Of a stretch of DNA of 64,000 nucleotides, positions 1-64,000 are shown piece after piece. The notes under the pieces are model-generated. The model saw only the letters and a program-made list of their open reading frames with translations. It had not been told where the DNA came from and searched no databases. Location: assembly GCF_902713615.1 (NCBI RefSeq), contig NC_052158.1, positions 39,609,729 to 39,673,728 on the forward strand. Direction: 5' to 3'. The position numbers and the translations under genes are program-made. Numbering within the stretch: position 1 is the stretch's first letter; each line of letters begins with the position of its first letter. This DNA is from Scyliorhinus canicula (taxonomy: Eukaryota).

Positions 1-445
1 GTGCGTAAAACTCTCTTCAATATTCTTAATGATACATTTGGCCGTGGAATTCGAAAGCTGTGCTATCCGTGATGGTTAGAAAAGTAGCCGACTACCAGAG
101 CGTTTTCCTTTCAATTCAAGTGAAAGAGATCCACGACAAATGTCTGCCATGGAGTTGTGACGATCTCACCCATCTGCATCAGCTTTTTGCTTTGTTTACG
201 GTGAAACTTTTGACAGGTTTCACAGTTATCCACCCTCACTTCAATATTGTGGTTTACCCCTGGCCAATAAACTGCATCCCTGGCTCTGCGCTTGCACTTT
301 TCCATCCCCAAGTGCCCTCCATGGAGTTTCATTAGGGTCATCGACATTAATGACTGTGGGATCACAATCCGTTGTTTCCGCAGCAAAAATCAATTCACAT
401 CACTTAACTCTACTTGTACATTGTAAAAACGTGAGCAGGAACCTT
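1..445 (-). mobile_element. Gypsy (Ty3) pol fragment, integrase zinc-binding region
   Basis: ORF 111-386(-) reads IVIPQSL...LHGGHLGMEKCKRRARDAVYWPG...CETCQ...PWQTFVVDLFHLN, the H-H-C-C integrase zinc-binding region and the start of the core. It is truncated and runs off the window edge. Confidence 0.85.
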
Positions 446-485
446 TGGGCCATCCGTTGTGGAGATATCCCCTCAGCAAGACAGT

Positions 486-1030
486 GGCCGGGATTCTCCG
501 GTATCTGGCGGGCAGGCCATACCGGTGCCAAAGAGTGGCGTGAACCACTCCGGGGTCGGGCCGCCCAGAAGGTGCAGAATCCTCCGCATCTTCGGGGTCT
601 AGGCCGGCACTGGAGTGATTGGCGCCGCACCAAAGGCCGCCAAAGGGCTTCCGCCGGCCGGCGCAAATTGGCGCATGTGCAGGAGTGCCAGCATGTTCCC
701 AGAACCGTTGGCATGATTCCGGCGCATGCGAAGGGGGTTTCTTCTCCGCGCCGGCCATGGTGGAGCTTTACAGCGGCCTGCGCAGAGGGAAAGAGTGCCC
801 CCATGGCATAGATACGCCCGCAGATCGGCGGGCCCCGATCGCGGGCCGGGCCACCGTGGGCCCCCCCGGGGCCAGATCCCCCCGCGCCCCCCGAGGAATC
901 CGCAGGCCACCCACTCGGCCCATCGCGGAGCGGAGAATCGCCGGTGGGGGGGGGGGGGGGGGGGGGGCTGCTGCCAACGGCTCCCGACCGGCGCGGAGCG
1001 ATTCACGAGGTCAGTCAACAGCTCATTACG
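486..1030. mobile_element. GC-rich non-autonomous TIR element (MITE-like), same family as 61124-61730
   Basis: Begins GGCCGGGATTCTCC and contains GCGGAGAATC near 935. The internal sequence is visibly alignable with 61124-61620. Right boundary uncertain. Confidence 0.6.
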
Positions 1031-1034
1031 CTGG

Positions 1035-4000
1035 CGGAGGAGTGAGCTGTGGCTGCCGGGATGACAAGGAAAGGGGATGTGCTGGGTGACGGAGGAGTGA
1101 GCTGTGGCTGCCGGGATGACAAGGAAAGGGGATGTGCTGGGTGACTGTGCAGTGAGCTGTGGCTGCTGGGGTGACCAGGAAAGGGGATGTGCTGGGTGAC
1201 GGAGGAGTGAGCTGTGGCTGCCGGGATGACAAGGAAAGGGGCTGTGCTGGGTGACTGTGCAGTGAGCTGGGGCTGCTGGGGTGACCAGGAAAGGGGATGT
1301 GCTGGGTGACGGGGGAGTGAGCTGGGGCTGCCGGGGTGACCAGGAAAGGGGATGTGCTGGGTGACGGGGGAGTGAGCTGGGGCTGCCGGGGTGACCAGGA
1401 AAGGGGATGTGCTGGGTGATGGAGGAGTGAGCTGGGGCTGCTGGGGTGACCGGGAAAGGGGATGTGCTGGGTGACGGTGCAGTGAGCTGGGGCTGCTGGG
1501 GTGACCAGGAAAGGGGATGTGCTGGGTGATGGGGGAGTGAGCTGGGGCTGCTGGGGTGACCAGGAAAGGGGATGTGCTGGGTGATGGGGGAGTGAGCTGG
1601 GGCTGCTGGGGTGACCAGGAAAGGGGATGTGCTGGGTGACGGGGGAGTGAGCTGGGGCTGCTGGGGTGACCAGGAAAGGGGATGTGCTGGGTGATGGGGG
1701 AGTGAGCTGGGGCTGCTGGGGTGACCAGGAAAGGGGATGTGCTGGGTGACGGGGGAGTGAGCTGGGGCTGCTGGGGTGACCAGGAAAGGGGATGTGCTGG
1801 GTGACGGAGGAGTGAGCTGGGGCTGCTGGGGTGACCAGGAAAGGGGATGTGCTGGGTGATGGAGGAGTGAGCTGGGGCTGCTGGGATGACCAGTAAAGGG
1901 GATGTGCTGGGTGATGGAGGAGTGAGCTGGGGTTGCTGGGGTGACCAGGAAATGGGATGTGCTGGGTGATGGAGTGAGCTGGGGCTGCCGGGGTAACCAG
2001 GAAAGGGGATGTGCTGGGTGACGGAGGAGTGAGCTGGGGCTGCTGGGGTGGCCAGGACAGGGGATGTACTGGGTGACAGAGTGAGCTGGGGCTGCTGGGG
2101 TGACCAGGAAAGGGGATGTGCTGGGTGATGGAGGAGTGAGCTGGGGCTGCTGGGGTGACCAGGAAAGGGGATGTGCTGGGTGACGGAGGAGTGAGCTGGG
2201 GCTGCTGGGGTGACCGGGAAAGGGGATGTGCTGGGTGACGGAGGGGTGAGCTGGGGCTGTTGGGGTGACCAGGAAAGGGGATGTGCTGGGTGACGGAGGA
2301 GTGAGCTGGGGCTGCTGAGGTGACAGGAAAGGGGATGTGCTGGGTGATGGAAGAGTGAGCTGGGGCTGCTGGCGTGACAGGAGAGGGGATGTGCTGGGTG
2401 ATGGAGGAGTAAGCTGTGGCTGCCGGGGTGACCAGGAAAGGGGATGTGCTGGGTGACGGAGGAGTGAGCTGGGGCTGCTGGGGTGACCAGGAAAGGGGAT
2501 GTGCTGGGTGACGGTGCAGTGAGCTGGGGCTGCTGGGGTGACCAGGAAAGGGGATGTGCTAGGTGATGGAGGAGTGAGCTGGGGCTGCTGGGATGACCAG
2601 TAAAGGGGATGTGCTGGGTGATGGAGGAGTGAGCTGGGGTTGCTGGGGTGACCAGGAAAGGGGATGTGCTGGGTGATGGAGTGAGCTGGGGCTGCCGGGG
2701 AAACCAGGAAAGGGGATGTGCTGGGTGACGGAGGAGTGAGCTGGGGCTGCTGGGGTGGCCAGGACAGGGGATGTACTGGGTGACAGAGTGAGCTGGGGCT
2801 GCTGGGGTGACCAGGAAAGGGGATGTGCTGGGTGATGGAGGAGTGAGCTGGGGCTGCTGGGGTGACCAGGAAAGGGGATGTGCTGGGTGACGGAGGAGTG
2901 AGCTGGGGCTGCTGGGGTGACCGGGAAAGGGGATGTGCTGGGTGACGGAGGGGTGAGCTGGGGCTGCTGGGGTGACCAGGAAAGGGGATGTGCTGGGTGA
3001 CGGAGGAGTGAGCTGGGGCTGCTGAGGTGACAGGAAAGGGGATGTGCTGGGTGATGGAAGAGTGAGCTGGGGCTGCTGGCGTGACAGGAGAGGGGATGTG
3101 CTGGGTGATGGAGGAGTAAGCTGTGGCTGCCGGGGTGACCAGGAAAGGGGATGTGCTGGGTGACGGAGGAATGAGCTGGGGCTGCTGGGGTGACCAGGAA
3201 AGGGGATGTGCTGGGTGACGGGCAGTGAGCTGGGGCTGCTGGGGTGACCAGGAAAGGGGATGTGCTGGGTGATGGAGGAGTGAGCTGGGGCTGCTGGGGT
3301 GACCAGGAAAGGGGATGTGCTGGGTGATGGAGGAGTGAGCTGGGGCTGCTGGGGTGACCAGGAAAGGGGATGTGCTGGGTGACGGAGGAGTAAGCTGTGG
3401 CTGCCGGGGTGACCAGGAAAGGGGATGTGCTGGGTGACGGGGGAGTGAGCTGGGGCTGCTGGGGTGACCAGGAAAGGGGATGTGCTGGGTGACGGAGGAG
3501 TGAGCTGGGGCTGCTGGGGTGACCAGGAAAGGGGATGTGCTGGGTGATGGAGGAGTGAGTTGGGGCTGCTGGGATGACAAGTAAAGGGGATGTGCTGGGT
3601 GATGGAGGAGTGAGCTGGGGTTGCTGGGGTGACCAGGAAAGGGGATGTGTTGGGTGATGGAGTGAGCTGGGGCTGCCGGGGTAACCAGGAAAGGGGATGT
3701 GCTGGGTGACCGAGGAGTGAGCTGGGGCTGCTGGGGTGGCCAGGACAGGGGATGTACTGGGTGACAGAGTGAGCTGGGGCTGCTGGGGTGACCAGGAAAG
3801 GGGATGTGCTGGGTGACGGAGGAGTGAGCTGGGGCTGCTGGGGTGACCAGGAAAGGGGATGTGCTGGGGGACGGAGGAGTGAGCTGGGGCTGCTGGGGTG
3901 ACCGGGAAAGGGGATGTGCTGGGTGACGGAGTGAGCTGGGGCTGCTGGGGTGACCAGGAAAGGGGATCTGCTGGGTGACGGAGGAGTGAGCTGGGGCTGC

Positions 4001-4372
4001 TGAGGTGACAGGAAAGGGGATGTGCTGGGTGATGCAAGAGTGAGCTGGGGCTGCTGGCGTGACAGGAGAGGGGATGTGCTGGGTGATGGAGGAGTAAGCT
4101 GTGGCTGCCGGGGTGACCAGGAAAGGGGATGTGCTGGGTGACGGAGGAATGAGCTGGGGCTGCTGGGGTGACCAGGAAAGGGGATGTGCTGGGTGACGGT
4201 GCAGTGAGCTGGGGCTGCTGGGGTGACCAGGAAAGGGGATGTGCTGGGTGATGGAGGAGCGAGCTGGGGCTGCTGGGGTGACCAGGAAAGGGGATGTGCT
4301 GGGTGATGGAGGAGTGAGCTGGGGCTGCTGGGGTGACCAGGAAAGGGGATGTGCTGGGTGACGGAGGAGTAG
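1035..4372 (+). repeat. G-rich 55-bp tandem repeat (about 60 units)
   Basis: Unit GTGACCAGGAAAGGGGATGTGCTGGGTGATGGAGGAGTGAGCTGGGGCTGCTGGG. It accounts for the 1280, 1128 and 683 aa Pro/Ser/His-rich ORFs. Confidence 0.97.
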
Positions 4373-5330
4373 GCGCTGGGTGACACACCACAAGTTGGCA
4401 CATCGCGCAGTTGTGTATGTCTGGCTTGCGGCCGATGCCATCCGAAACCTCTAAATGGTCGTTCTCAGACCCAATGGCACCCGCAGTTTGGTGGACCCTC
4501 AGGTGTGTGGTGGTGTCCTGTCTGAGCGAACCCCTGCCTGTACAGAATTCCACATTGTCCCCTAACCCCGAAACCTTCCTCGGAAGCTGGTGCCCCACAA
4601 TCCGAGACACCTCATGGAAATGCCTTCCATGCCCTTTTTCACTGGGCAGAGGGTTTCCTTGCAGGCTGCTGCTGCACAGGCTTCACCTCCTTTCCCTCAC
4701 CCATCACCAGGCAGCTTGTTGCCCTCTGGCAGCGCAGGTCCCCACAGGACCTCTTCTATGGAGCACTCTTCCCCCTCAACCTTGGGGACCTGGAGTGGAG
4801 GCTGGTGCATGTAGCCGTACCGTACAACCACCGACTGATTGCACCGGTTCGCAGACTCCCAAGAAGCCCCGTATATCTGGGGCCTTGTGTAGTCATGGAT
4901 CATGTCTTTGTTGCGTGTTAGAGGCTGCACCCCCCCCCCTTTAGTTTTCTGACAAACCTTATGTTGAAGCTTTTGTTACACTTCAGCCCCACGCTCCTAA
5001 TCTGGAGGCACCCGGTGTGGGGATGGTTGGGGAAAGCGGAGGTCCTCCTCATGAACCTGCTCCTGGGCCAGACAAAACTTGCCATTTACTAGTCCAGGAG
5101 CTGGTCAACCGAGGGGGTCGTCCGACCCGAGTGCCTGCCCCAATGCTATATTCATGGCCGGGTGTCCCTGGAAATGGAGTGTGTGGCGTACACAGGCAGC
5201 ATTCAGGCCTTCCATGCCTGGTGGGCACCGCAGGGGCTGGAGTGTTTCACAGACCCTGTTAATCGCTGTTTGATTTGATCTTCTTAAGTTTCCGTTGATC
5301 TTTGTTTCATTCCGGCAGTGCCCCTATCAG
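4373..5330 (+). mobile_element. Tx1-like (L1-related) non-LTR retrotransposon, degraded 3' end of ORF2
   Basis: Manual translation gives LGDLEWRLVHVAVPYNHRL...MDHVFVAC*RLHP and KLAIY*SRS...GRVSLEME...FHAWWAPQGLEC, resembling the Tx1 ORF2 C-terminal GDLxWR/CCHC region. Stops and frameshifts are present. Confidence 0.65.
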
Positions 5331-5384
5331 GAGCGGCCCCTTTTTCTTTGTCCCTAAGTTCGTTTCTTTTCATGTACTTGATTT

Positions 5385-5612
5385 TTTTTTCTTTTTTTTA
5401 ATATAAATTTAGAGTACCCAATTCATTTTTTCAATGAAGGGCCAATTTAGTGTGGCCAATCCACCTGCCCTGCACATCTTTGGGTTGTGGGGATGAAACC
5501 CACGCAAACACGGGGAGAATGTGCAAACTCCACACAGACAGTGATCCAGAGCAAGGATCGAACCTGGGACCTTGCTGCTGTGAGGCAGCAGTGCTAACCA
5601 TTGCACCACCAT
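5385..5612 (-). mobile_element. HE1-type tRNA-derived SINE
   Basis: The reverse complement starts ATGGTGGTGCAATGGTTAGCACTGCTGCCTCACAGC...GGTTCGATCC (A/B-box head), carries the GTGTGGAGTTTGCACATTCTCCCCGTG core and ends in an A-rich tail. Confidence 0.85.
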
Positions 5613-6114
5613 ATACTGGCCCTCTTCATATACTTGATTGACCTAAATGAGTTTAAGTTTGCTCTGAGATTAAGTTTAATTACTATTTACCCCTTACAAC
5701 TTACCCTTGAACTCCCCGTTTTTCACCCAAAACCACTCTGATTTAGCCAAGGGGATTTTCACAGTAACTTCATTGAAGCCTACTTGTGACAATAAGCAAT
5801 TAAATAAATTAAAATAAGTTTTTTTTAAAATAGAATTTTTATTGGAATTTTTTACAGAAAATATAAAACATAACGACAAACAATGAAATGCAACAAAATA
5901 ACCCATAATAACCGTACCACCCTCTGACCGTATCGACGCATGTATCCCATCCCCCACCCCCCAACCCCAATGAACAACAAAAGAACTTCAAAATAAATTT
6001 AAATTAAATAAACAAACATAGTCATCGTCCGCCCCCCCCACCTTTTCCCTCCCCCTTCCCCCCCTCCCCCCCCCCTCCCTCCCCCCGGGATGCTGCTGCT
6101 ACTGTCCCTGTACC

Positions 6115-9100
6115 CTATCGTTGAGCCAGAAAGTCGAGGAAAGGTTGCCACCGCCTAAAGAACCCTTGTACCGACCCTCTCAGGGCAAATTTGACCTTCT
6201 CTAGCTTAATGAAACCCGCCATGTCATTGATCCAGGTCTCCATGCTTGGGGGCCTCGCATCCTTCCATTGCAGCAAGATCCTCCGCCGGGCTACTAGGGA
6301 CGCAAAGGCCAGCACACCGGCCTCTTTCGCCTCCTGCACTCCCGGCTCCACCCCAACCCCAAAAATCGCGAGTCCCCATCCTGGCTTGACCCTGGATCCC
6401 ACCACCCTCGACACTGACCTCGCCACCCCCTTCCAGAACTCCACCAACGCTGGGCATGCCCAGAACATATGGGCATGGTTCGCTGGACTCCCTGAGCACC
6501 TGAGAGACCTGTCTTCACCCCCAAAGAACCTACTCATCCTTGTCCCAGTCATGTGGGCCCGGTGCAGCACCTTGAATTGGATGAGGCTAAGCCGCGCACA
6601 CGAGGAGGAAGAATTAACCCTCTCCAGGGCATCAGCCCATGTCCCGTCTTCGATCTGTTCCCCCAGTTCCCCCTCCCACTTAGCTTTCAGCTCCTCTACT
6701 GACGCCTCCTCTGCCTCCTGCATAACCTTGTAGATATCAGATATCTTCCCCTCTCCGACCCAGACCCCCGAAAGCACCCTGTCGCTCACCCCCCTCGCGG
6801 GAAGCGAAGGGAATCCCTCCACCTGCCGCCTAGCAAATGCCTTTACCTGCAAATACCTGAACATGTTCCCCGGGGGGAGCCCAAATTTCTCCTCCAACTC
6901 CCCCAGGCTCGCAAACCTCCCATCAATAAACAGGTCCCTCAGCTGTCTGATGCCCGCTCTGTACCAACCCTGAAATCCCCCATCAATGTTCCCCGGGACG
7001 AACCTATGGTTCCCCCTTAACGGAGCCTCCATCGAGCCCCCCACTTCTCCCCTATGTCGCCTCCACTGCCCCCAAATCTTGAGGGTAGCCGCCACCACCG
7101 GACTCGTGGTATACCTCGTAGGAGGGAGCGGCCACGGCGCCGTTACCAAGGCCCCCAGGGTTGTATCTCCACAGGATGCCCTCTCCATCCGTTTCCATGC
7201 TGCCCCCTCCCCCTCCATCACCCACTTACGCACCATCGACACATTGGCCGCCCAATAATACCCCGAGAGATTGGGTAACGCCAGCCCCCCCCATCTCTAC
7301 CCCGCTCCAAGAAGACCCTCTTCACCCTCGGGGTCCCATGCGCCCAAACAAAGCTCATGATGCTGCTCGTAACCCTTCTAAAAAAGGCCCTAGGGATAAA
7401 GATGGGCAAACACTGAAAAAAGAACATGAACCTCGGGAGAACCGTCATTTTGATGGACTGCACTCTACCCGCCAACGATAGCGGCACCATGTCCCACCTT
7501 TTAAATTCCTCTTCCATCTGCTCCACCAGCCTGGTAAAATTAAGCTTATGGAGAGTCCCCCAACTCCTGGCCACCTGCACCCCCAGGTATCTGAAACTCT
7601 TCACTGCCCTCTTAAATGGGAGTCTCCCAATTTCCCTCCTCCTGTTCACCCGGGTGTACTACAAATACCTCACTCTTGCCTAAATTTAACTTATAGCCCA
7701 AGAAGCCCCCAAATTCCGCTAACAGCTCCATCACCCCCGGCATTTCCCCTTCTGGATCCGCCACATACAACAGCAGGTCGTCCGCATACAGCGATACACG
7801 ATGTTCCTCCCCACCCCGCACCAGACCCCTCCATCTCCCTGACTCCCTCAACGCCATAGCCAAAGGTTCAATCGCCAGTGCAAAGAGCAAGGGGGACAGG
7901 GGGCACCCCTGCCTGGTCCCACGGTAGAGCCTAAAGTACTCCGATCTCCTTCCATTTGTAACTACACTCGCCATCGGGGCCTCATAGAGCAACCTCACCC
8001 ATTTGATGAATCCCTCCCCGAATCCGAACCGCTCCAGCACCTCCCACAGGGACCCCCACTCAACTCTATCAAACGCTTTCTCCGCATCCAGCGCCAGCCA
8101 CTATCTCCGCCTCCCCCTCCACTGCCGGCATCATAATAACATTTAGCAGTCTCCGCACATTCGTGTTGAGCTGCCGTCCCTTGACAAATCCTGTCTGATC
8201 CTCGTGTATCACCCCTGGCACACAGTCCTCTATCCTGGTGGCCAGGATCTTCGCCAGCAACTTAGCGTCAACATTGAGGAGCGAGATAGGCCTGTATGAT
8301 CCACACTGCAAGGGGTCCTTATCCCGCTTTAGGATCAGAGAGATCAGTGCCCGCGACATCGTCGGGGGCAAAGCCCCCCCCCTCCCATGCCTCATTGAGA
8401 GCTCACACCAACAGGGGACCCACCAGATCCGCATACTTCTTATAAAATTCCACCGGGAACCCGTCCGGCCCCGGCGCCTTACCTGACTGCATTTGTCCAA
8501 TCCCCCTGACTAGCTCCTCCAACTCTATCGGCGCCCCCAGCCACTCTACCAGCTCCTCTTGAACCCTTGGGAAACATAGCCTGTTCACGAAGCTCTCCAT
8601 CCCCCCTCTCCCCATCGGAGGTTCTGACCGGTACAGTTCCTCGTAGAAGTCCCTAAAGACCCCATTTACTTCTGTCCCGTTCTGCACTACATTCCCACCC
8701 CTACCGTCACTCCACCAATTTCCCTAGCCGCATCTCGCCTGCGGAGCTGATGCGCCAACATCCTGCTCGCCTTCTCCCCATACTCATATACCGTGCCCTG
8801 CGCCCTCCTCCACTGTGTCTCCGCCTTTCTGGTGGTCAACAAGTCAAATTTGGCCTGCAAACTACGCCGTTCCCCCAGCAACCCCTCCTCCGGTGCCTCC
8901 GCGTATCTCCTGTCCACATCCAGGAGCTCCACCAGTCTCTCCCTCTCCTTCCTCTCCCTCCTTTCCCTATGGGCCCGGATGGAGATCAGCACCCCCCAGA
9001 TCACTGCTTTCAGAGCCTCCCAGACCATCCCCACCCGGACCTCCCCCGTGTCGTTGGTATCAAGATACCCCTCAATACTTCCCCGGACCCTCCTACACAC

Positions 9101-9907
9101 CTCCTCATCAGCCAGCAGCCCCACATCCAGGCGCCAGAGCGGGCGCTGATCCCGCGCCTCCCCCATCTCCAGATCAACCTAGTGCGGAGCATGGTCTGAG
9201 ATCGCTATGGCCGAATACTCGGCATCCTGCACCTTCGGGATCAATCCCCTGCTCAGGATGAAAAAATCTATTCGGGAATAGACCCTATGGACATGGGAGA
9301 AAAAGGAATACTCCCGCGCTCTCGGCCTCCCAAACCTCCAGGGATCCACCCCTCCCATCTGGTCCATAAACCCCCTCAGCACTTTGGCTGCCGCCGGTCT
9401 CCTCCCCGTCCTTGAACTGGACCGGTCCAGTGGGGGATCCAGCACTGTGTTAAAGTCTCCCCCCATGATCAGGCCCCCTGCCTCCAGGTCCGGAATGCGG
9501 CCCAACAAGCGCCTCATGAAGCCAGCATCATCCCAATTCGGGGCATATACATTAACCAGCACCACCTTCTCTCCCTGCAGCCTACCCTTCACCATAAGAT
9601 ATCTGCCCTCCTTGTCCGACACCACCTCAGCCGCCTTGATCGCCACCCTCTTCCCCACCAGAATCGCCACCCCCCGGTTCTTCGCGTCCAATCCTGAGTG
9701 AAAAACCTGCCTCACCCACCCCTTCCTCAGGCGAACCTGGTCCGCCACCTTCAAGTGGGTCTCCTGGAGCATAGCCACGTCCGCCTTCAGCCCCTTCAGA
9801 TGAGAAAATACCCTAGTTCTCTTAACCGGCCCATTCAGCCCCCTCACGTTCCTGGTAATCAGCCGGATCAGAGGGCAACCTGCCCCTCTCCCCCGCCGGC
9901 TAGCCAT
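6115..9907 (-). pseudogene. L1 ORF2p (AP endonuclease, reverse transcriptase, C-terminal CCHC), frameshifted
   Basis: APE motifs NVRGLN, LQETH, GGDFN, SRID, SDH (9179-9907). RT motifs YRPISLLNVDAK, GTRQGCPLSP, LYADD (7612-8500), YLG and KMTVLPR (7218-7649). C-terminus at 6115-7242. Confidence 0.9.
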
Positions 9908-10546
9908 AGCTTATCGACTGCTCGCCCCAGGCCAGCTCGCCCCGCCTGACCCGTTCCCCATGGCGATAACGCCTCTCCTCTACCCCCCCAGCCCACGCCA
10001 GCTCCTTCCTGGCCATTCCAGCAGCAACCCGGTATCCCCCCCCCACCCCCCCAGGCTAGGACCCCTCCTAGCCGCGACGCACCCTCCATGGTACTTCCGT
10101 GAGTCAGCTGACTTCTGCTGACCCGGCAGCTCCTGCCAAAACCCATCTCCTCCCGGCATGGGGTCACCTCCCTCTTGCCACACCTCCTTGGCACCGCTTC
10201 AGCGCGGGAAAGAAAACCCAGTAGAGGCCACGCCCCCACCGCCAGCTCCACCCCCACTGCCCCGCAGCGCGGGAAACCAGAGGAAAGCCCGCGCTTTCAC
10301 ACTGCCACACCCCACCCTTCTGACGCAGCTCCCCAAAATCCAGTTTCACCCCAACCCCCAGCCCCGTACAGAAGAGAATATATAAAGCACATACCCCCAA
10401 CGTTCCCCACGTACCCCACACCCATACCCAACAGATAAACCCACCCGGAAACAGAGCAAAAAGAGAAGCAGTATAAAAAAAACACGTGTCAAAATTGAAG
10501 AACAGCAACAGCGAAAACAGCAACGGCCATAGTGTGTCCCCAGACA

Positions 10547-11392
10547 CTAGTTCGAGTCCAGCTTCTCCGCCTGTACAAAGGCCCATGCCTCCTCCGGGGA
10601 CTCGGAGTAGTGGTGCCGGTCCTTATATGTCACCCACAGATGCGCAGGCTGCAGCATTCCAAATCTGACCTGCTTGGCATGCAGCACTGCCTTCGTCCGG
10701 TTGAACCCGGCCCGCCGCTTTGCCACCTCCGCACTCCAGTCCTGGTAGATTCGTACTACCGAATTCTCCCACTTGCTGCTCCTCTCTTTCTTGGCCCAGT
10801 GCAGCACACACTCCCAGTCACTAAATCGATGGAACCGCACCAGCACCGCCCGCAGGGGTTCATTTGCCTTAGGCCTCCTGGCCAGCACTCTGTGAGCTCC
10901 CTCCAGCTCCAGGGGCAAATGGAAGGACCCCGTTCCCATCAACGAGCTCAACATCGTGGTCACGTACCACGGGAGATCCGACCCCTCCAGCCCCTCTGCC
11001 AGGCCCAGGAACCTCAAATTCTTTCGCCTCGTGCGAACGTCCAGCTCCTCCAAGCGGTCTTGCCACTTTTTGTGAAGTGCCTCGTGCAACTCCACTTTCC
11101 CCACGAGGACCACGGCCTCCTCCTCCCACTCTGCGGCCTGCTGCTGCAACTCCCGGATAGACACCTCCTGGGCCGCCTGAGCTCCAAGCAGCTTGTTGGT
11201 AGTCGCATTCAGTGAGTCCAGCAACTCAGCCTTCAGCTCCGCAAAACAGCGCAGAAGAGCAGCTTGCTGCTCCTGCGCCCACTTCTACCAGTCCTCGGGT
11301 GTTCCGCCGGCCGCCATTTTGTCCTTCTTCCCCCGCTTTTCTTGTGGAGCTGCTGCAGCTTTTTCCTTTGACCCACTCCGGGTGAGCACCAT
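10547..11392 (-). pseudogene. L1 ORF1p (coiled coil + RRM/CTD, Transposase_22-like), one internal stop
   Basis: RRKNLRFLGLAEGLEG...LEGAHR...RAVLVRFHRF...VRIYQDWSAEVAKRRAGF. The upstream ATG (MVLTRSGSKEK) is separated from the tracked ORF by a TAG. Confidence 0.85.
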
Positions 11393-11502
11393 AAATTATG
11401 GGGAATGCTCCTCTAGACACCTTCCCCCACTGGGATGCGTCGAGACAGCGCCGTTTGGGGCCCTCAAATCGGCCCAAAAGTCCTTAAGTAGCGGGAGCTG
11501 CT

Positions 11503-12170
11503 AGCCGCAACTGCAAAGCCGGTTTTCTGACCGCTCCACTCCTAGTCCAGGCCATCCACCGGTGGAGAATCTGAGAAGGAGTGTTCCCACACGGGGAAAA
11601 GCCCAAACAGCACCACTACGAGCCCTTAAAAGAGCCCCAAAGTCCGAAAATAGTGGGAGCCACTGAACGTGCGGCTTAGCTCCGCATCACAGCTACCGGA
11701 ACTCCGTCTCCGCTTCTTCAATGGCCTTGGTGAGATCTTTTCACAGTTCGTCCCTCTGCTGCTAGAATTCAGCTTTCATAAAGGCCCTCAGGTCAGCTTG
11801 AGACCTATAAGCTGACCCTTCCCCCGTCTGCATGCTTGCAGAGGCTTTTGTTTGTTGCTGTTCAGACAAATCTTGCACTGTTTCTGAGGGTCTGATAACC
11901 AAGAAACATCCTATTCCTGGGGGAAAATACTCCTTGAACATTCACCCACGCCTTTTCATCGAAATTCCAACCCGTGCTGCCCAAAAAAGAGCTCTTTTCT
12001 GCAACCTTAGGCAGGAGCTGCCTCTGTGTGCTCACTCACTTCATGATGCACACAGGAAGTCCCAAATTAAAATAAGTTAAGCGGCCCTCACCGTGAAGTG
12101 TTTTGTGCGATTTTCTTAGTTTCACTTTTGCTTTTGAGCAGAACGCACACACAGCTCTGCTGCTGTTGTC
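11503..12170 (-). mobile_element. Two additional L1 5'UTR/ORF1 N-terminal fragments
   Basis: 11503-11706 holds a 5'UTR paralogous to 11440-11500 plus an ORF1 start MAWTRSGAVRK. 11706-12170 encodes SQADLRAFMKAEF*QQRDEL*KDLTKAIEEA, a coiled-coil-like ORF1 N-terminus. Confidence 0.5.
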
Positions 12171-12494
12171 TTCAAGCTTTCTATCCATGTACACCTGTTC
12201 TCATGGTCACAGACTTAATAAGTAAACTCACAATGTATTTTACCCAATCCCTCTGAGTGATAGATGCCTTTCTGTCACTATAACAACAGAAACCCTGCAG
12301 ATTTGCAACTGCTACACAACACCACACAGCTGAAAGAATGAGCTACTAAAAAGATCATCAATTGACTGAAACTTCTAATAACCAATACAATTCCTTCCGG
12401 TCCATCACCCTGATTATTCACAGAATCCAAATTGTCTGTTTCTAAGGTTACCTCAAAGATTCATTTTTTGCATTTCAGACAATTCGACGCATAA

Positions 12495-13335
12495 TGATAT
12501 GGAATACAATGTTGACAAATGTGAGGTTATCCATTTTGGTAGGAATAACAGCAAACGGGATTATTATGTAAACAATAAAATATTAAAGCATGCAGCTGTT
12601 CAGAGAGACTTGGGTGTGCTAGTGCATGAGTCACAGAAGGTTGGTTTACAAGTGCAACAGGTGATTAAGAAGGCAAATGGAATTTTGTCCTTCATTGCTA
12701 GAGGGATGGAGTTTAAGACTAGAGAGGTTATGTTGCAATTGTATAAGGTGTTAGTGCGGCCACACCTGGAGTATTGTGTTCAGTTTTGGTCTCCTTACTT
12801 GAGAAAGGACGTACTGGCGCTGGAGGGTGTGCAGAGGAGATTCACTAGGTTAATCCCAGAGCTGAAGGGGTTGGATTATGAGGAGAAGTTGAGTAGACTG
12901 GGACTGTACTTGTTGGAATTTAGAAGGATGAGGGGGGATCTTATAGAAACATTTAAAATTATGAAGGGAATAGATAGGATAGATGCGGGCAGGTTGTTTC
13001 CACTGGCGGGTGACAGCAGAACTAGGGGACATAGCCTCAAAATAAGGGGAAGTAGATTTAGGACTGAGTTTAGGAGGAACTTCTTTACCCAAAGGGTTGT
13101 GAATCTATAGAATTCCTTGCCCAGTGAAGCAGTTGAGGCTCCTTCATTACATGTTTTTAAGGTAAAGATAGATAGTTTTTTGAAGAATAAAGGGATTAAG
13201 GGTTATGGTGTTCGGGCCGGAAAGTGGAGCTGAGTCCACAAAAGATCAGCCATGATGTAATTGAATGGCAGAGCAGGCTCGAGGGGCCAGGTGGCCTACT
13301 GCTCCTAGTTCTTATGTTCTTATGTTCTTATGTTC
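12495..13335 (+). mobile_element. CR1-type LINE 3' fragment (RT C-terminus + tail)
   Basis: ORF 12499-13110 (FNVDKC-type motif, RDLGV, LYKVLVRPHLEYCVQFWSP, RGDLIE, RTRGHS, FFTQRVVN) followed by a (TTCTTATG)n tail at about 13310-13335. Confidence 0.92.
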
Positions 13336-13339
13336 CCAC

Positions 13340-13735
13340 TCGATGAACTGCACGGGTTTGATAACGTACAAATCTTCTAACCGTCTAAATTCAGTTCCCA
13401 CCTTCCGACACAGGGAATAAGCCACGGGTATTTCTCTGTAAAATTTGTTGTAAACTCTGGATGTACATGAATTTTACTTTCAAGCGATGTATTTTGCCTC
13501 GTTCGTCTCGAAATATCTCCTGATGTCTCAGGAGGACATCATGTAGATCCCCTTCATTCATTTTCAACATTTCTAGCCAATTCAATTTTATTTGCTGAAG
13601 CCAATCGCATCCTATCAAACTTGACCCTAAACTACAATTAAAGGGAGTTGGGCAGATGGCTGCCTGTAACTAACAGGTGCTGCAGTTGTTTGCAAAATCC
13701 ATACACCCTCACCCGGACACATCATCAGCCAGATC
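13340..13735 (-). mobile_element. Gypsy pol fragment (protease-RT linker)
   Basis: ORF 13391-13618(-): GCDWLQQIKLNW...VLLRHQEIFRDERGKI, typical of the segment following the Gypsy protease. Confidence 0.65.
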
Positions 13736-14139
13736 TCTCAAAGGTTCCATCAGGCGAAATGTAGACAAGTCTCCTGGCCCTGATGGAATGCTGGGATACT
13801 AAAAGAGATGGCGGGGAAATCCCAAATGTGCTTGTGGTAATTTCCCCAAATTAGCTGGGTGCTGGGGTGGTTCCGTTAGATTGGAAAACAGCAAATGTGA
13901 CGCCGCTGTTTAAAATAGGAGGTGGACAAAAGGCAGGTAACTATAAGTTAGTTAGCTTAACATGTGTATTGGGTAAAGTGCTTGAATTCTATCGTTAAGG
14001 AAGTAATAGAGAAACATCTGGATAGAAATTGTCCCATTGGGCAGATGCAACATGGGTTCATGTAGGGCCAGTCACGTTTATTTAATTTACTGGAATTCTT
14101 TGAGGGCATGACGAGCATGGTGGACAATGGGGAATCGAT

Positions 14140-14772
14140 ACATCGATACATGGCAGGTAAAGGCCTGCCCCGAAGAGGCACGGACTTTGGGGGACCTATA
14201 AAGGTAGACCCCGCACATGGTTCTGTCTGCTTTGGCTCCGGCTCGGACTGCTGTTTGGCTCCTGCTCTGTTTTGCTCCGGCGCTTTGCTGATACATCGCA
14301 TCCTGACTCCAGTTCCATCACCAGCCGTTGAGCCACCAGCCATCGAACTGTAAGTTTCACCACGACGCTCGCTACGTGAACCAGTCCTGCTAGACCCTGA
14401 CGACCTTTAAGCTTTCTGAGAGTTGCAGACCAAGAACGGGATGAAGGCCTCGCTCCCTGACCTTGCCTGTTCCTGTTTAGATAAGTATTTTAGTCGTTTA
14501 GTTTAGTAGTAACTTAGTCTCTTTAGCGTGTGCATGTGTATTTATTATATTTGTGATAATAAATATCAATCGTTTGGAACTTACTATCGGTGTACAGATT
14601 TATTACTTTGAACCTGACCTTGATATACTTGTGAGGTGTCTAGATACGGCACCTGGCGACTCCTGAGCTGAATTACACACAGAGCTGTAGTAGTGTTAAG
14701 CACACGGCCCTTAAACGGAGGCGTGTTAATACACTCCAATAAAACGCTTTACACTCAAGTAAAACGTGCAAC
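14140..14772 (+). mobile_element. Probable solo LTR, 5' boundary unclear
   Basis: Non-CR1 block inside the CR1, with CCTATAAAGG, AATAAA and a terminal ...GTGCAACA. No clean TSD found. Confidence 0.45.
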
Positions 14773-15832
14773 AACAGGGAGATGTGGTGTATCTGGATTT
14801 CAGAAGGTATTGGACAAGGTGCCACACAAAAGGGTGTTGTAGAAGATAAGGAAGCATGGAGTTCGAGATAATGCATTAGCATGGATAGAGGATTGGTTAA
14901 CGAACAGAAAACAAAGAGTGGGGATAAACGGATGCTTTTCTGGTTGGCGATCAGTGGCTAGTGGTGTGCCTCAGGGATCAGTGTTGGGCCCACAATTGTT
15001 TACAATTTACGTAGATGATTTGGAGTTGGGGACCAAATGTAATGTGTCAAAGTTCACAGATGTACTGAGGTGAGTGGTAGAGTAAAGTGTGCAGAGGACA
15101 TTGAAAGTCTGCAGCGGGCTATAGATAGTTTAAGTGAGTGGGCAAGGGTCTGTCAGATAGAATACAATGTTGGTAAATGTGAGGTCATCTATTTTAGCAG
15201 GAATACCGGCAAAATGGACTATTATTTTAAGGTAAAAAAATTGCAGTATGCTGCTGTGCAGAGGGACCTGGGTGTCCTTGTGCATGAATTGCAAGTAATT
15301 GGTTTTCAGGTGCAACAGTTAATTGGTAAGGCAAATGGAATTTTGTGCTTCATTGCTAGAGGGATGGAGTTTAAAAGCAGGGAGGTTATGTTGCAGCTGT
15401 ATAGGGTGCTGGTGAGGCCACACCTGGAGTACTGTGTGGAGTTTAAGTCTCCTTACTTGATAAAGGATGCACTGGTACTGGAGGGGGTGAAGAGAAGATT
15501 CACTAGGTTAATCCCAGAGTTGAGAGGATTGACTTATGAGGAGGGGTTGAGTAGACTGGGACTGTACTCAGGAATTTAGAAGAATGAGGGGAAATCTTAT
15601 GGAAACAAATAAAATTATGAAGGGAATAGATAGGATAGAAGCAGGGAGATTGTTTCCACTGGCAGGTGAAACTAGAACTCGAGGGGCATAGCCTCAAAAT
15701 AAGGGGGAGCAGATTTAGGACTGAGTTAGGGAGGAACTTCTTCACCCAAAGGGTCGTGAATCTGTGGAACTCCCTGTCCAGTGAAGCAGTTGCGGCTACC
15801 TCATTAAATATTTTTAAGGCAAAGATAGATAG

Positions 15833-16061
15833 AATTTTTTTAATAGAAATTTAGAGTATCCAAGTTTTTGTTTTCCAATTAAGTGCCAATTTAGCGTGGC
15901 CAATCCGCCTACCCAGCACATCTTTGGGTTGTGGAGGTGGAATCCACACAAACACAGGGAGAATGTGCAAACTCCACATGGACAGTGACCCAGAGCCGGG
16001 ATTCAAACCCGGGTCCTCAGTGCCGTAGCCCTAGTGCTAACCACTGTGCCACATGCCGCAC
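15833..16061 (-). mobile_element. HE1-type SINE
   Basis: Reverse complement has the GGCATGTGGCACAGTGGTTAGCACT head, GGGTTTGAATCCC B box and the family core. Confidence 0.85.
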
Positions 16062-16074
16062 TGAGATAGATAGA

Positions 16075-16311
16075 TGAGGCACACTCAATTACGACACGAA
16101 AGTTAGGTCAGTAATCAAAGGCTTTAATAAGCAGTGAACAATGGCAGCCTCCATGAGAAGTGTGCTCGCAAAATGGAGTCTCATCTTAAGTACTGTTTCC
16201 CAGGGGGCGTAGCCAGAGGCGGAGTCCCCCAGGGTTCCAAGCCTCTTAAAGGGGCAATGTATTCCGATCATCACAAGCCTCTTAAAGGGGCAAGGTATTC
16301 CGATCATCACA
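16075..16311 (-). mobile_element. Solo LTR (237 bp) with perfect 5-bp TSD ATAGA
   Basis: TG...CA termini, flanked by ATAGA at 16070-16074 and 16312-16316. Contains a terminal 36-bp tandem duplication. Confidence 0.8.
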
Positions 16312-17475
16312 ATAGATGTTTGAACAGAAAAGGAATAAAAAGTTACAGTGACAAATGGGTAAGTGGAGCTGAGTCCACAAAAAGATCAGCCATGACGTTA
16401 TTGAATGGTGGAGCAGGCTCGAGGGACCAGATGGCCGATTCCTGCTCCTCGTTCTTATGTTCTTAGTTATTGAATTAATTCAGCAGCTTGGGATCCTGAT
16501 TCTTCAAGTGAGACTTTCTCAAGTAGCGTTTCCATCCAATTTTAGCAATATGGCGCCCCACACAGTCGGAGGGATCTTCAGGGATCGCTTTTCCCACAAA
16601 TGTTCTTATCTTCAACAACTTGTTTGGGTCGAGTGATTAACCTGAACTGTGGGAATGTAGTGAGGAAACTCAGAGAGCCACATTTTATATTAATGGAAAC
16701 CAGTCTATTTTGCACTTTATCTCAAGTGAAATCAAATGTTCTATAATACAACTTAATACATTTTATAACTAATATGTATTTGTGGAGAAAAAAACAATTC
16801 TGGATTTGATCAATGTTTCACGACAATATTGATCATTGTGGTTTGTAATCATTAAATAATTGTCAGTGTTTGAACTGACTGAATTCTTCTTTCCTGATTT
16901 CACAAGAAAGGTTTAATTCATTCACTCAGCAGCGTGTGACTCTTGGAATGGGCACTTGTTGAGGTTCAATTCAATGTGAACTGGCTGAGTTCATCCCAAA
17001 TGTCAGCATCATTCACTGCTTCCCCATCAGCATTGATTCACTTGTTTACAGAAAAGAAGATGACAGCGAGAGACAAAGGAGAGGAAGGTGTCTCCTAACT
17101 TTAGTGAATCAAACTCCAACACATTTCCCAATGAGGTGAGGGTGAAGTGCGACCAGCTTCTCAGTAATGAGAAGTGTAGAGAACCTCAGAAAGTTAGTGT
17201 CTTGGTGAGGAAGGAGGTCACAGAGACTCTGAGTGGGAACAGCTCTACGTACAAACATATGACCAAGGAACAGGTGTAGGCCAATCGGCCCCTCGAGCCT
17301 GCATTACACTCAAGAACCTTTTGTCTTTCATCTGTTACATTCTACAGAAAATCTGACTCCAACAATCTCTCCTGTCATTTACCTTGAACACACAGATACA
17401 GCTCCACAGAAATATAAATTATACATTGATCATCACACCACCCTGTCCAGACTCTCCACATGAGAAAGCCCACCT

Positions 17476-17745
17476 GTAATATCCTAGCATGGGACCTACA
17501 TGGTGGGAATGATTGACTTCCCTTGTTCCTTGCAGAGTATGAGCTCTCCCACTAGGGGCAGGCAATCTCTATTGATCATTGTATAAAAGGTCGGACTGTA
17601 AAACACCAACTAATAGAGGAACCCTGGTGGGGATCTACTGGACAGTATATATAACAATATTGTAAATAAATTAGTTCTTATTTCACTCGGCTTGGACTCC
17701 AATGTCCTTATTAAACCGGCGATGAGGGGTAAATTGGTTTGGTGT
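17476..17745 (+). mobile_element. LTR-like fragment with PBS-like sequence
   Basis: Starts TGTAATATCC, has GTATAAAA and AATAAA, and is followed by GGCGATGAGG resembling the TGGCGACGAGG tRNA PBS. Confidence 0.4.
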
Positions 17746-18289
17746 CGACTCTGCAACCTACTGGCTGAGCCACCCCCTGATGTTGTGGACCCAGGTTAGA
17801 AACCACCTATTTTGTGACACAGCTGTTAGGGCGTACCTCTGAGGGAGGATCTGGCCAGAGTTTATTGGAAGGGGAGCCTAGCAGGGAAGACAATGGAACA
17901 GTAATGGCAGGAGATTTTGGGTGTTATTTGGGAGGCACAACAGAAATTCATCCTGAGGAGGAAACATGCTAAGGGGAGGACAAGGCAACCATGGTTGACA
18001 AGGGAAGACAAAGACATCATAAAAGCAAAAGAAAAAGGATACAATGTGGCGAGGATTAATGGGACCCCAGAGGATTGGGAGCCTTAAAAGCGAGCAGAGG
18101 ACAGCTAAAAAAGCAATAAGGAGGAAAAGATGAAATATGAGTGCAAATCTAGTTAGGATTGGTAGGATTTTAGAGTCCATTATGAAAGATGAGAAAGTGC
18201 ATGGTAAAATAGGACTGAGTCAGCACCGCTTCGTCAAAGGGAGGTCATGTCTGACAAATCTGTTAGAGTTCTTTTGACGAGGTAACAAT

Positions 18290-21200
18290 TGAGGTGAACT
18301 TCTGTACACCTGTATTAGGGGATGTAAGGTAGGACCGGTATTACAGGTTTGCCGGTAACCCCTGCTGGCTGGCTCCGCCCACTAGGAGCTGTATAAATAT
18401 GCGTGTCCTCCATTGATCTGCCATTTTGCCAGCTGCAGCAGGAAGCCACGCATCTGACTGCAATAAAGCCACAGTTGTACCCAATCTGAGTCTTTGTGCA
18501 ATTGATCGTGCATCAATTTATTGCAGTCAGATTTTCAACAAGACGGATATTAGAATCAAACCAGATGGCCTGCAGCTGGATCCGCACTCGCCCGACACCA
18601 GAAAGGACTTTAATCACTGATTAGCTTGCTTCGAGGCTTACATCAATGCAGCAAACCCCACACCGATGGAGGCTTAGAAGATACAGGTCCTGTATTCCAG
18701 ATTGAGCTCAAGCGTGTTCCCGCTGATCCAGGACGCCCTGACCTACGCGCAAGCCATGGCACTCCTAAAAGAGAACTACACACAGAAAGCGAACACGCTC
18801 TTCGCCAGGCACGTAATCGCCATTCGCTCTCAACTCCCTGGTGAGTCCATCGAAGACTTCTGGTGGGCCCTAATCCCACTCATCCGGGACTGTGACTGTC
18901 AGGCCGTTATGGCCATCGAACATTCTAATCTCCTCATCCGCGATTCGTTCATAACGGGGATTGGGTCGGACCTCATCCGACAACAACTGCTGGAAGGGAC
19001 CACGCTCGACCTTGCGGAGACAAAAACTTTACTACTCCATGATGGTCGCCTCCCATAATGTTCAGGCCTACCCCTCTCGCCGCGCGGCCCACCCCTCCTA
19101 TCCCTCCTGGACCCCGCAAACGATCCCCCAGGCTGGGGCCCTGCCCAGCCAATATACCTGTGCCGCATGCCAATCTGCACACCCTGGCGTCCCCGCTGCT
19201 ACTTTTGCGGCCAACAGAAGTACCCCTGCCAACGCTGCCCTGCCCGCGCCACAACTTTTGTGTCTTGTAACAAAAAGGGCCACTTTGCCGCAGTGTGCCA
19301 GGCCCGTGCTGTCGCCGCTATTGCCCCCTCCCCCCGCCAAATGCACAATGGGCACCGCCATCTTCACCTCCCGGGGCCACGTGCGGCCAGTGGGTGCCTT
19401 CATCTTCACCTCCCGGGGCCACGTGCGGCCAGTGGGTGCCTCCATCTTCACCTCCCGGGGCCACGTGCGGCCAGTGGGTGCCTTCACCTTCACCTCCCGG
19501 GGCCACGTGTGGCCAGTGGGTGCCTCCATCTTCACCTCCCGGGGCCACGTGCGGCCAGTGGGTGCCTTCATCTTCACCTCTCGGGGCCACGTGCGGCCAG
19601 TGCGTGCCTCCATCTTCACCTCCCGGGGCCACGTGCGGCCAGTGGGTGCCTCCATCTTCACCTCCCGGGGCCACGTGCGGCCAGTGGACGCCAGTCATCC
19701 CCTTCCCCTCAGTCCACATGTGGCCCATGGGCGCTGCCATTTTCTTCCCCGCAGGACCTCCAGACGCCGCCATCTTGTCTTCTCCATGGGGTAGGAACGC
19801 CAACGACATCCCACAACCTGGGCCCCCAATGCTCTCCGTCTGAAACCTCTGACGATCACCCGCAGCTCGCCTCGATGACGCTGGACCAGTCTTGTCCACA
19901 CAACTCGGCCACTGCTTCGACAACGGTGAAAATCAACGGCCACGTGACCTCTTGGCTGCTGAACTCCTGGAGCATCGAAAGCTTCATACACCTGGATACG
20001 GGAAGGCGCTGCTCCCTCGCGGTCCACCCCGCCAATCAATGGACCTCCCTGGCCTCCGGATTCCACTCTGTCCCGATCCGAGGGTTCTGCAGGGTCACTC
20101 TCACTGTCCAGGGCGTAGAATTCAGCGGTTTCCGTCTCTACGTCCTCCCTAACCTCTGCGCTGCACTATTGCTGGGCCTGGATTTTCAGTGCGATCTCCA
20201 GAGCCTCCCTCAAATTCGGCGGGCCCCTACCTCCACTCACCATTTGCGGCCTCGCAACCCTCAAGGTTGAGCCCCCTCCCTCTTTGCCAATCTAACTTCC
20301 GATTGCAAATCCATTGCCATCAGGAGCAGACGGTGCAGTGCCCAGGACAAGGCCTTCATCAGGTGCGAGGTCCAGAAGCTGCTTCGGGAGGGTATCATTG
20401 AGGCCAGCAACAGCCCCTGGAGAGCCCAAGTGGTTGTAGTTAAAACTGGGGAGAAACACAGAACGGTCCTGGACTACAGCCAGACCATCAATCAATACAC
20501 GCAGCTCGACACGTATCCCCTCCCACGCATATCTGATATGGTCGATCAGATTGTGCACTACCGAGTCTTCTCAACTGTAGACCTAAAATCCGCCTACCAC
20601 CAGCTCCCCATCCGTACATCGGACAGCCCATACACTGCCTTCGAGGCAGACAGTCGGCTCTATCACTTTCTTAGGGTTCCCTTCGGCGTCACTAACGGGG
20701 TCTCGGTCTGCCAAAGGGAGATGGACCGAATGGTCAACCGGTACGGTTTGCGGGCTATGTTTCCGTATTTAGATAATGTCACCATCTGCGGCCATGACCA
20801 GCAGGACCACAATGCCAACCTCGCTAAATTCCTCTGCACCGCCACTCTTCTCAACCTTACGTATAATAAAGAGAAGTGTGTGTTCAGCACGACCCACTTA
20901 GCCATCCTCAGCTATGTAGTCCAGAATGGACTTCTCGGGCCCGATTGCGACTGCATGCGCCCCCTCATGGAGCTTCCCCTCCCCCACTGCCCCAAGGCCC
21001 TCAAACGCTGCCTGGGGTTATTTTCGTACTACGCCCAGTGGGTCCCAAACTATGCGGACAAGGCCCACCCACTCATACAGTCCACCCAATTCCCCCTCAC
21101 GGCCGAGGCACAACAGGCCTTCGCCCGTATCAGATCAGACATACCCAAGGCCGGGATGCACACAGTAGACGAGAAACTGCCCTTCCAAGTAGAAAGCGAC

Positions 21201-23044
21201 GCATCAGATGTCGCCCTTGCCGCCACTCTAAATCAGGCAGGCAGACCCGTGGCATTCTTTTCCCGCACCCTTCATGCCTCCGAAATTCGGCACTCATCCG
21301 TCGAAAAAGAGGCCCAAGCCATCATTGAAGCGGTGCGCCATTGGAGGCATTACCTGGCCAGCAGGAGATTCACTCTCCTCACTGACCAACGGTCGGTAGC
21401 CTTCATGTTCAATAACACACAGCGGGGCAAGATCAAAAATGATAAAATCTTGCGGTGGAGAATCGAGCTCTCCACCTATAATTACAAGATTTTGTATCGC
21501 CCCGGCAAGCTCAACGAGCCCCCAGACGCCCTCTCCCGAGGTACATGTGCCAGCGCACAAGTAGCCCAACTCCAGGCCTTTGTCACCCGGGGGTCACACA
21601 ACTGTACCACCTCATCAAAGCCCGCAACCTGCCCTACTCCGTCGAGAAAGTACGAGAAAGTCACCAGGGACTGCCAGGTCTGTGCGGAGTGCAAGCCGCA
21701 GTTCTACCAGCCGGACCGTGCGCGCCTGGTGAAGGCCTCCCGCTCCTTTGAACGCCTTAGTGTAGATTTTAAAGGGCCCCTCCCCCCCACCAACCGCAAC
21801 ACGTACATTCTCAGTGTGGTCGATGAGTACTCCTGATTCTCCTTCGCCATCCCATGCCCCGACATGACGTCTGCCACCGTCATCAAGGCCCTCAACACAA
21901 TCTTCGCTCTGTTCGGTTTCCCCGCCTACATCCACAGCGACAGGGGACCCTCATTCATGAGCGATGAGCTGCGTCATTTCCAGCTCAGCAGGGGTATCGC
22001 CTCCAGCAGGACGACCAGCTATAACCCCCGGGGACACGGGCAGGTAGAGAGGGAGAACGGGATGGTCTGGAGGGCCATCCAGCTGACCCTACGGTCCAGA
22101 AACCTCCCAGCCTCTCGCTGGCAGGAGGGCCTCCCTGATGCACTACACTCCATCCGGTCACTACTGTGCACCGCCACTAACAACACACCCCATGAACGTT
22201 TTTTTACCTTCCCCAGGAAGTCCACATCCGGGGTGTCGCTCCCGACTTGGCTCGCAGCTCCAGGACCGGTCCTGCTCCATAGGCACGTCCGGCTCCACAA
22301 GGCGGACCCTTGGTGGACAGGGTACACTTGCTTCACGCCAACCCCCAGTATGCCTACGTGGAGTTCCCTGATGGCTGCCAAGATACTGTCTCCCTCTGGG
22401 ACCTGTCACCGTCAGATTCCAACCAAACACACTTCCCCACCCAGGCGCCATCCTCCCCTCCCCCGGCACTACCAAATTAACCCCATCAGCCTATTCCTCC
22501 TTCCCCTGCCCACGCAAGAGGAAGAAGATGATTTTGGCATGCTCCCGGAGTCATCTGACAGCAGGCCAGCACCAGCACTGCCAGCACCAACGTCGGTGAC
22601 ACCAGCACCACCAGCACCGACATCGCCGCCACCGTTACATCTCCCCCAGCGAACCGTCAAAGCACCGGATCGACTGAATCTCTAACGGGCACCGGACCAT
22701 CAAAATGGACATTTTCTTTTCTCCCCCACTTCTTTTCCAAGACACTGTACATAGTTCTCAACACTGTATATAGTTCCACACCACCCCCGCCGGACTCATT
22801 TTTAACAGGGGGTGAATGTGGTGAATCACTGTGTGCTTCTGTATTAGGGCATGTAAGGTAGGACCTGCACTACAGGTTCGCCGGTAGCCCCTGCCGGCTG
22901 GCTCCGCCCGGTAGGAGGAGTATAAATATGCGTGTCCTCCATTGATCTGCCATTTTGCCAGCTGCAGCAGGAGACCACGCATCTGACTGCAATAAAGCCA
23001 CAGTTGTACCCAATCTTAGTCTTTGTGCAATTGATTGTGCATCA
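18290..23044 (+). mobile_element. Gypsy LTR retrotransposon A (gag-PR-RT-RH-IN), decayed, full length
   Basis: LTRs at 18290-18515 and 22817-23044 (TG...CA), PPT-like ACAGGGGG before the 3' LTR, degenerate TSD ACAAT/ACGAG. RT/RH ORF 20430-21836 (YPLP, DLKSAY, VPFGVTNG, YLDN, ESDASD, RPVAFFS) and IN 21864-22685 (SDRG, GQVERENG, ANPQYA). Confidence 0.95.
19359..19694 (+). repeat. 42-bp in-frame tandem repeat (8 copies) in the gag-protease linker of element A
   Basis: Unit CATCTTCACCTCCCGGGGCCACGTGCGGCCAGTGGGTGCCT(T/C), period 42. Confidence 0.9.
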
Positions 23045-23119
23045 ACGAGAAAGTTAGACAAAGGAGAACCAGTGAATGTGATCAATTTAAATTTCGAGAA
23101 GCCATTTGACAAGGATCCA

Positions 23120-23860
23120 CAAATGGGACCTCTCCAGCCTGGTGGAGGAGGTGAAAAGGACCTGCAAAGATGGGACTCGCTTCCTCTTTCGCTGGACAGA
23201 ACGGCACAAAGGGTCAAAATAAATGTGCTGCCTGGGTTCCTCTTCATTCCCAAATCTTTCCTCACCAGGGCCAACAAACTAATCACGGGCTTCGTCTGGC
23301 AGGGGGCGGGGGGGCAGGGCGTGGGAAAGAGTTCCTCATGGAAGTAAGTCTATTTTGCAAAGATGGCAGCAAGTGGGAGGACAGGCCCTACCAAACTTTC
23401 TATTCTACCGCTGGGCGGTCCAATGCAGTGGGTGAGGTGCGACTCAGCGAGGCAGTGGAGGGTCAGGGTGGGAGGGCAGGCGACATCCCCACGCTGCCCC
23501 TTCAGCGTTTTAATGTGGGGAGTGTCCCGAGTCTGTACCTCTAACGGATGCAGCTTCTGCTCAGCAGCTCCTCAATGAGCAGTGAGCAGCTGCTGGGCAT
23601 GTCTCTGCCACTAGAGGGGGCAGGATACGGATACGGGGAAGATGCAGGGGGCATTAGGGGGCAGCTCTTGCAGAGAGGACGTCTTTATCTCCCCCCCCCC
23701 CCCCTTCCCCCTTTGTGACAGAGACCCTCAGGCACAGAGAGGAGGGATTTTTAATGTTTCATTTTGAGGAAATATTGGTTTTCTCTTATTTAATGGGAAT
23801 TCTATTTCTAAATTATAAATTGTCTGTGTTCTGTTTGAGGTTGTTGTTGTATTTTTGCTT
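23120..23860 (+). mobile_element. Degraded L1-clade ORF2 3' fragment
   Basis: VKINVLPGFLFIPKSFLTRANKLITGFVWQG matches the KMTVLPRF...IP..F....SFVW segment of the L1 at 7218-7649. Confidence 0.6.
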
Positions 23861-23894
23861 CAACCAGGAGTCATTCTGAATAAATCAAAATCAT

Positions 23895-23900
23895 TTTATT
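23895..23900 (-). terminator. Candidate polyadenylation signal AATAAA of the MHC class I gene
   Basis: AATAAA on the minus strand about 575 nt after the stop, at the end of a unique stretch bordering TE sequence. Confidence 0.55.
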
Positions 23901-24473
23901 TCCATGATCCATTTTAAGATGACAACAGTTTATAAAGCAGAAAAATATCTCATTAACACAAATGTCCAAATGTTTTGGACCATTTTCCTGAGATTTCCAT
24001 TGTTCAGCAATAACTATCACAAAGTTGTACAATGTCTATTTGCTGCCGTAATAAAATGTCTCTTGTTTCACTCGCCATCCACACTGTTCTTTTCTCTGAT
24101 TTCCTGGGGGGAGGGAGTGGGATTTTCTCAATCTCAATGTCCAAATCTACCAGCCCCCAGCTGCTCTGCAGCCTGCCTGACAGCTGCAGTCGGTGTTTCC
24201 TCAGCTTCTCCATGAGGCCTGACTCCTGGGACATCCATGTTGGCATGCTCCATTCCATCCATTTCCGGAACAATCTACAACCGGATTGTCCTCCCCACCC
24301 ACTCACATGTTAAATATTCTTCAATCTTGACTCGGGTAACATTTGATCGTGAGATATATTGAATGATTTTTTAAAAAGCTAGATCATTTTAATTTAAATG
24401 TAATAACATTTGATCATTTGGTGTAAAATTTGAAATTTGAATAAATGTATTTCATTCCCAAAAATATTTCCCA

Positions 24474-24517
24474 TCAGTCCTTAATGGGAGCAATTTTGTA
24501 GATCACACTTTGTAAAT
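24474..24517 (-). CDS. MHC class I terminal exon, cytoplasmic tail DLQSVIYKIAPIKD*
   Basis: Strong acceptor CTAACTGACATTTATTTTACTTCTGCAG|, phase 1 compatible, YxxA motif, TGA at 24476-24474. An extra small cytoplasmic exon cannot be excluded. Confidence 0.72.
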
Positions 24518-27500
24518 CTGCAGAAGTAAAATAAATGTCAGTTAGAATGGGGAATAATCCATTATCAGAGAGTGAGAACACAACAAGTGTGAGGGAATGG
24601 AGATTGTGTGAGAAATACTCATTCCCACACTCCCATCCATCCTTACACTTTATGGAGATCCATTAGATCTCTTCCATACCATCCATATTCAGTAGGTGAG
24701 GATGTGAGTGTGTGTGGTGGGTTTAAGACCAGAAGAACATGAGACATAAGAGCTGAATTAGGCCACTCGGCCCATCGAGTCTGCTCTGCCATTCCACCAT
24801 GGCTGATGTTTTTGTCATCCCAGTTCTCCTGCCTTATCCCCATGACCCCTGATCCCCTTATTAATCAAGAACCTATCTGTCTCTGTCTTAAAGCCACTCA
24901 GTGATTTGGCCTCCACAGCCTTCTGCGGCAAAGAGTTCCACAGATTCACTACTGTCTGGCTCAAGAAATTCTTCATCATCTCAGTTCTAAAGGATCATCC
25001 CTTCAGTCTGAGGCTGTTCCTTCAGGTTCCAGTTTTTCATGTTTCCAGTGGAAACATCCTCTCCATGTCCACTCTATCCAGTCCTCACAGAAACTGTAAG
25101 TTTCAATAAGATCACCCCTCATCCTTCCAAACTCAAATGAGTACTCACCCGCTCCTCATACTCCAAGCTTTTCATCATTTTTATGAATTTCCTCTGGACC
25201 CTTTCCAAGGCCAGCACATCCTTCCTTAGATACAGGGCCTAAAACTGCTCACAATACTCCAAATGGGATGACCTGTACGCCCACACTCACTCTGTCCCCT
25301 CAGTTCTACATTCCCCTCTCTCTCTCTCTCTCTCCCCTCTCAGTGTCCTGTACTCCCAGTACTGGGGATTCCCCCACACTCACTCTGTCCCCCTCAGTTC
25401 TACATTCCCCTCTCTCTCCCCTCTCAGTGTCCTGTACTCCCAGTACTGGGGATTCCCCCCACACTCACTCTGTCCCCTCAGTTCTACATTCCCCTCTCTC
25501 TCTCTCTCTCTCCCCTCTCAGTGTCCTGTACTCCCAGTACTGGGGATACCCCCACACTCACTCTGTCCCCTCAGTTCTACATTCCCCTCTCTCTCTCTCT
25601 CCCTTCTCAGTGTCCTGTACTCTCAGTACTGGAGATTCCCCCACACTCACTCTGTCCCCTCAGTTCTACATTCCCCTCTCTCTCTCTCTCCCCTCTCACT
25701 GTCCTGTACTCCCAGTACTGGGGATTCCCCCCACACTCACTCTGTCCCCTCAGTTCTACATTCCCCTCTCTCTCTCTCCCCTCTCAGTGTCCTGTACTCC
25801 CAGTACTGGGGATTCCCCCACACTCACTCTGTGCCCTCAGTTCTACATTCCCCTCTCTCTCCCCTCTCAGTGTCCTGTACTCCCAGTACTGGGGATTCCC
25901 CCACACTCACTCTGTCCCCCTCAGTTCTACATTCCCCTCTCTCTCCCCTCTCAGTGTCCTGTACTCCCAGTACTGGGGATTCCCCCCACACTCACTCTGT
26001 CCCCTCAGTTCTACATTCCCCTCTCTCCCCTCAGTGTCCTGTACTCCCAGTACTGGGGATTCCCCCCACACTCACTCTGTCCCCCCAGTTCTACATTCCC
26101 CTCTCTCTCCCCTCTCAGTGTCCTGTACTCCCAGTACTGGGGATTCCCCCCACACTCACTCTGTCCCCCCAGTTCTACATTCCCCTCTCTCTCCCCTCTC
26201 AGTGTCCTGTACTCCCAGTACTGGGGATTCCCCCCACACTCACTCTGTCCCCCCAGTTCTACATTCCCCTCTCTCTCCCCTCTCAGTGTCCTGTGCACCC
26301 AGTACTGGGGATTCCCCCCACTCACTCTGTCCCCTCAGTTCTACATTCCCCTCTCTATCCCCTCTCAGTGTCCTGTACTCCCAGTACTGGGGATTCCCCC
26401 ACACTCACTCTGTCCCCTCAGTTTTATATTCCCAGCTCTTTGATCCTCACCTCTCCGTATTCTTTTCCAGATGATTATTCCGATTATCCCGACAATAACA
26501 GCCAGTGCCATGATCACTGATCCGATTATAATTCCAAGATTGGCGTATCCCCCACTGTTTCCTGGGAATTCTGAAACACATGTGAATAATATGAGGATTG
26601 TCTCTGTTCCCGGATCCATTCCCGGTTCTGTGTTAATTGGGGACAATTTGAACTGAAGCCGCCCATTGGGAATTGATGGGATTGGTGGGAACGTTGGTTG
26701 TACACTCGCCCGATTTTACTCTCCAGTGAAGTCACTAAAGATTCCCATTGATGGGATGTCAAAGCCGTGTTTTCCCAATCCCGTGGGTTACCTTCCCGGC
26801 CAGTTCAGTTCTAATTCTCCCCAATGTCTCTGTGTCCTGTCCTTGCTCAATCTCCAGGGTAACATTGTACGGCCCAGGATGCAGCATCACAGATGGGATT
26901 CACATCAAACTTCAAAGGGATGAGGAATAAACTGACCACAGGAAACTGGGCTGAGCTGATAATGAGGAAAACAACAGATAAACAGAACAAACTCTTCAAA
27001 AGAAGCACTTGGTACAATCCAACAGCAGAACTTAGTCCTAACCGACTGCAGTGAAGCCACCATGGTCAACACAAGGAATAAGTGAGAGAATCCAACTCAA
27101 AGAAAAGATTCATAAATGTCCAGAGATTGAGTTCCAGACACTTAGACAAGAATCAGCTGATCAAAGAGAGACAGGATGGATCTGTGATGGGGGCTCATGT
27201 CTGATTAATCTCATTGAATTTGATGAAGATCTCACTGACATGGTGGATAAGGGAATGTCTATGGATCTGCTCCAGATGGACTTCCATAGGGTGAATGATT
27301 AAGGGCAGCATTCTCCGTCCCATCACACCAGTTTTTGGGTGCAGCGCACCCCTGCCAGCAGCGGGATTCTCCATCCCACCAGCCGGCCAATGGGGTTTCC
27401 CATAGTGGGCAGTCCAACGCCATCGGGAATCCCCGGGTGTGGGTGCGCTGCCGGCACAACAGAGAATCCCGCCAGCGGAGAATCCAGCCCAAGGTTTCAC

Positions 27501-30500
27501 ACAAGGATTTGTGACAATAACCAGAGTGTTTGGAAATGGAGGGAATGTTTGATAAGGGGTGAAAATTGATTGATCTGTGGGGGACAGGGACAGAAACACG
27601 TATACACCGTCACACAGACACACACTCACGCGTATATATGCACACACACATATACACAGACATACATATGCACATACACATGCACTGTCACATACAAACA
27701 CACATATGCATACACAACACATACATAAACACAGACACGCACATGCAAACGGACACATACTTACACACACACATACACATGTACACACACAGTAACACAC
27801 ACATGGATACAGAAATCCACACATACATGCACACACACCGGCCCACACACACATGCACATATGCACAGACATATTCACACACATGCACACAGACACATGC
27901 ACACACATGCACATGCGCACACACTCACAGAACCACACATACATGCATACACAGACACACACATACATACACAACGCAAATAGACACATACACACACACA
28001 CACAGGCCCACACACATGGACACACACTCACAAATGCGCATACACATGGACACACGCTCACAGACACACACACATACACTCACACACAAACACCACTCTC
28101 ACACAAACACAAGCACACACAGGCATAAACTCAGACACACACATCATACACAGTCTGAGCCACACACAAACATGCCTGCATTCACACAAACACACACACC
28201 ATATTGTATACAAAGACACACACATGCACACAGGCACACAAACACGAATGAACACAGTTTCACAAACACGCACAAACACACCATTATGACACCCTGGGTA
28301 GTACGCGGTCAATTCCAGCCCTACCCGTCCTGGAGTTGCCGCACGTGAATTAACACTAATAATTCTTCTAAAAATAGCCAAAGTCTTTGGCCTTGGCTGC
28401 CCAGTCATGTAAATTTAAACAGAATTAGTGTTCATGAAAAACAAAACAAAAAGATGACTTACGCAGTAAATAAAGCTGCTCGATGAGAAATTATACCTGA
28501 CTCCCCATTTAACTGTCCCATCCTCTCGCCACATCCATAAGACAGACAAACACAGAGAGGTGGAAAGGGGTAAAACTAATAAGGATGCAGGTCAAAAGAT
28601 AAGAGTCCTTGCTTCAGATGATGATTTATTTAGTGCACTGTCTTCACAGTATGAGTGTGGATTATAGTCTCTAACGTACAGCTTGTAAGGATCTTCCTTG
28701 CATTCAGCAATATCTGACTCACAGCTTTTACAGGAGACACCCCTGGCATCACATCAGCCTGTTCTGCAGAGAGAGTTATCAGGGCCGGGATTCTGTGCAT
28801 CAGCCTGTTCTGCAGAGAGAGTTATCAGGGCCGGGATTCTGTGCATCAGCCTGTTCTGCAGAGAGAATTATCAGGGCCCGGATTCTGCTTGCATCAGCCT
28901 GTTCTGCAGAGAGAGTTATCGGGTTCTGGACTCTGCTTGCATCAGCCTGTTCTGCAGAGAGATTAATCAGGTTCTGGATTCTGCTTGCATCAGCCTGTTC
29001 TGTAGAAACAGTTATCAGGGCCGGGATTCTGCTTGAATCAGGTTGTTCTGCAGAAAGGGTTATCAGGTTCTGGATTCTGCATGCATCAGCCTGTTCTGCA
29101 GAGAGAGTTATCAGGGCCGGGATTCTGCTTGCATCAGCCTGTTCTGTAGAAACAGTTATCAGGGCCGGGAGTCTGCTTGAATCAGGTTGTTCTGCAGAAA
29201 GGGTTATCAGGTTCTGGATTCTGCATGCATCAGCCTGTTCTGCAGAGAGAGTTATCAGGGCCGGGATTCTGCTTGCATCAGCCTGTTCTGCAGAGAGAGT
29301 TATCAGGTTCTGGATTCTGCTTGCATCAGCCTGTTCTGCAGAGAGAGTTATCAGGTTCTGGATTCTGCTTGCATCAGCCTGTTCTACAGAGAGAGTTATC
29401 AGGGCCGGGATTCTGCTTGCATCAGCCTGTTCTGCAGAGAGATTAATCAGGTTCTGGATTCTGCATGCATCAGCCTGTTCTGCAGAGAGAGTTATCAGGG
29501 CCGGGAGTCTGCTTGAATCAGGTTGTTCTGCAGAAAGGGTTATCAGGTTCTAGATTCTGCTTGCATCAGCCTGTTCTGCAGAGAGTGTAATCAGGTTCTG
29601 GATTCTGCTTGAATCAGGTTGTTCTGTAGAAACAGTTATCAGGGCCGGGATTCTGCTTGCATCAAACTGTTCTGCAGAGAGAGTTATCAGGTTCTGGATT
29701 CTGCTTGCATCAGCCTGTTCTGCAGAGAGAGTTATCAGGGCCGGGATTCTGCTTGCATCAGCCTGTTCTGCAGAGAGAGTTATCAGGTTCTGGATTCTGC
29801 ATGCATCAGCCTGTTCTGCAGAGAGAGTTATCAGGTTCTGGATTCTGCTTGCATCAGCCTGTTCTGCAGAGAGAGTTATCAGGGCCGGGATTCTGTGCAT
29901 CAGCCTGTTCTGCAGAGAGAATTATCAGGGCCGGGATTCTCCCCTACCCGGCAGGGCGGGGGGTCCCGGCATACCGGAGTGGCGAGAACTACTCCGGCGT
30001 TGGGCCTCCCGAAAGGTGCGGAATTCTACGCACCTTTAGGGGCTAGGCCCGCGCTGGAGTGCTTGGCGCCCCGCCGACTGATGCGAACGGCCTTTGGCGC
30101 CCCGCCGACTGGCGCCAGGGCTGGCCGAAAGGATTCTGCTCGCATCAGCCTGTTCCGCAGAAAGAGTTGGTTCCCACAGTGGCCTTTTGATGAGAATTAG
30201 CCGGTTATTATAGGAGAAAGCAGAATGGGAAAAAGAAAGGGTTGCTTTCTCTGCTGACAAAGTGAAACTATTGGGGCAGCACGGTAGCATGGTGGTTAGC
30301 ATAAATGCTTCACAGCTCTAGGGTCCCAGGTTCAGTTCCCGACTGGGTCACTGTCTGTGCGGAGTCTGCACGTCCTCCCCGTGTGTGCGTGGGTTTCCTC
30401 CGGGTGCTCCGGTTTCCTCCCACAGTCCAAAGACGTGCGGATTAGGTGGATTGGCCATGCTAAATTGCCCGTAGTGTCCTAAAAAGTAAGGTTAAGGGGG

Positions 30501-33500
30501 GGATTGTTGGGTTACGGGTATAGGGTGGATGCGTGGGTTTGAGTGGGGTGATCATTGCTCGGCACAACATCGAGGGCCGAAGGGCCTGTTCTGTGCTGTA
30601 CTGTTCTATGTTCTATGTTCTATGGGAAGCATGGTAGCACAGTGGTTAGCACAGTCGCTTCACAGCTCCAGGGTCCCAGGTTTGGTTCCCGGCTGGGTCA
30701 CTATCTGTGCGGAGTCTGCACGTTCTCCCCATGTCTGCGTGTGTTTCCTCCGGGTGCTCCGGTTTCCTCACGCAGTCCAAAGACATGCAGTTTAGGTGGA
30801 TTGGCCATGCTAAATTGCCCTTAGTGTCCAAAAGGTGGGGGTTACTGGATTATGGGGAGAGGGTGGAGGTGTGGACTTGGTAGGGTGCTCTTTCTAAGGG
30901 CTAGTGCAGACTCAATGGGCCGAATGGCCTCCTTCTGCACTGTAAATGCTATGATTCTATGAAAGCTCTTTAGGTCTCTGAAACATTTCAGTGGGAACAG
31001 ACCCAATCACCACCTGTTACCAGACAGAACACCGTGTTTTAGGCCAATTCATTGACCACCAGCCAAATCAGTCAAAACGAGGCATCACTGATCCCACCAG
31101 CCACTGAAATCTTCTGCTTTCATTAAAGGCACAGGCCACTGCTTTCTTCTGCTTGAATTAACAATAAAGGCTGCCTTTACTGACAAACGTCCATCAATCA
31201 TCCATGGATCAAAAATCTGACAGCAAATAAAAGAAACGGGAAATAAGGGAATAAACAGGGAGCAAACAGGAGGGACTGTTAAAAAATACATACACAGACT
31301 CATGTACACACAAATACACACAGACTGAAACACATGCACACACAGACACACATAAGACTCACATACATACAAATACACATGTGCAGACATGCAAACATAC
31401 CACATAGTGCAATTCCTTACCCCACTGATGGAGCTTGGGCTCTGCCAGGCTGCTGTGTTCAATTTGACAGGAGTATTGATCCTCATCCCCAGCATTTATT
31501 TCAATCTCTTTCTGGATCTGATGGCTCCCATCGTGGTTCGGTCGAAGCCCCGAGGATTGTGTCTCAGACATTACCTCTCCATTCCTTAGCCAGGTCACCT
31601 CGATGTCTACAGGATAAAAGCCAGTAACCAGGCAGGAGAGAGTGAGCGGCTTGTACTGACTATTGGCCTCACTTCTGGAGATGAAGACTTCAGGCTGAAC
31701 TGTAATGGGAAAGGGTGAAAACACAAACAATAGACAGACACTGAATGGAATGGGAGAACGGTTTGATAGATCAGTGAAGTTAGATCAGAACATGGATCAA
31801 AACTCAAATCAATACCTTTCCGTCCAAAATATTCCTTTCCAGCTTCTAAATATCTGTTCAAATGTTGAACAAATACTCCTTGAAGATATGTTTCCCAGTA
31901 GCTGTTCCAGGATTGATCCGAATCCCATTTTTCTTTCGTCTTCAATGCAATGGGATTGGTTGCGACCCATCTCATTCTGTCCGGCTCTAAACTAATATAA
32001 TCCTTTCCATCAAATCCAAACCTCATCGATATCTTACAGGAGCCGTCTTCACTGACCTCGACAGACCGAATCCATTGAAAAATGTGAATTCCTGTCAGAG
32101 ACAACAGAATCGATAATCATTCTTATGGGAAATTGAAGCAGAAATGGGGAGATTCAGTCATCAAAGTCAGTGCTGGGGGACTGAGTGCAGTGTCCCAGGG
32201 GTCAGTGCTGGGAGACTGAGTGCAGTGTCCCAGGGGTCAGTGCTGGGGGACTGAGTGCAGTTTCTCAGTGGTCAGTGCTGGGGGACTGAGTGCAGTGTCC
32301 CAGGGGTCAGTGCTGGGGGACTGAGTGCAGTGTCCCAGGGGTCAGTGCTGGGGGACTGAGTGCAGTGTCCAAGGGGTCAGTGCTGGGGGACTGAGTGCAG
32401 TGTCCCAGGGGTCAGTGCTGGGGGACTGAGTGCAGTGTCCCAGGGGTCAGTGCTGGGGGACTGAGCGCAGTGTCCCAGGGGTCAGTGCTGGGGGATGGAC
32501 TGTGTGCAGTGTCCCAGGGGTCAGTGCTGGGGGACTGAGTGCAGTGCCCCAGGGATCAGTGCTGGGGGACTGAGTGCAGTGTCCCAGGGGTCAGTGCTGG
32601 GGGACTGAGTGCAGTGTCCCACGGGTCAGTGCTGGGAGATGGACTGAGTGCAGTGTCCCAGAGGTCAGTGCTGGGGGACTGAGTGCAGTGTCCCAGGGGT
32701 CAGTGCTGGGGGACTGAGTGCAGTGTCCCAGGGGTCAGTGCTGGGGGACTGAATGCAGTGTCGCAGGGGTCAGTGCCGGGGGACTAAGTGCAGTGTCCCA
32801 GGGGTCAGTGCTGGGGGACTGAGTGCAGTGTCCCAGGGGTCAGTGCTGGGAGACAGAGTGCAGTGTCCCAGAGGTCAGTGCTGGGGGACTGAGTGCAGTG
32901 TCCCAGGGGTCAGTGCTGGGGGACTGAGTGCAGTGTCCCAGGGATCAGTGCTGTGGGACTGAGTGAAGTGTCCCAGGGGTCAGTGCTGGGGGACTGAGTG
33001 CAGTGTCCCAGGGGTCAGTGCTGGGGGACTGAGTGCAGTGTCCCAGGGATCAGTGCTGGGGGGCTGAGTGCAGTGTCCCAGGGGTCAGTGCTGGGAGATG
33101 GACTGAGTGCAGTGTCGCAGGGGCCAGTGCTGGGGGACTGAGTGCAGTGTCCCAGGGGTCAGTGCTGGGGGATGGGCTGAGTGCAGTGTCCCAGGGGTCA
33201 GTGCTGGGGGACTGAGTGCAGTGTCCCAGGGGTCAGTGCTGGGGGACTGAGTGCAGTGTCCCAGGGGTCAGTGCTGGGAGACTGAGTGCGGTGTCCCAGG
33301 GGTCAGTGCTGGGGGACTGAGTGCAGTGTCCAAGGGGTCAGTGCTGGGGGACTGAGTGCAGTGTCCCAGGGGTCAGTGCTGGGAGACTGAGTGCAATGTC
33401 CCAGGGGTCAGTGCTGGGGGACTGAGTGCGGTGTCCCAGGGGTCAGTGCAGGGGGACTGAGTGCAGTGTCCCAGGGATCAGTGCTGGGGGACTGAGTGCA

Positions 33501-36500
33501 GTGTCCCAGGGATCAGTGCTGGGAGACTGTGCAGTGTCCCAGGGATCAGTGCTGGGGGACTGTGCAGTGTCCCAGGGATCAGTGCTGGGGGGCTGAGTGC
33601 AGTGTCCCAGGGGTCAGTGCTGGGGGACTGAGTGCAGTGTCCCAGGGGTCAGTGCAGGGGGACTGAGTGCAGTGTCCCAGGGGTCAGTGCTGGGGGATGG
33701 GCTGAGTGCAGTGTCCCAGGGGTCAGAACTGGGAGATGGACTGAGTGCAGTGTCCCAGGGGTCAGTGCTGGGGGACTGAGTGCAGTGTCCCAGGTATCAG
33801 TGCAGGGGGACTGAGTGCAGTGTCCCAGGGATCAGTGCTGGGGGATGGACTGAGTGCAGTGTCCCAGGGGTCAGTGCTGGGGACTGAGTGCAGTGTCCCA
33901 GGGGTCAGTGCTGGGGGACTGAGTGAAGTGTTGCAGGGGTCAGTGCTGGAGGACTGAGTGCAGTGTCCCAGGGGTCAGTGCTGGGGGACTGAGTGCAGTG
34001 TCCCAGGGGTCAGTGCTGGGGGACTGAGTGCAGTGTACCAGGGGTCAGTGCTGGGGGACTGAGTGCAGTGTCCCAGGGGTCAGTGCTGGGGGACTGAGTG
34101 CAGTGTCCCAGGGGTCAGTGCTGGGGGACTGAGTGCAGTGTCCCAGGGGTCAGTGCTGGGAGATGGGCTGAGTGCAGTGTCCCAGGGGTCAGTGCTGGGG
34201 GACTGAGTGCAGTGTCCCAGGGGTCAGTGCAGGGGGACTGAGTGCAGTGTCCCAGGGGTCAGTGCTGGGGGATGGGCTGAGTGCAGTGTCCCAGGGGTCA
34301 GTACTGGGAGATGGACTGACTGCAGTGTCCCAGGGATCAGTGCTGGGAGACTGAGTACAGTGCCCAGGGGTCAGTGCTGGGGGATGGGCTGAGTGCAGTG
34401 TCCCAGGGGTCAGAACTGGGAGATGGACTGAGTGCAGTGTCCCAGGGATCAGTGCTGGGAGACTGAGAACAGTGCCCAGGGGTCAGTGCTGGGGGACTGA
34501 GTGCAGTGTCCCAGGGGTCAGTGCTGGGGGACTGAGTGCAGTGTCCCAGGGGTCAGTGCTGGGAGATGGACTGAGTGTAGTGTCCCAGGGGTCAGTGCTG
34601 GGGGACTGAATGCAGTGTCGCAGGGGTCAGTGCTGGGGAGACTGAGTGCAGTGTCCCAGGGGTCAGTGCTGGGAGACAGAGTGCAGTGTCCCAGGGATCA
34701 GTGCTGGGGGACTGAGTGCAGTGTCCCAGTGGTCAGTGCTGGGGGCTGAGTGCAGTATCCCATGGGTCAGTGCTGGGGGACTGAGTGCAGTGTCCCAGGG
34801 ATCAGTGCTGGTGGACTGAGTGCCGTGTCCCAGGGGTCAGTGTTGGGGGACTGAGTGCAGTATCCCAGGGGTCAGTGCTGGGGGCTGAGTGCAGTGTCCC
34901 AGGGATCAGTGCTGGGAGATGGACTGAGTGCAGTGTCGCAGGAGCCAGTGCTGGGGGACTGAGTGCATTGTCCCAGGGGTCAGTGCTGGGAGATGGACTG
35001 AGTGCATTGTCCCAGGGGTCAGTGCTGGGAGATGGACTGAGTGCAGTGGCCAAGGGGTCAGGGCTGGGGACTGAGTGCAGTGTCCCAGGGGTCAGTGCTG
35101 GGGGACTGAGTGCAGTGTCCCAGGGGTCAGTGCTGGGGGACTGAGTGCAGTGTCCCAGGGGTCAGTGCTGGGAGACTGAGTGCAGTGTCCCAGGGGTCAG
35201 TGCTGGGGGACTGAGTGCAGTGTCCCAGGGGTCAGTGCTGGGGGACTGAGTGCAGTGTCCCAGGGGTCAGTGCTGGGGGACTGAGTGCAGTGTCCCAGGG
35301 GATCAGTGCTGGGGGACTGAGTGCAGTGTCCCAGGGGTCAGTGCTGGGGGACTGAGTGCAGTGTCCCAGGGGTCAGTGCTGGGGGACTGAGTGCAGTGTC
35401 CCAGGGATCAGTGCTGGGGGACTGAGTGCAGTGTCCCAGGGGTCAGTGCTGGGAGGACTGAGTGCAGTGTCCCAGGGGTCAGTGCTGGGGGACTGAGTGC
35501 AGTGTCCCAGGGGTCAGTGCTGGGGGGCTGAGTGCAGTGTCCCAGGGGTCAGTGCTGGGGGACTGAGTGCAGTGTCCCAGGGGTCAGTGCTGGGGGACTG
35601 AGTGCAGTGTCCCAGGGGTCAGTGCTGGGGGATGGGCTGAGTGCAGTGTCCCAGGGGTCAGTACTGGGAGATGGACTGACTGCAGTGTCCCAGGGGATCA
35701 GTACTGGGAGACTGAGTACAGTGCCCAGGGGTCAGTGCTGGGGGACTGAGTGCAGTGTCCCAGGGGTCAGTGCTGGGGGCTGAGTGCAGTGTCCCAGGGG
35801 TCAGTGCTGGGGGACTGAGTGCAGTGTCCCAGGGGTCAGTGCTGGGGGATGGCTGAGTGCAGTGTCCCAGGGGTCAGACTGGGAGATGGACTGAGTGCAG
35901 TGTCCCAGGGGTCAGTGCTGGGGGACTGAGTGCAGTGTCCCAGGGTATCAGTGCATGGGGGACTGAGTGCAGTGTCCCAGGGGTCAGTGCTGGGGGATGG
36001 ACTGAGTGCAGTGTCCCAGGGGTCAGTGCTGGGGACTGAGTGCAGTGTCCCAGGGGTCAGTGCTGGGGGACTGAGTGAAGTGGTGCCAGGGGTCAGTGCT
36101 GGGAGGACTGAGTGCAGTGTCCCAGGGGTCAGTGCTGGGGGACTGAGTGCAGTGTCCCAGGGGTCAGTGCTGGGGGACTGAGTGCAGTGTCCCAGGGGTC
36201 AGTGCTGGGGGACTGAGTGCAGTGTCCCAGGGGTCAGTGCTGGGGGACTGAGTGCAGTGTCCCAGGGGTCAGTGCTGGGGGACTGAGTGCAGTGTCCCAG
36301 GGGTCAGTGCTGGGGGACTGAGTGCAGTGTCCCAGGGGTCAGTGCTGGGGGACTGAGTGCAGTGTCCCAGGGGTCAGTGCTGGGGGATGGCTGAGTGCAG
36401 TGTCCCAGGGGTCAGTGCTGGGAGAGGACTGAGTGCAGTGTCCCAGGGATCAGTGCTGGGGGACTGAGTGCAGTGTCCCAGGGGTCAGTGCTGGGGGAGG

Positions 36501-39500
36501 CTGAGTGCAGTGTCCCAGGGTTCAGTAGCTGGGAGATGGACTGAGTGCAGTGTCCCAGGGGTCAGTGCTGGGAGACTGAGTAGCAGTGTCCCAGGGGTCA
36601 GTGCTGGGGGACTGAGTGCAGTGTCCCAGGGGTCAGTGCTGGGGGACTGAGTGCAGTGTCCCAGGGGTCAGTGCTGGGGATGGACTGAGTGCAGTGTCCC
36701 AGGGATCAGTGCTGGGGGACTGAGTACAGTGTCCCAGGGGTCAGTGCTGGGGGACTGAGTGCAGTGTCCCAGGGGTCAGTGCTGGGAGATGGACTGAGTG
36801 TAGTGTCCCAGGGGTCAGTGCTGGGGGACTGAATGCAGTGTCGCAGGGGTCAGTGCTGGGAGACTGAGTGCAGTGTCCCAGGGGTCAGTGCTGGGAGACA
36901 GAGTGCAGTGTCCCAGGGGTCAGTGCTGGGGGACTGAGTGCAGTGTCCCAGGGGTCAGTGCTGGAGATGGACTGAGTGTAGTGTCCCAGGGGTCAGTGCT
37001 GGGGGACTGAATGCAGTGTCGCAGGGGTCAGTGCTGGGAGACTGAGTGCAGTGCCCCAGGGGTCAGTGCTGGGGGACTGAGTGCAGTGTCCCAGGTATCA
37101 GTGCTGGGGGACTGAGTGCAGTGTCCCAGTGGTCAGTGCTGGGGGACTGAGTGCAGTATCCCAGGGGTCAGTGCTGGGGGGACTGAGTGCAGTGTCCCAG
37201 GGGTCAGTGCTGGGGGACTGAGTGCCGTGTCCCAGGGGTCAGTGCTGGGGGACTGAGTGCAGTGTCCCAGGGATCAGTGCTGGGAGATGGACTGAGTGCA
37301 GTGTCGCAGGGGTCAGTGCTGGGGGACTGAGTGCAGTGTCCCAGGGGTCAGTGCTGGGAGATGGACTGAGTGCAGTGTCCCAGGGGTCAGTGCTGGGAGA
37401 TGGACTGAGTGCAGTGTCCCAGGGGTCAGTGCTGGGGGACTGAGTGCAGTGTCCCAGGGGTCAGTGCTGGGGGACTGAGTGCAGTGTCCCAGGGGTCAGT
37501 GCTGGGGGACTGAGTGCAGTGTCCCATGGGGTCAGTGCTGGGAGACTGAGTGCAGTGTCCCAGGGGTCAGTGCTGGGGGACTGAGTGCGGTGTCCCAGGG
37601 GTCAGTGCAGGGGGACTGAGTGCAGTGTCCCAGGGATCAGTGCTGGGGGACTGAGTGCAGTGTCCCAGGGATCAGTGCTGGGGGACTGAGTGCAGTGTCC
37701 CAGGGGTCAGTGCTGGGGGACTGAGTGCAGTGTCCCAGGGGTCAGTGCTGGGGGACTGAGTGCAGTGTCCCAGGGATCAGTGCTGGGGGACTGAGTGCAG
37801 TGTCCCAGGGGTCAGTGCTGGAGGACTGAGTGCAGTGTCCCAGGGGTCAGTGCTGGGGGACTGAGTGCAGTGTCCCAGGGATCAGTGCTGGGGGGCTGAG
37901 TGCAGTGTCCCAGGGGTCAGTGCTGGGGGACTGAGTGCAGTGTCCCAGGGGTCAGTGCAGGGGGACTGAGTGCAGTGTCCCAGGGGTCAGTGCTGGGGGA
38001 TGGGCTGAGTGCAGTGTCCCAGGGGTCAGTACTGGGAGATGGACTGACTGCAGTGTCCCAGGGATCAGTACTGGGAGACTGAGTACAGTGCCCAGGGGTC
38101 AGTGCTGGGGGACTGAGTGCAGTGTCCCAGGGGTCAGTGCTGGGGGGCTGAGTGCAGTGTCCCAGGGTCAGTGCTGGGGGACTGAGTGCAGTGTCCCAGG
38201 GGTCAGTGCTGGGGGACTGAGTGCAGTGTCCCAGGGAATCAGTGCTGGGGGATGGCCTGAGTGCAGTGTCCCAGGGGTCAGTGCTGGGGGGACTGAGTGC
38301 AGTGTCCCAGGGGTCAGTGCTGGGGGACTGAGTGCAGTATCCCAGGGGTCAGTGCTGGGGACTGAGTGCAGTGTCCCAGGGGTCAGTGCTGGGGGATGGG
38401 CAGAGTGCAGTGTTGCAGGGGTCACTGCTTGGGGACTGAGTGCAGTGTCCCAGGGGTCAGTGCTGGGGAGGGACTGAGTGCAGTGTCCCAGGGTCAGTGC
38501 TGGGGGACTGTGCAGTGTCCCAGGGGTCAGTGCTGGGGGTCTGAGTGCAGTGTCCCAGGGGTCAGTGCTGGGGGACCTGAGTGCAGTGTCCCAGGGGTCA
38601 GTGCCTGGGGACTGAGTGCAGTGTCCCAGGGATCAGTGCTGGGGGGACTGAGTGCAGTGTCCCAGGGGTCAGTGCTGGGGGACTGAGTGCAGTGTCCCAG
38701 GGGTCAGTGCTGGGAGATTGACTGAGTGCAGTGTCCCAGGGGTCAGTGCTGGGGGACTGAGTGCAGTGTCCCAGGGGTCAGTGCTGGGGGACTGAGTGCA
38801 GTGTCCCAGGGGTCAGTGCTGGGGAGACTGAGTGCAGTGTCCCAGGGGTCAGTGCTGGGGGACTGAGTGCAGTGTACCAGGGGTCAGTGCTGGGCGACTG
38901 AGTACGGTGTCCCAGGGGTCAGTGCTGGGGGACTGAGTGCAGTGTCCCAGGGGTCAGTGCTGGGAGACTGAGTGCAGTGTCCCAGGGGTCAGTGCTGGGG
39001 GACTGAGTGCAGTGTCCCAGGGGTCAGTGCTGGGGATGGACTGAGTGCAGTGTCCCAGGGGTCAGTGCTGGGGGACTGAGTGCAGTGTCCCAGGGATCAG
39101 TGCTGGGGGACTGAGTGAAGTGTCCCAGGGGTCAGTGCTGGGGGACTGAGTGCAGTGTCCCAGGGGTCAGTGCTGGGGGACTGAGTGCAGTGTACCAGGG
39201 ATCAGTGCTGGGGGGCTGAGTGCAGTGTCCCAGGGGTCAGTGCTGGGAGATGGACTGAGTGCAGTGTCGCAGGGGCCAGTGCTGGGGGACTGAGTGCATT
39301 GTCCCAGGGGTCAGTGCTGGAGGATGGGCTGAGTGCAGTGTCCCAGGGGTCAGTGCTGGGGGACTGAGTGCAGTGTCCCAGGGGTCTGTGCTGGGAGACT
39401 GAGTGCGGTGTCCCAGGGGTCAGTGCTGGGGGACTGAGTGCAGTGTCCAAGGGGTCAGTGCTGGGGGACTGAGTGCAGTGTCCCAGGGGTCAGTGCTGGG

Positions 39501-42500
39501 AGACTGAGTGCAATGTCCCAGGGGTCAGTGCTGGGGGACTGAGTGCGGTGTCCCAGGGATCAGTGCTGGGGGACTGAGTGCAGTGTCCCAGGGATCAGTG
39601 CTGGGGGACTGAGTGCAGTGTCCCAGGGGTCAGTGCTGGGGGACTGAGTGCAGTGTCCCAGGGGTCAGTGCTGGGGGACTGAGTGCAGTGTCCCAGGGGT
39701 CAGTGCTGGGAGGGACTGAGTGCAGTGTCCCAGGGTCAGTGCTGGGGGACTGAGTGCAGTGTCCCAGGGGTCAGTGCTGGGGGACTGAGTGCAGTGTCCC
39801 AGGGGTCAGTGCTGGGGGACTGAGTGCAGTGTCCCAGGGGTCAGTGCTGGGGGACTGAGTGCAGTGTCCCAGGGGTCAGTGCTGGGGGACTGAGTGCAGT
39901 GTCCCAGGGGTCAGTGCTGGGGGACTGAGTGCAGTGTCCCAGGGGTCAGTGCTGGGGGACTGAGTGCAGTGTCCCAGGGGTCAGTGCTGGGATGGACTGA
40001 GTGCAGTGTCCCAGGGGTCAGTGCTGGGGGACTGAGTGCAGTGTCCCAGGGGTCAGTGCTGGGGGACTGAGTGCAGTGTCCCAGGGGTCAGTGCTGGGAG
40101 ACTGAGTGCAGTGTCCCAGGGGTCAGTNNNNNNNNNNNNNNNNNNNNNNNNNNNNNNNNNNNNNNNNNNNNNNNNNNNNNNNNNNNNNNNNNNNNNNNNN
40201 NNNNNNNNNNNNNNNNNNNNNNNNNNNNNNNNNNNNNNNNNNNNNNNNNNNNNNNNNNNNNNNNNNNNNNNNNNNNNNNNNNNNNNNNNNNNNNNNNNNN
40301 NNNNNNNNNNNNNNNNNNNNNNNNNNNNNNNNNNNNNNNNNNNNNNNNNNNNNNNNNNNNNNNNNNNNNNNNNNNNNNNNNNNNNNNNNNNNNNNNNNNN
40401 NNNNNNNNNNNNNNNNNNNNNNNNNNNNNNNNNNNNNNNNNNNNNNNNNNNNNNNNNNNNNNNNNNNNNNNNNNNNNNNNNNNNNNNNNNNNNNNNNNNN
40501 NNNNNNNNNNNNNNNNNNNNNNNNNNNNNNNNNNNNNNNNNNNNNNNNNNNNNNNNNNNNNNNNNNNNNNNNNNNNNNNNNNNNNNNNNNNNNNNNNNNN
40601 NNNNNNNNNNNNNNNTGCAGTGTCCCAGGGGTCAGTGCTGGGGGACTGAGTGCAGTGTCCCAGGGGTCAGTGCTGGGGGACTGAGTGCAGTGTCCCAGGG
40701 GTCAGTGCTGGGGGACTGAGTGCAGTGTCCCAGGGGTCAGTGCTGGGGGACTGAGTGCAGTGTCCCAGGGGTCAGTGCTGGGGGACTGAGTGCAGTGTCC
40801 CAGGGGTCAGTGCTGGGGGACTGAGTGCAGTGTCCCAGGGGTCAGTGCTGGGGGACTGAGTGCAGTGTCCCAGGGGTCAGTGCTGGGGGACTGAGTGCAG
40901 TGTCCCAGGGGTCAGTGCTGGGGGACTGAGTGCAGTGTCCCAGGGGTCAGTGCTGGGGACTGAGTGCAGTGTCCCAGGGGTCAGTGCTGGGGGACTGAGT
41001 GCAGTGACCCAGGGGTCAGTGCTGGGGGACTGAGTGCAGTGTCCCAGGGGTCAGTGCTGGGGGACTGAGTGCAGTGTCCAGGGGTCAGTGCTGGGGGACT
41101 GAGTGCAGTGTCCCAGGGGTCAGTGCTGGGGGACTGAGTGCAGTGTCCCAGGGGTCAGTGCTGGGATGGACTGAGTGCAGTGTCCCAGGGGTCAGTGCTG
41201 GGGGACTGAGTGCAGTGTCCCAGGGGTCAGTGCTGGGGGACTGAGTGCAGTGTCCCAGGGGTCAGTGCTGGGGGACTGAGTGCAGTGTCCCAGGGGTCAG
41301 TGCTGGGGGACTGAGTGCAGTGTCCCAGGGGTCAGTGCTGGGGGACTGAGTGCAGTGTCCCAGGGGTCAGTGCTGGGGGACTGAGTGCAGTGTCCCAGGG
41401 GTCAGTGCTGGGGGACTGAGTGCAGTGTCCCAGGGGTCAGTGCTGGGGGACTGAGTGCAGTGTCCCAGGGGTCAGTGCTGGGGGACTGAGTGCAGTGTCC
41501 CAGGGGTCAGTGCTGGGGGACTGAGTGCAGTGTCCCAGGGGTCAGTGCTGGGGGACTGAGTGCAGTGTCCCAGGGGTCAGTGCTGGGGGACTGAGTGCAG
41601 TGTCCCAGGGGTCAGTGCTGGGGGACTGAGTGCAGTGTCCCAGGGGTCAGTGCTGGGGGACTGAGTGCAGTGTCCCAGGGGTCAGTGCTGGGGGACTGAG
41701 TGCAGTGTCCCAGGGGTCAGTGCTGGGGGACTGAGTGCAGTGTCCCAGGGGTCAGTGCTGGGGGACTGAGTGCAGTGTCCCAGGGGTCAGTGCTGGGGGA
41801 CTGAGTGCAGTGTCCCAGGGGTCAGTGCTGGGGGACTGAGTGCAGTGTCCCAGGGGTCAGTGCTGGGGGACTGAGTGCAGTGTCCCAGGGGTCAGTGCTG
41901 GGGGACTGAGTGCAGTGTCCCAGGGGTCAGTGCTGGGGGACTGAGTGCAGTGTCCCAGGGGTCAGTGCTGGGGGACTGAGTGCAGTGTCCCAGGGGTCAG
42001 TGCTGGGGGACTGAGTGCAGTGTCCCAGGGGTCAGTGCTGGGGGACTGAGTGCAGTGTCCCAGGGGTCAGTGCTGGGGGACTGAGTGCAGTGTCCCAGGG
42101 GTCAGTGCTGGGGGACTGAGTGCAGTGTCCCAGGGGTCAGTGCTGGGGGACTGAGTGCAGTGTCCCAGGGGTCAGTGCTGGGGATGACTGAGTGCAGTGT
42201 CCCAGGGGTCAGTGCTGGGAGGACTGAGTGCAGTGTCCCAGGGGTCAGTGCTGGGGGACTGAGTGCAGTGTCCCAGGGGTCAGTGCTGGGGGACTGAGTG
42301 CAGTGTCCCAGGGGTCAGTGCTGGGGGACTGAGTGCAGTGTCCCAGGGGTCAGTGCTGGGGGACTGAGTGCAGTGTCCCAGGGGTCAGTGCTGGGAGGAC
42401 TGAGTGCAGTGTCCCAGGGGTCAGTGCTGGGGGACTGAGTGCAGTGTCCCAGGGGTCAGTGCTGGGGGACTGAGTGCAGTGTCCCAGGGGTCAGTGCTGG

Positions 42501-45500
42501 GGGACTGAGTGCAGTGTCCCAGGGGTCAGTGCTGGGGGACTGAGTGCAGTGTCCCAGGGGTCAGTGCTGGGGGACTGAGTGCAGTGTCCCAGGGGTCAGT
42601 GCTGGGGGACTGAGTGCAGTGTCCCAGGGGTCAGTGCTGGGGGACTGAGTGCAGTGTCCCAGGGGTCAGTGCTGGGGGACTGAGTGCAGTGTCCCAGGGG
42701 TCAGTGCTGGGGGACTGAGTGCAGTGTCCCAGGGGTCAGTGCTGGGGGACTGAGTGCAGTGTCCCAGGGGTCAGTGCTGGGGGACTGAGTGCAGTGTCCC
42801 AGGGGTCAGTGCTGGGGGACTGAGTGCAGTGTCCCAGGGGTCAGTGCTGGGGGACTGAGTGCAGTGTCCCAGGGGTCAGTGCTGGGGGACTGAGTGCAGT
42901 GTCCCAGGGGTCAGTGCTGGGGGACTGAGTGCAGTGTCCCAGGGGTCAGTGCTGGGGGACTGAGTGCAGTGTCCCAGGGGTCAGTGCTGGGGGACTGAGT
43001 GCAGTGTCCCAGGGGTCAGTGCTGGGGGACTGAGTGCAGTGTCCCAGGGGTCAGTGCTGGGGGACTGAGTGCAGTGTCCCAGGGGTCAGTGCTGGGGGAC
43101 TGAGTGCAGTGTCCCAGGGGTCAGTGCTGGGGGACTGAGTGCAGTGTCCCAGGGGTCAGTGCTGGGGGACTGAGTGCAGTGTCCCAGGGGTCAGTGCTGG
43201 GGGACTGAGTGCAGTGTCCCAGGGGTCAGTGCTGGGGGACTGAGTGCAGTGTCCCAGGGGTCAGTGCTGGGGGACTGAGTGCAGTGTCCCAGGGGTCAGT
43301 GCTGGGGGACTGAGTGCAGTGTCCCAGGGGTCAGTGCTGGGGGACTGAGTGCAGTGTCCCAGGGGTCAGTGCTGGGGGACTGAGTGCAGTGTCCCAGGGG
43401 TCAGTGCTGGGGGACTGAGTGCAGTGTCCCAGGGGTCAGTGCTGGGGGACTGAGTGCAGTGTCCCAGGGGTCAGTGCTGGGGGACTGAGTGCAGTGTCCC
43501 AGGGGTCAGTGCTGGGGGACTGAGTGCAGTGTCCCAGGGGTCAGTGCTGGGGGACTGAGTGCAGTGTCCCAGGGGTCAGTGCTGGGGGACTGAGTGCAGT
43601 GTCCCAGGGGTCAGTGCTGGGGATGGACTGAGTGCAGTGTCCCAGGGGTCAGTGCTGGGGGACTGAGTGCAGTGTCCCAGGGGTCAGTGCTGGGGGACTG
43701 AGTGCAGTGTCCCAGGGGTCAGTGCTGGGATGGACTGAGTGCAGTGTCCCAGGGGTCAGTGCTGGGGGACTGAGTGCAGTGTCCCAGGGGTCAGTGCTGG
43801 GGGACTGAGTGCAGTGTCCCAGGGGTCAGTGCTGGGGGACTGAGTGCAGTGTCCCAGGGGTCAGTGCTGGGGGACTGAGTGCAGTGTCCCAGGGGTCAGT
43901 GCTGGGGGACTGAGTGCAGTGTCCCAGGGGTCAGTGCTGGAGTGGACTGAGTGCAGTGTCCCAGGGGTCAGTGCTGGGGGACTGAGTGCAGTGTCCCAGG
44001 GGTCAGTGCTGGGGGACTGAGTGCAGTGTCCCAGGGGTCAGTGCTGGGGGACTGAGTGCAGTGTCCCAGGGGTCAGTGCTGGGGGACTGAGTGCAGTGTC
44101 CCAGGGGTCAGTGCTGGGGGATGGACTGAGTGCAGTGTCCCAGGGGTCAGTGCTGGGGGACTGAGTGCAGTGTCCCAGGGGTCAGTGCTGGGGGACTGAG
44201 TGCAGTGTCCCAGGGGTCAGTGCTGGGGGACCTGAGTGCAGTGTCCCAGGGGTCAGTGCTGGGGGACTGAGTGCAGTGTCCCAGGGGTCAGTGCTGGGGG
44301 ACTGAGTGCAGTGTCCCAGGGGTCAGTGCTGGGGGACTGAGTGCAGTGTCCCAGGGGTCAGTGCTGGGGGACTGAGTGCAGTGTCCCAGGGGTCAGTGCT
44401 GGGGACTGAGTGCAGTGTCCCAGGGGTCAGTGCTGGGGGACTGAGTGCAGTGTCCCAGGGGTCAGTGCTGGGGGACTGAGTGCAGTGTCCCAGGGGTCAG
44501 TGCTGGGGGACTGAGTGCAGTGTCCAGGGGTCAGTGCTGGGGGACTGAGTGCAGTGTCCCAGGGGTCAGTGCTGGGGGACTGAGTGCAGTGTCCCAAGGG
44601 TTAGTGCTGGGGGACAGAGTGCAGTGTCCCAGGGGTCAGTGTTGGGGGACTGAGTGCAGTGTCCCAGTGGTCAGTGCTGGGAGATCGACTGAGTGCAGTG
44701 TCCCAGGGGTCAGTGCTGGGAGATGGACTGAGTGCAGTGTCCCAGGGGTCAGTGCTGGGAGATGGACTGAGTGCTGTGTCCCAGTGGTCAGTGCTGGGGG
44801 CTGTGCAGTGTCCCAGAGGTCAGTGCTGGGGGATGGACTGAGTGCAGTGTCCCAGGGGTCAGTGCTGGGGGACTGAGTGCAGTGTCCCAAGGGTTAGTGC
44901 TGGGTGATGGACTGAGTGCAGTGTCCCAGGGGTCAGTGCTTGGGGACTGAGTGTAGTGTCCCAGGGGTCAGTGCTGGGTGATGGACTGAGTGCAGTGTCC
45001 CACGGGACAGTGCTAGGGGACTGAGTGCAGTGTCCCAAGGGTTAGTGCTGGGGGACTGAGTGCGGTGTCCCAGGGGTCAGTGCTGGGGGACTGAGTGCAG
45101 TGTCCCAGGGGTCAGTGCTGGGGGACTGAGTGCAGTGTCCCAGGGGTCAGTGCTGGGGGACTGAGTGCAGTGTCCCAGGGGTCAGTGCTGGGGGACTGAG
45201 TGCAGTGTCCCAGGGGTCAGTGCTGGGGGACTGAGTGCAGTGTCCCAGGGGTCAGTGCTGGGAGGACTGAGTGCAGTGTCCCAGGGGTCAGTGCTGGGGG
45301 ACTGAGTGCAGTGTCCCAGGGGTCAGTGCTGGGGGACTGAGTGCAGTGTCCCAGGGGTCAGTGCTGGGGACTGAGTGCAGTGTCCCAGGGGTCAGTGCTG
45401 GGGGACTGAGTGCAGTGTCCCAGGGGTCAGTGCTGGGGGACTGAGTGCAGTGTCCCAGGGGTCAGTGCTGGGGGACTGAGTGCAGTGTCCCAGGGGTCAG

Positions 45501-47167
45501 TGCTGGGGGACTGAGTGCAGTGTCCCAGGGGTCAGTGCTGGGGATGGACTGAGTGCAGTGTCCCAGGGGTCAGTGCTGGGCGACTGAGTGCAGTGTCCCA
45601 GGGGTCAGTGCTGTGGGACTGAGTGCAGTGTCCCAGGGGTCAGTGCTGGGGGCTGAGTGCAGTGTCCCAGGGGTCAGTGCTGTGGGACTGAGTGCAGTGT
45701 CCCAGGGGTCAGTGCTGTGGGACTGAGTGCAGTGTCCCAGGGGTCAGTGCTGTGGGACTGAGTGCAGTGTAAGGATGTCAATCGACACAGAGTTTCTATC
45801 TTCCTGATCTTACCGGATGTCTGGTTTGTGATCTTCATTATTGTATCCAGCTTCTCCTTTGCCATGTTTGAATGTATGTTCACCAGATCTGTGATATAGT
45901 CCCAGTGTGTCACATTGAAATAATCAGCCATGAATTGCTGCCTGGGAATACAGCGACGGATATTACTGTCACTATAACCTATTTGGACACCATTGATTAT
46001 CGCGACAGTTGTAACATCAGGAAAATCCTCAATTCCGGAGACGATAGTATATATCACTGTGTGAGTGTTGGTGTCTGTAAAAGAAACAGTTCAGTTAACT
46101 GTTTAAGAAACACCAAACGATAAACAGAATAATCTAGCTGGAGTTCACTGAGCAGAATAATAGCAGAAACCTCCGGAGTATCACAAACACGGTGAAAGTC
46201 AATGTAAACGTGTCAGTGTCTGTAAAATAACTGAATAATGAGGGTTGAAAACAGAATTATGCAGATGCTCCAAACCTGAATTTGTGACAGAAATTTCTGG
46301 AAAACACAGGAGATTGGGTGGTATGTGTGCGGAGAAACCAAGTTAATATTTCGAGTCCGTATGATTCAACATAGAGTCTTTATTTAGCACTGCTGCCCGG
46401 ACCCGGGTTAAAGAGCGGTCCATCCACACACAGACAATCTCCAATTGTCCACCACTTTATCACAATGTCAGAATCCTGTCTGATATTGAAACAGAATCAG
46501 ATTAAACTGGGTCACAATTAGATGCTGCAGCCTCTCAGAACAGGGAGTAAACACAGAATCAGTCACTCAGGACTGGGCTGTTATCATCTTTGCTGTAATC
46601 TCTTTGTAAACACAGCAGCTTTATGTCACTGGGAGAGAAGTCCATCATGTGATTCAGTTTCAGTTTTACTGTTGGCTATGAGCAGAACGCCACACGGTGG
46701 GGAGAGGGGGTGGGGGAGACAGTCACTGTGTGAACAGTCTCTCTGTCAAACTGGGATGGTCAATCCAGAGCAGGATCTCCACTGTCCTTCACACAGCTTT
46801 TTAATCTCCCCTTTATACATCGTCACTAGGATGTTGGTGGTCTGAGATAACCTGACCTATTCAACCATGAGGGCATCACAGCTGATCCTGGGGTGGGTGA
46901 AACATGGATTATCCTTCTCCTCTCCGTCGTATTTTGACACAAATCCCATCAGAGTCTGACACACTGTGCTGACTTCAATGGTGTCAGATATCAGGCTGGC
47001 TGTATAACAGGCATCTGATCAAATATCACCCATTTCAAACTCTCCCCAAAAGATTCACATTAACCCCAGAGAGAGTGAGAGAGAGTGAGAATGGAAGAGT
47101 GAATTCTGTACTTACCGGGAGAGACCCAGGAAAAACACAGGGAGATGGAGAAAAGGATCAGCAACAT
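24474..47167 (-). CDS. Non-classical MHC class I heavy chain, 343 aa, six coding exons
   Basis: join(47116-47167, 45814-46074, 31816-32091, 31421-31699, 26451-26570, 24474-24517) = 1032 nt, open throughout, all junctions phase 1 with GT-AG. Domains in order: leader, alpha1, alpha2, alpha3 (C1-Ig), TM, cytoplasmic. Confidence 0.92.
24735..25275 (-). mobile_element. CR1-type LINE 3' fragment in the last intron
   Basis: Reverse complement of the same 3' text as 12900-13330 (TTCTTATG-like tail, AATTTCTT...GTAGTGAATCTGTGGAA). Confidence 0.8.
25280..26435. repeat. About 84-bp minisatellite (about 13-14 units) in intron 5
   Basis: Unit CTCAGTGTCCTGTACTCCCAGTACTGGGGATTCCCCCCACACTCACTCTGTCCCCTCAGTTCTACATTCCC(CT)n. 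Period 84 measured at 26041/26125/26209. Contains the palindrome CCCAGTACTGGG. Confidence 0.95.
26451..26570 (-). CDS. MHC class I exon 5, connecting peptide + transmembrane
   Basis: 120 nt between TTTCAG| and |GTGAG: EFPGNSGGYANLGIIIGSVIMALAVIVGIIGIIIWKRIRR, a hydrophobic span followed by a basic stop-transfer. Confidence 0.9.
27303..27490. mobile_element. Short TIR element of the GGGCGGGATTCTCC family
   Basis: GGGCAGCATTCTCC ... GGAGAATCCAGCCC imperfect 14-bp TIRs. Confidence 0.55.
27595..28285. repeat. Degenerate (CA)n low-complexity tract
   Basis: CACA/TACA-rich. Produces spurious Cys/Val and His/Thr ORFs. Confidence 0.95.
28750..29940. repeat. 48-bp minisatellite (about 25 units) in intron 4
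   Basis: Unit GCATCAGCCTGTTCTGCAGAGAGAGTTATCAG(GGCCG/GTTCT)GGATTCTGCTT. Period 48 (29227/29275). Confidence 0.95.
29929..30135. mobile_element. Truncated GC-rich TIR element (5' end only)
   Basis: Starts GGGCCGGGATTCTCCCCTACC, GC-rich, and is followed by one more 48-bp repeat unit. Confidence 0.6.
30273..30623 (+). mobile_element. HE1-type SINE, full length
   Basis: GGGGCAGCACGGTAGCATGGTGGTTAGC head, GGTTCAGTTCCC B box, family core and (TTCTATG)n tail. Confidence 0.9.
30624..30961 (+). mobile_element. HE1-type SINE, tandem second copy
   Basis: Begins immediately after the tail of the previous copy, with the same head, core and CTGCACTGTAAAT..CTATGATTCTATG tail. Confidence 0.9.
31421..31699 (-). 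CDS. MHC class I exon 4, alpha3 C1-set Ig domain
   Basis: 279 nt between TTACAG| and |GTAAG. Contains LSCLVTGFYPVDIEVTW, PNHDGSHQ and YSCQIEHSSL, with both Ig cysteines present. Confidence 0.97.
31816..32091 (-). CDS. MHC class I exon 3, alpha2 domain
   Basis: 276 nt between TGACAG| and |GTATT: GIHIFQWIRSVEVSEDGSCKISMRFGFDGKDYISLEPDRMRWVATNPIALKTKEKWDSDQSWNSYWETYLQGVFVQHLNRYLEAGKEYFGRK. Confidence 0.95.
32166..45770. repeat. 35-bp satellite filling MHC intron 2 (about 375 sequenced units plus gap)
   Basis: Unit CTGAGTGCAGTGTCCCAGGGGTCAGTGCTGGGGGA, with 39-bp variants carrying GATGG. Confidence 0.98.
40128..40615. other. Assembly gap (488 N) inside the satellite
   Basis: Run of N. The true array length is unknown. 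Confidence 1.
45814..46074 (-). CDS. MHC class I exon 2, alpha1 domain
   Basis: 261 nt between TTACAG| and |GTAAG: DTNTHTVIYTIVSGIEDFPDVTTVAIINGVQIGYSDSNIRRCIPRQQFMADYFNVTHWDYITDLVNIHSNMAKEKLDTIMKITNQTS. Shows class I DS, IPRQ, W60 and NQT(86) motifs. Confidence 0.92.
47116..47167 (-). CDS. MHC class I exon 1, signal peptide MLLILFSISLCFSWVSP
   Basis: ATG at 47167, 52 nt, hydrophobic, ends G|GTAAG, and lies directly downstream of the TATA/X-Y promoter. Confidence 0.88.
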
Positions 47168-47238
47168 TCTGGGAATCCACTGTTCCTGTTCCAATCAGTG
47201 ACTGGGAATCAAACTCTCTGAGGGGGAAACTAATCCTG

Positions 47239-47396
47239 TTTATAGACTGGGGAAAATACAAATAACAAATCTACCCAGACTCCATTTTATTGTCTAACTT
47301 GAACATTTCCTGAACCAGGCTGAGGATAAATGATTGGTCAGCTTCCGAAAAACAGCCAATTGAAGGATAAACTATCCTGTGTCACCAGTTACCAGG
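47239..47396 (-). promoter_or_regulatory. MHC promoter copy 1: X1-X2-Y module, CCAAT and TATA
   Basis: Minus strand: X1 CCTGGTAACTGG (47396-47385), X2 TGACACA (47384-47378), 17-nt spacer, Y box ATTGG (47360-47356), CCAAT (47337-47333), TATAAA (47244-47239), ATG at 47167. Confidence 0.85.
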
Positions 47397-47438
47397 AAGA
47401 TCAAACTGAGACAGAGAGAGATTCAGGAAGTGAATTCA

Positions 47439-47993
47439 CAGTGAGATTGTGGAGACCTCCTCCAGCAGCTCCAGTGTGAAGAGAGGAGACACTGGGACCC
47501 TGGACTCCCCCCTCACAGTGAGATTGAAGAGCCCTCGTCCAGCAGCTCCAGTGTAAAGAGAGGAGACACTGGGACCCTGCCCCCCCCCCCCCCCCCCTCA
47601 CAGTGAGATTGAAGAGCCCTCGCCCAGCAGCTCCAGTGTAAAGAGAGGAGGCACTGGGACCCTGGACTCCCCCCTCACAGTGAGATTGTGGAGGCCTCGT
47701 CCAGCAGCTCCAGTGTAAAGAGAGGAGGCACTGGGACCCTGGACTCTCCCCTCACAGTGAGATTGAAGAGACCTCGTCCAGCAGCTCCAGTGTGAAGAGA
47801 GGAGACACTGGGACCCTGGACTCCTCCCTCACAGTGAGATTGAAGAGACCTCGTCCAGCAGCTCCAGTGTAAAGAGAGGGGACACTGGGACCCTGGACTC
47901 CCCCCTCACAGTGAGATTGAAGAGACCTCGTCCAGCAGCTCCAGTGTAAAGAGAGGAGACACTGGGACCCTGGACTCCCCCCTCACAGTGAGA
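47439..47993. repeat. 77-bp VNTR (about 7 units) immediately upstream of the X box
   Basis: CAGTGAGA recurs at 47439, 47516, 47601, 47678, 47755, 47832, 47909 and 47986. Confidence 0.95.
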
Positions 47994-48439
47994 GTTATAC
48001 CAGGAGTGATTAAGCTGTTTTGCTTTTCCCAATCGATGTCAAATGGTCAAATTCCTGAACTTCCCTCCCTATCAGCACAGTTGGTGTAACTACACCACAT
48101 GGACTGCAGCGGTTCAAGAAGGCAGCTCACCACCACCTTCTCCAGGGTGATTTGGGATGTGAATAAAAATGCTGTGTTAACCAGTGAAGTGTCCATTCAG
48201 TGAAAGAATAAAAGAACGTGAAACATTTTCTATCAGTGTTCATTGAAACATGAGATCATTGAACCTCCATTGCCCCATAATCCTCGAGATCCTCACCTCA
48301 GAAAACCACACCAGTCACAAGTCAGGAATATTTCAGTTCAAATTTCACTCCCAGCCTTGGCTCACCAGAAGCACTCTCACCTCTGACTCAGAATGTTCCA
48401 GATTGAAGCAGCCATTCCAGAGACTTGGGGTGCGATTTA

Positions 48440-49635
48440 AGAGCCCATGGTGTTAAGAGCAAGATCCTGGCATGGATAGAGGATTGGCAGAGTGGTGATA
48501 AAGGGATCTTCTTCAGGATGGCTGCCGGTGACGAGTGGTGTGCCTCAGGAGTCTGTGCTGGGACCACAACCTTTTACAATATCCATTAATGATCTGGAAG
48601 AAGGAACTGAAGGCACTGTTGCTAAGTTTGCAGATGGTACATTGAGGGCAGGTACTATTGAGGAAGCAGGCAGACTTCAGAAGGACTTGGACAGGCTAGG
48701 AGATTGGGCAATAAAGTGGCAGATAGAATTCAATGTGGAAAAGTGTGAGGTTATACACTTTCGAAGGAGAAATGGAGGAAATCAGAAGCACAAAGGGACT
48801 TGGGAGTCCTTGTTCATGATTCTCTTAAGGTTAACGTACAGGTTCAGTCGGCAGTTAGGAAGGCAAACGCAATGTTAGCGTTCATGTCGAGAGGGCTAGC
48901 CAAAACCAGGGATGTACTTCTGAGGCTACATAAGACTCTGGTCAGATCCCATTTGGAGTATTGTGAGCAGTTTTGGGCCCTGTATCTAAGGAAGGATGTG
49001 CTGGTTCTGGAAAGGGTCCAGAGGAGGCTCACAAGAATTATCCCTGGAATGAAGAGGTCGTTGGAGTTTAGAAGGAAAATGAAATGAAATGAAAATCGCT
49101 TATTGTCACGAGTAGGCTTCAATGAAGTTACTGTGAAAAGCCCCTAGTCGCCACATTCCGGAGCCTGTCCGGGGAGGCTGATGTGGGAATCGAACTGTGC
49201 TGCTAGCCTGCTTTAAAAGCCAGCGATTTAGCAGAGTGAGCTAAACCAGCCCCTGTGATGAGGGGGTATCTTATTGAAACTTACAGGATACTGCATGGCC
49301 TGGATAGAGTGGACGTGGAGAGGATGTTTCCACTTGTAGGAAAAACTAGAACTAGAGGACACCATCTCAGACTAAAGGGACGATCCTTGAAAACAGAGAT
49401 GAGGAATTTTTTTCAGCCAGAGGGTGGTGAATCTGTGGAACTCTTGCCGCAGAAAGCTGCGGAGGCCAAATCACTGTCTTTAAGGCAGAGTTAGATAGGT
49501 ACTTGATTAATAAGGGGATCAGGGGTTATGGGAAGAAGGCAGGAGAATGGGGATGAGAAAATATCAGCCATGATTGAATGGCGGAGCAGACTCGATGGGC
49601 TGTGGCCTTTTTGCTCCTATGTCTTATGGTCTTCA
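48440..49635 (+). mobile_element. CR1-type LINE RT 3' fragment
   Basis: VTSGVPQESVLGP, FADG, FNVEKC, LHKTLVRSHLEYCEQFW, RTRGH, and a CCTATGTCTTATGG tail. Confidence 0.88.
49076..49254 (-). mobile_element. Second tRNA-derived SINE family inserted in the CR1
   Basis: Reverse complement head GGGGCTGGTTTAGCTCAC...GTTCGATTCCC and a (TTTCA)n tail. A fragment of the same family lies near 5755-5800. Confidence 0.75.
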
Positions 49636-50284
49636 AGGTCGCATTGTGCTGAAGCGAGAGTGTGCGAGGAGACGCCAAAATCGCAGGAGACGCCAAAAAT
49701 GAGAAGACCGCCAGGCCCTGATCGGTTTGCAATCTAACCAGATCACTCCCATTGATGAAATCAGGATCCCGCTGTAGCGTGGCAGGAAAACAATAATCAC
49801 CACCAGACCAATCTCCATTCAATTAACGGGAGCAGCCCCCTATCTAATGACGTCACGTGACCTAACAGCTTCCCCAGCAAGTGGCCACGCAGCGTTATAA
49901 AATACCCCTTTTTAAAAACCTGAGACTGTTAGAAGGGCTGCTGCAGGGACCTGAGGAGGTGAGCAGCCATCCTTACTCACTGGCAAAGAGCCCGGGGCAC
50001 TGGGTTTGCTGCCCCGGGTGGGGTAGTTCGCCATCGGTGGGGTAATGGGGGTTGAAGAGCAGGAGGGTGACAGCCCATGGCCTGGGCTGGGGGGGGGGGG
50101 GGGGTTGTGGAAATGAGTGTCTCAGCGCCCGCGGGTCCACCATGCTAACCCCTGACTGTGAGCTCCTGTTCCCGGGGCAACGCCAGTCCCCCGCACCCCC
50201 TTAACTCCCACTGACCGTGGAGGCCTCTGGCCGTGTGGCTGAAGGCTATTGCTAATAAGGAATTGCTCTTGATGTGTTCACCTG

Positions 50285-50609
50285 TGTGGTGAATGTGATT
50301 CACACTATATATAGTTGCCAATATCACTCCATGTATATATGTTCGTTATCTACCCATTGTAAGTGCAGTTGCACTATCCGACCACCAGGGGGAGTCGCTC
50401 TGGGAGTACGCGAGAGTTTGTACTAGGCTCCTTCCTTGGCTCTGCCCAGGACTCCTCCCCCTGGGACCGATGTATAAAGATCAGTGCCTTAGAGCCAGCC
50501 TGCCATTTCATCTGAAGTTCAATGATGAATAGGCTGGCTCTATTGTAAGTGTTTTAAAGCCTCTGTTCAGATCCAACTATACGTGTTCGCTGAATTGATG
50601 GTTCCATCA
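50285..50609 (+). mobile_element. Solo LTR (325 bp) with perfect 5-bp TSD ACCTG
   Basis: TGTGGTGAAT...TTCCATCA, flanked by ACCTG at 50280-50284 and 50610-50614. Contains GTATAAAG. Confidence 0.85.
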
Positions 50610-50795
50610 ACCTGTCCTGGACACAAATCCCATCAGAGTCTGACACACTGTGCTGACTTCAATGGTGTCAGATATCAGGCTGGCTGTATAACAGGCGTCT
50701 GATCAAATATCACCCATTTCAAACTCTCCCCAAAAGATTCACATTAACCCCAGAGAGAGAGAGAGTGAGAATGGAAGAATGAATTCTGTACTTAC

Positions 50796-50847
50796 CGGGA
50801 GAGACCCAGGAAAAACACAGGGAGATGGAAAAAAGGATCAGCAACAT
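50796..50847 (-). CDS. Duplicate leader exon (MLLILFSISLCFSWVSP), candidate alternative first exon
   Basis: 52 nt, same peptide as 47116-47167 (one synonymous change), intact ATG and G|GTAAG donor. Confidence 0.7.
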
Positions 50848-50914
50848 TCTGGGAATCCACTGTCCCTGTCCCTGTTCAATGATTGGATATAAAACTCTTT
50901 AAGGAGGCAACAAC

Positions 50915-51090
50915 TTTATAGACTGGGGTAAACATGAAAAATAACAAAAACTTTCTCCAGACTCTATTTTACTGTCTGACTTAAACTTTGATCATTTCCT
51001 GAATGCTGAACCAGAGGATAGCTGATTGGTTAATCTCAGAAAAACAGCCAATTAAAGAGATAAACAATCAGGTTGTCACTAGTTACCAGG
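50915..51090 (-). promoter_or_regulatory. MHC promoter copy 2 (X1-X2-Y, CCAAT, TATA)
   Basis: X1 CCTGGTAACTAG (51090-51079), X2 TGACAAC, Y ATTGG (51052-51048), CCAAT (about 51025-51029), TATAAA (50920-50915). Confidence 0.8.
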
Positions 51091-51554
51091 CAGATCAAAC
51101 TCAGACAACTTGGAAAAACAACAACTAATCTCTGTACAGCAACTTTCACAACCTGAACCCTCCCCGAGGGCAGTATTTATAAAACACAGAGACAGATACA
51201 GGCCCATGGCCAAAAACTATCTCATAATTGAAGGTTTTCAGGAGTGTCTTATGCAGTGATCTGCATATCTGTATGTACACAAGGGATTAATGTATAGACA
51301 TAACAGCTAAGTAATCACAAGAGGACAGCACTAGAGACAGGTATAAATAGACAGACTCAAGCCAAGATCCGCAAGGACATGGACGAGGGACCACAAGCAG
51401 ACAAAGACAGGTCAGCACAGGTGTAGCTAATCATAAGTATTTCTTATATAAACTTGTTCATGTAACATCTAGTTTAAGCATTGGAGAGAGAACAAACTCA
51501 CAGTTAATTTGTCAACATTACTCAATAAAATATTTGCTCTAATTGGAAGACTAC

Positions 51555-52259
51555 GGGCGGGATTCTCCCAACGGGAGACGAAGTGCAGACGGCGGAGTAA
51601 AAATCGGAGTGTTTTACTCCGGTGTCGGAGCCCGTTCCCAGACCCCTATTCTGGGGCCTCCGTGGGGCTGGCAGGGGCGTGGCGTGATTTGTGTGGGGCG
51701 GGGCCTCGGCGTGGCGTCGGAGACCCGGTGCAACGTAAAAGACGGGGAGCCTTGAGTCCCGCGTATGCGCAGTTGGGCAGGCGCCAACTTGCGCATGCGC
51801 AGTGGCCGTCCTCCCCCAGGCCGTCCCGCACAACAATGGCGCTGGGCTAAAACATTGCCAGCGGAGGAAAGGAGGCCCGCTAACAGAGAGGCCGGCCCGC
51901 CGATCGATGGACCCCGATCGCGGGCCAGCATCAGAGGCCCCACCGGGTGAGGGAGCCCCCCCCCCCACCCCCACAGGCCACGCCCCGAGTGCTCCCGCAG
52001 AGTTCCCGCCGGCAGCGACTGGAGGTGAACGGCTCCTGCGGGACTATGTCGTGTCGGAGCGGCCACTTGGCCCATCCGTGCCGGAGAATTGGCAGCCTCG
52101 CTGATTCCAGCGGCCCACCGTCCGGCGCCGCGCCAAACGGACCGGCGCAAATGGCGCTGATTCTCCGCACCTCGGAGAATCGCGCGGCACCGTCGGTGTG
52201 TCGTGGCACGGTTGCTCCGATTCTCCGGCCTGGCGCGGGGCTCGAAGAATTGCCCCCCC
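51555..52259. mobile_element. GC-rich TIR element inserted in the 5' LTR of element C
   Basis: GGGCGGGATTCTCC ... GAAGAATTGCCCCC. Absent from the equivalent position of the 3' LTR (GGAAGACGAC|GAGTGT). Confidence 0.8.
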
Positions 52260-55200
52260 TCCGAGTGTTAATCAACATCGAGTTAAAGATCATTCTGGAA
52301 GAAGAGCAAGTGAGTAACTTATATTGTGCAAAGAAATACATTACTATCAGAAATAGTAACAGAATATGGTACCCGGCTTGACTTCAAGAAAGCTTACAAG
52401 ATAAATTAGATCAGAACTAGAAAGAAAAAAAGAAAATTTGTACCGGATATTCGACTTTGGAAGGCTTCGCAGCATTCGGACCCCTCGAAGGACCAAGTTC
52501 AAGCTCCATGTTTACTCAAAACTACTGGTAATCTTAACTCTAATTGGAAACTTTTAAAACAGCAATTCCCTATCTTTCTGCAATCACATGATTTGGCCAC
52601 CGCTTCTGAAGCTAGAAAAATAGCTCTGCTTTTATCCATGGCAGGACAGCAGGCTGTAGAAATATACAACTCTTTCACTTACTCTGAAAGGGAGGACAAA
52701 AGCAAACGATGTAATATTTAAAAAATTTGAAGACCACTGCAAAATGCAGAAAAATGAAATCTTTGAGAGATTCAGGTTCAAAAGACCTTTGCAAAAACAT
52801 GGTGAATCATTCATCAGCTTTGTCACAGATTGTGGTAAACCACTGTTACACCTGTATTAGGTGATGTAAGGTAGGACCTATATTACAGGTTCGCCGGTAG
52901 CCCCTGCCGGCTGGCTCCGCCCAGGAAGAGGATTGTAAATATGCATGTCCTCTATTCAGCAGCCATTTCGCCAGCTGCAGTAGGAGTCCACGCATCTTAC
53001 TGCAATAAAGCCACAGTTGTACCCAATCTGAGTCTTTGTGCAATTGATCGTGCATCAATTTATTGCAGTAAGATTTTCTACAAGATGGACCTCCGAATCA
53101 AACCAGATCGCCTGAAGCTGGATCCGCAATAGGCCGACGCCTGAAGACTTTAATCACTGGCTAGCTTGCTTCGAGGCTTACATAAACTCAGCGACCAACA
53201 CACCGACGGAGGCTCAGAAGATACAGATCCTGTACTCAAGATTGAGCTCCAGCGTGTTTCCGCTGACCCAGGACGCCCCGACTTACGCGGACAAGATGGC
53301 GCTCCTCAAAGAGAACTACGCGCAGAAAACAAACTCACTCTTCGCCAGGCACGTACTCGCCACTCGCTCTCAACTCCCTGGTGAATCCATTGAAGACTTC
53401 TGGCGGGCCCTAATCCCACTCGTCCAGGACTGTGACTGTCAGGCCGTTACGGCTACCGAACATTCTAATCTTCTCATGCGCGATGCTTTTGTAATGGGGA
53501 TTGGGTCGGACCTCATCCACCAAAAACTGCTCGAAGGGGCCACGCTCGACCGAGCGGAGACTAAAAAGCTAGCGCTCTCCATGATGGTCGCCTCATGTAA
53601 TACTCAGGCCTACCCCTCTGGCCGTGCGGCCCACCCCTCCTATCCCCCGTGGACCCCGCAAACAGCCGCCCCAGCCGGGGCCTTACCCAGCCAATACGCC
53701 TGCGCCACATGCCAATCCAAGCATCCCGGGGGTCCCCGATGTTACTTCTGCGGCTAGCAGAAGCACCCTCGCCAACGCTACCCGGCTCGCACAGCCATTT
53801 GCAAGGCTTGCAGCAAAAAGGGCCACTTCGCCGCAGTGTGCCAGGCACCCTAATCGCCCCCTCACCCCTGGCACATGCACAATGGGTGCCACCATCTTCG
53901 TCCGGGACCACGCGCGACCAGTGGGCGCCGCCATCTTCGCCACCCCGGACCACGCGCAGCCAGTGGGTGCCGCCATCTTCCCCCCCCCCCCCTCAGTCCA
54001 CATGCGGCCCATGGGCGCCGCTATCTTGTTCAGCTTCAGCAATGTGTGGCCCATGGGTGCCGCCATTTTGTCCCCCGCAGGATCTTCGGTCACTGCCATC
54101 TTGTCTTCCCCACGGGGCATGGACGCTGACGACATTCCACGACCGGGGCCCCCCACATTCTCCATCTTCTGACACCAGTGATGATCAAACGCAGCTCGCC
54201 TCGATGACGCTCGACCAGTCCCGACCTCACAACCTGGCCACCGCTTCGACTATGGTGAAAATCAACGGCCACGTGACCTCTTTCCTGCTGGATTCCGGGG
54301 GCACCGAAAGCTTCATCCACCCAGATACGGTCAGGTGCTGCTCCCTCGTGGTCCACTCCGCCAACCAAAGAATCTCCCGGGCCTCCGGATCCCAGTCCGT
54401 CCCATTTCGGGAGTTCTGAACGGTCACTCTCACGGTCCACGGCTTAGAATTCAGCCGCTTCCGCCTTTACGTCCTTCCCAATCGCTGCACTGCACTATTA
54501 CTAGGCCTGGATTTCCAGAGCAAACTCCAGAGCCTCACCCTCAAATTTGGCGGGCCCCTACCACCCCTCAATGTGTGCGGCCTCGCCACCCTAAAAGTCG
54601 ACCCTTCGGATTGCAAACCCGTTGCCACCAGGAGCAGACGGTACAGCACCCAGGACAAGACATTCAGCAAGACCGAGGTCCAGCGGCTGCTTCGGGAAGG
54701 TATTATCAAGGCCAGCAATAGCCCCTGGAGAGCTCAAGTGGTAGTCGTTAAAACTGGGGAGAAGTATAGAATGGTCGTGGACTACAGCCAGACGATCAAT
54801 CGGTACACGCAGCTCGACGCGTACCCCCTCCCACGCATATCTGATATGGTCAATCAGATTGCACAGTACCGTGTCTTCTCGATGATTGACCTAAACTCCG
54901 CCTACCACCAGCTCCCCATTCGTAAATCGGCCCATCCATACACTGCCTTCGAGGCGGACGGTCGTCTCTATCACTTCCTCAGGGTTCCCTTCGGCATCAC
55001 TAACGGGGTTTTGGTGTTCCAACGAGCAATGGACCGAATGGTAGACCAGTACGGACTGCGGGCCACGTTTCCGTATCTGGATAATATTACCATCTGCGGC
55101 TATGACCAGCAGGACCACGACGCCAACCTCCACCGTTTTCTCCAGACGGCACAGAAATTAAATCTCACTTATAACAAGGGGAAATGCGTGTTCCGCACAA

Positions 55201-56794
55201 ACAGACTAGCCATCCTCGGCTACGTCATGGAGAACGGAGTCCTGGGCCCAGACCCGGACCGCATGCGCCCCCTCTTAGAACTCCCCCTCCCCCATGGCCC
55301 CAAGGCCCTCAAATGCTGCCTAGGGTTCTTTTCGTACTACGCTCAGTGGATCCCAAACTATGCGGACAAGGCCCGCCGACTCATTCAGTCCACCCATTTT
55401 GCCCTTATGGCAGAGGTGCAACAGGCCTTCGCCCGTATCAGAGCAGACATAGTCAAGGCCGGGTTGCATGCAGTAGACGAGACACTGCCCTTCCAAGTAG
55501 AAAGCGACGCCTCAGACATCGCCCTTGCCGCCACCCTCAATCAGGCAGGCAGACCCGTGGCATTCTTTCCCGCACCCTTCATGCCTCAGAATTTCGGCAC
55601 TCGCCCGTCGAAAAGGAGGCCTAGGCTATCGTTGAAGCGTTGCGCCATTGGAGGCATTACCTGGCCGGCAGGAGATTCACTCTCCTCACTGACCAACGGT
55701 CGGTAGCCTTTATGTTCAAAAACACGTAACGGGGCAAGATCAAGAATGATAAAATCTTGCGGTGGAGAATCGAGCTCTCCACCTATAACTATGAGATTCT
55801 GTATCGCCCCGGCAAACTCACCGAGCCCCGTGACGCCCTATCCCGAGGTACATGTGGCTGCGCACAAGTAGACTGGCTCCAGGCCCTACACAACAGCCTT
55901 TGTCACCCGGGGGGCACACGGTTATACCATCTTGTCAAGGCTCGTAATCTGCCCTACTCCGTTGAGGAAGTACGGACAGTCACCAGGGATTGCCAGGTCT
56001 GTGCGGAGTGCAAGCCGCACTTCTATTGGCCGGACCGTGCGCGCCTGGTGAAGACCTCACACTCCTTTGAACGCCTCAGCGTGGATTTCAAAGGGCCCCT
56101 CCCCTCTACCGACCGAAACACGTACATTCTCAATGTGGCCGATGAGTACTCCTGATTCCCCTTCGCCATCCCATGCCCCGTTATGACGTCTGCCACCGTC
56201 ATCAAGGCCCTCAACACAATCTTCGCTCTGTTGGGTTTCCCCGCCTCCATCCACAGTGACCTGGGATCCACATTCATGAGTGATGTGTTGCGTCAGTTCC
56301 TGCTCAGCAGGGGTATCGCCTCCAGCAGGACGACCAGCTACAACCCCCGGGGAAACGGGCAGGTAGAGAGGGAGAACGGGATGGTTTGGAGGGCCGTCCA
56401 GCTGGCCCTACGGTCCAGGAACCTCCCAGCCTCCCGCTGGCAGGAGGACCTCCCTGATGCACTACACTCCATCCGGTCACTACTGTGCACCGCCACAAAT
56501 AACACACCCCATGAACATCTTTTTGCCTTCCCCAGGAAGTCCACATCCGGTGTGGGGCTCCCGACTTGGCTCATAGCTCCAGGACCGGTCCTGCTCTATA
56601 GGCACATCCGGCTCCACAAGGCGGACCCGTTGGTGGACAGGGTACACTTGCTCCATGCCAACCCCCAGTATGCATATGTGGCGTACCCCAACGGCTGCCA
56701 AGATACTGTCTTCCTCGGGGACCTGGCACCAGCCGGTTCCACCCACTTCCCCGGCCAGGCGCCATCCTCCCCTCCCCCAGTGCTTCCAACATTG

Positions 56795-58432
56795 AACATA
56801 GAACATAGAATTTACAGTGCAGAAGGAGGCCATTAGGCCCATCGAGCCCGCACCGACCCTTGAAAAGAGCACCCCATTTAAGCCCAGAACTCCTCCCCAT
56901 ACCCGTAACTGTAACCCAGCAACCTCACCCAACCCCTTTGAACACTAAGGGTAATTTAGCCTGGCCAATCCACCTAACCTGCACGTCTTTGGACTGTGGG
57001 AGGAAACCGGAGTACCTGGAGGAAACCCATGCAGACACGGGGAGAACGTGCAGACTCCGCACAGACAGTGACCCAAGCCGGGAATCGAACCTGGGACCCT
57101 GGAGCTGTGAAGCGTATAATTGAAAATACAGAAAAATGTGTCATTTGAAACATGGAAGTCTGGCAATATCTGGTCTGAGAGGATACAGGGAAAGATCCCA
57201 CAAAAGGTTACTAGCAGCTGCAAAGAGCAGGATTATAAAATGCAGATGTCTCACAAGCAGGTTTAGCAAACACACAGGTTTCATGTAATAAGCTAAAACA
57301 ATGGCTCACACCTTCATGGAATACTGTATAACTATCTCAGGAAGCATCTGGAAAAGCATGGATGAGAGTTTCAATTGAATTAAGTGACGAATGTTTAAAG
57401 CAGGCAGGTCTTTCAAGTCATAGCCAAGTTAAATTTTAGCATACAGCTAAAAGCAAAGTTTCACACCTTCATTGAAATAAACTCTCTTAGTAAACAGCTG
57501 GAAAGGATGGATGATGCTCAGTCGAATTTGGTGTCAATTCTAAGTGTAAAATTCTATGAACATCAAGTCAATTAAAAGAAAATTGGAGACGACCTGTCTA
57601 CGAGAAACATAATTTAAAGTCAAAATCAAAGGCAAAGTTATGAGCTGGGGACAATTGGAAAATTAAACGATTCGAAATCACAGAAATAAAAGTTAACTAT
57701 TGAAACCAAAGCATTTTAAAATCAGATCTGAGAGGTGACGTTATGCCCAAAATGAATAATTAGTTGTATTACAATGTTTACATCAAAGATACTTTTTAAC
57801 TATCAAAGTGAAACAAGCTCATTTACAATAAAGTTGTTAAAACTTAATAACTCTTCGAAAGAGAATATAAACCCGAAGAAAGGGGACAGCCAGCAGAGCC
57901 AGAGCCAGCTCTCACAGCTCGGTACATGGGAAGGATAGGACACAGCAACCGAGTTCACCAGCGAATACATCTCAAGAAGACCAGATTCTAAAGAAGATTG
58001 ATTGTCAAGGTGGGCCTGAAGGTCCCTTCAACCAACAAGAAGGATCCAGAAGCAAGATCTTTTTACCTTTCTGTTAAAAAAGTGTTTACAGCTTTAAAAA
58101 AAAATAATAATAATAAAATAACTTAAACGTTTTAACCTGAAACAGTGGTTATTAGCCTACTTTACTTACTTAACAACGCAGGACCCAGGACATCGATGCT
58201 ACTAAGGAGTAAGTAGGTAAAATTCTTCGGTGAAGGTATGGGTTATACTGGGGGATAACTTGAAAATATAGTTTGACCTGAATAGCACCCACCGAAGCCT
58301 GCATCGGAGTCAGGGAGTGAGAATCCCTGTTCACCATTTAGAATATCGACCCTTTTTTGGTAAAGGGGGAATTCTAAGAATAGTGGTGAGTTTTAACTTC
58401 AAGCGACAATGCTAACCACTGTGCTACCATGC
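56795..58432 (-). mobile_element. HE1-type SINE inside element B, split by a 1.29-kb insertion
   Basis: Tail and core at 56795-57114. The head (GCGACAATGCTAACCACTGTGCTACCATGCC on plus) resumes at 58402. Confidence 0.85.
57115..58401. mobile_element. 1287-bp insertion with 4-bp TSD AGCG, probable long solo LTR
   Basis: AGCG|TATAAT...ACTTCA|AGCG. Ends in CA and starts TA rather than TG. AT-rich, no ORF. Confidence 0.55.
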
Positions 58433-60477
58433 CGCCCAAAACATTAACCTCACCAGGACCATCCCTCCTTCCCCCATCCACGCAAAAGGATGAAGAGGAT
58501 TTCGACACGCTCCTGGAATCACCCGACATCAGGCCGGCACCGACGTCGCCAGCATCGACATCACCGCCACCGCTATGTGGCTCCCAGTGGAACGTCAAGG
58601 CGCCAGACCGGTTGAACCTCTAACTAGCACCGGATTTTCACAAGACTTTTTTTTACCTCCCTCTTTTTTTTTCTTCGAATAAAACACTGTATATTATTTT
58701 CACTACTGTATATAGTTCTACACCACCCCCGCCGGACTCATTTTTAACAGTGGGTAAATGTGGTAAACTACTTTTGTACCTGTATTAGGTGATGTAAGGT
58801 AGGAACTGTACTACAGGTTCACCGGTAGCCCATGCATGCTAGCTCGGCCCAGGAAGAGGAATATAAATATGTGTGTCCTCTATTCAACTGCTATTTTGCC
58901 AGCTGCAGTAGGAGGCCACGCATCTTACTGCAATAAAGCCACAGTTGTACCCAATCTGAGTCTTTGTACAATTGATAGGGCATCAGAGACATTAAGTTCC
59001 TAGCACAAAGCTGTAATTTTACTGCTTTAAGAGACTCAATGATAAGGGATCAGTTAGTGCTGGACTATGTGATTAACGTTTAAGTGAATCATTATTAAAA
59101 CAGAAAGATTTAAAGCTGGAAAAGTGATTCACAAGTGTTTAACTCACGAACAAAGTAAAGAACAGCATAATGACTTTTATTACTGTGAAAAGATACAAAG
59201 CGTCCACCAAGAGGTCGAGTCAGTTAAAATGGTGTCTCCGCATTTGAAACAGCTTCCTTATTGCGGCAGCTCCCATTCAAACTAGTACGCACATGTGCAC
59301 ATCCACAAAAGGGGCAAACCGGCAAAATTCCGTTCTGCGCATGCGCAAGAAGCTGCGCATGCGCAGTTGAAAAGCGCACTCTGGTTGAAGATCAATTTGC
59401 ACATGCCCAAGAAGCTGTGCATGCGCCAATGCAAAAGATCGCACACCGTCCGAGGATCAATTTACACATGCAAAATCAATTATTACGCATGATGTCACAA
59501 GCGTCATGATGTCAGAAGACTTAGACCATGCCTACTTAAAGGGAAACTTCCCGAAAATTCAAAATAACAGTCTTAAAGGTTCAAAACCCAACTTTTTAAC
59601 CTCAAAAGGCACAACATTGCCTGAATTTCAACCAGCAGTTGGAAATAACTTTCACAGCACCCTGGAACAAGCAATTTGCAACATCCAAAGTGAAGAGTAC
59701 ATTAACAAATCCAAAACTAAGAAGATGACTTGTCAATTAAAAGTGAAAAGAACATTAACAAATCTATAACTAAAGAAAATGATTTGTAAATTAAAAGTGA
59801 AGAGCACGATAACAAATCCGAAACCAAAGAAGATGATTTGTTTATTGAAGAGTACTACTCAGACATGGCTGTTATTCGGATATGATGATCATAGCATCAG
59901 CAACATGGTTGAAAAGCTCAATACGACTCTACTCATGGGAGATGAATCCAATACCATGATGCAATAGCAGATCGTTGATACATTGGATGACAGCAACCTG
60001 TCAAATAGCCAAGTAGAAAATGATGCCACACAGAAATTACTGACCAACTTCGTTGAGAGAGCGTTGATAGTCTCCATGAAGAGAACACTGCACGACTCCA
60101 CACAGAGAGCGATGAAGGACTCCACAGAGAGAGCAACACAAGCCTCCACAGAGAACTCATTGACAGACTCCAGAATGGAAGCAACTAAAGACTCCAGAGT
60201 GACAACAATGCATGAAGAAGACTATGAAGGTCTATCCATCTTATCTGAGCAACCAAATGCAGATTATGAAAGTCTACTCAGCTCATTTGAACAATAAAAA
60301 GATGACTATGAAGGTCTAGCTACCTTATTTGATGAACAACAAGAAGACAGTGAATATCTAACCACTGTATGTAAGAATAGTGACACAGTTGTCACAATCA
60401 GCATACAAAATGTGCAAGATCAGAACACGACTGACAGATCTCAGCTCGTCTGTACAAAAGGACTTGGCAATCAAAGT

Positions 60478-60843
60478 GGGCAGCATTGTAGCACATTGGT
60501 TAGAACTGTGGCTTCACAGCTCCAGGGTCCCAGGTTTGATTCTCCGCTGGGTCACTGTCTGTGGGGAGTCTGCACGTTCTCCCCGTGTCTGCGTGGGTTT
60601 CCTCCGGGTGCTCCGGTTGCCTCCCACAGTCCAATGACGTGCAGGTTAGGTGGATTGACCATGATAAATTGCCCATAGTGTCCACAAAGGTTAGGCGGGG
60701 TTACTGCATAACTGGGTTGTGGGGTTACGGGGGTAGGGTGGAAGTGAGGGCTTAAGTGGGGTCGTCAGTCCAAGGGTTGGTGCAGACTCGATGGGCCAAA
60801 TGGCCTCCTTCTGCACTGTAAATTCTATGTTAAAGTCTATGTT
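60478..60843 (+). mobile_element. HE1-type SINE
   Basis: GGGCAGCATTGTAGCACATTGGTTAG head, family core and CTGCACTGTAAATTCTATG tail. Confidence 0.88.
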
Positions 60844-61123
60844 AAAATAAAATTACACATGAGTCCTGTGAGACCACGTCAATTAAAAAGTCATCTAATC
60901 TTGACAATCTACAAGAAACTGAAATCTAGAAGATGTTGACTCCAGAAGAGGAGCACCAAGAGATCACAGATGAAGCAGATTAACCAGAAATGGCTCCAGA
61001 AGAGGAACACCGAGAGATCAAAGAGGGATCAAATCAACCAGAAATGACTGATGTCACCAAGATCAATGCAACATCAGATTTTTAAAAATAAATCTCAAGT
61101 TGAAAAGCTCAATGAAACATCAG

Positions 61124-61730
61124 GGGTGGGATAATCCAGTATCCGGCGGGCGGGCCGTATCGGGGCCAAAGAACCATTCCGGCATCGAGCCGCCCGGAAA
61201 GTGCGGAAACCTCCGGCTAGGCTGGTGCTGAGTGATTGGCGCCGCACCAAATGGCACCGAATGGGCCTAGTTGCCGCATGCGCAGGAGCGCCAGCGTATT
61301 CCCAGAACTGCTGCCGTGATTCCTGCACATGCGCAGAGGGTTTATTTTCCGTGCTAGCCATGGCAGAGCTTTGCAGCGACCGGCACAGAGGGAAAGAGTG
61401 CCCCCACGCACAGGCCATCCCGCAGATCGGTGGGCCACGATCGTGGCCACCGTGCCCCCCCCCCCTCCCTCAGGGGCCAGATCCCCCCACGCTTCCATGT
61501 GGACTCTGCAGGCCGACCACAGAGCCAGGTCCCGCCGATAAGAACCTTGTGTAATTCACGCCGGCGAGTCTGGCCTAAAAGTGGCGGCCGCTCAGCCCAT
61601 CGCGGAGCGGAGAATCGGGCCAAAACACCGGCACCGGAGATTTCGGCAGCCGGTGGCGGGGCGGCGGGGCGGAATTCACGCCGTGCCCCGGTGATTCTCC
61701 GGCCCGGCGGAGGGTCGGAGAATCACGCCC
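61124..61730. mobile_element. GC-rich MITE with 14-bp TIRs and 3-bp CAG TSD (PIF/Harbinger-like)
   Basis: CAG|GGGTGGGATAATCC ... GGAGAATCACGCCC|CAG. Confidence 0.75.
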
Positions 61731-62829
61731 CAGATACTACAAAGGACACTGATACCAATAACTGTAATGACTCAAATTACCCACAAGGAACAGTCATTGA
61801 GCACAACAAACAACAACAAGAACAACAATGAAAACAACAATAAAGACAACAACAAAAACAACAATAAAGACACCAACAAAAACAACAACAATGAAACACC
61901 AACGTGTACAACATGGTACAACTCTGCACATGAAGGATAATGCAACAGCACAGTCCAAAACAATGGCAAGAGCACAAACATCACATGGCATGACAACAAA
62001 TCTCACAAATTTATATTTGTTGCAAAACAAGCAAGCAAACCAGTTTTCAAGGCAGATGATATACAGATTTGATACCGCAAGCACAGAAAAATGGCCAGGT
62101 CAGACAACCATTCAAATACCTCATCATGACTTGTTGGCACTTAAACACAAGAACACTGACGACGCACACAAAAACATTAAAACATAAACATCACCACTTC
62201 AACAGTTAAGAAGATCCAACAGAAGAAGAAAGAAACTCAACCGAATAAATGTATAAAGTTTGGACTCATAAAATTTATTACAAAGATTGGACTCATAAAT
62301 ATTAATTGGCTTTGTATAATTATCAGTATCGTCACAACTTGTACAAATATACATATCATCATTTACCTACCTGTTTTGTGCAATTTTCTTTAAAACAGTA
62401 CAGAAAATATTTAAAAGAAAAAAGGGGGGATGTAGTGATCTGCATATCTGTATGTATACAAGGGGCTAATGTATAGACATAACACCTAAGTAATCACTGG
62501 AAGGCAGCACTAGAGACAGGTATAACTCAAGCCAAGATCCGCCTCTTCGCAAGGACAGGGACTACTGACCACAGGCAGACAAAGACAGCTCAGCGCAGGT
62601 GTAGTAATCATAAGTATTTCTTAATCAATCATGTTCATGTAACATCTAGTTTAAGCATTGGAGAGAGAACAAACTCACAGTTAATTTGTCAACGTTACTC
62701 AATAAAGTATTTGCTCTAAATGGAAGACGACGAGTGTCAATCAACATTGAGTTAAAGATAATTCTGGAAGAAGCAAGTGAGTAACTTATATTGCACAAAG
62801 CAATAGAACAATACTATCAGAAATAGGAA

Positions 62830-63715
62830 ATGACCGGGAATCAAACTCTCGAAGGAGGAAACAACTTTATAGACTGGGGAAAACATGAAAACAAAAACTT
62901 TCTCCAGATTCCATTTTACTGTCTGACTTAAACTTTGATCATTTCCTGAATGCTGAACCAAAGGATGGCTGATTGGTTAATCTCAGAAAAACAACCAATT
63001 AAAGAGATAAACAGTCGGCCTGTCACTAGTTACCAGGAAGATCAAACTCAGGCAACTTGAAAAACACAAGATCGCAAGATACTGCGAGTGTGGTGAACTC
63101 AGCCCAACCCATCACACAAGCTTGCCTCCCCCACATTGATTCTGTCTACACCTCCCGCTGCCTCAGGAAGGCAGACAGCATTATCAGGGACCCCACACAC
63201 ATAGGCATTGCCTTCTTCCAGACCCTTCCATCAGGCAGAAGGTACAGAAGTCTGAAGACTCACACATCCAGACATAGGAACAGCTTCTTCCCCACAGCTA
63301 CAAGACTCCTCAACTACTCCCCCTCGGACTGACCTGTTCCCTGTAAGAACACTATTCACGATGCCGTACGCTGTTCTTGCTCATGTATTTGCTTTGTTTG
63401 GCCCCTTGTTCTGCACTGTAACCAATCACTGTTTGTCCATGTACCATTTGTCAATGTTCTCTGTTGATTATTCTTTTGTCTACTATATACATACTGTGTA
63501 CATTCCCTCGGCCACAGAAAAATACTTTTCACTGTACTTCGGTACATGTGAAAATAAATCAAATTAATCAATCAATCAACTAATCTCTGCACAGCACCTT
63601 TCACAAACTGAAACCTCCCCAAGGGCAGTATTTATAAAACAAAGATTGATCCTGAGAGACACACACAGGCCAATGGCCAATATCTCACAGTGGTAGATTT
63701 TCAGGAGTGTCTTAC
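62830..63715 (-). promoter_or_regulatory. MHC promoter copy 3 without leader exon, interrupted by a LINE fragment
   Basis: TATAAA 62871-62866, Y box 62999-62995, X2 63026-63020, X1 63038-63027. 63577-63712 aligns with 51121-51251. Confidence 0.8.
63070..63577 (+). mobile_element. Rex1/Babar-like LINE 3' fragment
   Basis: ORF 63057-63332 ...IIRDPTH...LPSGRRYRSLKTHTSRHRNSFFPTATRLLN, followed by AATAAA and a (CAAT)n tail. Confidence 0.75.
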
Positions 63716-64000
63716 AGAGAGGCTGCAGTGAGGTGGAGGGAGAGAATTGTAGAGTGAAGGACTGAGGCTGCTGAAGACACAGCCCCCGGTGTGGGCCGAT
63801 TATAATCCCAGATCCCCGAGATATCAGTATTAGAGGATCGCAGGGATCGCACAGAGTTAGTGGAGGAGGAGGTTACAGAAACAGGAACGGGGAAAGATAT
63901 GGAGGGTTTACAATTTCTTGAACAAGTATTTTTATTGAAGTTTTTCATTTTAACAAATAACCCAACAAAACCACAGGAAAGGTACAGCTCAGCAAATCTA

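What the first reader, a model, noticed from the sequence alone, without database searches (positions are those of the whole stretch)
24474..47167. Intact but strongly divergent shark MHC class I gene, lineage unassigned
Seen: six exons of canonical size and phase with no stops, an intact promoter and a poly(A) signal. Beta2m-contact motifs are kept (alpha2 Q96, FDGKDY; alpha3 PNHDGSHQ), as are the H93/D119 pair and the N86 glycan site. Established: cartilaginous fish have a classical UAA lineage and several non-classical lineages (UBA, UCA, UDA, UEA). Inference: this is a functional non-classical gene, possibly of the multigene UEA/UCA type or a distinct sublineage. It would be easily missed or split by annotation because alpha1 and alpha2 are separated by a gapped satellite.
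Basis: partly seen in the sequence, partly recalled or inferred. Interest (0 to 1): 0.7.

Follow-up and report, generated by a model that had tools for sequence, protein, structure and literature searches.

The report
Catshark UEA-type class I gene model
This is an already annotated small-spotted catshark member of a large, shark-only family of non-classical MHC class I genes, and RNA data suggest that its two halves, which lie either side of a gapped satellite, are not normally spliced into one message.

Summary
The six exons, their phase-1 junctions and the 343-aa open frame are real. The product is identical to RefSeq XP_038671284.1 of Scyliorhinus canicula, so annotation neither missed nor split it.

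The protein sits inside a strongly supported clade of 82 proteins from 13 shark species, with no ray or chimaera. This multicopy family lost the alpha2 disulfide and is most likely the described UEA lineage. No sequence named UEA was available for direct comparison. The scan has already met other members on other DNA of this genome, at -235 kb, -71 kb and +403 kb.

The alpha1-alpha2 join across the N gap is not supported:
- In four transcriptome runs from four studies, the alpha1 exon is spliced upstream to the leader exon. Downstream it runs into a canonical family tail exon (DSPSVIYTTA...) that is absent from the window, not into alpha2.
- Runs that hold all alpha1 words hold half or fewer of the alpha2 words, and the best alpha2 holders are not alpha1 holders.
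- The two domains have different nearest paralogues, and the satellite differs in character across the gap.
- Every exon is phase 1, so an in-silico chimera would also read open.

Verdict: a known family and a known gene model. Its status as one intact functional gene is doubtful. Interest is low.

The parts
47116..47167 (-). Exon 1: start codon and 17-aa signal peptide. The 5' UTR probably reaches about 47295.
   Evidence: frame, GT donor; the exon 1-exon 2 joint that skips 46075-47115 is seen in 4 runs, and an X1 contig covering 47116-47295 ends in a template-switch oligo.
45814..46074 (-). Exon 2: alpha1 domain (88 aa). It is the most gene-specific part, with at most 76% identity to any database protein.
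   Evidence: covered with 0 mismatches by one contig in each of 4 runs; pLDDT 92-96.
32092..45813 (-). Modelled intron 2: a 35-bp satellite (32166-45770) interrupted by the N gap at 40128-40615. Continuity is not shown.
   Evidence: period 35; 91% matches on the low-coordinate block, 97% on the high-coordinate block. (24-mer content differs across the gap). (N run).
31816..32091 (-). Exon 3: alpha2 domain, which lacks both disulfide cysteines (C101 is V, C164 is F).
   Evidence: (Pfam MHC_I 7e-18); no RNA-like run holds more than 0.77 of its words.
31421..31699 (-). Exon 4: alpha3 C1-set Ig domain, 99-100% identical to several catshark paralogues.
   Evidence: (C1-set 3e-18).
26451..26570 (-). 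Exon 5: connecting peptide and transmembrane helix.
   Evidence: (helix 295-334). (72-74% identical to paralogue TM exons).
24474..24517 (-). Exon 6: diverged short cytoplasmic tail (DLQSVIYKIAPIKD) plus the stop codon. It is homologous to the family's canonical DSPSVIYTTA tail exon but about 20% different in DNA.
50610..51080 (-). Second promoter-plus-leader module. The leader exon copy at 50796-50847 encodes the same signal peptide. No alpha1, alpha2 or alpha3 copy follows it.
   Evidence: tblastn; exon 1 and about 185 nt of intron 1 are nearly identical, while the upstream part is more diverged.

Best explanation
The stretch holds pieces of a catshark (Scyliorhinus canicula) non-classical MHC class I gene. 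It belongs to the shark-only multicopy family that lost the alpha2 disulfide, most likely the published UEA lineage. Joined in silico, the pieces give the 343-aa protein that RefSeq already lists as XP_038671284.1.

As a transcription unit the model does not hold up. The 5' part (promoter, leader, alpha1) is active and correctly spliced at intron 1. Its alpha1 donor is then joined to a canonical family tail exon that is not among the read letters of the window. The 3' part (alpha2, alpha3, TM and a diverged tail) is not co-expressed with it.

The likeliest reason is that the gapped 35-bp satellite separates two units. Either the gap hides more than satellite, so the scaffold brings the 5' part of one family gene next to the 3' part of another, or the transcripts come from an identical alpha1 copy elsewhere. 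A satellite-bloated gene that skips its own exons is less likely.

Shown: the exons, the family placement, the annotation identity, the intron 1 splice, the alpha1-to-tail joint, and the uncoupled word shares. Inferred: the physical arrangement behind these results.
For: - Identity to XP_038671284.1 over the same span.
- An 82-row shark-only clade on a stem of 1.07 with 99% SH-aLRT, separate from the UAA-like and UBA-like rows. It stands beside a clade that holds nurse shark QGX07421.1 and Callorhinchus.
- PMC10751288 states that UEA is the multicopy lineage of the large MHC-Ib cluster that also holds UDA and UFA.
- In each of X1-X4, one contig covers 45814-46074 without a mismatch and joins exon 1 at 47116. 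Each then runs on with the same letters. In phase 1 these read D-SPSVIYTTA, the tail found in catshark paralogues P0184 and P0239.
- That 30-mer has no match in the window with up to 3 mismatches. Only a 13-nt core is shared with exon 6.
- Alpha1 words are held at 1.00 in X1-X4 and 0.96 in X5. Alpha2 words are held at 0.50 in X3 and 0.36 in X2. X1, X4 and X5 are not alpha2 holders, and the best alpha2 holders (X25-X29) are not alpha1 holders.
- Alpha1 is nearest to P0195 (76%). Alpha2 is sister to P0227 (95%, support 96), whose own alpha1 is only 68% identical.
- The satellite is heterogeneous on the alpha2 side (410-632 distinct 24-mers per kb) and homogeneous next to the gap on the alpha1 side (35-189).
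- All exons are phase 1, so an open frame does not prove continuity.
Against: - NCBI's pipeline produced exactly this join, and the support behind that model could not be inspected here.
- The same satellite unit in the same orientation flanks both sides of the gap, as expected for one intron.
- Both halves fall in the same carcharhiniform subclade.
- The RNA evidence comes from Logan contigs, which drop rare variants and cannot show absence. The runs' RNA status is inferred from the splice joints and the template-switch oligo, not from their records.
What precedes alpha2 in transcripts is therefore unknown.
- Word shares rest on 22-23 sampled words.
- No sequence named UEA was available, so the lineage name rests on family properties and on the literature.
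Confidence: 0.55

Rival explanations
1. The locus is one intact, functional UEA gene exactly as modelled (leader, alpha1, alpha2, alpha3, TM, tail). The full-length mRNA is made in tissues or conditions not sampled, and the alpha1-to-tail contigs are an alternative, exon-skipped product or come from a near-identical copy.
For: - Clean open frame with canonical splice sites, and the identical RefSeq model.
- Confident class I fold of the joined protein: pLDDT 84 overall and 92-96 in alpha1/alpha2, with TM 0.87-0.91 (by target length) to solved class I chains.
- Beta2m-contact and glycan motifs are kept.
- The same satellite lies on both sides of the gap.
- The 2021 UEA paper, as I recall it (it could not be read here), reports weak expression for UEA genes, so low-level transcripts could be missed.
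Against: - Four independent runs all show the alpha1-to-tail joint, and none shows an alpha1-alpha2 joint.
- X1 has the deepest alpha1 contig (depth 21.5) yet is not listed among the alpha2 holders.
- The tail exon that is used is not in the window. The transcript would have to skip four good exons and more than 24 kb of retrotransposon-rich DNA.
Confidence: 0.22
2. It is one physical gene whose intron 2 has been overrun by more than 13.7 kb of satellite. The alpha2 acceptor is no longer used, and the alpha1 donor pairs with a tail exon of a downstream paralogue. This would be a gene dying through intron expansion and producing an alpha1-only message.
For: - Satellite fills more than 99% of the intron.
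- Further tandem repeats sit in introns 4 and 5.
- Merged tandem models exist in relatives, such as P0152 and P0153 with two units each. That shows either read-through between neighbouring family genes or model merging.
Against: - A weakened alpha2 acceptor should shift splicing to the alpha3 or TM acceptor, not past all of them.
- No canonical tail exon lies in the 24 kb downstream within the window.
- All exons of the 3' half remain open, and alpha3 is identical to paralogues.
Confidence: 0.15
3. It is the founder of a new, unassigned chondrichthyan class I lineage.
For: Alpha1 has at most 76% identity to any database protein and does not reach Pfam MHC_I on its own.
Against: - The whole alpha1-alpha2 region nests deep inside the 82-row family. 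Its nearest rows are at path lengths of 0.30-0.34, and identity reaches 82%.
- Alpha1 identities of 35-76% span the normal range within the family.
Confidence: 0.02

Closest known systems
UEA, the multicopy shark non-classical MHC class I lineage (Almeida et al., J Immunol 2021; mapped in Verissimo et al. 2023, PMC10751288)
   Same: - Found in sharks only, with many copies per genome.
- Located in the large MHC-Ib cluster of the MHC chromosome.
- Far from UAA and UBA on the tree.
- Several invariant peptide-anchor residues are replaced, here Y7 to V, Y59 to H and R84 to I.
- Class I exon plan with a beta2m-type alpha3 domain.
   Different: - No sequence labelled UEA could be fetched, so the name is inferred.
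- This copy keeps more anchors (T143, K146, W147, Y159, Y171) than most of the family. Y159 is kept in only 14 of 82 rows.
- Its modelled mRNA is not the one seen in RNA contigs.
[quoted passage not shown]
   Same: 100% identical over all 343 residues, and the gene span of 22,694 bp is the same.
   Different: Nothing at protein level. The generic name hides the lineage, and the model crosses the N gap.
Catshark paralogues XP_038672219.1 (P0195) and XP_038672222.1 (P0227), and S. torazame P0198
   Same: They lie in the same carcharhiniform subclade, show the same loss of the alpha2 disulfide, and have a nearly identical alpha3 (94-100%).
   Different: - Alpha1 identity is only 68-76%.
- P0195 is nearest in alpha1 whereas P0227 is nearest in alpha2.
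- P0195 and P0198 carry the canonical DSPS(G/V)IYTTA tail, and the window copy has a diverged, shorter one. The P0227 model does not reach a tail exon.
Classical shark UAA (Triakis scyllium O46840 group; nurse shark structure 6LUP)
   Same: The overall fold (TM 0.86 to 6LUP by target length), the N86 glycan site, H93, Q96, D119 and the K146/W147 pair.
   Different: About 31% identity, no C101-C164 disulfide, Y7, Y59 and R84 lost, and an alpha1 exon that is invariant in four individuals.

Membership tests
MHC class I heavy chain | Alpha1-alpha2 platform domain followed by a C1-set Ig domain and a TM anchor | tested here: met
   Pfam MHC_I 4.9e-24 (residues 34-191) and C1-set 4.6e-17. The AF2 model has mean pLDDT 84 and best PDB matches to class I chains with TM 0.87-0.91.
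MHC class I heavy chain | Exon plan: leader, alpha1, alpha2, alpha3, TM and tail, all in phase 1 | tested here: met
UEA lineage (shark non-classical class I) | Restricted to sharks (Selachii), absent from rays and chimaeras | tested here: met
   The 82 rows of the clade come from 13 shark species of six orders. The only chimaera row and the lungfish row fall outside it. This is limited to what the databases hold.
UEA lineage (shark non-classical class I) | Large multigene family within one genome | tested here: met
   Several distinct S. canicula proteins lie on the same 163-Mb chromosome. Earlier notes place further copies at -235 kb, -71 kb and +403 kb.
UEA lineage (shark non-classical class I) | Maps to the large MHC-Ib cluster together with UDA and UFA | tested here: inconclusive
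   PMC10751288 states the arrangement. The window's own position relative to UFA, UGA and class II genes is known only from unchecked scan notes. Chromosome coordinates were not returned.
UEA lineage (shark non-classical class I) | Invariant peptide-terminus anchors not conserved | tested here: met
   In the window copy Y7 is V, Y59 is H and R84 is I, while T143, K146, W147, Y159 and Y171 are kept. Family-wide, Y7 is never kept in the main residue classes, R84 is kept in 20 of 82 rows and Y159 in 14 of 82. That this is a UEA trait is recalled from the 2021 abstract, which could not be read here.
UEA lineage (shark non-classical class I) | Clusters with the published UEA reference sequences | not tested
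   No protein named UEA was returned by any search, and the two J Immunol papers are not held.
Classical class I (UAA) | Alpha2 disulfide C101-C164 and the full set of peptide-terminus anchors | tested here: not met
   C101 is V, C164 is F, and three anchors are lost.
Single functional gene as modelled (one mRNA carrying alpha1 and alpha2) | Spliced transcript joining the alpha1 donor (45814) to the alpha2 acceptor (32091) | tested here: not met
   In four runs alpha1 runs on into a tail-type exon, and alpha1 and alpha2 words are held by different runs. Contigs cannot prove absence of a rare form.

The most novel reading that the evidence does not exclude
A satellite expansion or rearrangement has split a UEA gene. 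The promoter-leader-alpha1 half now makes, as its main message in several individuals, an in-frame leader-alpha1-tail mRNA. That mRNA would encode a secreted alpha1-only polypeptide of about 125 aa. The alpha2-alpha3-TM half survives as an open but separately regulated or silent fragment, kept open by gene conversion from its paralogues.
Probability: 0.3. Interest if true: 0.4.

Novelty: already known. Interest (0 to 1): 0.22.

Why it matters
The gene family and this exact gene model are already public, so the finding adds no new lineage.

It has practical value as a caution. In tandem MHC class I families every exon is in phase 1, and introns can be filled by unassemblable satellites. A perfect open frame across an assembly gap therefore says nothing about whether the exons belong together. 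Here the transcript evidence points away from the modelled join.

If the split is real, copy-number and repertoire counts of shark UEA genes taken from RefSeq models would be slightly inflated or mis-paired. The locus would also be a tidy example of how satellites break up immune genes.

Tried and rejected
- **Alpha1 against Pfam.** Alpha1 alone gave no hit. It is recognised only within the whole protein.
- **Search for short proteins carrying this alpha1.** The search for homologous proteins with the 86-aa exon, which covers candidates of 47-150 aa, found no candidate. No annotated or predicted alpha1-tail or alpha1-alpha2 fragment could be recovered that way.
- **UEA literature.** Attempts to read the two J Immunol papers on UDA and UEA by PMC id and DOI failed because they are not held.
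- **Supplements of PMC10751288.** They flag 'MHC-Ib' genes but do not name lineages and do not list this protein accession.
- **Chromosome position.** The look-up of encoding contigs returned neither DNA nor record coordinates, so the gene could not be matched to the published catshark map.
- **The loose-end 30-mer.** A search of the window for it, and a tblastn search with paralogue tails, found only exon 6 itself.
- **Scan-notes search by sequence.** It was blank.
- **Annotated alpha1-to-tail isoforms.** A regex scan of all fetched family proteins found none.
- **'New lineage' reading.** Rejected on the trees.
- **'Classical-like peptide presenter'.** My first by-eye reading that Y7 is kept was corrected by the gapless alignment: the Tyr aligns with position 9.
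- **The N gap.** No attempt was made to fill it or look it up.
Full report
**What is there.** The gene lies on the minus strand. Anchoring on the reading frames gave six exons: 47116-47167 (leader), 45814-46074 (alpha1), 31816-32091 (alpha2), 31421-31699 (alpha3), 26451-26570 (connecting peptide and TM) and 24474-24517 (tail plus stop). Every acceptor ends in AG, every donor starts with GT, and every internal junction is in phase 1. The 1032-nt frame has no stop and gives 343 aa. On their own, alpha2 and alpha3 hit Pfam MHC_I (7e-18) and C1-set (3e-18), while alpha1 alone hits nothing. In the whole protein the MHC_I match extends over residues 34-191 and gains about 20 bits. An AlphaFold model built on a 62-sequence family alignment has mean pLDDT 84, with 92-96 across alpha1 and alpha2. 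It superposes on solved class I chains with TM 0.87-0.91 by target length.

**It is already annotated.** A full-library HMMER search with the alpha2 exon, followed by a word-index search with the best full-length hit, returned a large set of shark proteins. One of them, P0192, is 100% identical to the spliced product over all 343 residues. [quoted passage not shown] It is encoded on a 163,470,629-bp chromosome of GCA_902713615.2 over a span of 22,694 bp, exactly the span of the finding. The claim that annotation would miss or split the gene is thus refuted. RefSeq makes the same join across the gap.

**Lineage.**
- A maximum-likelihood tree of the alpha1-alpha2 region of 98 proteins puts the window's protein inside a clade of 82 rows. 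The clade sits on a stem of 1.07 changes per column with 99% SH-aLRT support.
- The clade holds only sharks: Scyliorhinus (2 species), Mustelus, Carcharodon, Cetorhinus, Chiloscyllium (2 species), Hemiscyllium, Stegostoma, Rhincodon, Heterodontus, Heptranchias and Pristiophorus.
- Outside it lie the Triakis classical UAA rows, a UAA-near group that is multicopy in Heterodontus (the expected place of UBA), and a clade joining Callorhinchus with single shark proteins. That last clade includes nurse shark QGX07421.1, 'nonclassical MHC class I antigen', and is the expected place of UDA.
- Within the big clade the window's protein sits in a carcharhiniform subclade with two catshark paralogues, one S. 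torazame protein and three Mustelus proteins (support 86).
- Verissimo et al. 2023 state that elasmobranch MHC-Ib genes all map to the MHC. One large cluster holds UDA (single copy), UEA (multicopy) and UFA, and multicopy UBA forms a separate cluster (PMC10751288). A 2025 review says UBA derives from UAA while UEA is more ancient (PMC12562908).
- A shark-only, multicopy family far from UAA therefore fits UEA. From my own memory of the 2021 J Immunol abstract, which I could not read here, UEA is confined to Selachii, has poorly conserved anchor residues and falls into three sublineages.
- No sequence carrying the name UEA was retrievable, so the name remains an inference.
- Earlier scan notes reached the same family assignment for copies at -235 kb, -71 kb and +403 kb on this chromosome, and place UFA at -430 kb. 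I treat those as leads that agree with my own tree.

**Family traits.** A gapless alignment to Triakis UAA gives the following.
- *Lost:* Y7 is V, Y59 is H, R84 is I, C101 is V and C164 is F.
- *Kept:* T143, K146, W147, Y159, Y171, N86 (NQT), H93, Q96 and D119.
- *Across the 82 family rows:* C101 is retained in one row only, so the disulfide loss is ancestral. W147 is invariant, K146 is kept in 74 rows and Y159 in only 14.
- The window's subclade is thus one of the more anchor-rich groups, with an altered A pocket (V7, H59) and an F pocket that lacks R84.
- Alpha3 is 99-100% identical to several catshark paralogues, which indicates concerted evolution. Alpha1 reaches at most 76% identity to anything.

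**The gap, tested first.**
- Intron 2 as modelled is 13,722 bp. Positions 32166-45770 are one 35-bp satellite in one orientation on both sides of the N run at 40128-40615.
- The two sides differ in character. The alpha2-side block has 410-632 distinct 24-mers per kb. The block next to the gap on the alpha1 side has 35-189. Cross-gap Jaccard similarity (0.05-0.15) is lower than the similarity within either block.
- This difference does not decide continuity.
- Because all exons are phase 1, joining the 5' half of one family gene to the 3' half of another would also give a perfect frame. The open frame is therefore no evidence of continuity.

**RNA evidence.**
- A k-mer search for the gene-specific alpha1 exon found it complete in small contig sets from five studies: X1-X4 at 1.00 and X5 at 0.96.
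- X1-X4 were laid on 45790-47300. In each run one contig of 316-339 nt covers 45814-46074 without a mismatch. It is joined to 47116 across a 1041-nt skip with GT..AG ends on the minus strand. These are therefore spliced RNAs, intron 1 is confirmed, and alpha1 is invariant in four data sets.
- An X1 contig covering 47116-47295 ends in letters that I recognise (own knowledge) as the SMART template-switch oligo. This places a cap site near 47295. That is upstream of the TATA-like motif at 47239-47244 and about 40-65 nt downstream of a CCAAT/ATTGG pair that is conserved in the second promoter copy.
- Past the alpha1 donor, all four contigs continue with the same letters. In transcript sense these read ATTCACCGAGTGTGATCTACACAACAGCTC, which in phase 1 gives D-SPSVIYTTA. 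This is not the alpha2 exon, which starts GAATTCACATTTTTC. It is the canonical cytoplasmic-tail exon of the family, found verbatim in catshark P0184 and P0239 and in S. torazame P0198.
- The 30-mer has no match in the window at up to 3 mismatches. blastn and tblastn find only the diverged exon 6, which shares a 13-nt core.
- The 24 kb downstream of the gene holds a Ty3/gypsy element, a LINE endonuclease fragment and repeats, and no tail exon.

**Uncoupled expression.**
- The alpha2 exon is not held completely by any RNA-like run.
- Among the alpha1 holders, X3 has 0.50 and X2 has 0.36 of the alpha2 words. X1 has the deepest alpha1 contig, yet X1, X4 and X5 are not alpha2 holders at all.
- The best alpha2 holders (X25-X29, 0.50-0.77) were not alpha1 holders.
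- Partial shares are what a 95%-identical paralogous alpha2 (P0227) would give.
- If both exons sat in one mRNA, their shares should go together. They do not.
- Domain-wise trees add a weaker hint. Alpha1 is nearest to P0195, while alpha2 is a supported sister (96) of P0227, whose alpha1 is only 68% identical.

**Interpretation.** The well-supported part is that this is a UEA-type family member already in RefSeq. The less certain part is the physical and transcriptional structure.
- I favour (about 0.55) that the gapped satellite separates two units. The first is an active promoter-leader-alpha1 part, whose message ends in a canonical tail exon lying in unread or other DNA. The second is an alpha2-alpha3-TM-tail part that is not co-expressed with it.
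- A solo second promoter-leader module at 50.6-51.1 kb shows that partial duplications have happened here.
- The rivals are an intact gene whose full-length mRNA was simply not sampled (about 0.22), and a single gene crippled by its satellite intron and splicing into a downstream paralogue (about 0.15).
- Contigs drop rare forms, only 22-23 words were sampled per exon, and I could not lay reads on the alpha2 side. A minor alpha1-alpha2 mRNA is therefore not excluded.

**How it would work if made.** By inference from the fold and the conserved contacts, the full chain would pair with beta2-microglobulin and reach the membrane through its TM helix. Its groove has a classical-like C-terminal end (T143, K146, W147) but a remodelled N-terminal pocket and no alpha2 disulfide, and its 14-residue tail is diverged. 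That suits a monomorphic non-classical presenter of a restricted ligand set, as proposed for UEA in general. The message actually seen (leader-alpha1-tail) has no alpha2, alpha3 or TM and could not form a class I platform.

**Verdict.** The gene and family are already known. The only new point is that the RefSeq and first-reader model is probably not the transcript that the locus makes.

Noticed in passing
window 50610-51080 (leader exon copy 50796-50847), minus strand: A second promoter-plus-leader module lies 3.7 kb upstream of the first. Exon 1 and about 185 nt of intron 1 are nearly identical, while the promoter part is more diverged but keeps the ATTGG/CCAAT pair. No alpha1, alpha2 or alpha3 copy follows it. 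Contigs cannot tell which leader copy is used, because the 26-30 nt they carry are identical in both.
   Followed up: partly
window 47116-47295: An X1 contig ends in a SMART template-switch oligo at 47295, giving a cap site 128 nt upstream of the ATG. The TATA-like motif at 47239-47244 lies inside this 5' UTR and carries a T>C variant at 47243 (plus strand) in two runs.
   Followed up: partly
window 47116-47161: Long, deep contigs (1.8-2.2 kb, depth 64-92) share 46 nt of this leader exon with one mismatch. They then continue into a different alpha1-type exon that reads VSDSLTFF... So a more highly expressed class I gene uses an almost identical signal-peptide exon.
   Followed up: no
window 25326-26433, 28752-29940, 27195-28348, 47436-47993: The gene region is riddled with other tandem repeats: an 84-bp satellite (13 copies) in intron 5, a 48-bp satellite (25 copies) and a CA/TG-rich tract in intron 4, and a 77-bp repeat (7 copies) just upstream of the promoter.
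   Followed up: no
window 18961-22685 and 53649-56836, plus strand; 9179-9907, minus strand: Two Ty3/gypsy-type elements (protease, RT, RNase H and integrase hits) flank the gene, and a LINE endonuclease fragment lies downstream. The 1280-aa ORF at 599-4441 has no Pfam hit and sits in a GC-rich (63%) stretch, so it is probably repeat-encoded.
   Followed up: partly
window 45814-46074 and 31816-32091 (protein residues 60 and 125): There are two unpaired cysteines. One is in alpha1 (RRCIPRQ) and is shared by much of the subclade. The other is in alpha2 (GSCKIS) and is shared only with P0227. An extra N-glycan sequon (NVT) sits just before position 59 and is specific to this copy.
   Followed up: no

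What the first reader, a model, noticed from the sequence alone, without database searches (positions are those of the whole stretch)
31816..32091. Alpha2 domain has lost both cysteines of the canonical class I disulfide
Seen: HIFQWIRSVEV places Val at position 101 and YLQGVFVQHL places Phe at 164 (HLA-A2 numbering). W167 is His. One cysteine appears elsewhere in alpha2 (GSCK, about 109-110) and one in alpha1 (RRCIP, about 45). Established: C101-C164 is among the most conserved class I features and ties the alpha2 helix to the floor. Inference: the paired replacement by two hydrophobic residues in an otherwise intact gene suggests adaptive remodelling (a more flexible or hydrophobic groove) rather than decay. 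The two new cysteines should be too far apart to pair, so they may be free thiols for ligand or dimer linkage.
Basis: partly seen in the sequence, partly recalled or inferred. Interest (0 to 1): 0.75.

Follow-up and report, generated by a model that had tools for sequence, protein, structure and literature searches.

The report
Disulfide-less shark nonclassical MHC class I gene
The exon belongs to an intact catshark nonclassical MHC class I gene, and its missing alpha2 disulfide is an ancient trait of a whole shark-only gene family that is already annotated and mapped, so it is real biology but not a new discovery.

Summary
Window 31816-32091 (minus strand) is a 276-nt, phase-1 alpha2 exon with AG/GT borders. 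It encodes Val at position 101, Phe at 164 and His at 167, plus a Cys at about 109-110; the alpha1 exon has a Cys in RRCIP.

The trait is not specific to this gene. The gene is LOC119975568 (product P0197) on Scyliorhinus canicula chromosome 13, inside a published MHC-Ib cluster. By copy number and synteny the family is most likely the UEA lineage.
- In 97 alpha2 domains from 13 shark species, none of the 91 that cover position 101 has Cys there (84 have Val).
- None has Gly100 or Trp167.
- Position 164 is one of the most variable sites (Leu, Phe, Tyr, Ser, Gly, Asp), and is still Cys in 10 domains.
- The C-terminal anchors T143, K146 and W147 are largely kept.

The gene looks functional. All six exons are intact. 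Paralogue alpha2 dN/dS is 0.22-0.79. Spliced alpha2-alpha3 RNA contigs occur in three studies. The fold model is confident and docking to catshark beta2-microglobulin is supported.

The "new" cysteines are not special. The alpha1 Cys is shared by 33 of 84 relatives. The alpha2 Cys sits at a buried aliphatic position and occurs only here and in one young paralogue.

The scan reached the same verdict earlier on two paralogues (s1-278456, s1-249186).

The parts
47116..47167 (-). Leader exon, coding part (MLLILFSISLCFSWVSP plus a split codon). A second near-identical copy lies at 50794-50847.
   Evidence: tblastn of P0197. ATG at 47167-47165 and donor GT at 47115-47114 read.
45814..46074 (-). Alpha1 exon (261 nt, phase 1). 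It carries Cys at HLA-A2 position 45 (TGT 45950-45952) and the NQT glycosylation site.
   Evidence: 100% match to P0197 residues 18-105. All sampled words of this exon are held in small, probably RNA, runs from at least four studies.
32092..45813 (-). Alpha1-alpha2 intron, 13.7 kb, almost all 35-bp satellite with an N gap. The gap was not filled or read.
31816..32091 (-). Alpha2 exon (276 nt): the finding. Ser100, Val101, Cys at about 109-110, Phe164 and His167. T143, K146, W147, Y159 and Y171 are kept.
31700..31815 (-). Alpha2-alpha3 intron (116 nt). It is removed in RNA.
   Evidence: A joint from 31699 to 31816, GT..AG on the minus strand, appears in runs X2, X3 and X5. Intron depth is zero in X1, X2 and X5.
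31421..31699 (-). Alpha3 exon (C1-set Ig domain) with both Ig cysteines.
   Evidence: Pfam C1-set at E = 2.8e-18. The Cys pair is invariant in 81 of 81 relatives.
26451..26570 (-). Connecting peptide and transmembrane exon (120 nt).
   Evidence: Acceptor AG and donor GT read.
24474..24517 (-). Cytoplasmic tail exon (DLQSVIYKIAPIKD plus the TGA stop).

Best explanation
The exon is the alpha2 domain of an intact, membrane-anchored nonclassical MHC class I heavy chain of the small-spotted catshark (NCBI LOC119975568, protein P0197). The gene is one of at least ten tandem paralogues in the MHC-Ib cluster between rxrb and B2M/BRD2 on chromosome 13. By copy number, shark-only distribution and synteny the family is most likely the published UEA lineage.

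The family ancestor predates the split of galeomorph and squalomorph sharks. In it, the class I-specific module at the N-terminal (A-pocket) end of the groove was dismantled:
- Gly100-Cys101 on the floor strand became Ser/Thr-Val.
- Trp167 was lost.
- Tyr159 stopped being conserved.
- The now unpaired Cys164 was replaced many times, mostly by large hydrophobic residues (Leu, Phe, Tyr). A minority still keep Cys.

Inferred mechanism: Val101 and Phe164 pack against each other and replace the covalent staple. The alpha2 helix is then held only by hydrophobic contact. The A-pocket end of the groove is reshaped, and the stretch 158-170, including 164, varies between paralogues to set ligand specificity. 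The C-terminal anchor triad (T143, K146, W147), the Asn86 glycan site, the alpha3 Ig disulfide and beta2-microglobulin pairing are kept.

Shown here: the sequence facts, the family-wide pattern, purifying selection, splicing and transcription of the family, and a confident class I fold. Inferred: the packing, the groove reshaping and the ligand type.
For: Identity and position:
- P0197 (S. canicula) matches the window exons at 97-100%.
- The window is G000:C13:39609729-39673728.
- The supplement of PMC10751288 lists NC_052158.1 39634095-39657035, LOC119975568, minus strand, as MHC-Ib. It lies in a cluster of 13 such genes at 39.16-41.12 Mb, beside B2M (41.36 Mb) and BRD2 (41.46 Mb), with rxrb at 34.78 Mb.
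- The main text says this cluster holds single-copy UDA and multicopy UEA, and that UBA lies apart.

Family pattern:
- Ten intact catshark alpha2 exons all lack Cys101 and Cys164. The other class I lineages on the same chromosome keep GC...C...W.
- In 97 alpha2 domains from 13 shark species, position 101 is V84, A3, I2, L2 and never Cys.
- Position 164 is L30, F24, Y11, C10, S7, G5, D5.
- Gly100 and Trp167 are never present.
- Other class I sequences keep C101 in 153 of 157 and C164 in 168 of 179.
- The family is monophyletic (SH-aLRT 99), with at least 21 changes at position 164.
- Among 84 near-full-length relatives, T143 is kept in 63, K146 in 75 and W147 in 84. N86 is kept in 83 of 83. Y159 is kept in only 17 of 84.
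- Position 164 has entropy 2.70, among the highest in the ectodomain.

Function:
- All splice sites are canonical.
- Alpha2 dN/dS is 0.22-0.79 in all 43 paralogue pairs that differ. It is 0.40 for the sheet and first-helix part (residues 92-148) and 0.51 for the long helix.
- The alpha2-alpha3 joint is spliced at the predicted borders in three runs, and F164 is unchanged in four runs.
- The AlphaFold2 model has mean pLDDT 86.5, and 92-97 across alpha1 and alpha2.
- The nearest solved folds are peptide-binding class I of chicken, duck and shark (6lup), with TM-scores of about 0.9.
- Docking to the catshark beta2-microglobulin exon 2 product scored 0.89 in three runs, against a best of 0.03 among 3 controls. 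The runs agreed in 100% of contacts and the partner pLDDT was 92. That mark was reached by 51 of 78 solved complexes and 2 of 108 mismatched pairs. The pass may partly reflect memory of solved class I complexes.

Literature: Wu et al. 2021 (PMC8236899) describe Gly100, the raised Cys101-Cys164 bridge and the upward Trp167 that blocks the groove end as one coupled class I feature. They also note that the homologous Cys pair was lost repeatedly in the other platform domain.
Against: - The name UEA rests on synteny and copy number only. The primary papers (PMC8454915, PMC7002201) are not held, so I could not compare with reference UEA sequences. I also could not check whether the cysteine loss is stated there.
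- No RNA contig joins this window's own alpha1 exon to its alpha2 exon. The contigs that cross 32092 carry an alpha1 end of the paralogue type (...MNAAMKMTS, as in P0226) and read Ala101. So part of the RNA evidence belongs to a close paralogue or an unassembled allele.
- Transcription of the window's alpha1 rests on word shares in runs only guessed to be RNA.
- No coordinates were available, so the Val101-Phe164 contact and the shape of the groove were not measured.
- The dN/dS values come from 273-nt exons and are noisy.
Confidence: 0.82

Rival explanations
1. This is a gene-specific adaptive remodelling. In this one gene the cysteine pair was swapped together for two hydrophobic residues, and two new free cysteines were gained for ligand or dimer linkage.
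For: The gene is intact and both substitutes are hydrophobic. The alpha2 Cys at about 109-110 is indeed young: only this gene and its 95% paralogue have it. It needs two base changes from the family's usual ATT, and it is present in RNA contigs of four runs.
Against: Cys101 is missing from every family member in 13 species. Position 164 varies independently and is still Cys in 10 domains. The alpha1 Cys is shared by 33 of 84 relatives. The alpha2 Cys sits where relatives have Ile, Met or Val, which marks a buried core position. The only other carrier, L002, has a frameshift in alpha3 in the assembly.
Confidence: 0.06
2. This is a decaying or non-functional copy. In a large, fast-turnover gene cluster the loss of a core disulfide marks a pseudogene that merely still has open exons.
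For: The cluster does hold fragments and broken copies: L011, L012, L013 (three stops) and L025. The nearest paralogue has a 1-nt deletion in alpha3. No contig proves the window's own alpha1-alpha2 junction.
Against: All six exons are open with canonical splice sites. dN/dS is below 1 in every pair that differs. Val101 has been fixed since before the two shark superorders split, and the alpha3 cysteines are invariant. Spliced transcripts exist. All sampled words of the alpha1 exon are held in small, probably RNA, runs from at least four studies. The fold and beta2-microglobulin docking models are confident.
Confidence: 0.07
3. The gene is a lipid- or metabolite-presenting molecule of the CD1 or MR1 kind. 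Loss of the disulfide and of Trp167 opens a hydrophobic groove for non-peptide ligands.
For: Val101 and Phe164 are hydrophobic, and Y59 and position 84 are not conserved. The lipid-binding chicken YF1*7.1 and human MR1 are among the structural neighbours. As I recall it (unchecked here), the UEA abstract calls its binding region the most hydrophobic among shark class I. The reviews name other shark lineages (UFA, UGA) as CD1-like.
Against: The peptide C-terminus triad T143, K146 and W147 is strongly kept. The best structural matches are peptide-binding class I. The CD1-like role is already assigned to UFA and UGA. No ligand data exist.
Confidence: 0.2

Closest known systems
Shark UEA nonclassical class I lineage (Almeida et al., J Immunol 2021; mapped by Verissimo et al. 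2023, PMC10751288)
   Same: Multicopy, found in sharks only, and MHC-linked in the class Ib cluster next to B2M and BRD2. The classical peptide-terminus residues are not conserved. This gene is listed in the published catshark map as MHC-Ib.
   Different: Nothing was found that sets it apart. The identity with reference UEA sequences, and whether the paper discusses the cysteine loss, could not be checked because the paper is not held.
Classical class I (shark UAA, PDB 6lup; chicken BF2)
   Same: Same domain and exon layout, the N86 glycan site, the alpha3 Ig disulfide, and T143, K146, W147 and Y171. The predicted fold matches at a TM-score of about 0.9, and beta2-microglobulin docking is predicted.
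   Different: It lacks Gly100, Cys101, Cys164 and Trp167. Y59 is His and position 84 is Ile. It is multicopy, and it is not linked to the TAP and PSMB class Ia region at 51.6-53 Mb.
Class I alpha1 and class II alpha1 domains, which lost the homologous Cys11-Cys74 pair (Wu et al. 2021, PMC8236899)
   Same: They are precedents that the helix-on-sheet platform domain can stay folded without this bridge, and that the pair has been lost repeatedly in evolution.
   Different: Those losses are in the domain that rests on an Ig domain, which Wu et al. suggest makes the bridge redundant. Here the loss is in the alpha2 domain, the part they describe as free of Ig support.
Xenopus XNC (mhc1-uba) expanded nonclassical class I family
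   Same: A large, heterogeneous, oligomorphic nonclassical class I multigene family with remodelled pockets, thought to serve innate-like T cells.
   Different: It has an independent origin in amphibians. Nothing on its alpha2 disulfide was examined here.

Membership tests
MHC class I heavy chain | Alpha1/alpha2 platform domain recognisable by profile | tested here: met
   Pfam PF00129 matches the alpha2 exon at E = 7e-18. The alpha1 exon alone gives no hit at E <= 0.01. Full-length P0197 carries PF00129 in the precomputed list.
MHC class I heavy chain | Membrane-proximal C1-set Ig domain with its cysteine pair | tested here: met
   PF07654 at E = 2.8e-18. Both cysteines are present, and the pair is invariant in 81 of 81 relatives.
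MHC class I heavy chain | One exon per domain, phase-1 introns, leader, transmembrane and cytoplasmic exons | tested here: met
   Six exons were mapped, all with canonical AG/GT borders.
MHC class I heavy chain | Alpha2 intradomain disulfide Cys101-Cys164 | tested here: not met
   Val101 and Phe164. The pair is absent from the whole family. Many accepted class I-like molecules depart in single hallmarks, so this argues against 'classical', not against the fold.
MHC class I heavy chain | Association with beta2-microglobulin | tested here: inconclusive
   The prediction is supportive only. The score was 0.89 against a best of 0.03 among 3 controls, with 100% contact agreement between runs and a partner pLDDT of 92. 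The mark was reached by 51 of 78 solved complexes and 2 of 108 mismatched pairs, and the pass may come from memory of solved complexes.
Classical (peptide-presenting) class I, UAA type | [quoted passage not shown] | tested here: not met
   The window gene keeps 6 of 8 (Y59 is His, position 84 is Ile). In the family, Y159 is kept in only 17 of 84 and Trp167 in none.
Classical (peptide-presenting) class I, UAA type | Linkage to TAP and PSMB in the class Ia region; single or few loci | tested here: not met
   The gene is at 39.6 Mb in a cluster of 13 MHC-Ib genes. TAP1, PSMB8, TAP2 and the MHC-Ia genes lie at 51.6-53.0 Mb.
Shark UEA lineage | Multicopy family | tested here: met
   There are ten intact alpha2 exons plus four fragments or broken copies in the catshark genome. 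Other sharks have many copies each.
Shark UEA lineage | Lies in the class Ib cluster bounded by B2M/BRD2 and rxrb | tested here: met
   Coordinates from the published supplement, together with the main-text statement.
Shark UEA lineage | Found in sharks but not in rays or chimaeras | tested here: met
   Members were found in 13 shark species of both superorders, including Heptranchias and Pristiophorus. The best ray hits (Mobula, Hypanus) are 36-37% identical and keep both cysteines. The reach is limited to what the protein collections hold.
Shark UEA lineage | Clusters with the published UEA reference sequences | not testable with these tools
   The describing papers and their sequences are not held, and no hit carries a UEA name.

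The most novel reading that the evidence does not exclude
The family dismantled the whole A-pocket closure (Gly100, Cys101, Cys164, Trp167, Tyr159) but kept the C-terminal anchor triad (T143, K146, W147). The result would be a class I groove that is clamped at the ligand's C-terminal end and open or re-specified at the other end. It could present N-terminally extended or N-terminally modified peptides. Position 164, freed from the disulfide, would act as a pocket residue that sets specificity and differs between paralogues. This would be a natural, roughly 300-million-year experiment on what the alpha2 disulfide does in class I assembly and editing.
Probability: 0.25. Interest if true: 0.6.

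Novelty: already known. Interest (0 to 1): 0.3.

Why it matters
In mammals the Cys101-Cys164 bridge is treated as a fixed part of class I folding and of redox-linked peptide loading. A large, old, expressed lineage that does without it offers three things:
- It shows the bridge is dispensable in the alpha2 domain.
- It gives ready-made natural variants (Phe, Leu, Tyr, Gly, Ser, Asp or a lone Cys at 164) for stability and ligand studies.
- It points to the A-pocket end of the groove as the place where shark nonclassical class I genes diversify.

For this scan the practical point is different. Every member of this gene cluster will raise the same flag, and the trait belongs to the family rather than to any one gene.

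Tried and rejected
- Reading the primary UEA and UDA papers failed by PMC id and by DOI; they are not held. Four further literature searches found no text that describes the cysteine loss in shark class Ib.
- The sequence file S10 of PMC10751288 is not among the held supplements.
The correct frame starts at 32089.
It was corrected.
- I first took PDB 7cpo for the shark structure. It is Anolis carolinensis; the shark entry is 6lup.
- I looked for transcript-derived proteins that would join the window's alpha1 to its alpha2. None turned up beyond the NCBI model.
- I looked for model coordinates to measure the 101-164 and Cys-Cys distances. None are exposed to scripts.
- The pseudogene, sequencing-error and gene-specific readings were considered and rejected, as set out under the rival explanations.
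Full report
**1. The observation**

The finding's coordinates are exactly one exon on the minus strand.
- The acceptor AG is at 32093-32092, the exon runs from 32091 down to 31816 (276 nt, phase 1), and the donor GT is at 31815-31814.
- Read from 32089, the exon gives IHIFQWIRSVEVSEDGSCKISMRFGFDGKDYISLEPDRMRWVATNPIALKTKEKWDSDQSWNSYWETYLQGVFVQHLNRYLEAGKEYFGRK.
- Pfam MHC_I matches at E = 7e-18.
- phmmer aligns it without gaps to solved class I chains. Against 7cpo (Anolis class I, named), irsvev lies over mygcel and tylqgvfvqhl over tyleetciewl.
- So Ser-Val replaces Gly100-Cys101, Phe replaces Cys164 and His replaces Trp167.
- The Cys in GSCK (about 109-110 in HLA-A2 numbering) and the Cys in the alpha1 motif RRCIP are both there. 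By the conserved Pro-Arg that follows, the alpha1 Cys is position 45.

**2. The gene**

NCBI protein P0197 (343 aa, Scyliorhinus canicula) maps back onto the window at 97-100% identity. All exon borders are canonical.

| Exon | Window coordinates (minus strand) |
|---|---|
| Leader (coding part) | 47116-47167; a second copy at 50794-50847 |
| Alpha1 | 45814-46074 |
| Alpha2 | 31816-32091 |
| Alpha3 | 31421-31699 |
| Transmembrane | 26451-26570 |
| Cytoplasmic tail | 24474-24517 |

- The alpha1-alpha2 intron is 13.7 kb of 35-bp satellite with an N gap, which I left alone.
- The window is G000:C13:39609729-39673728 of a 4.22-Gb genome.
- The supplement of Verissimo et al. 2023 (PMC10751288) lists NC_052158.1 39634095-39657035, LOC119975568, minus strand, as MHC-Ib. 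That is this gene.

**3. The surroundings and the lineage**

A six-frame search of the same genome with the alpha2 exon found 27 matches, 26 of them on chromosome 13 and one on contig 1.
- Ten intact exons at 39.29-41.1 Mb are 65-100% identical to the query. All of them lack both cysteines.
- The other class I lineages all read G-C at 100-101, C at 164 and W at 167. These are a cluster at 32.1-32.5 Mb and the MHC-Ia and Ia-like genes at 43.7 and 52.9-53.0 Mb.
- The published map puts the window's cluster (13 MHC-Ib genes, 39.16-41.12 Mb) between rxrb (34.78 Mb) and B2M/BRD2 (41.36/41.46 Mb).
- The paper's text says that this cluster holds single-copy UDA and multicopy UEA, and that multicopy UBA lies apart beyond rxrb.
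- A 2025 review adds that UBA derives from UAA while UEA is older. This fits the 32-Mb cluster, which looks UAA-like.

The window's family is therefore most likely UEA. I could not read the describing papers, so the name rests on synteny and copy number.

**4. How wide and how old the loss is**

An exhaustive profile search and two word-indexed searches gave more than 100 relatives.
- They come from 13 shark species. Eleven are galeomorphs: Scyliorhinus (2 species), Mustelus, Carcharodon, Cetorhinus, Heterodontus, Chiloscyllium (2 species), Hemiscyllium, Stegostoma and Rhincodon. Two are squalomorphs: Heptranchias and Pristiophorus.
- The best ray hits are only 36-37% identical and keep both cysteines.

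Residue counts in 97 family alpha2 domains, against other class I sequences:

| Position | Family | Other class I |
|---|---|---|
| 100 | S, T, I or N; never Gly | mostly Gly |
| 101 | V84, A3, I2, L2; never Cys | Cys in 153 of 157 |
| 164 | L30, F24, Y11, C10, S7, G5, D5, plus single H, V, T, W | Cys in 168 of 179 |
| 167 | H, R, Y, N and others; never Trp | mostly Trp |

- The family is monophyletic (SH-aLRT 99). Position 164 changes at least 21 times on the tree, and Cys164 turns up in three or four separate places.
- In the catshark, codon 101 is GTC in seven of eight distinct copies and GTT in the eighth. Codon 164 is TTT, GGT, CAT, CTG, CTT or TTG. TTT and GGT are each one step from TGT.

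The simplest history is one ancient loss of Cys101 together with Gly100 and Trp167. After that, the orphaned residue 164 was replaced many times independently.

**5. What else changed and what was kept**

Counts below are among 84 near-full-length relatives.
- Kept: the alpha3 cysteines (81 of 81), Asn86 (83 of 83), Trp60 and Trp147 (84 of 84 each), Lys146 (75) and Thr143 (63).
- Not kept: Tyr159 (17 of 84), Tyr59 (30, with Phe in 41), position 84, and Trp167 (none).
- The most variable stretch of alpha2 is 158-170. Position 164 has entropy 2.70.

The remodelling is therefore concentrated at the N-terminal (A-pocket) end of the groove. The C-terminal anchor is conserved.

Wu et al. 2021 (PMC8236899) describe Gly100, the raised Cys101-Cys164 bridge and the upward Trp167 that blocks the groove end as one coupled class I feature. 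They also note that the homologous Cys pair has been lost repeatedly in the other platform domain. The shark family has lost that whole module.

**6. Is the gene alive?**

*Selection.* Alpha2 dN/dS between catshark paralogues is 0.22-0.79 in all 43 pairs that differ. It is 0.22 against the nearest copy. It is 0.40 for the sheet and first-helix part (residues 92-148) and 0.51 for the long helix.

*Transcription.* I laid contigs of four runs from four studies on 31400-32140 at 97% likeness.
- Depth falls on the exons only. It is zero in the 116-nt intron in three runs, and zero beyond 32092 in all four.
- A joint from 31699 to 31816, with GT..AG on the minus strand, appears in X2, X3 and X5. These runs are therefore RNA, and the splice is as predicted.
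- No contig changes the F164 codon or the Cys109 codon.

*A caveat on which copy is expressed.*
- The contigs that cross 32092 continue into an alpha1 end reading ...MNAAMKMTS. That is the paralogue P0226 type, not the window's ...KITNQTS.
- The same contigs read 32061 A>G, which turns Val101 into Ala. They come from a close paralogue or an allele that is not in the assembly.
- The window holds only one alpha1 exon. All of that exon's sampled words are held in other small runs from at least four studies (X25, X11, X7, X10). Three of these also hold about half the words of the alpha2-alpha3 stretch.

*Structure.*
- An AlphaFold2 model built on a 100-sequence alignment has mean pLDDT 86.5, and 92-97 through alpha1 and alpha2. 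Val101 lies in the first alpha2 strand and Phe164 in the long helix.
- Its nearest solved folds are peptide-binding class I of chicken, duck and shark, with TM-scores of about 0.9.

*Beta2-microglobulin.*
- I took the beta2-microglobulin exon 2 product from the B2M locus given in the published map.
- Docking scored 0.89 in three runs, against a best of 0.03 among 3 controls. The runs agreed in 100% of contacts and the partner pLDDT was 92.
- That mark was reached by 51 of 78 solved complexes and 2 of 108 mismatched pairs.
- Class I-beta2-microglobulin complexes are solved, so the pass shows likeness and does not prove binding.

**7. The two extra cysteines**

- The alpha1 Cys (position 45, a B-pocket wall residue in HLA-A2 by established structure) is in 33 of 84 relatives. 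The others have Met, Thr, Ile or Ser there. It is an old variant within the family.
- The alpha2 Cys is found only in this gene and in its 95% paralogue L002. Relatives have Ile 58, Met 14 or Val 12 at that position, which is the signature of a buried aliphatic core residue. An exposed thiol for dimers or ligands is therefore unlikely.
- In the model, the alpha1 Cys lies just before alpha1 strand 4 and the alpha2 Cys at the start of alpha2 strand 2. In the class I sheet four strands lie between them, so they cannot pair. This is an inference from topology, not a measured distance.

**8. Verdict**

But it is a family trait that dates from before the two shark superorders split, and the gene is already annotated and mapped. 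Two earlier follow-ups in this scan reached the same conclusion on paralogues 71 kb before the window's start and 1.43 Mb beyond its end.

What may be worth a specialist's time is the module-level reading. The A-pocket closure has been dismantled, the C-terminal anchor has been kept, and position 164 has become a variable pocket residue. This is inferred and untested.

Noticed in passing
window 32060-32062 and the loose ends at 32092: In all four runs, the RNA contigs that match the 5' end of this alpha2 exon at 97% or more read Ala101 (32061 A>G). They continue into an alpha1 end of the P0226 type (...MNAAMKMTS or ...MNATMKMTS), which is not present in the window. This looks like an expressed allele or paralogue missing from the reference. 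The runs that hold the window's own alpha1 exon are a different set, which hints at haplotype or copy-number variation.
   Followed up: partly
L002 (G000:C13:39708904-39712176), equivalent to window 31487: The nearest paralogue (95% identical in alpha2; product P0226) has a 1-nt deletion in its alpha3 exon. The deletion shifts the frame before the second Ig cysteine. RNA contigs that carry other L002-type letters show no such gap, so this may be a null allele or an assembly error.
   Followed up: partly
L003/L004 (C13:39538250 minus, 39555115 plus) and L007/L008 (C13:40522934 plus, 40475780 minus): Two pairs of alpha2 exons are identical at the DNA level (dN = dS = 0) but lie in opposite orientation, 17 kb and 47 kb apart. 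These are either very recent inverted duplications (palindromes) in the class Ib cluster or assembly artefacts.
   Followed up: no
window 47114-47167 and 50794-50847: There are two copies of the leader exon, each encoding the same signal peptide (MLLILFSISLCFSWVSP). The NCBI gene range ends at window 47307, so the model uses the nearer copy.
   Followed up: partly
window 32092-45813: The alpha1-alpha2 intron is 13.7 kb of a 35-bp satellite with an N gap near 40.1-40.6 kb. The paralogue L002 has the same satellite next to its alpha2 exon, as the many offset blastn matches show. The join of alpha1 to alpha2 in the assembly therefore crosses an unresolved repeat.
   Followed up: no
P0117 (Caranx melampygus), P0023 (Sander lucioperca), P0004 (Acipenser sinensis): A few unnamed class I-like proteins of ray-finned fishes also lack Cys101 and/or Cys164, for example Ser101/Ile164 in the Caranx protein. 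Sporadic independent losses of this bridge therefore occur outside sharks.
   Followed up: no
P0241 (JGI source, 1146-nt contig): A metagenome-labelled contig encodes an intron-less alpha2-alpha3 piece that is 87% identical to this alpha2. It is presumably shark cDNA or RNA carried in an environmental or host-associated sample.
   Followed up: no
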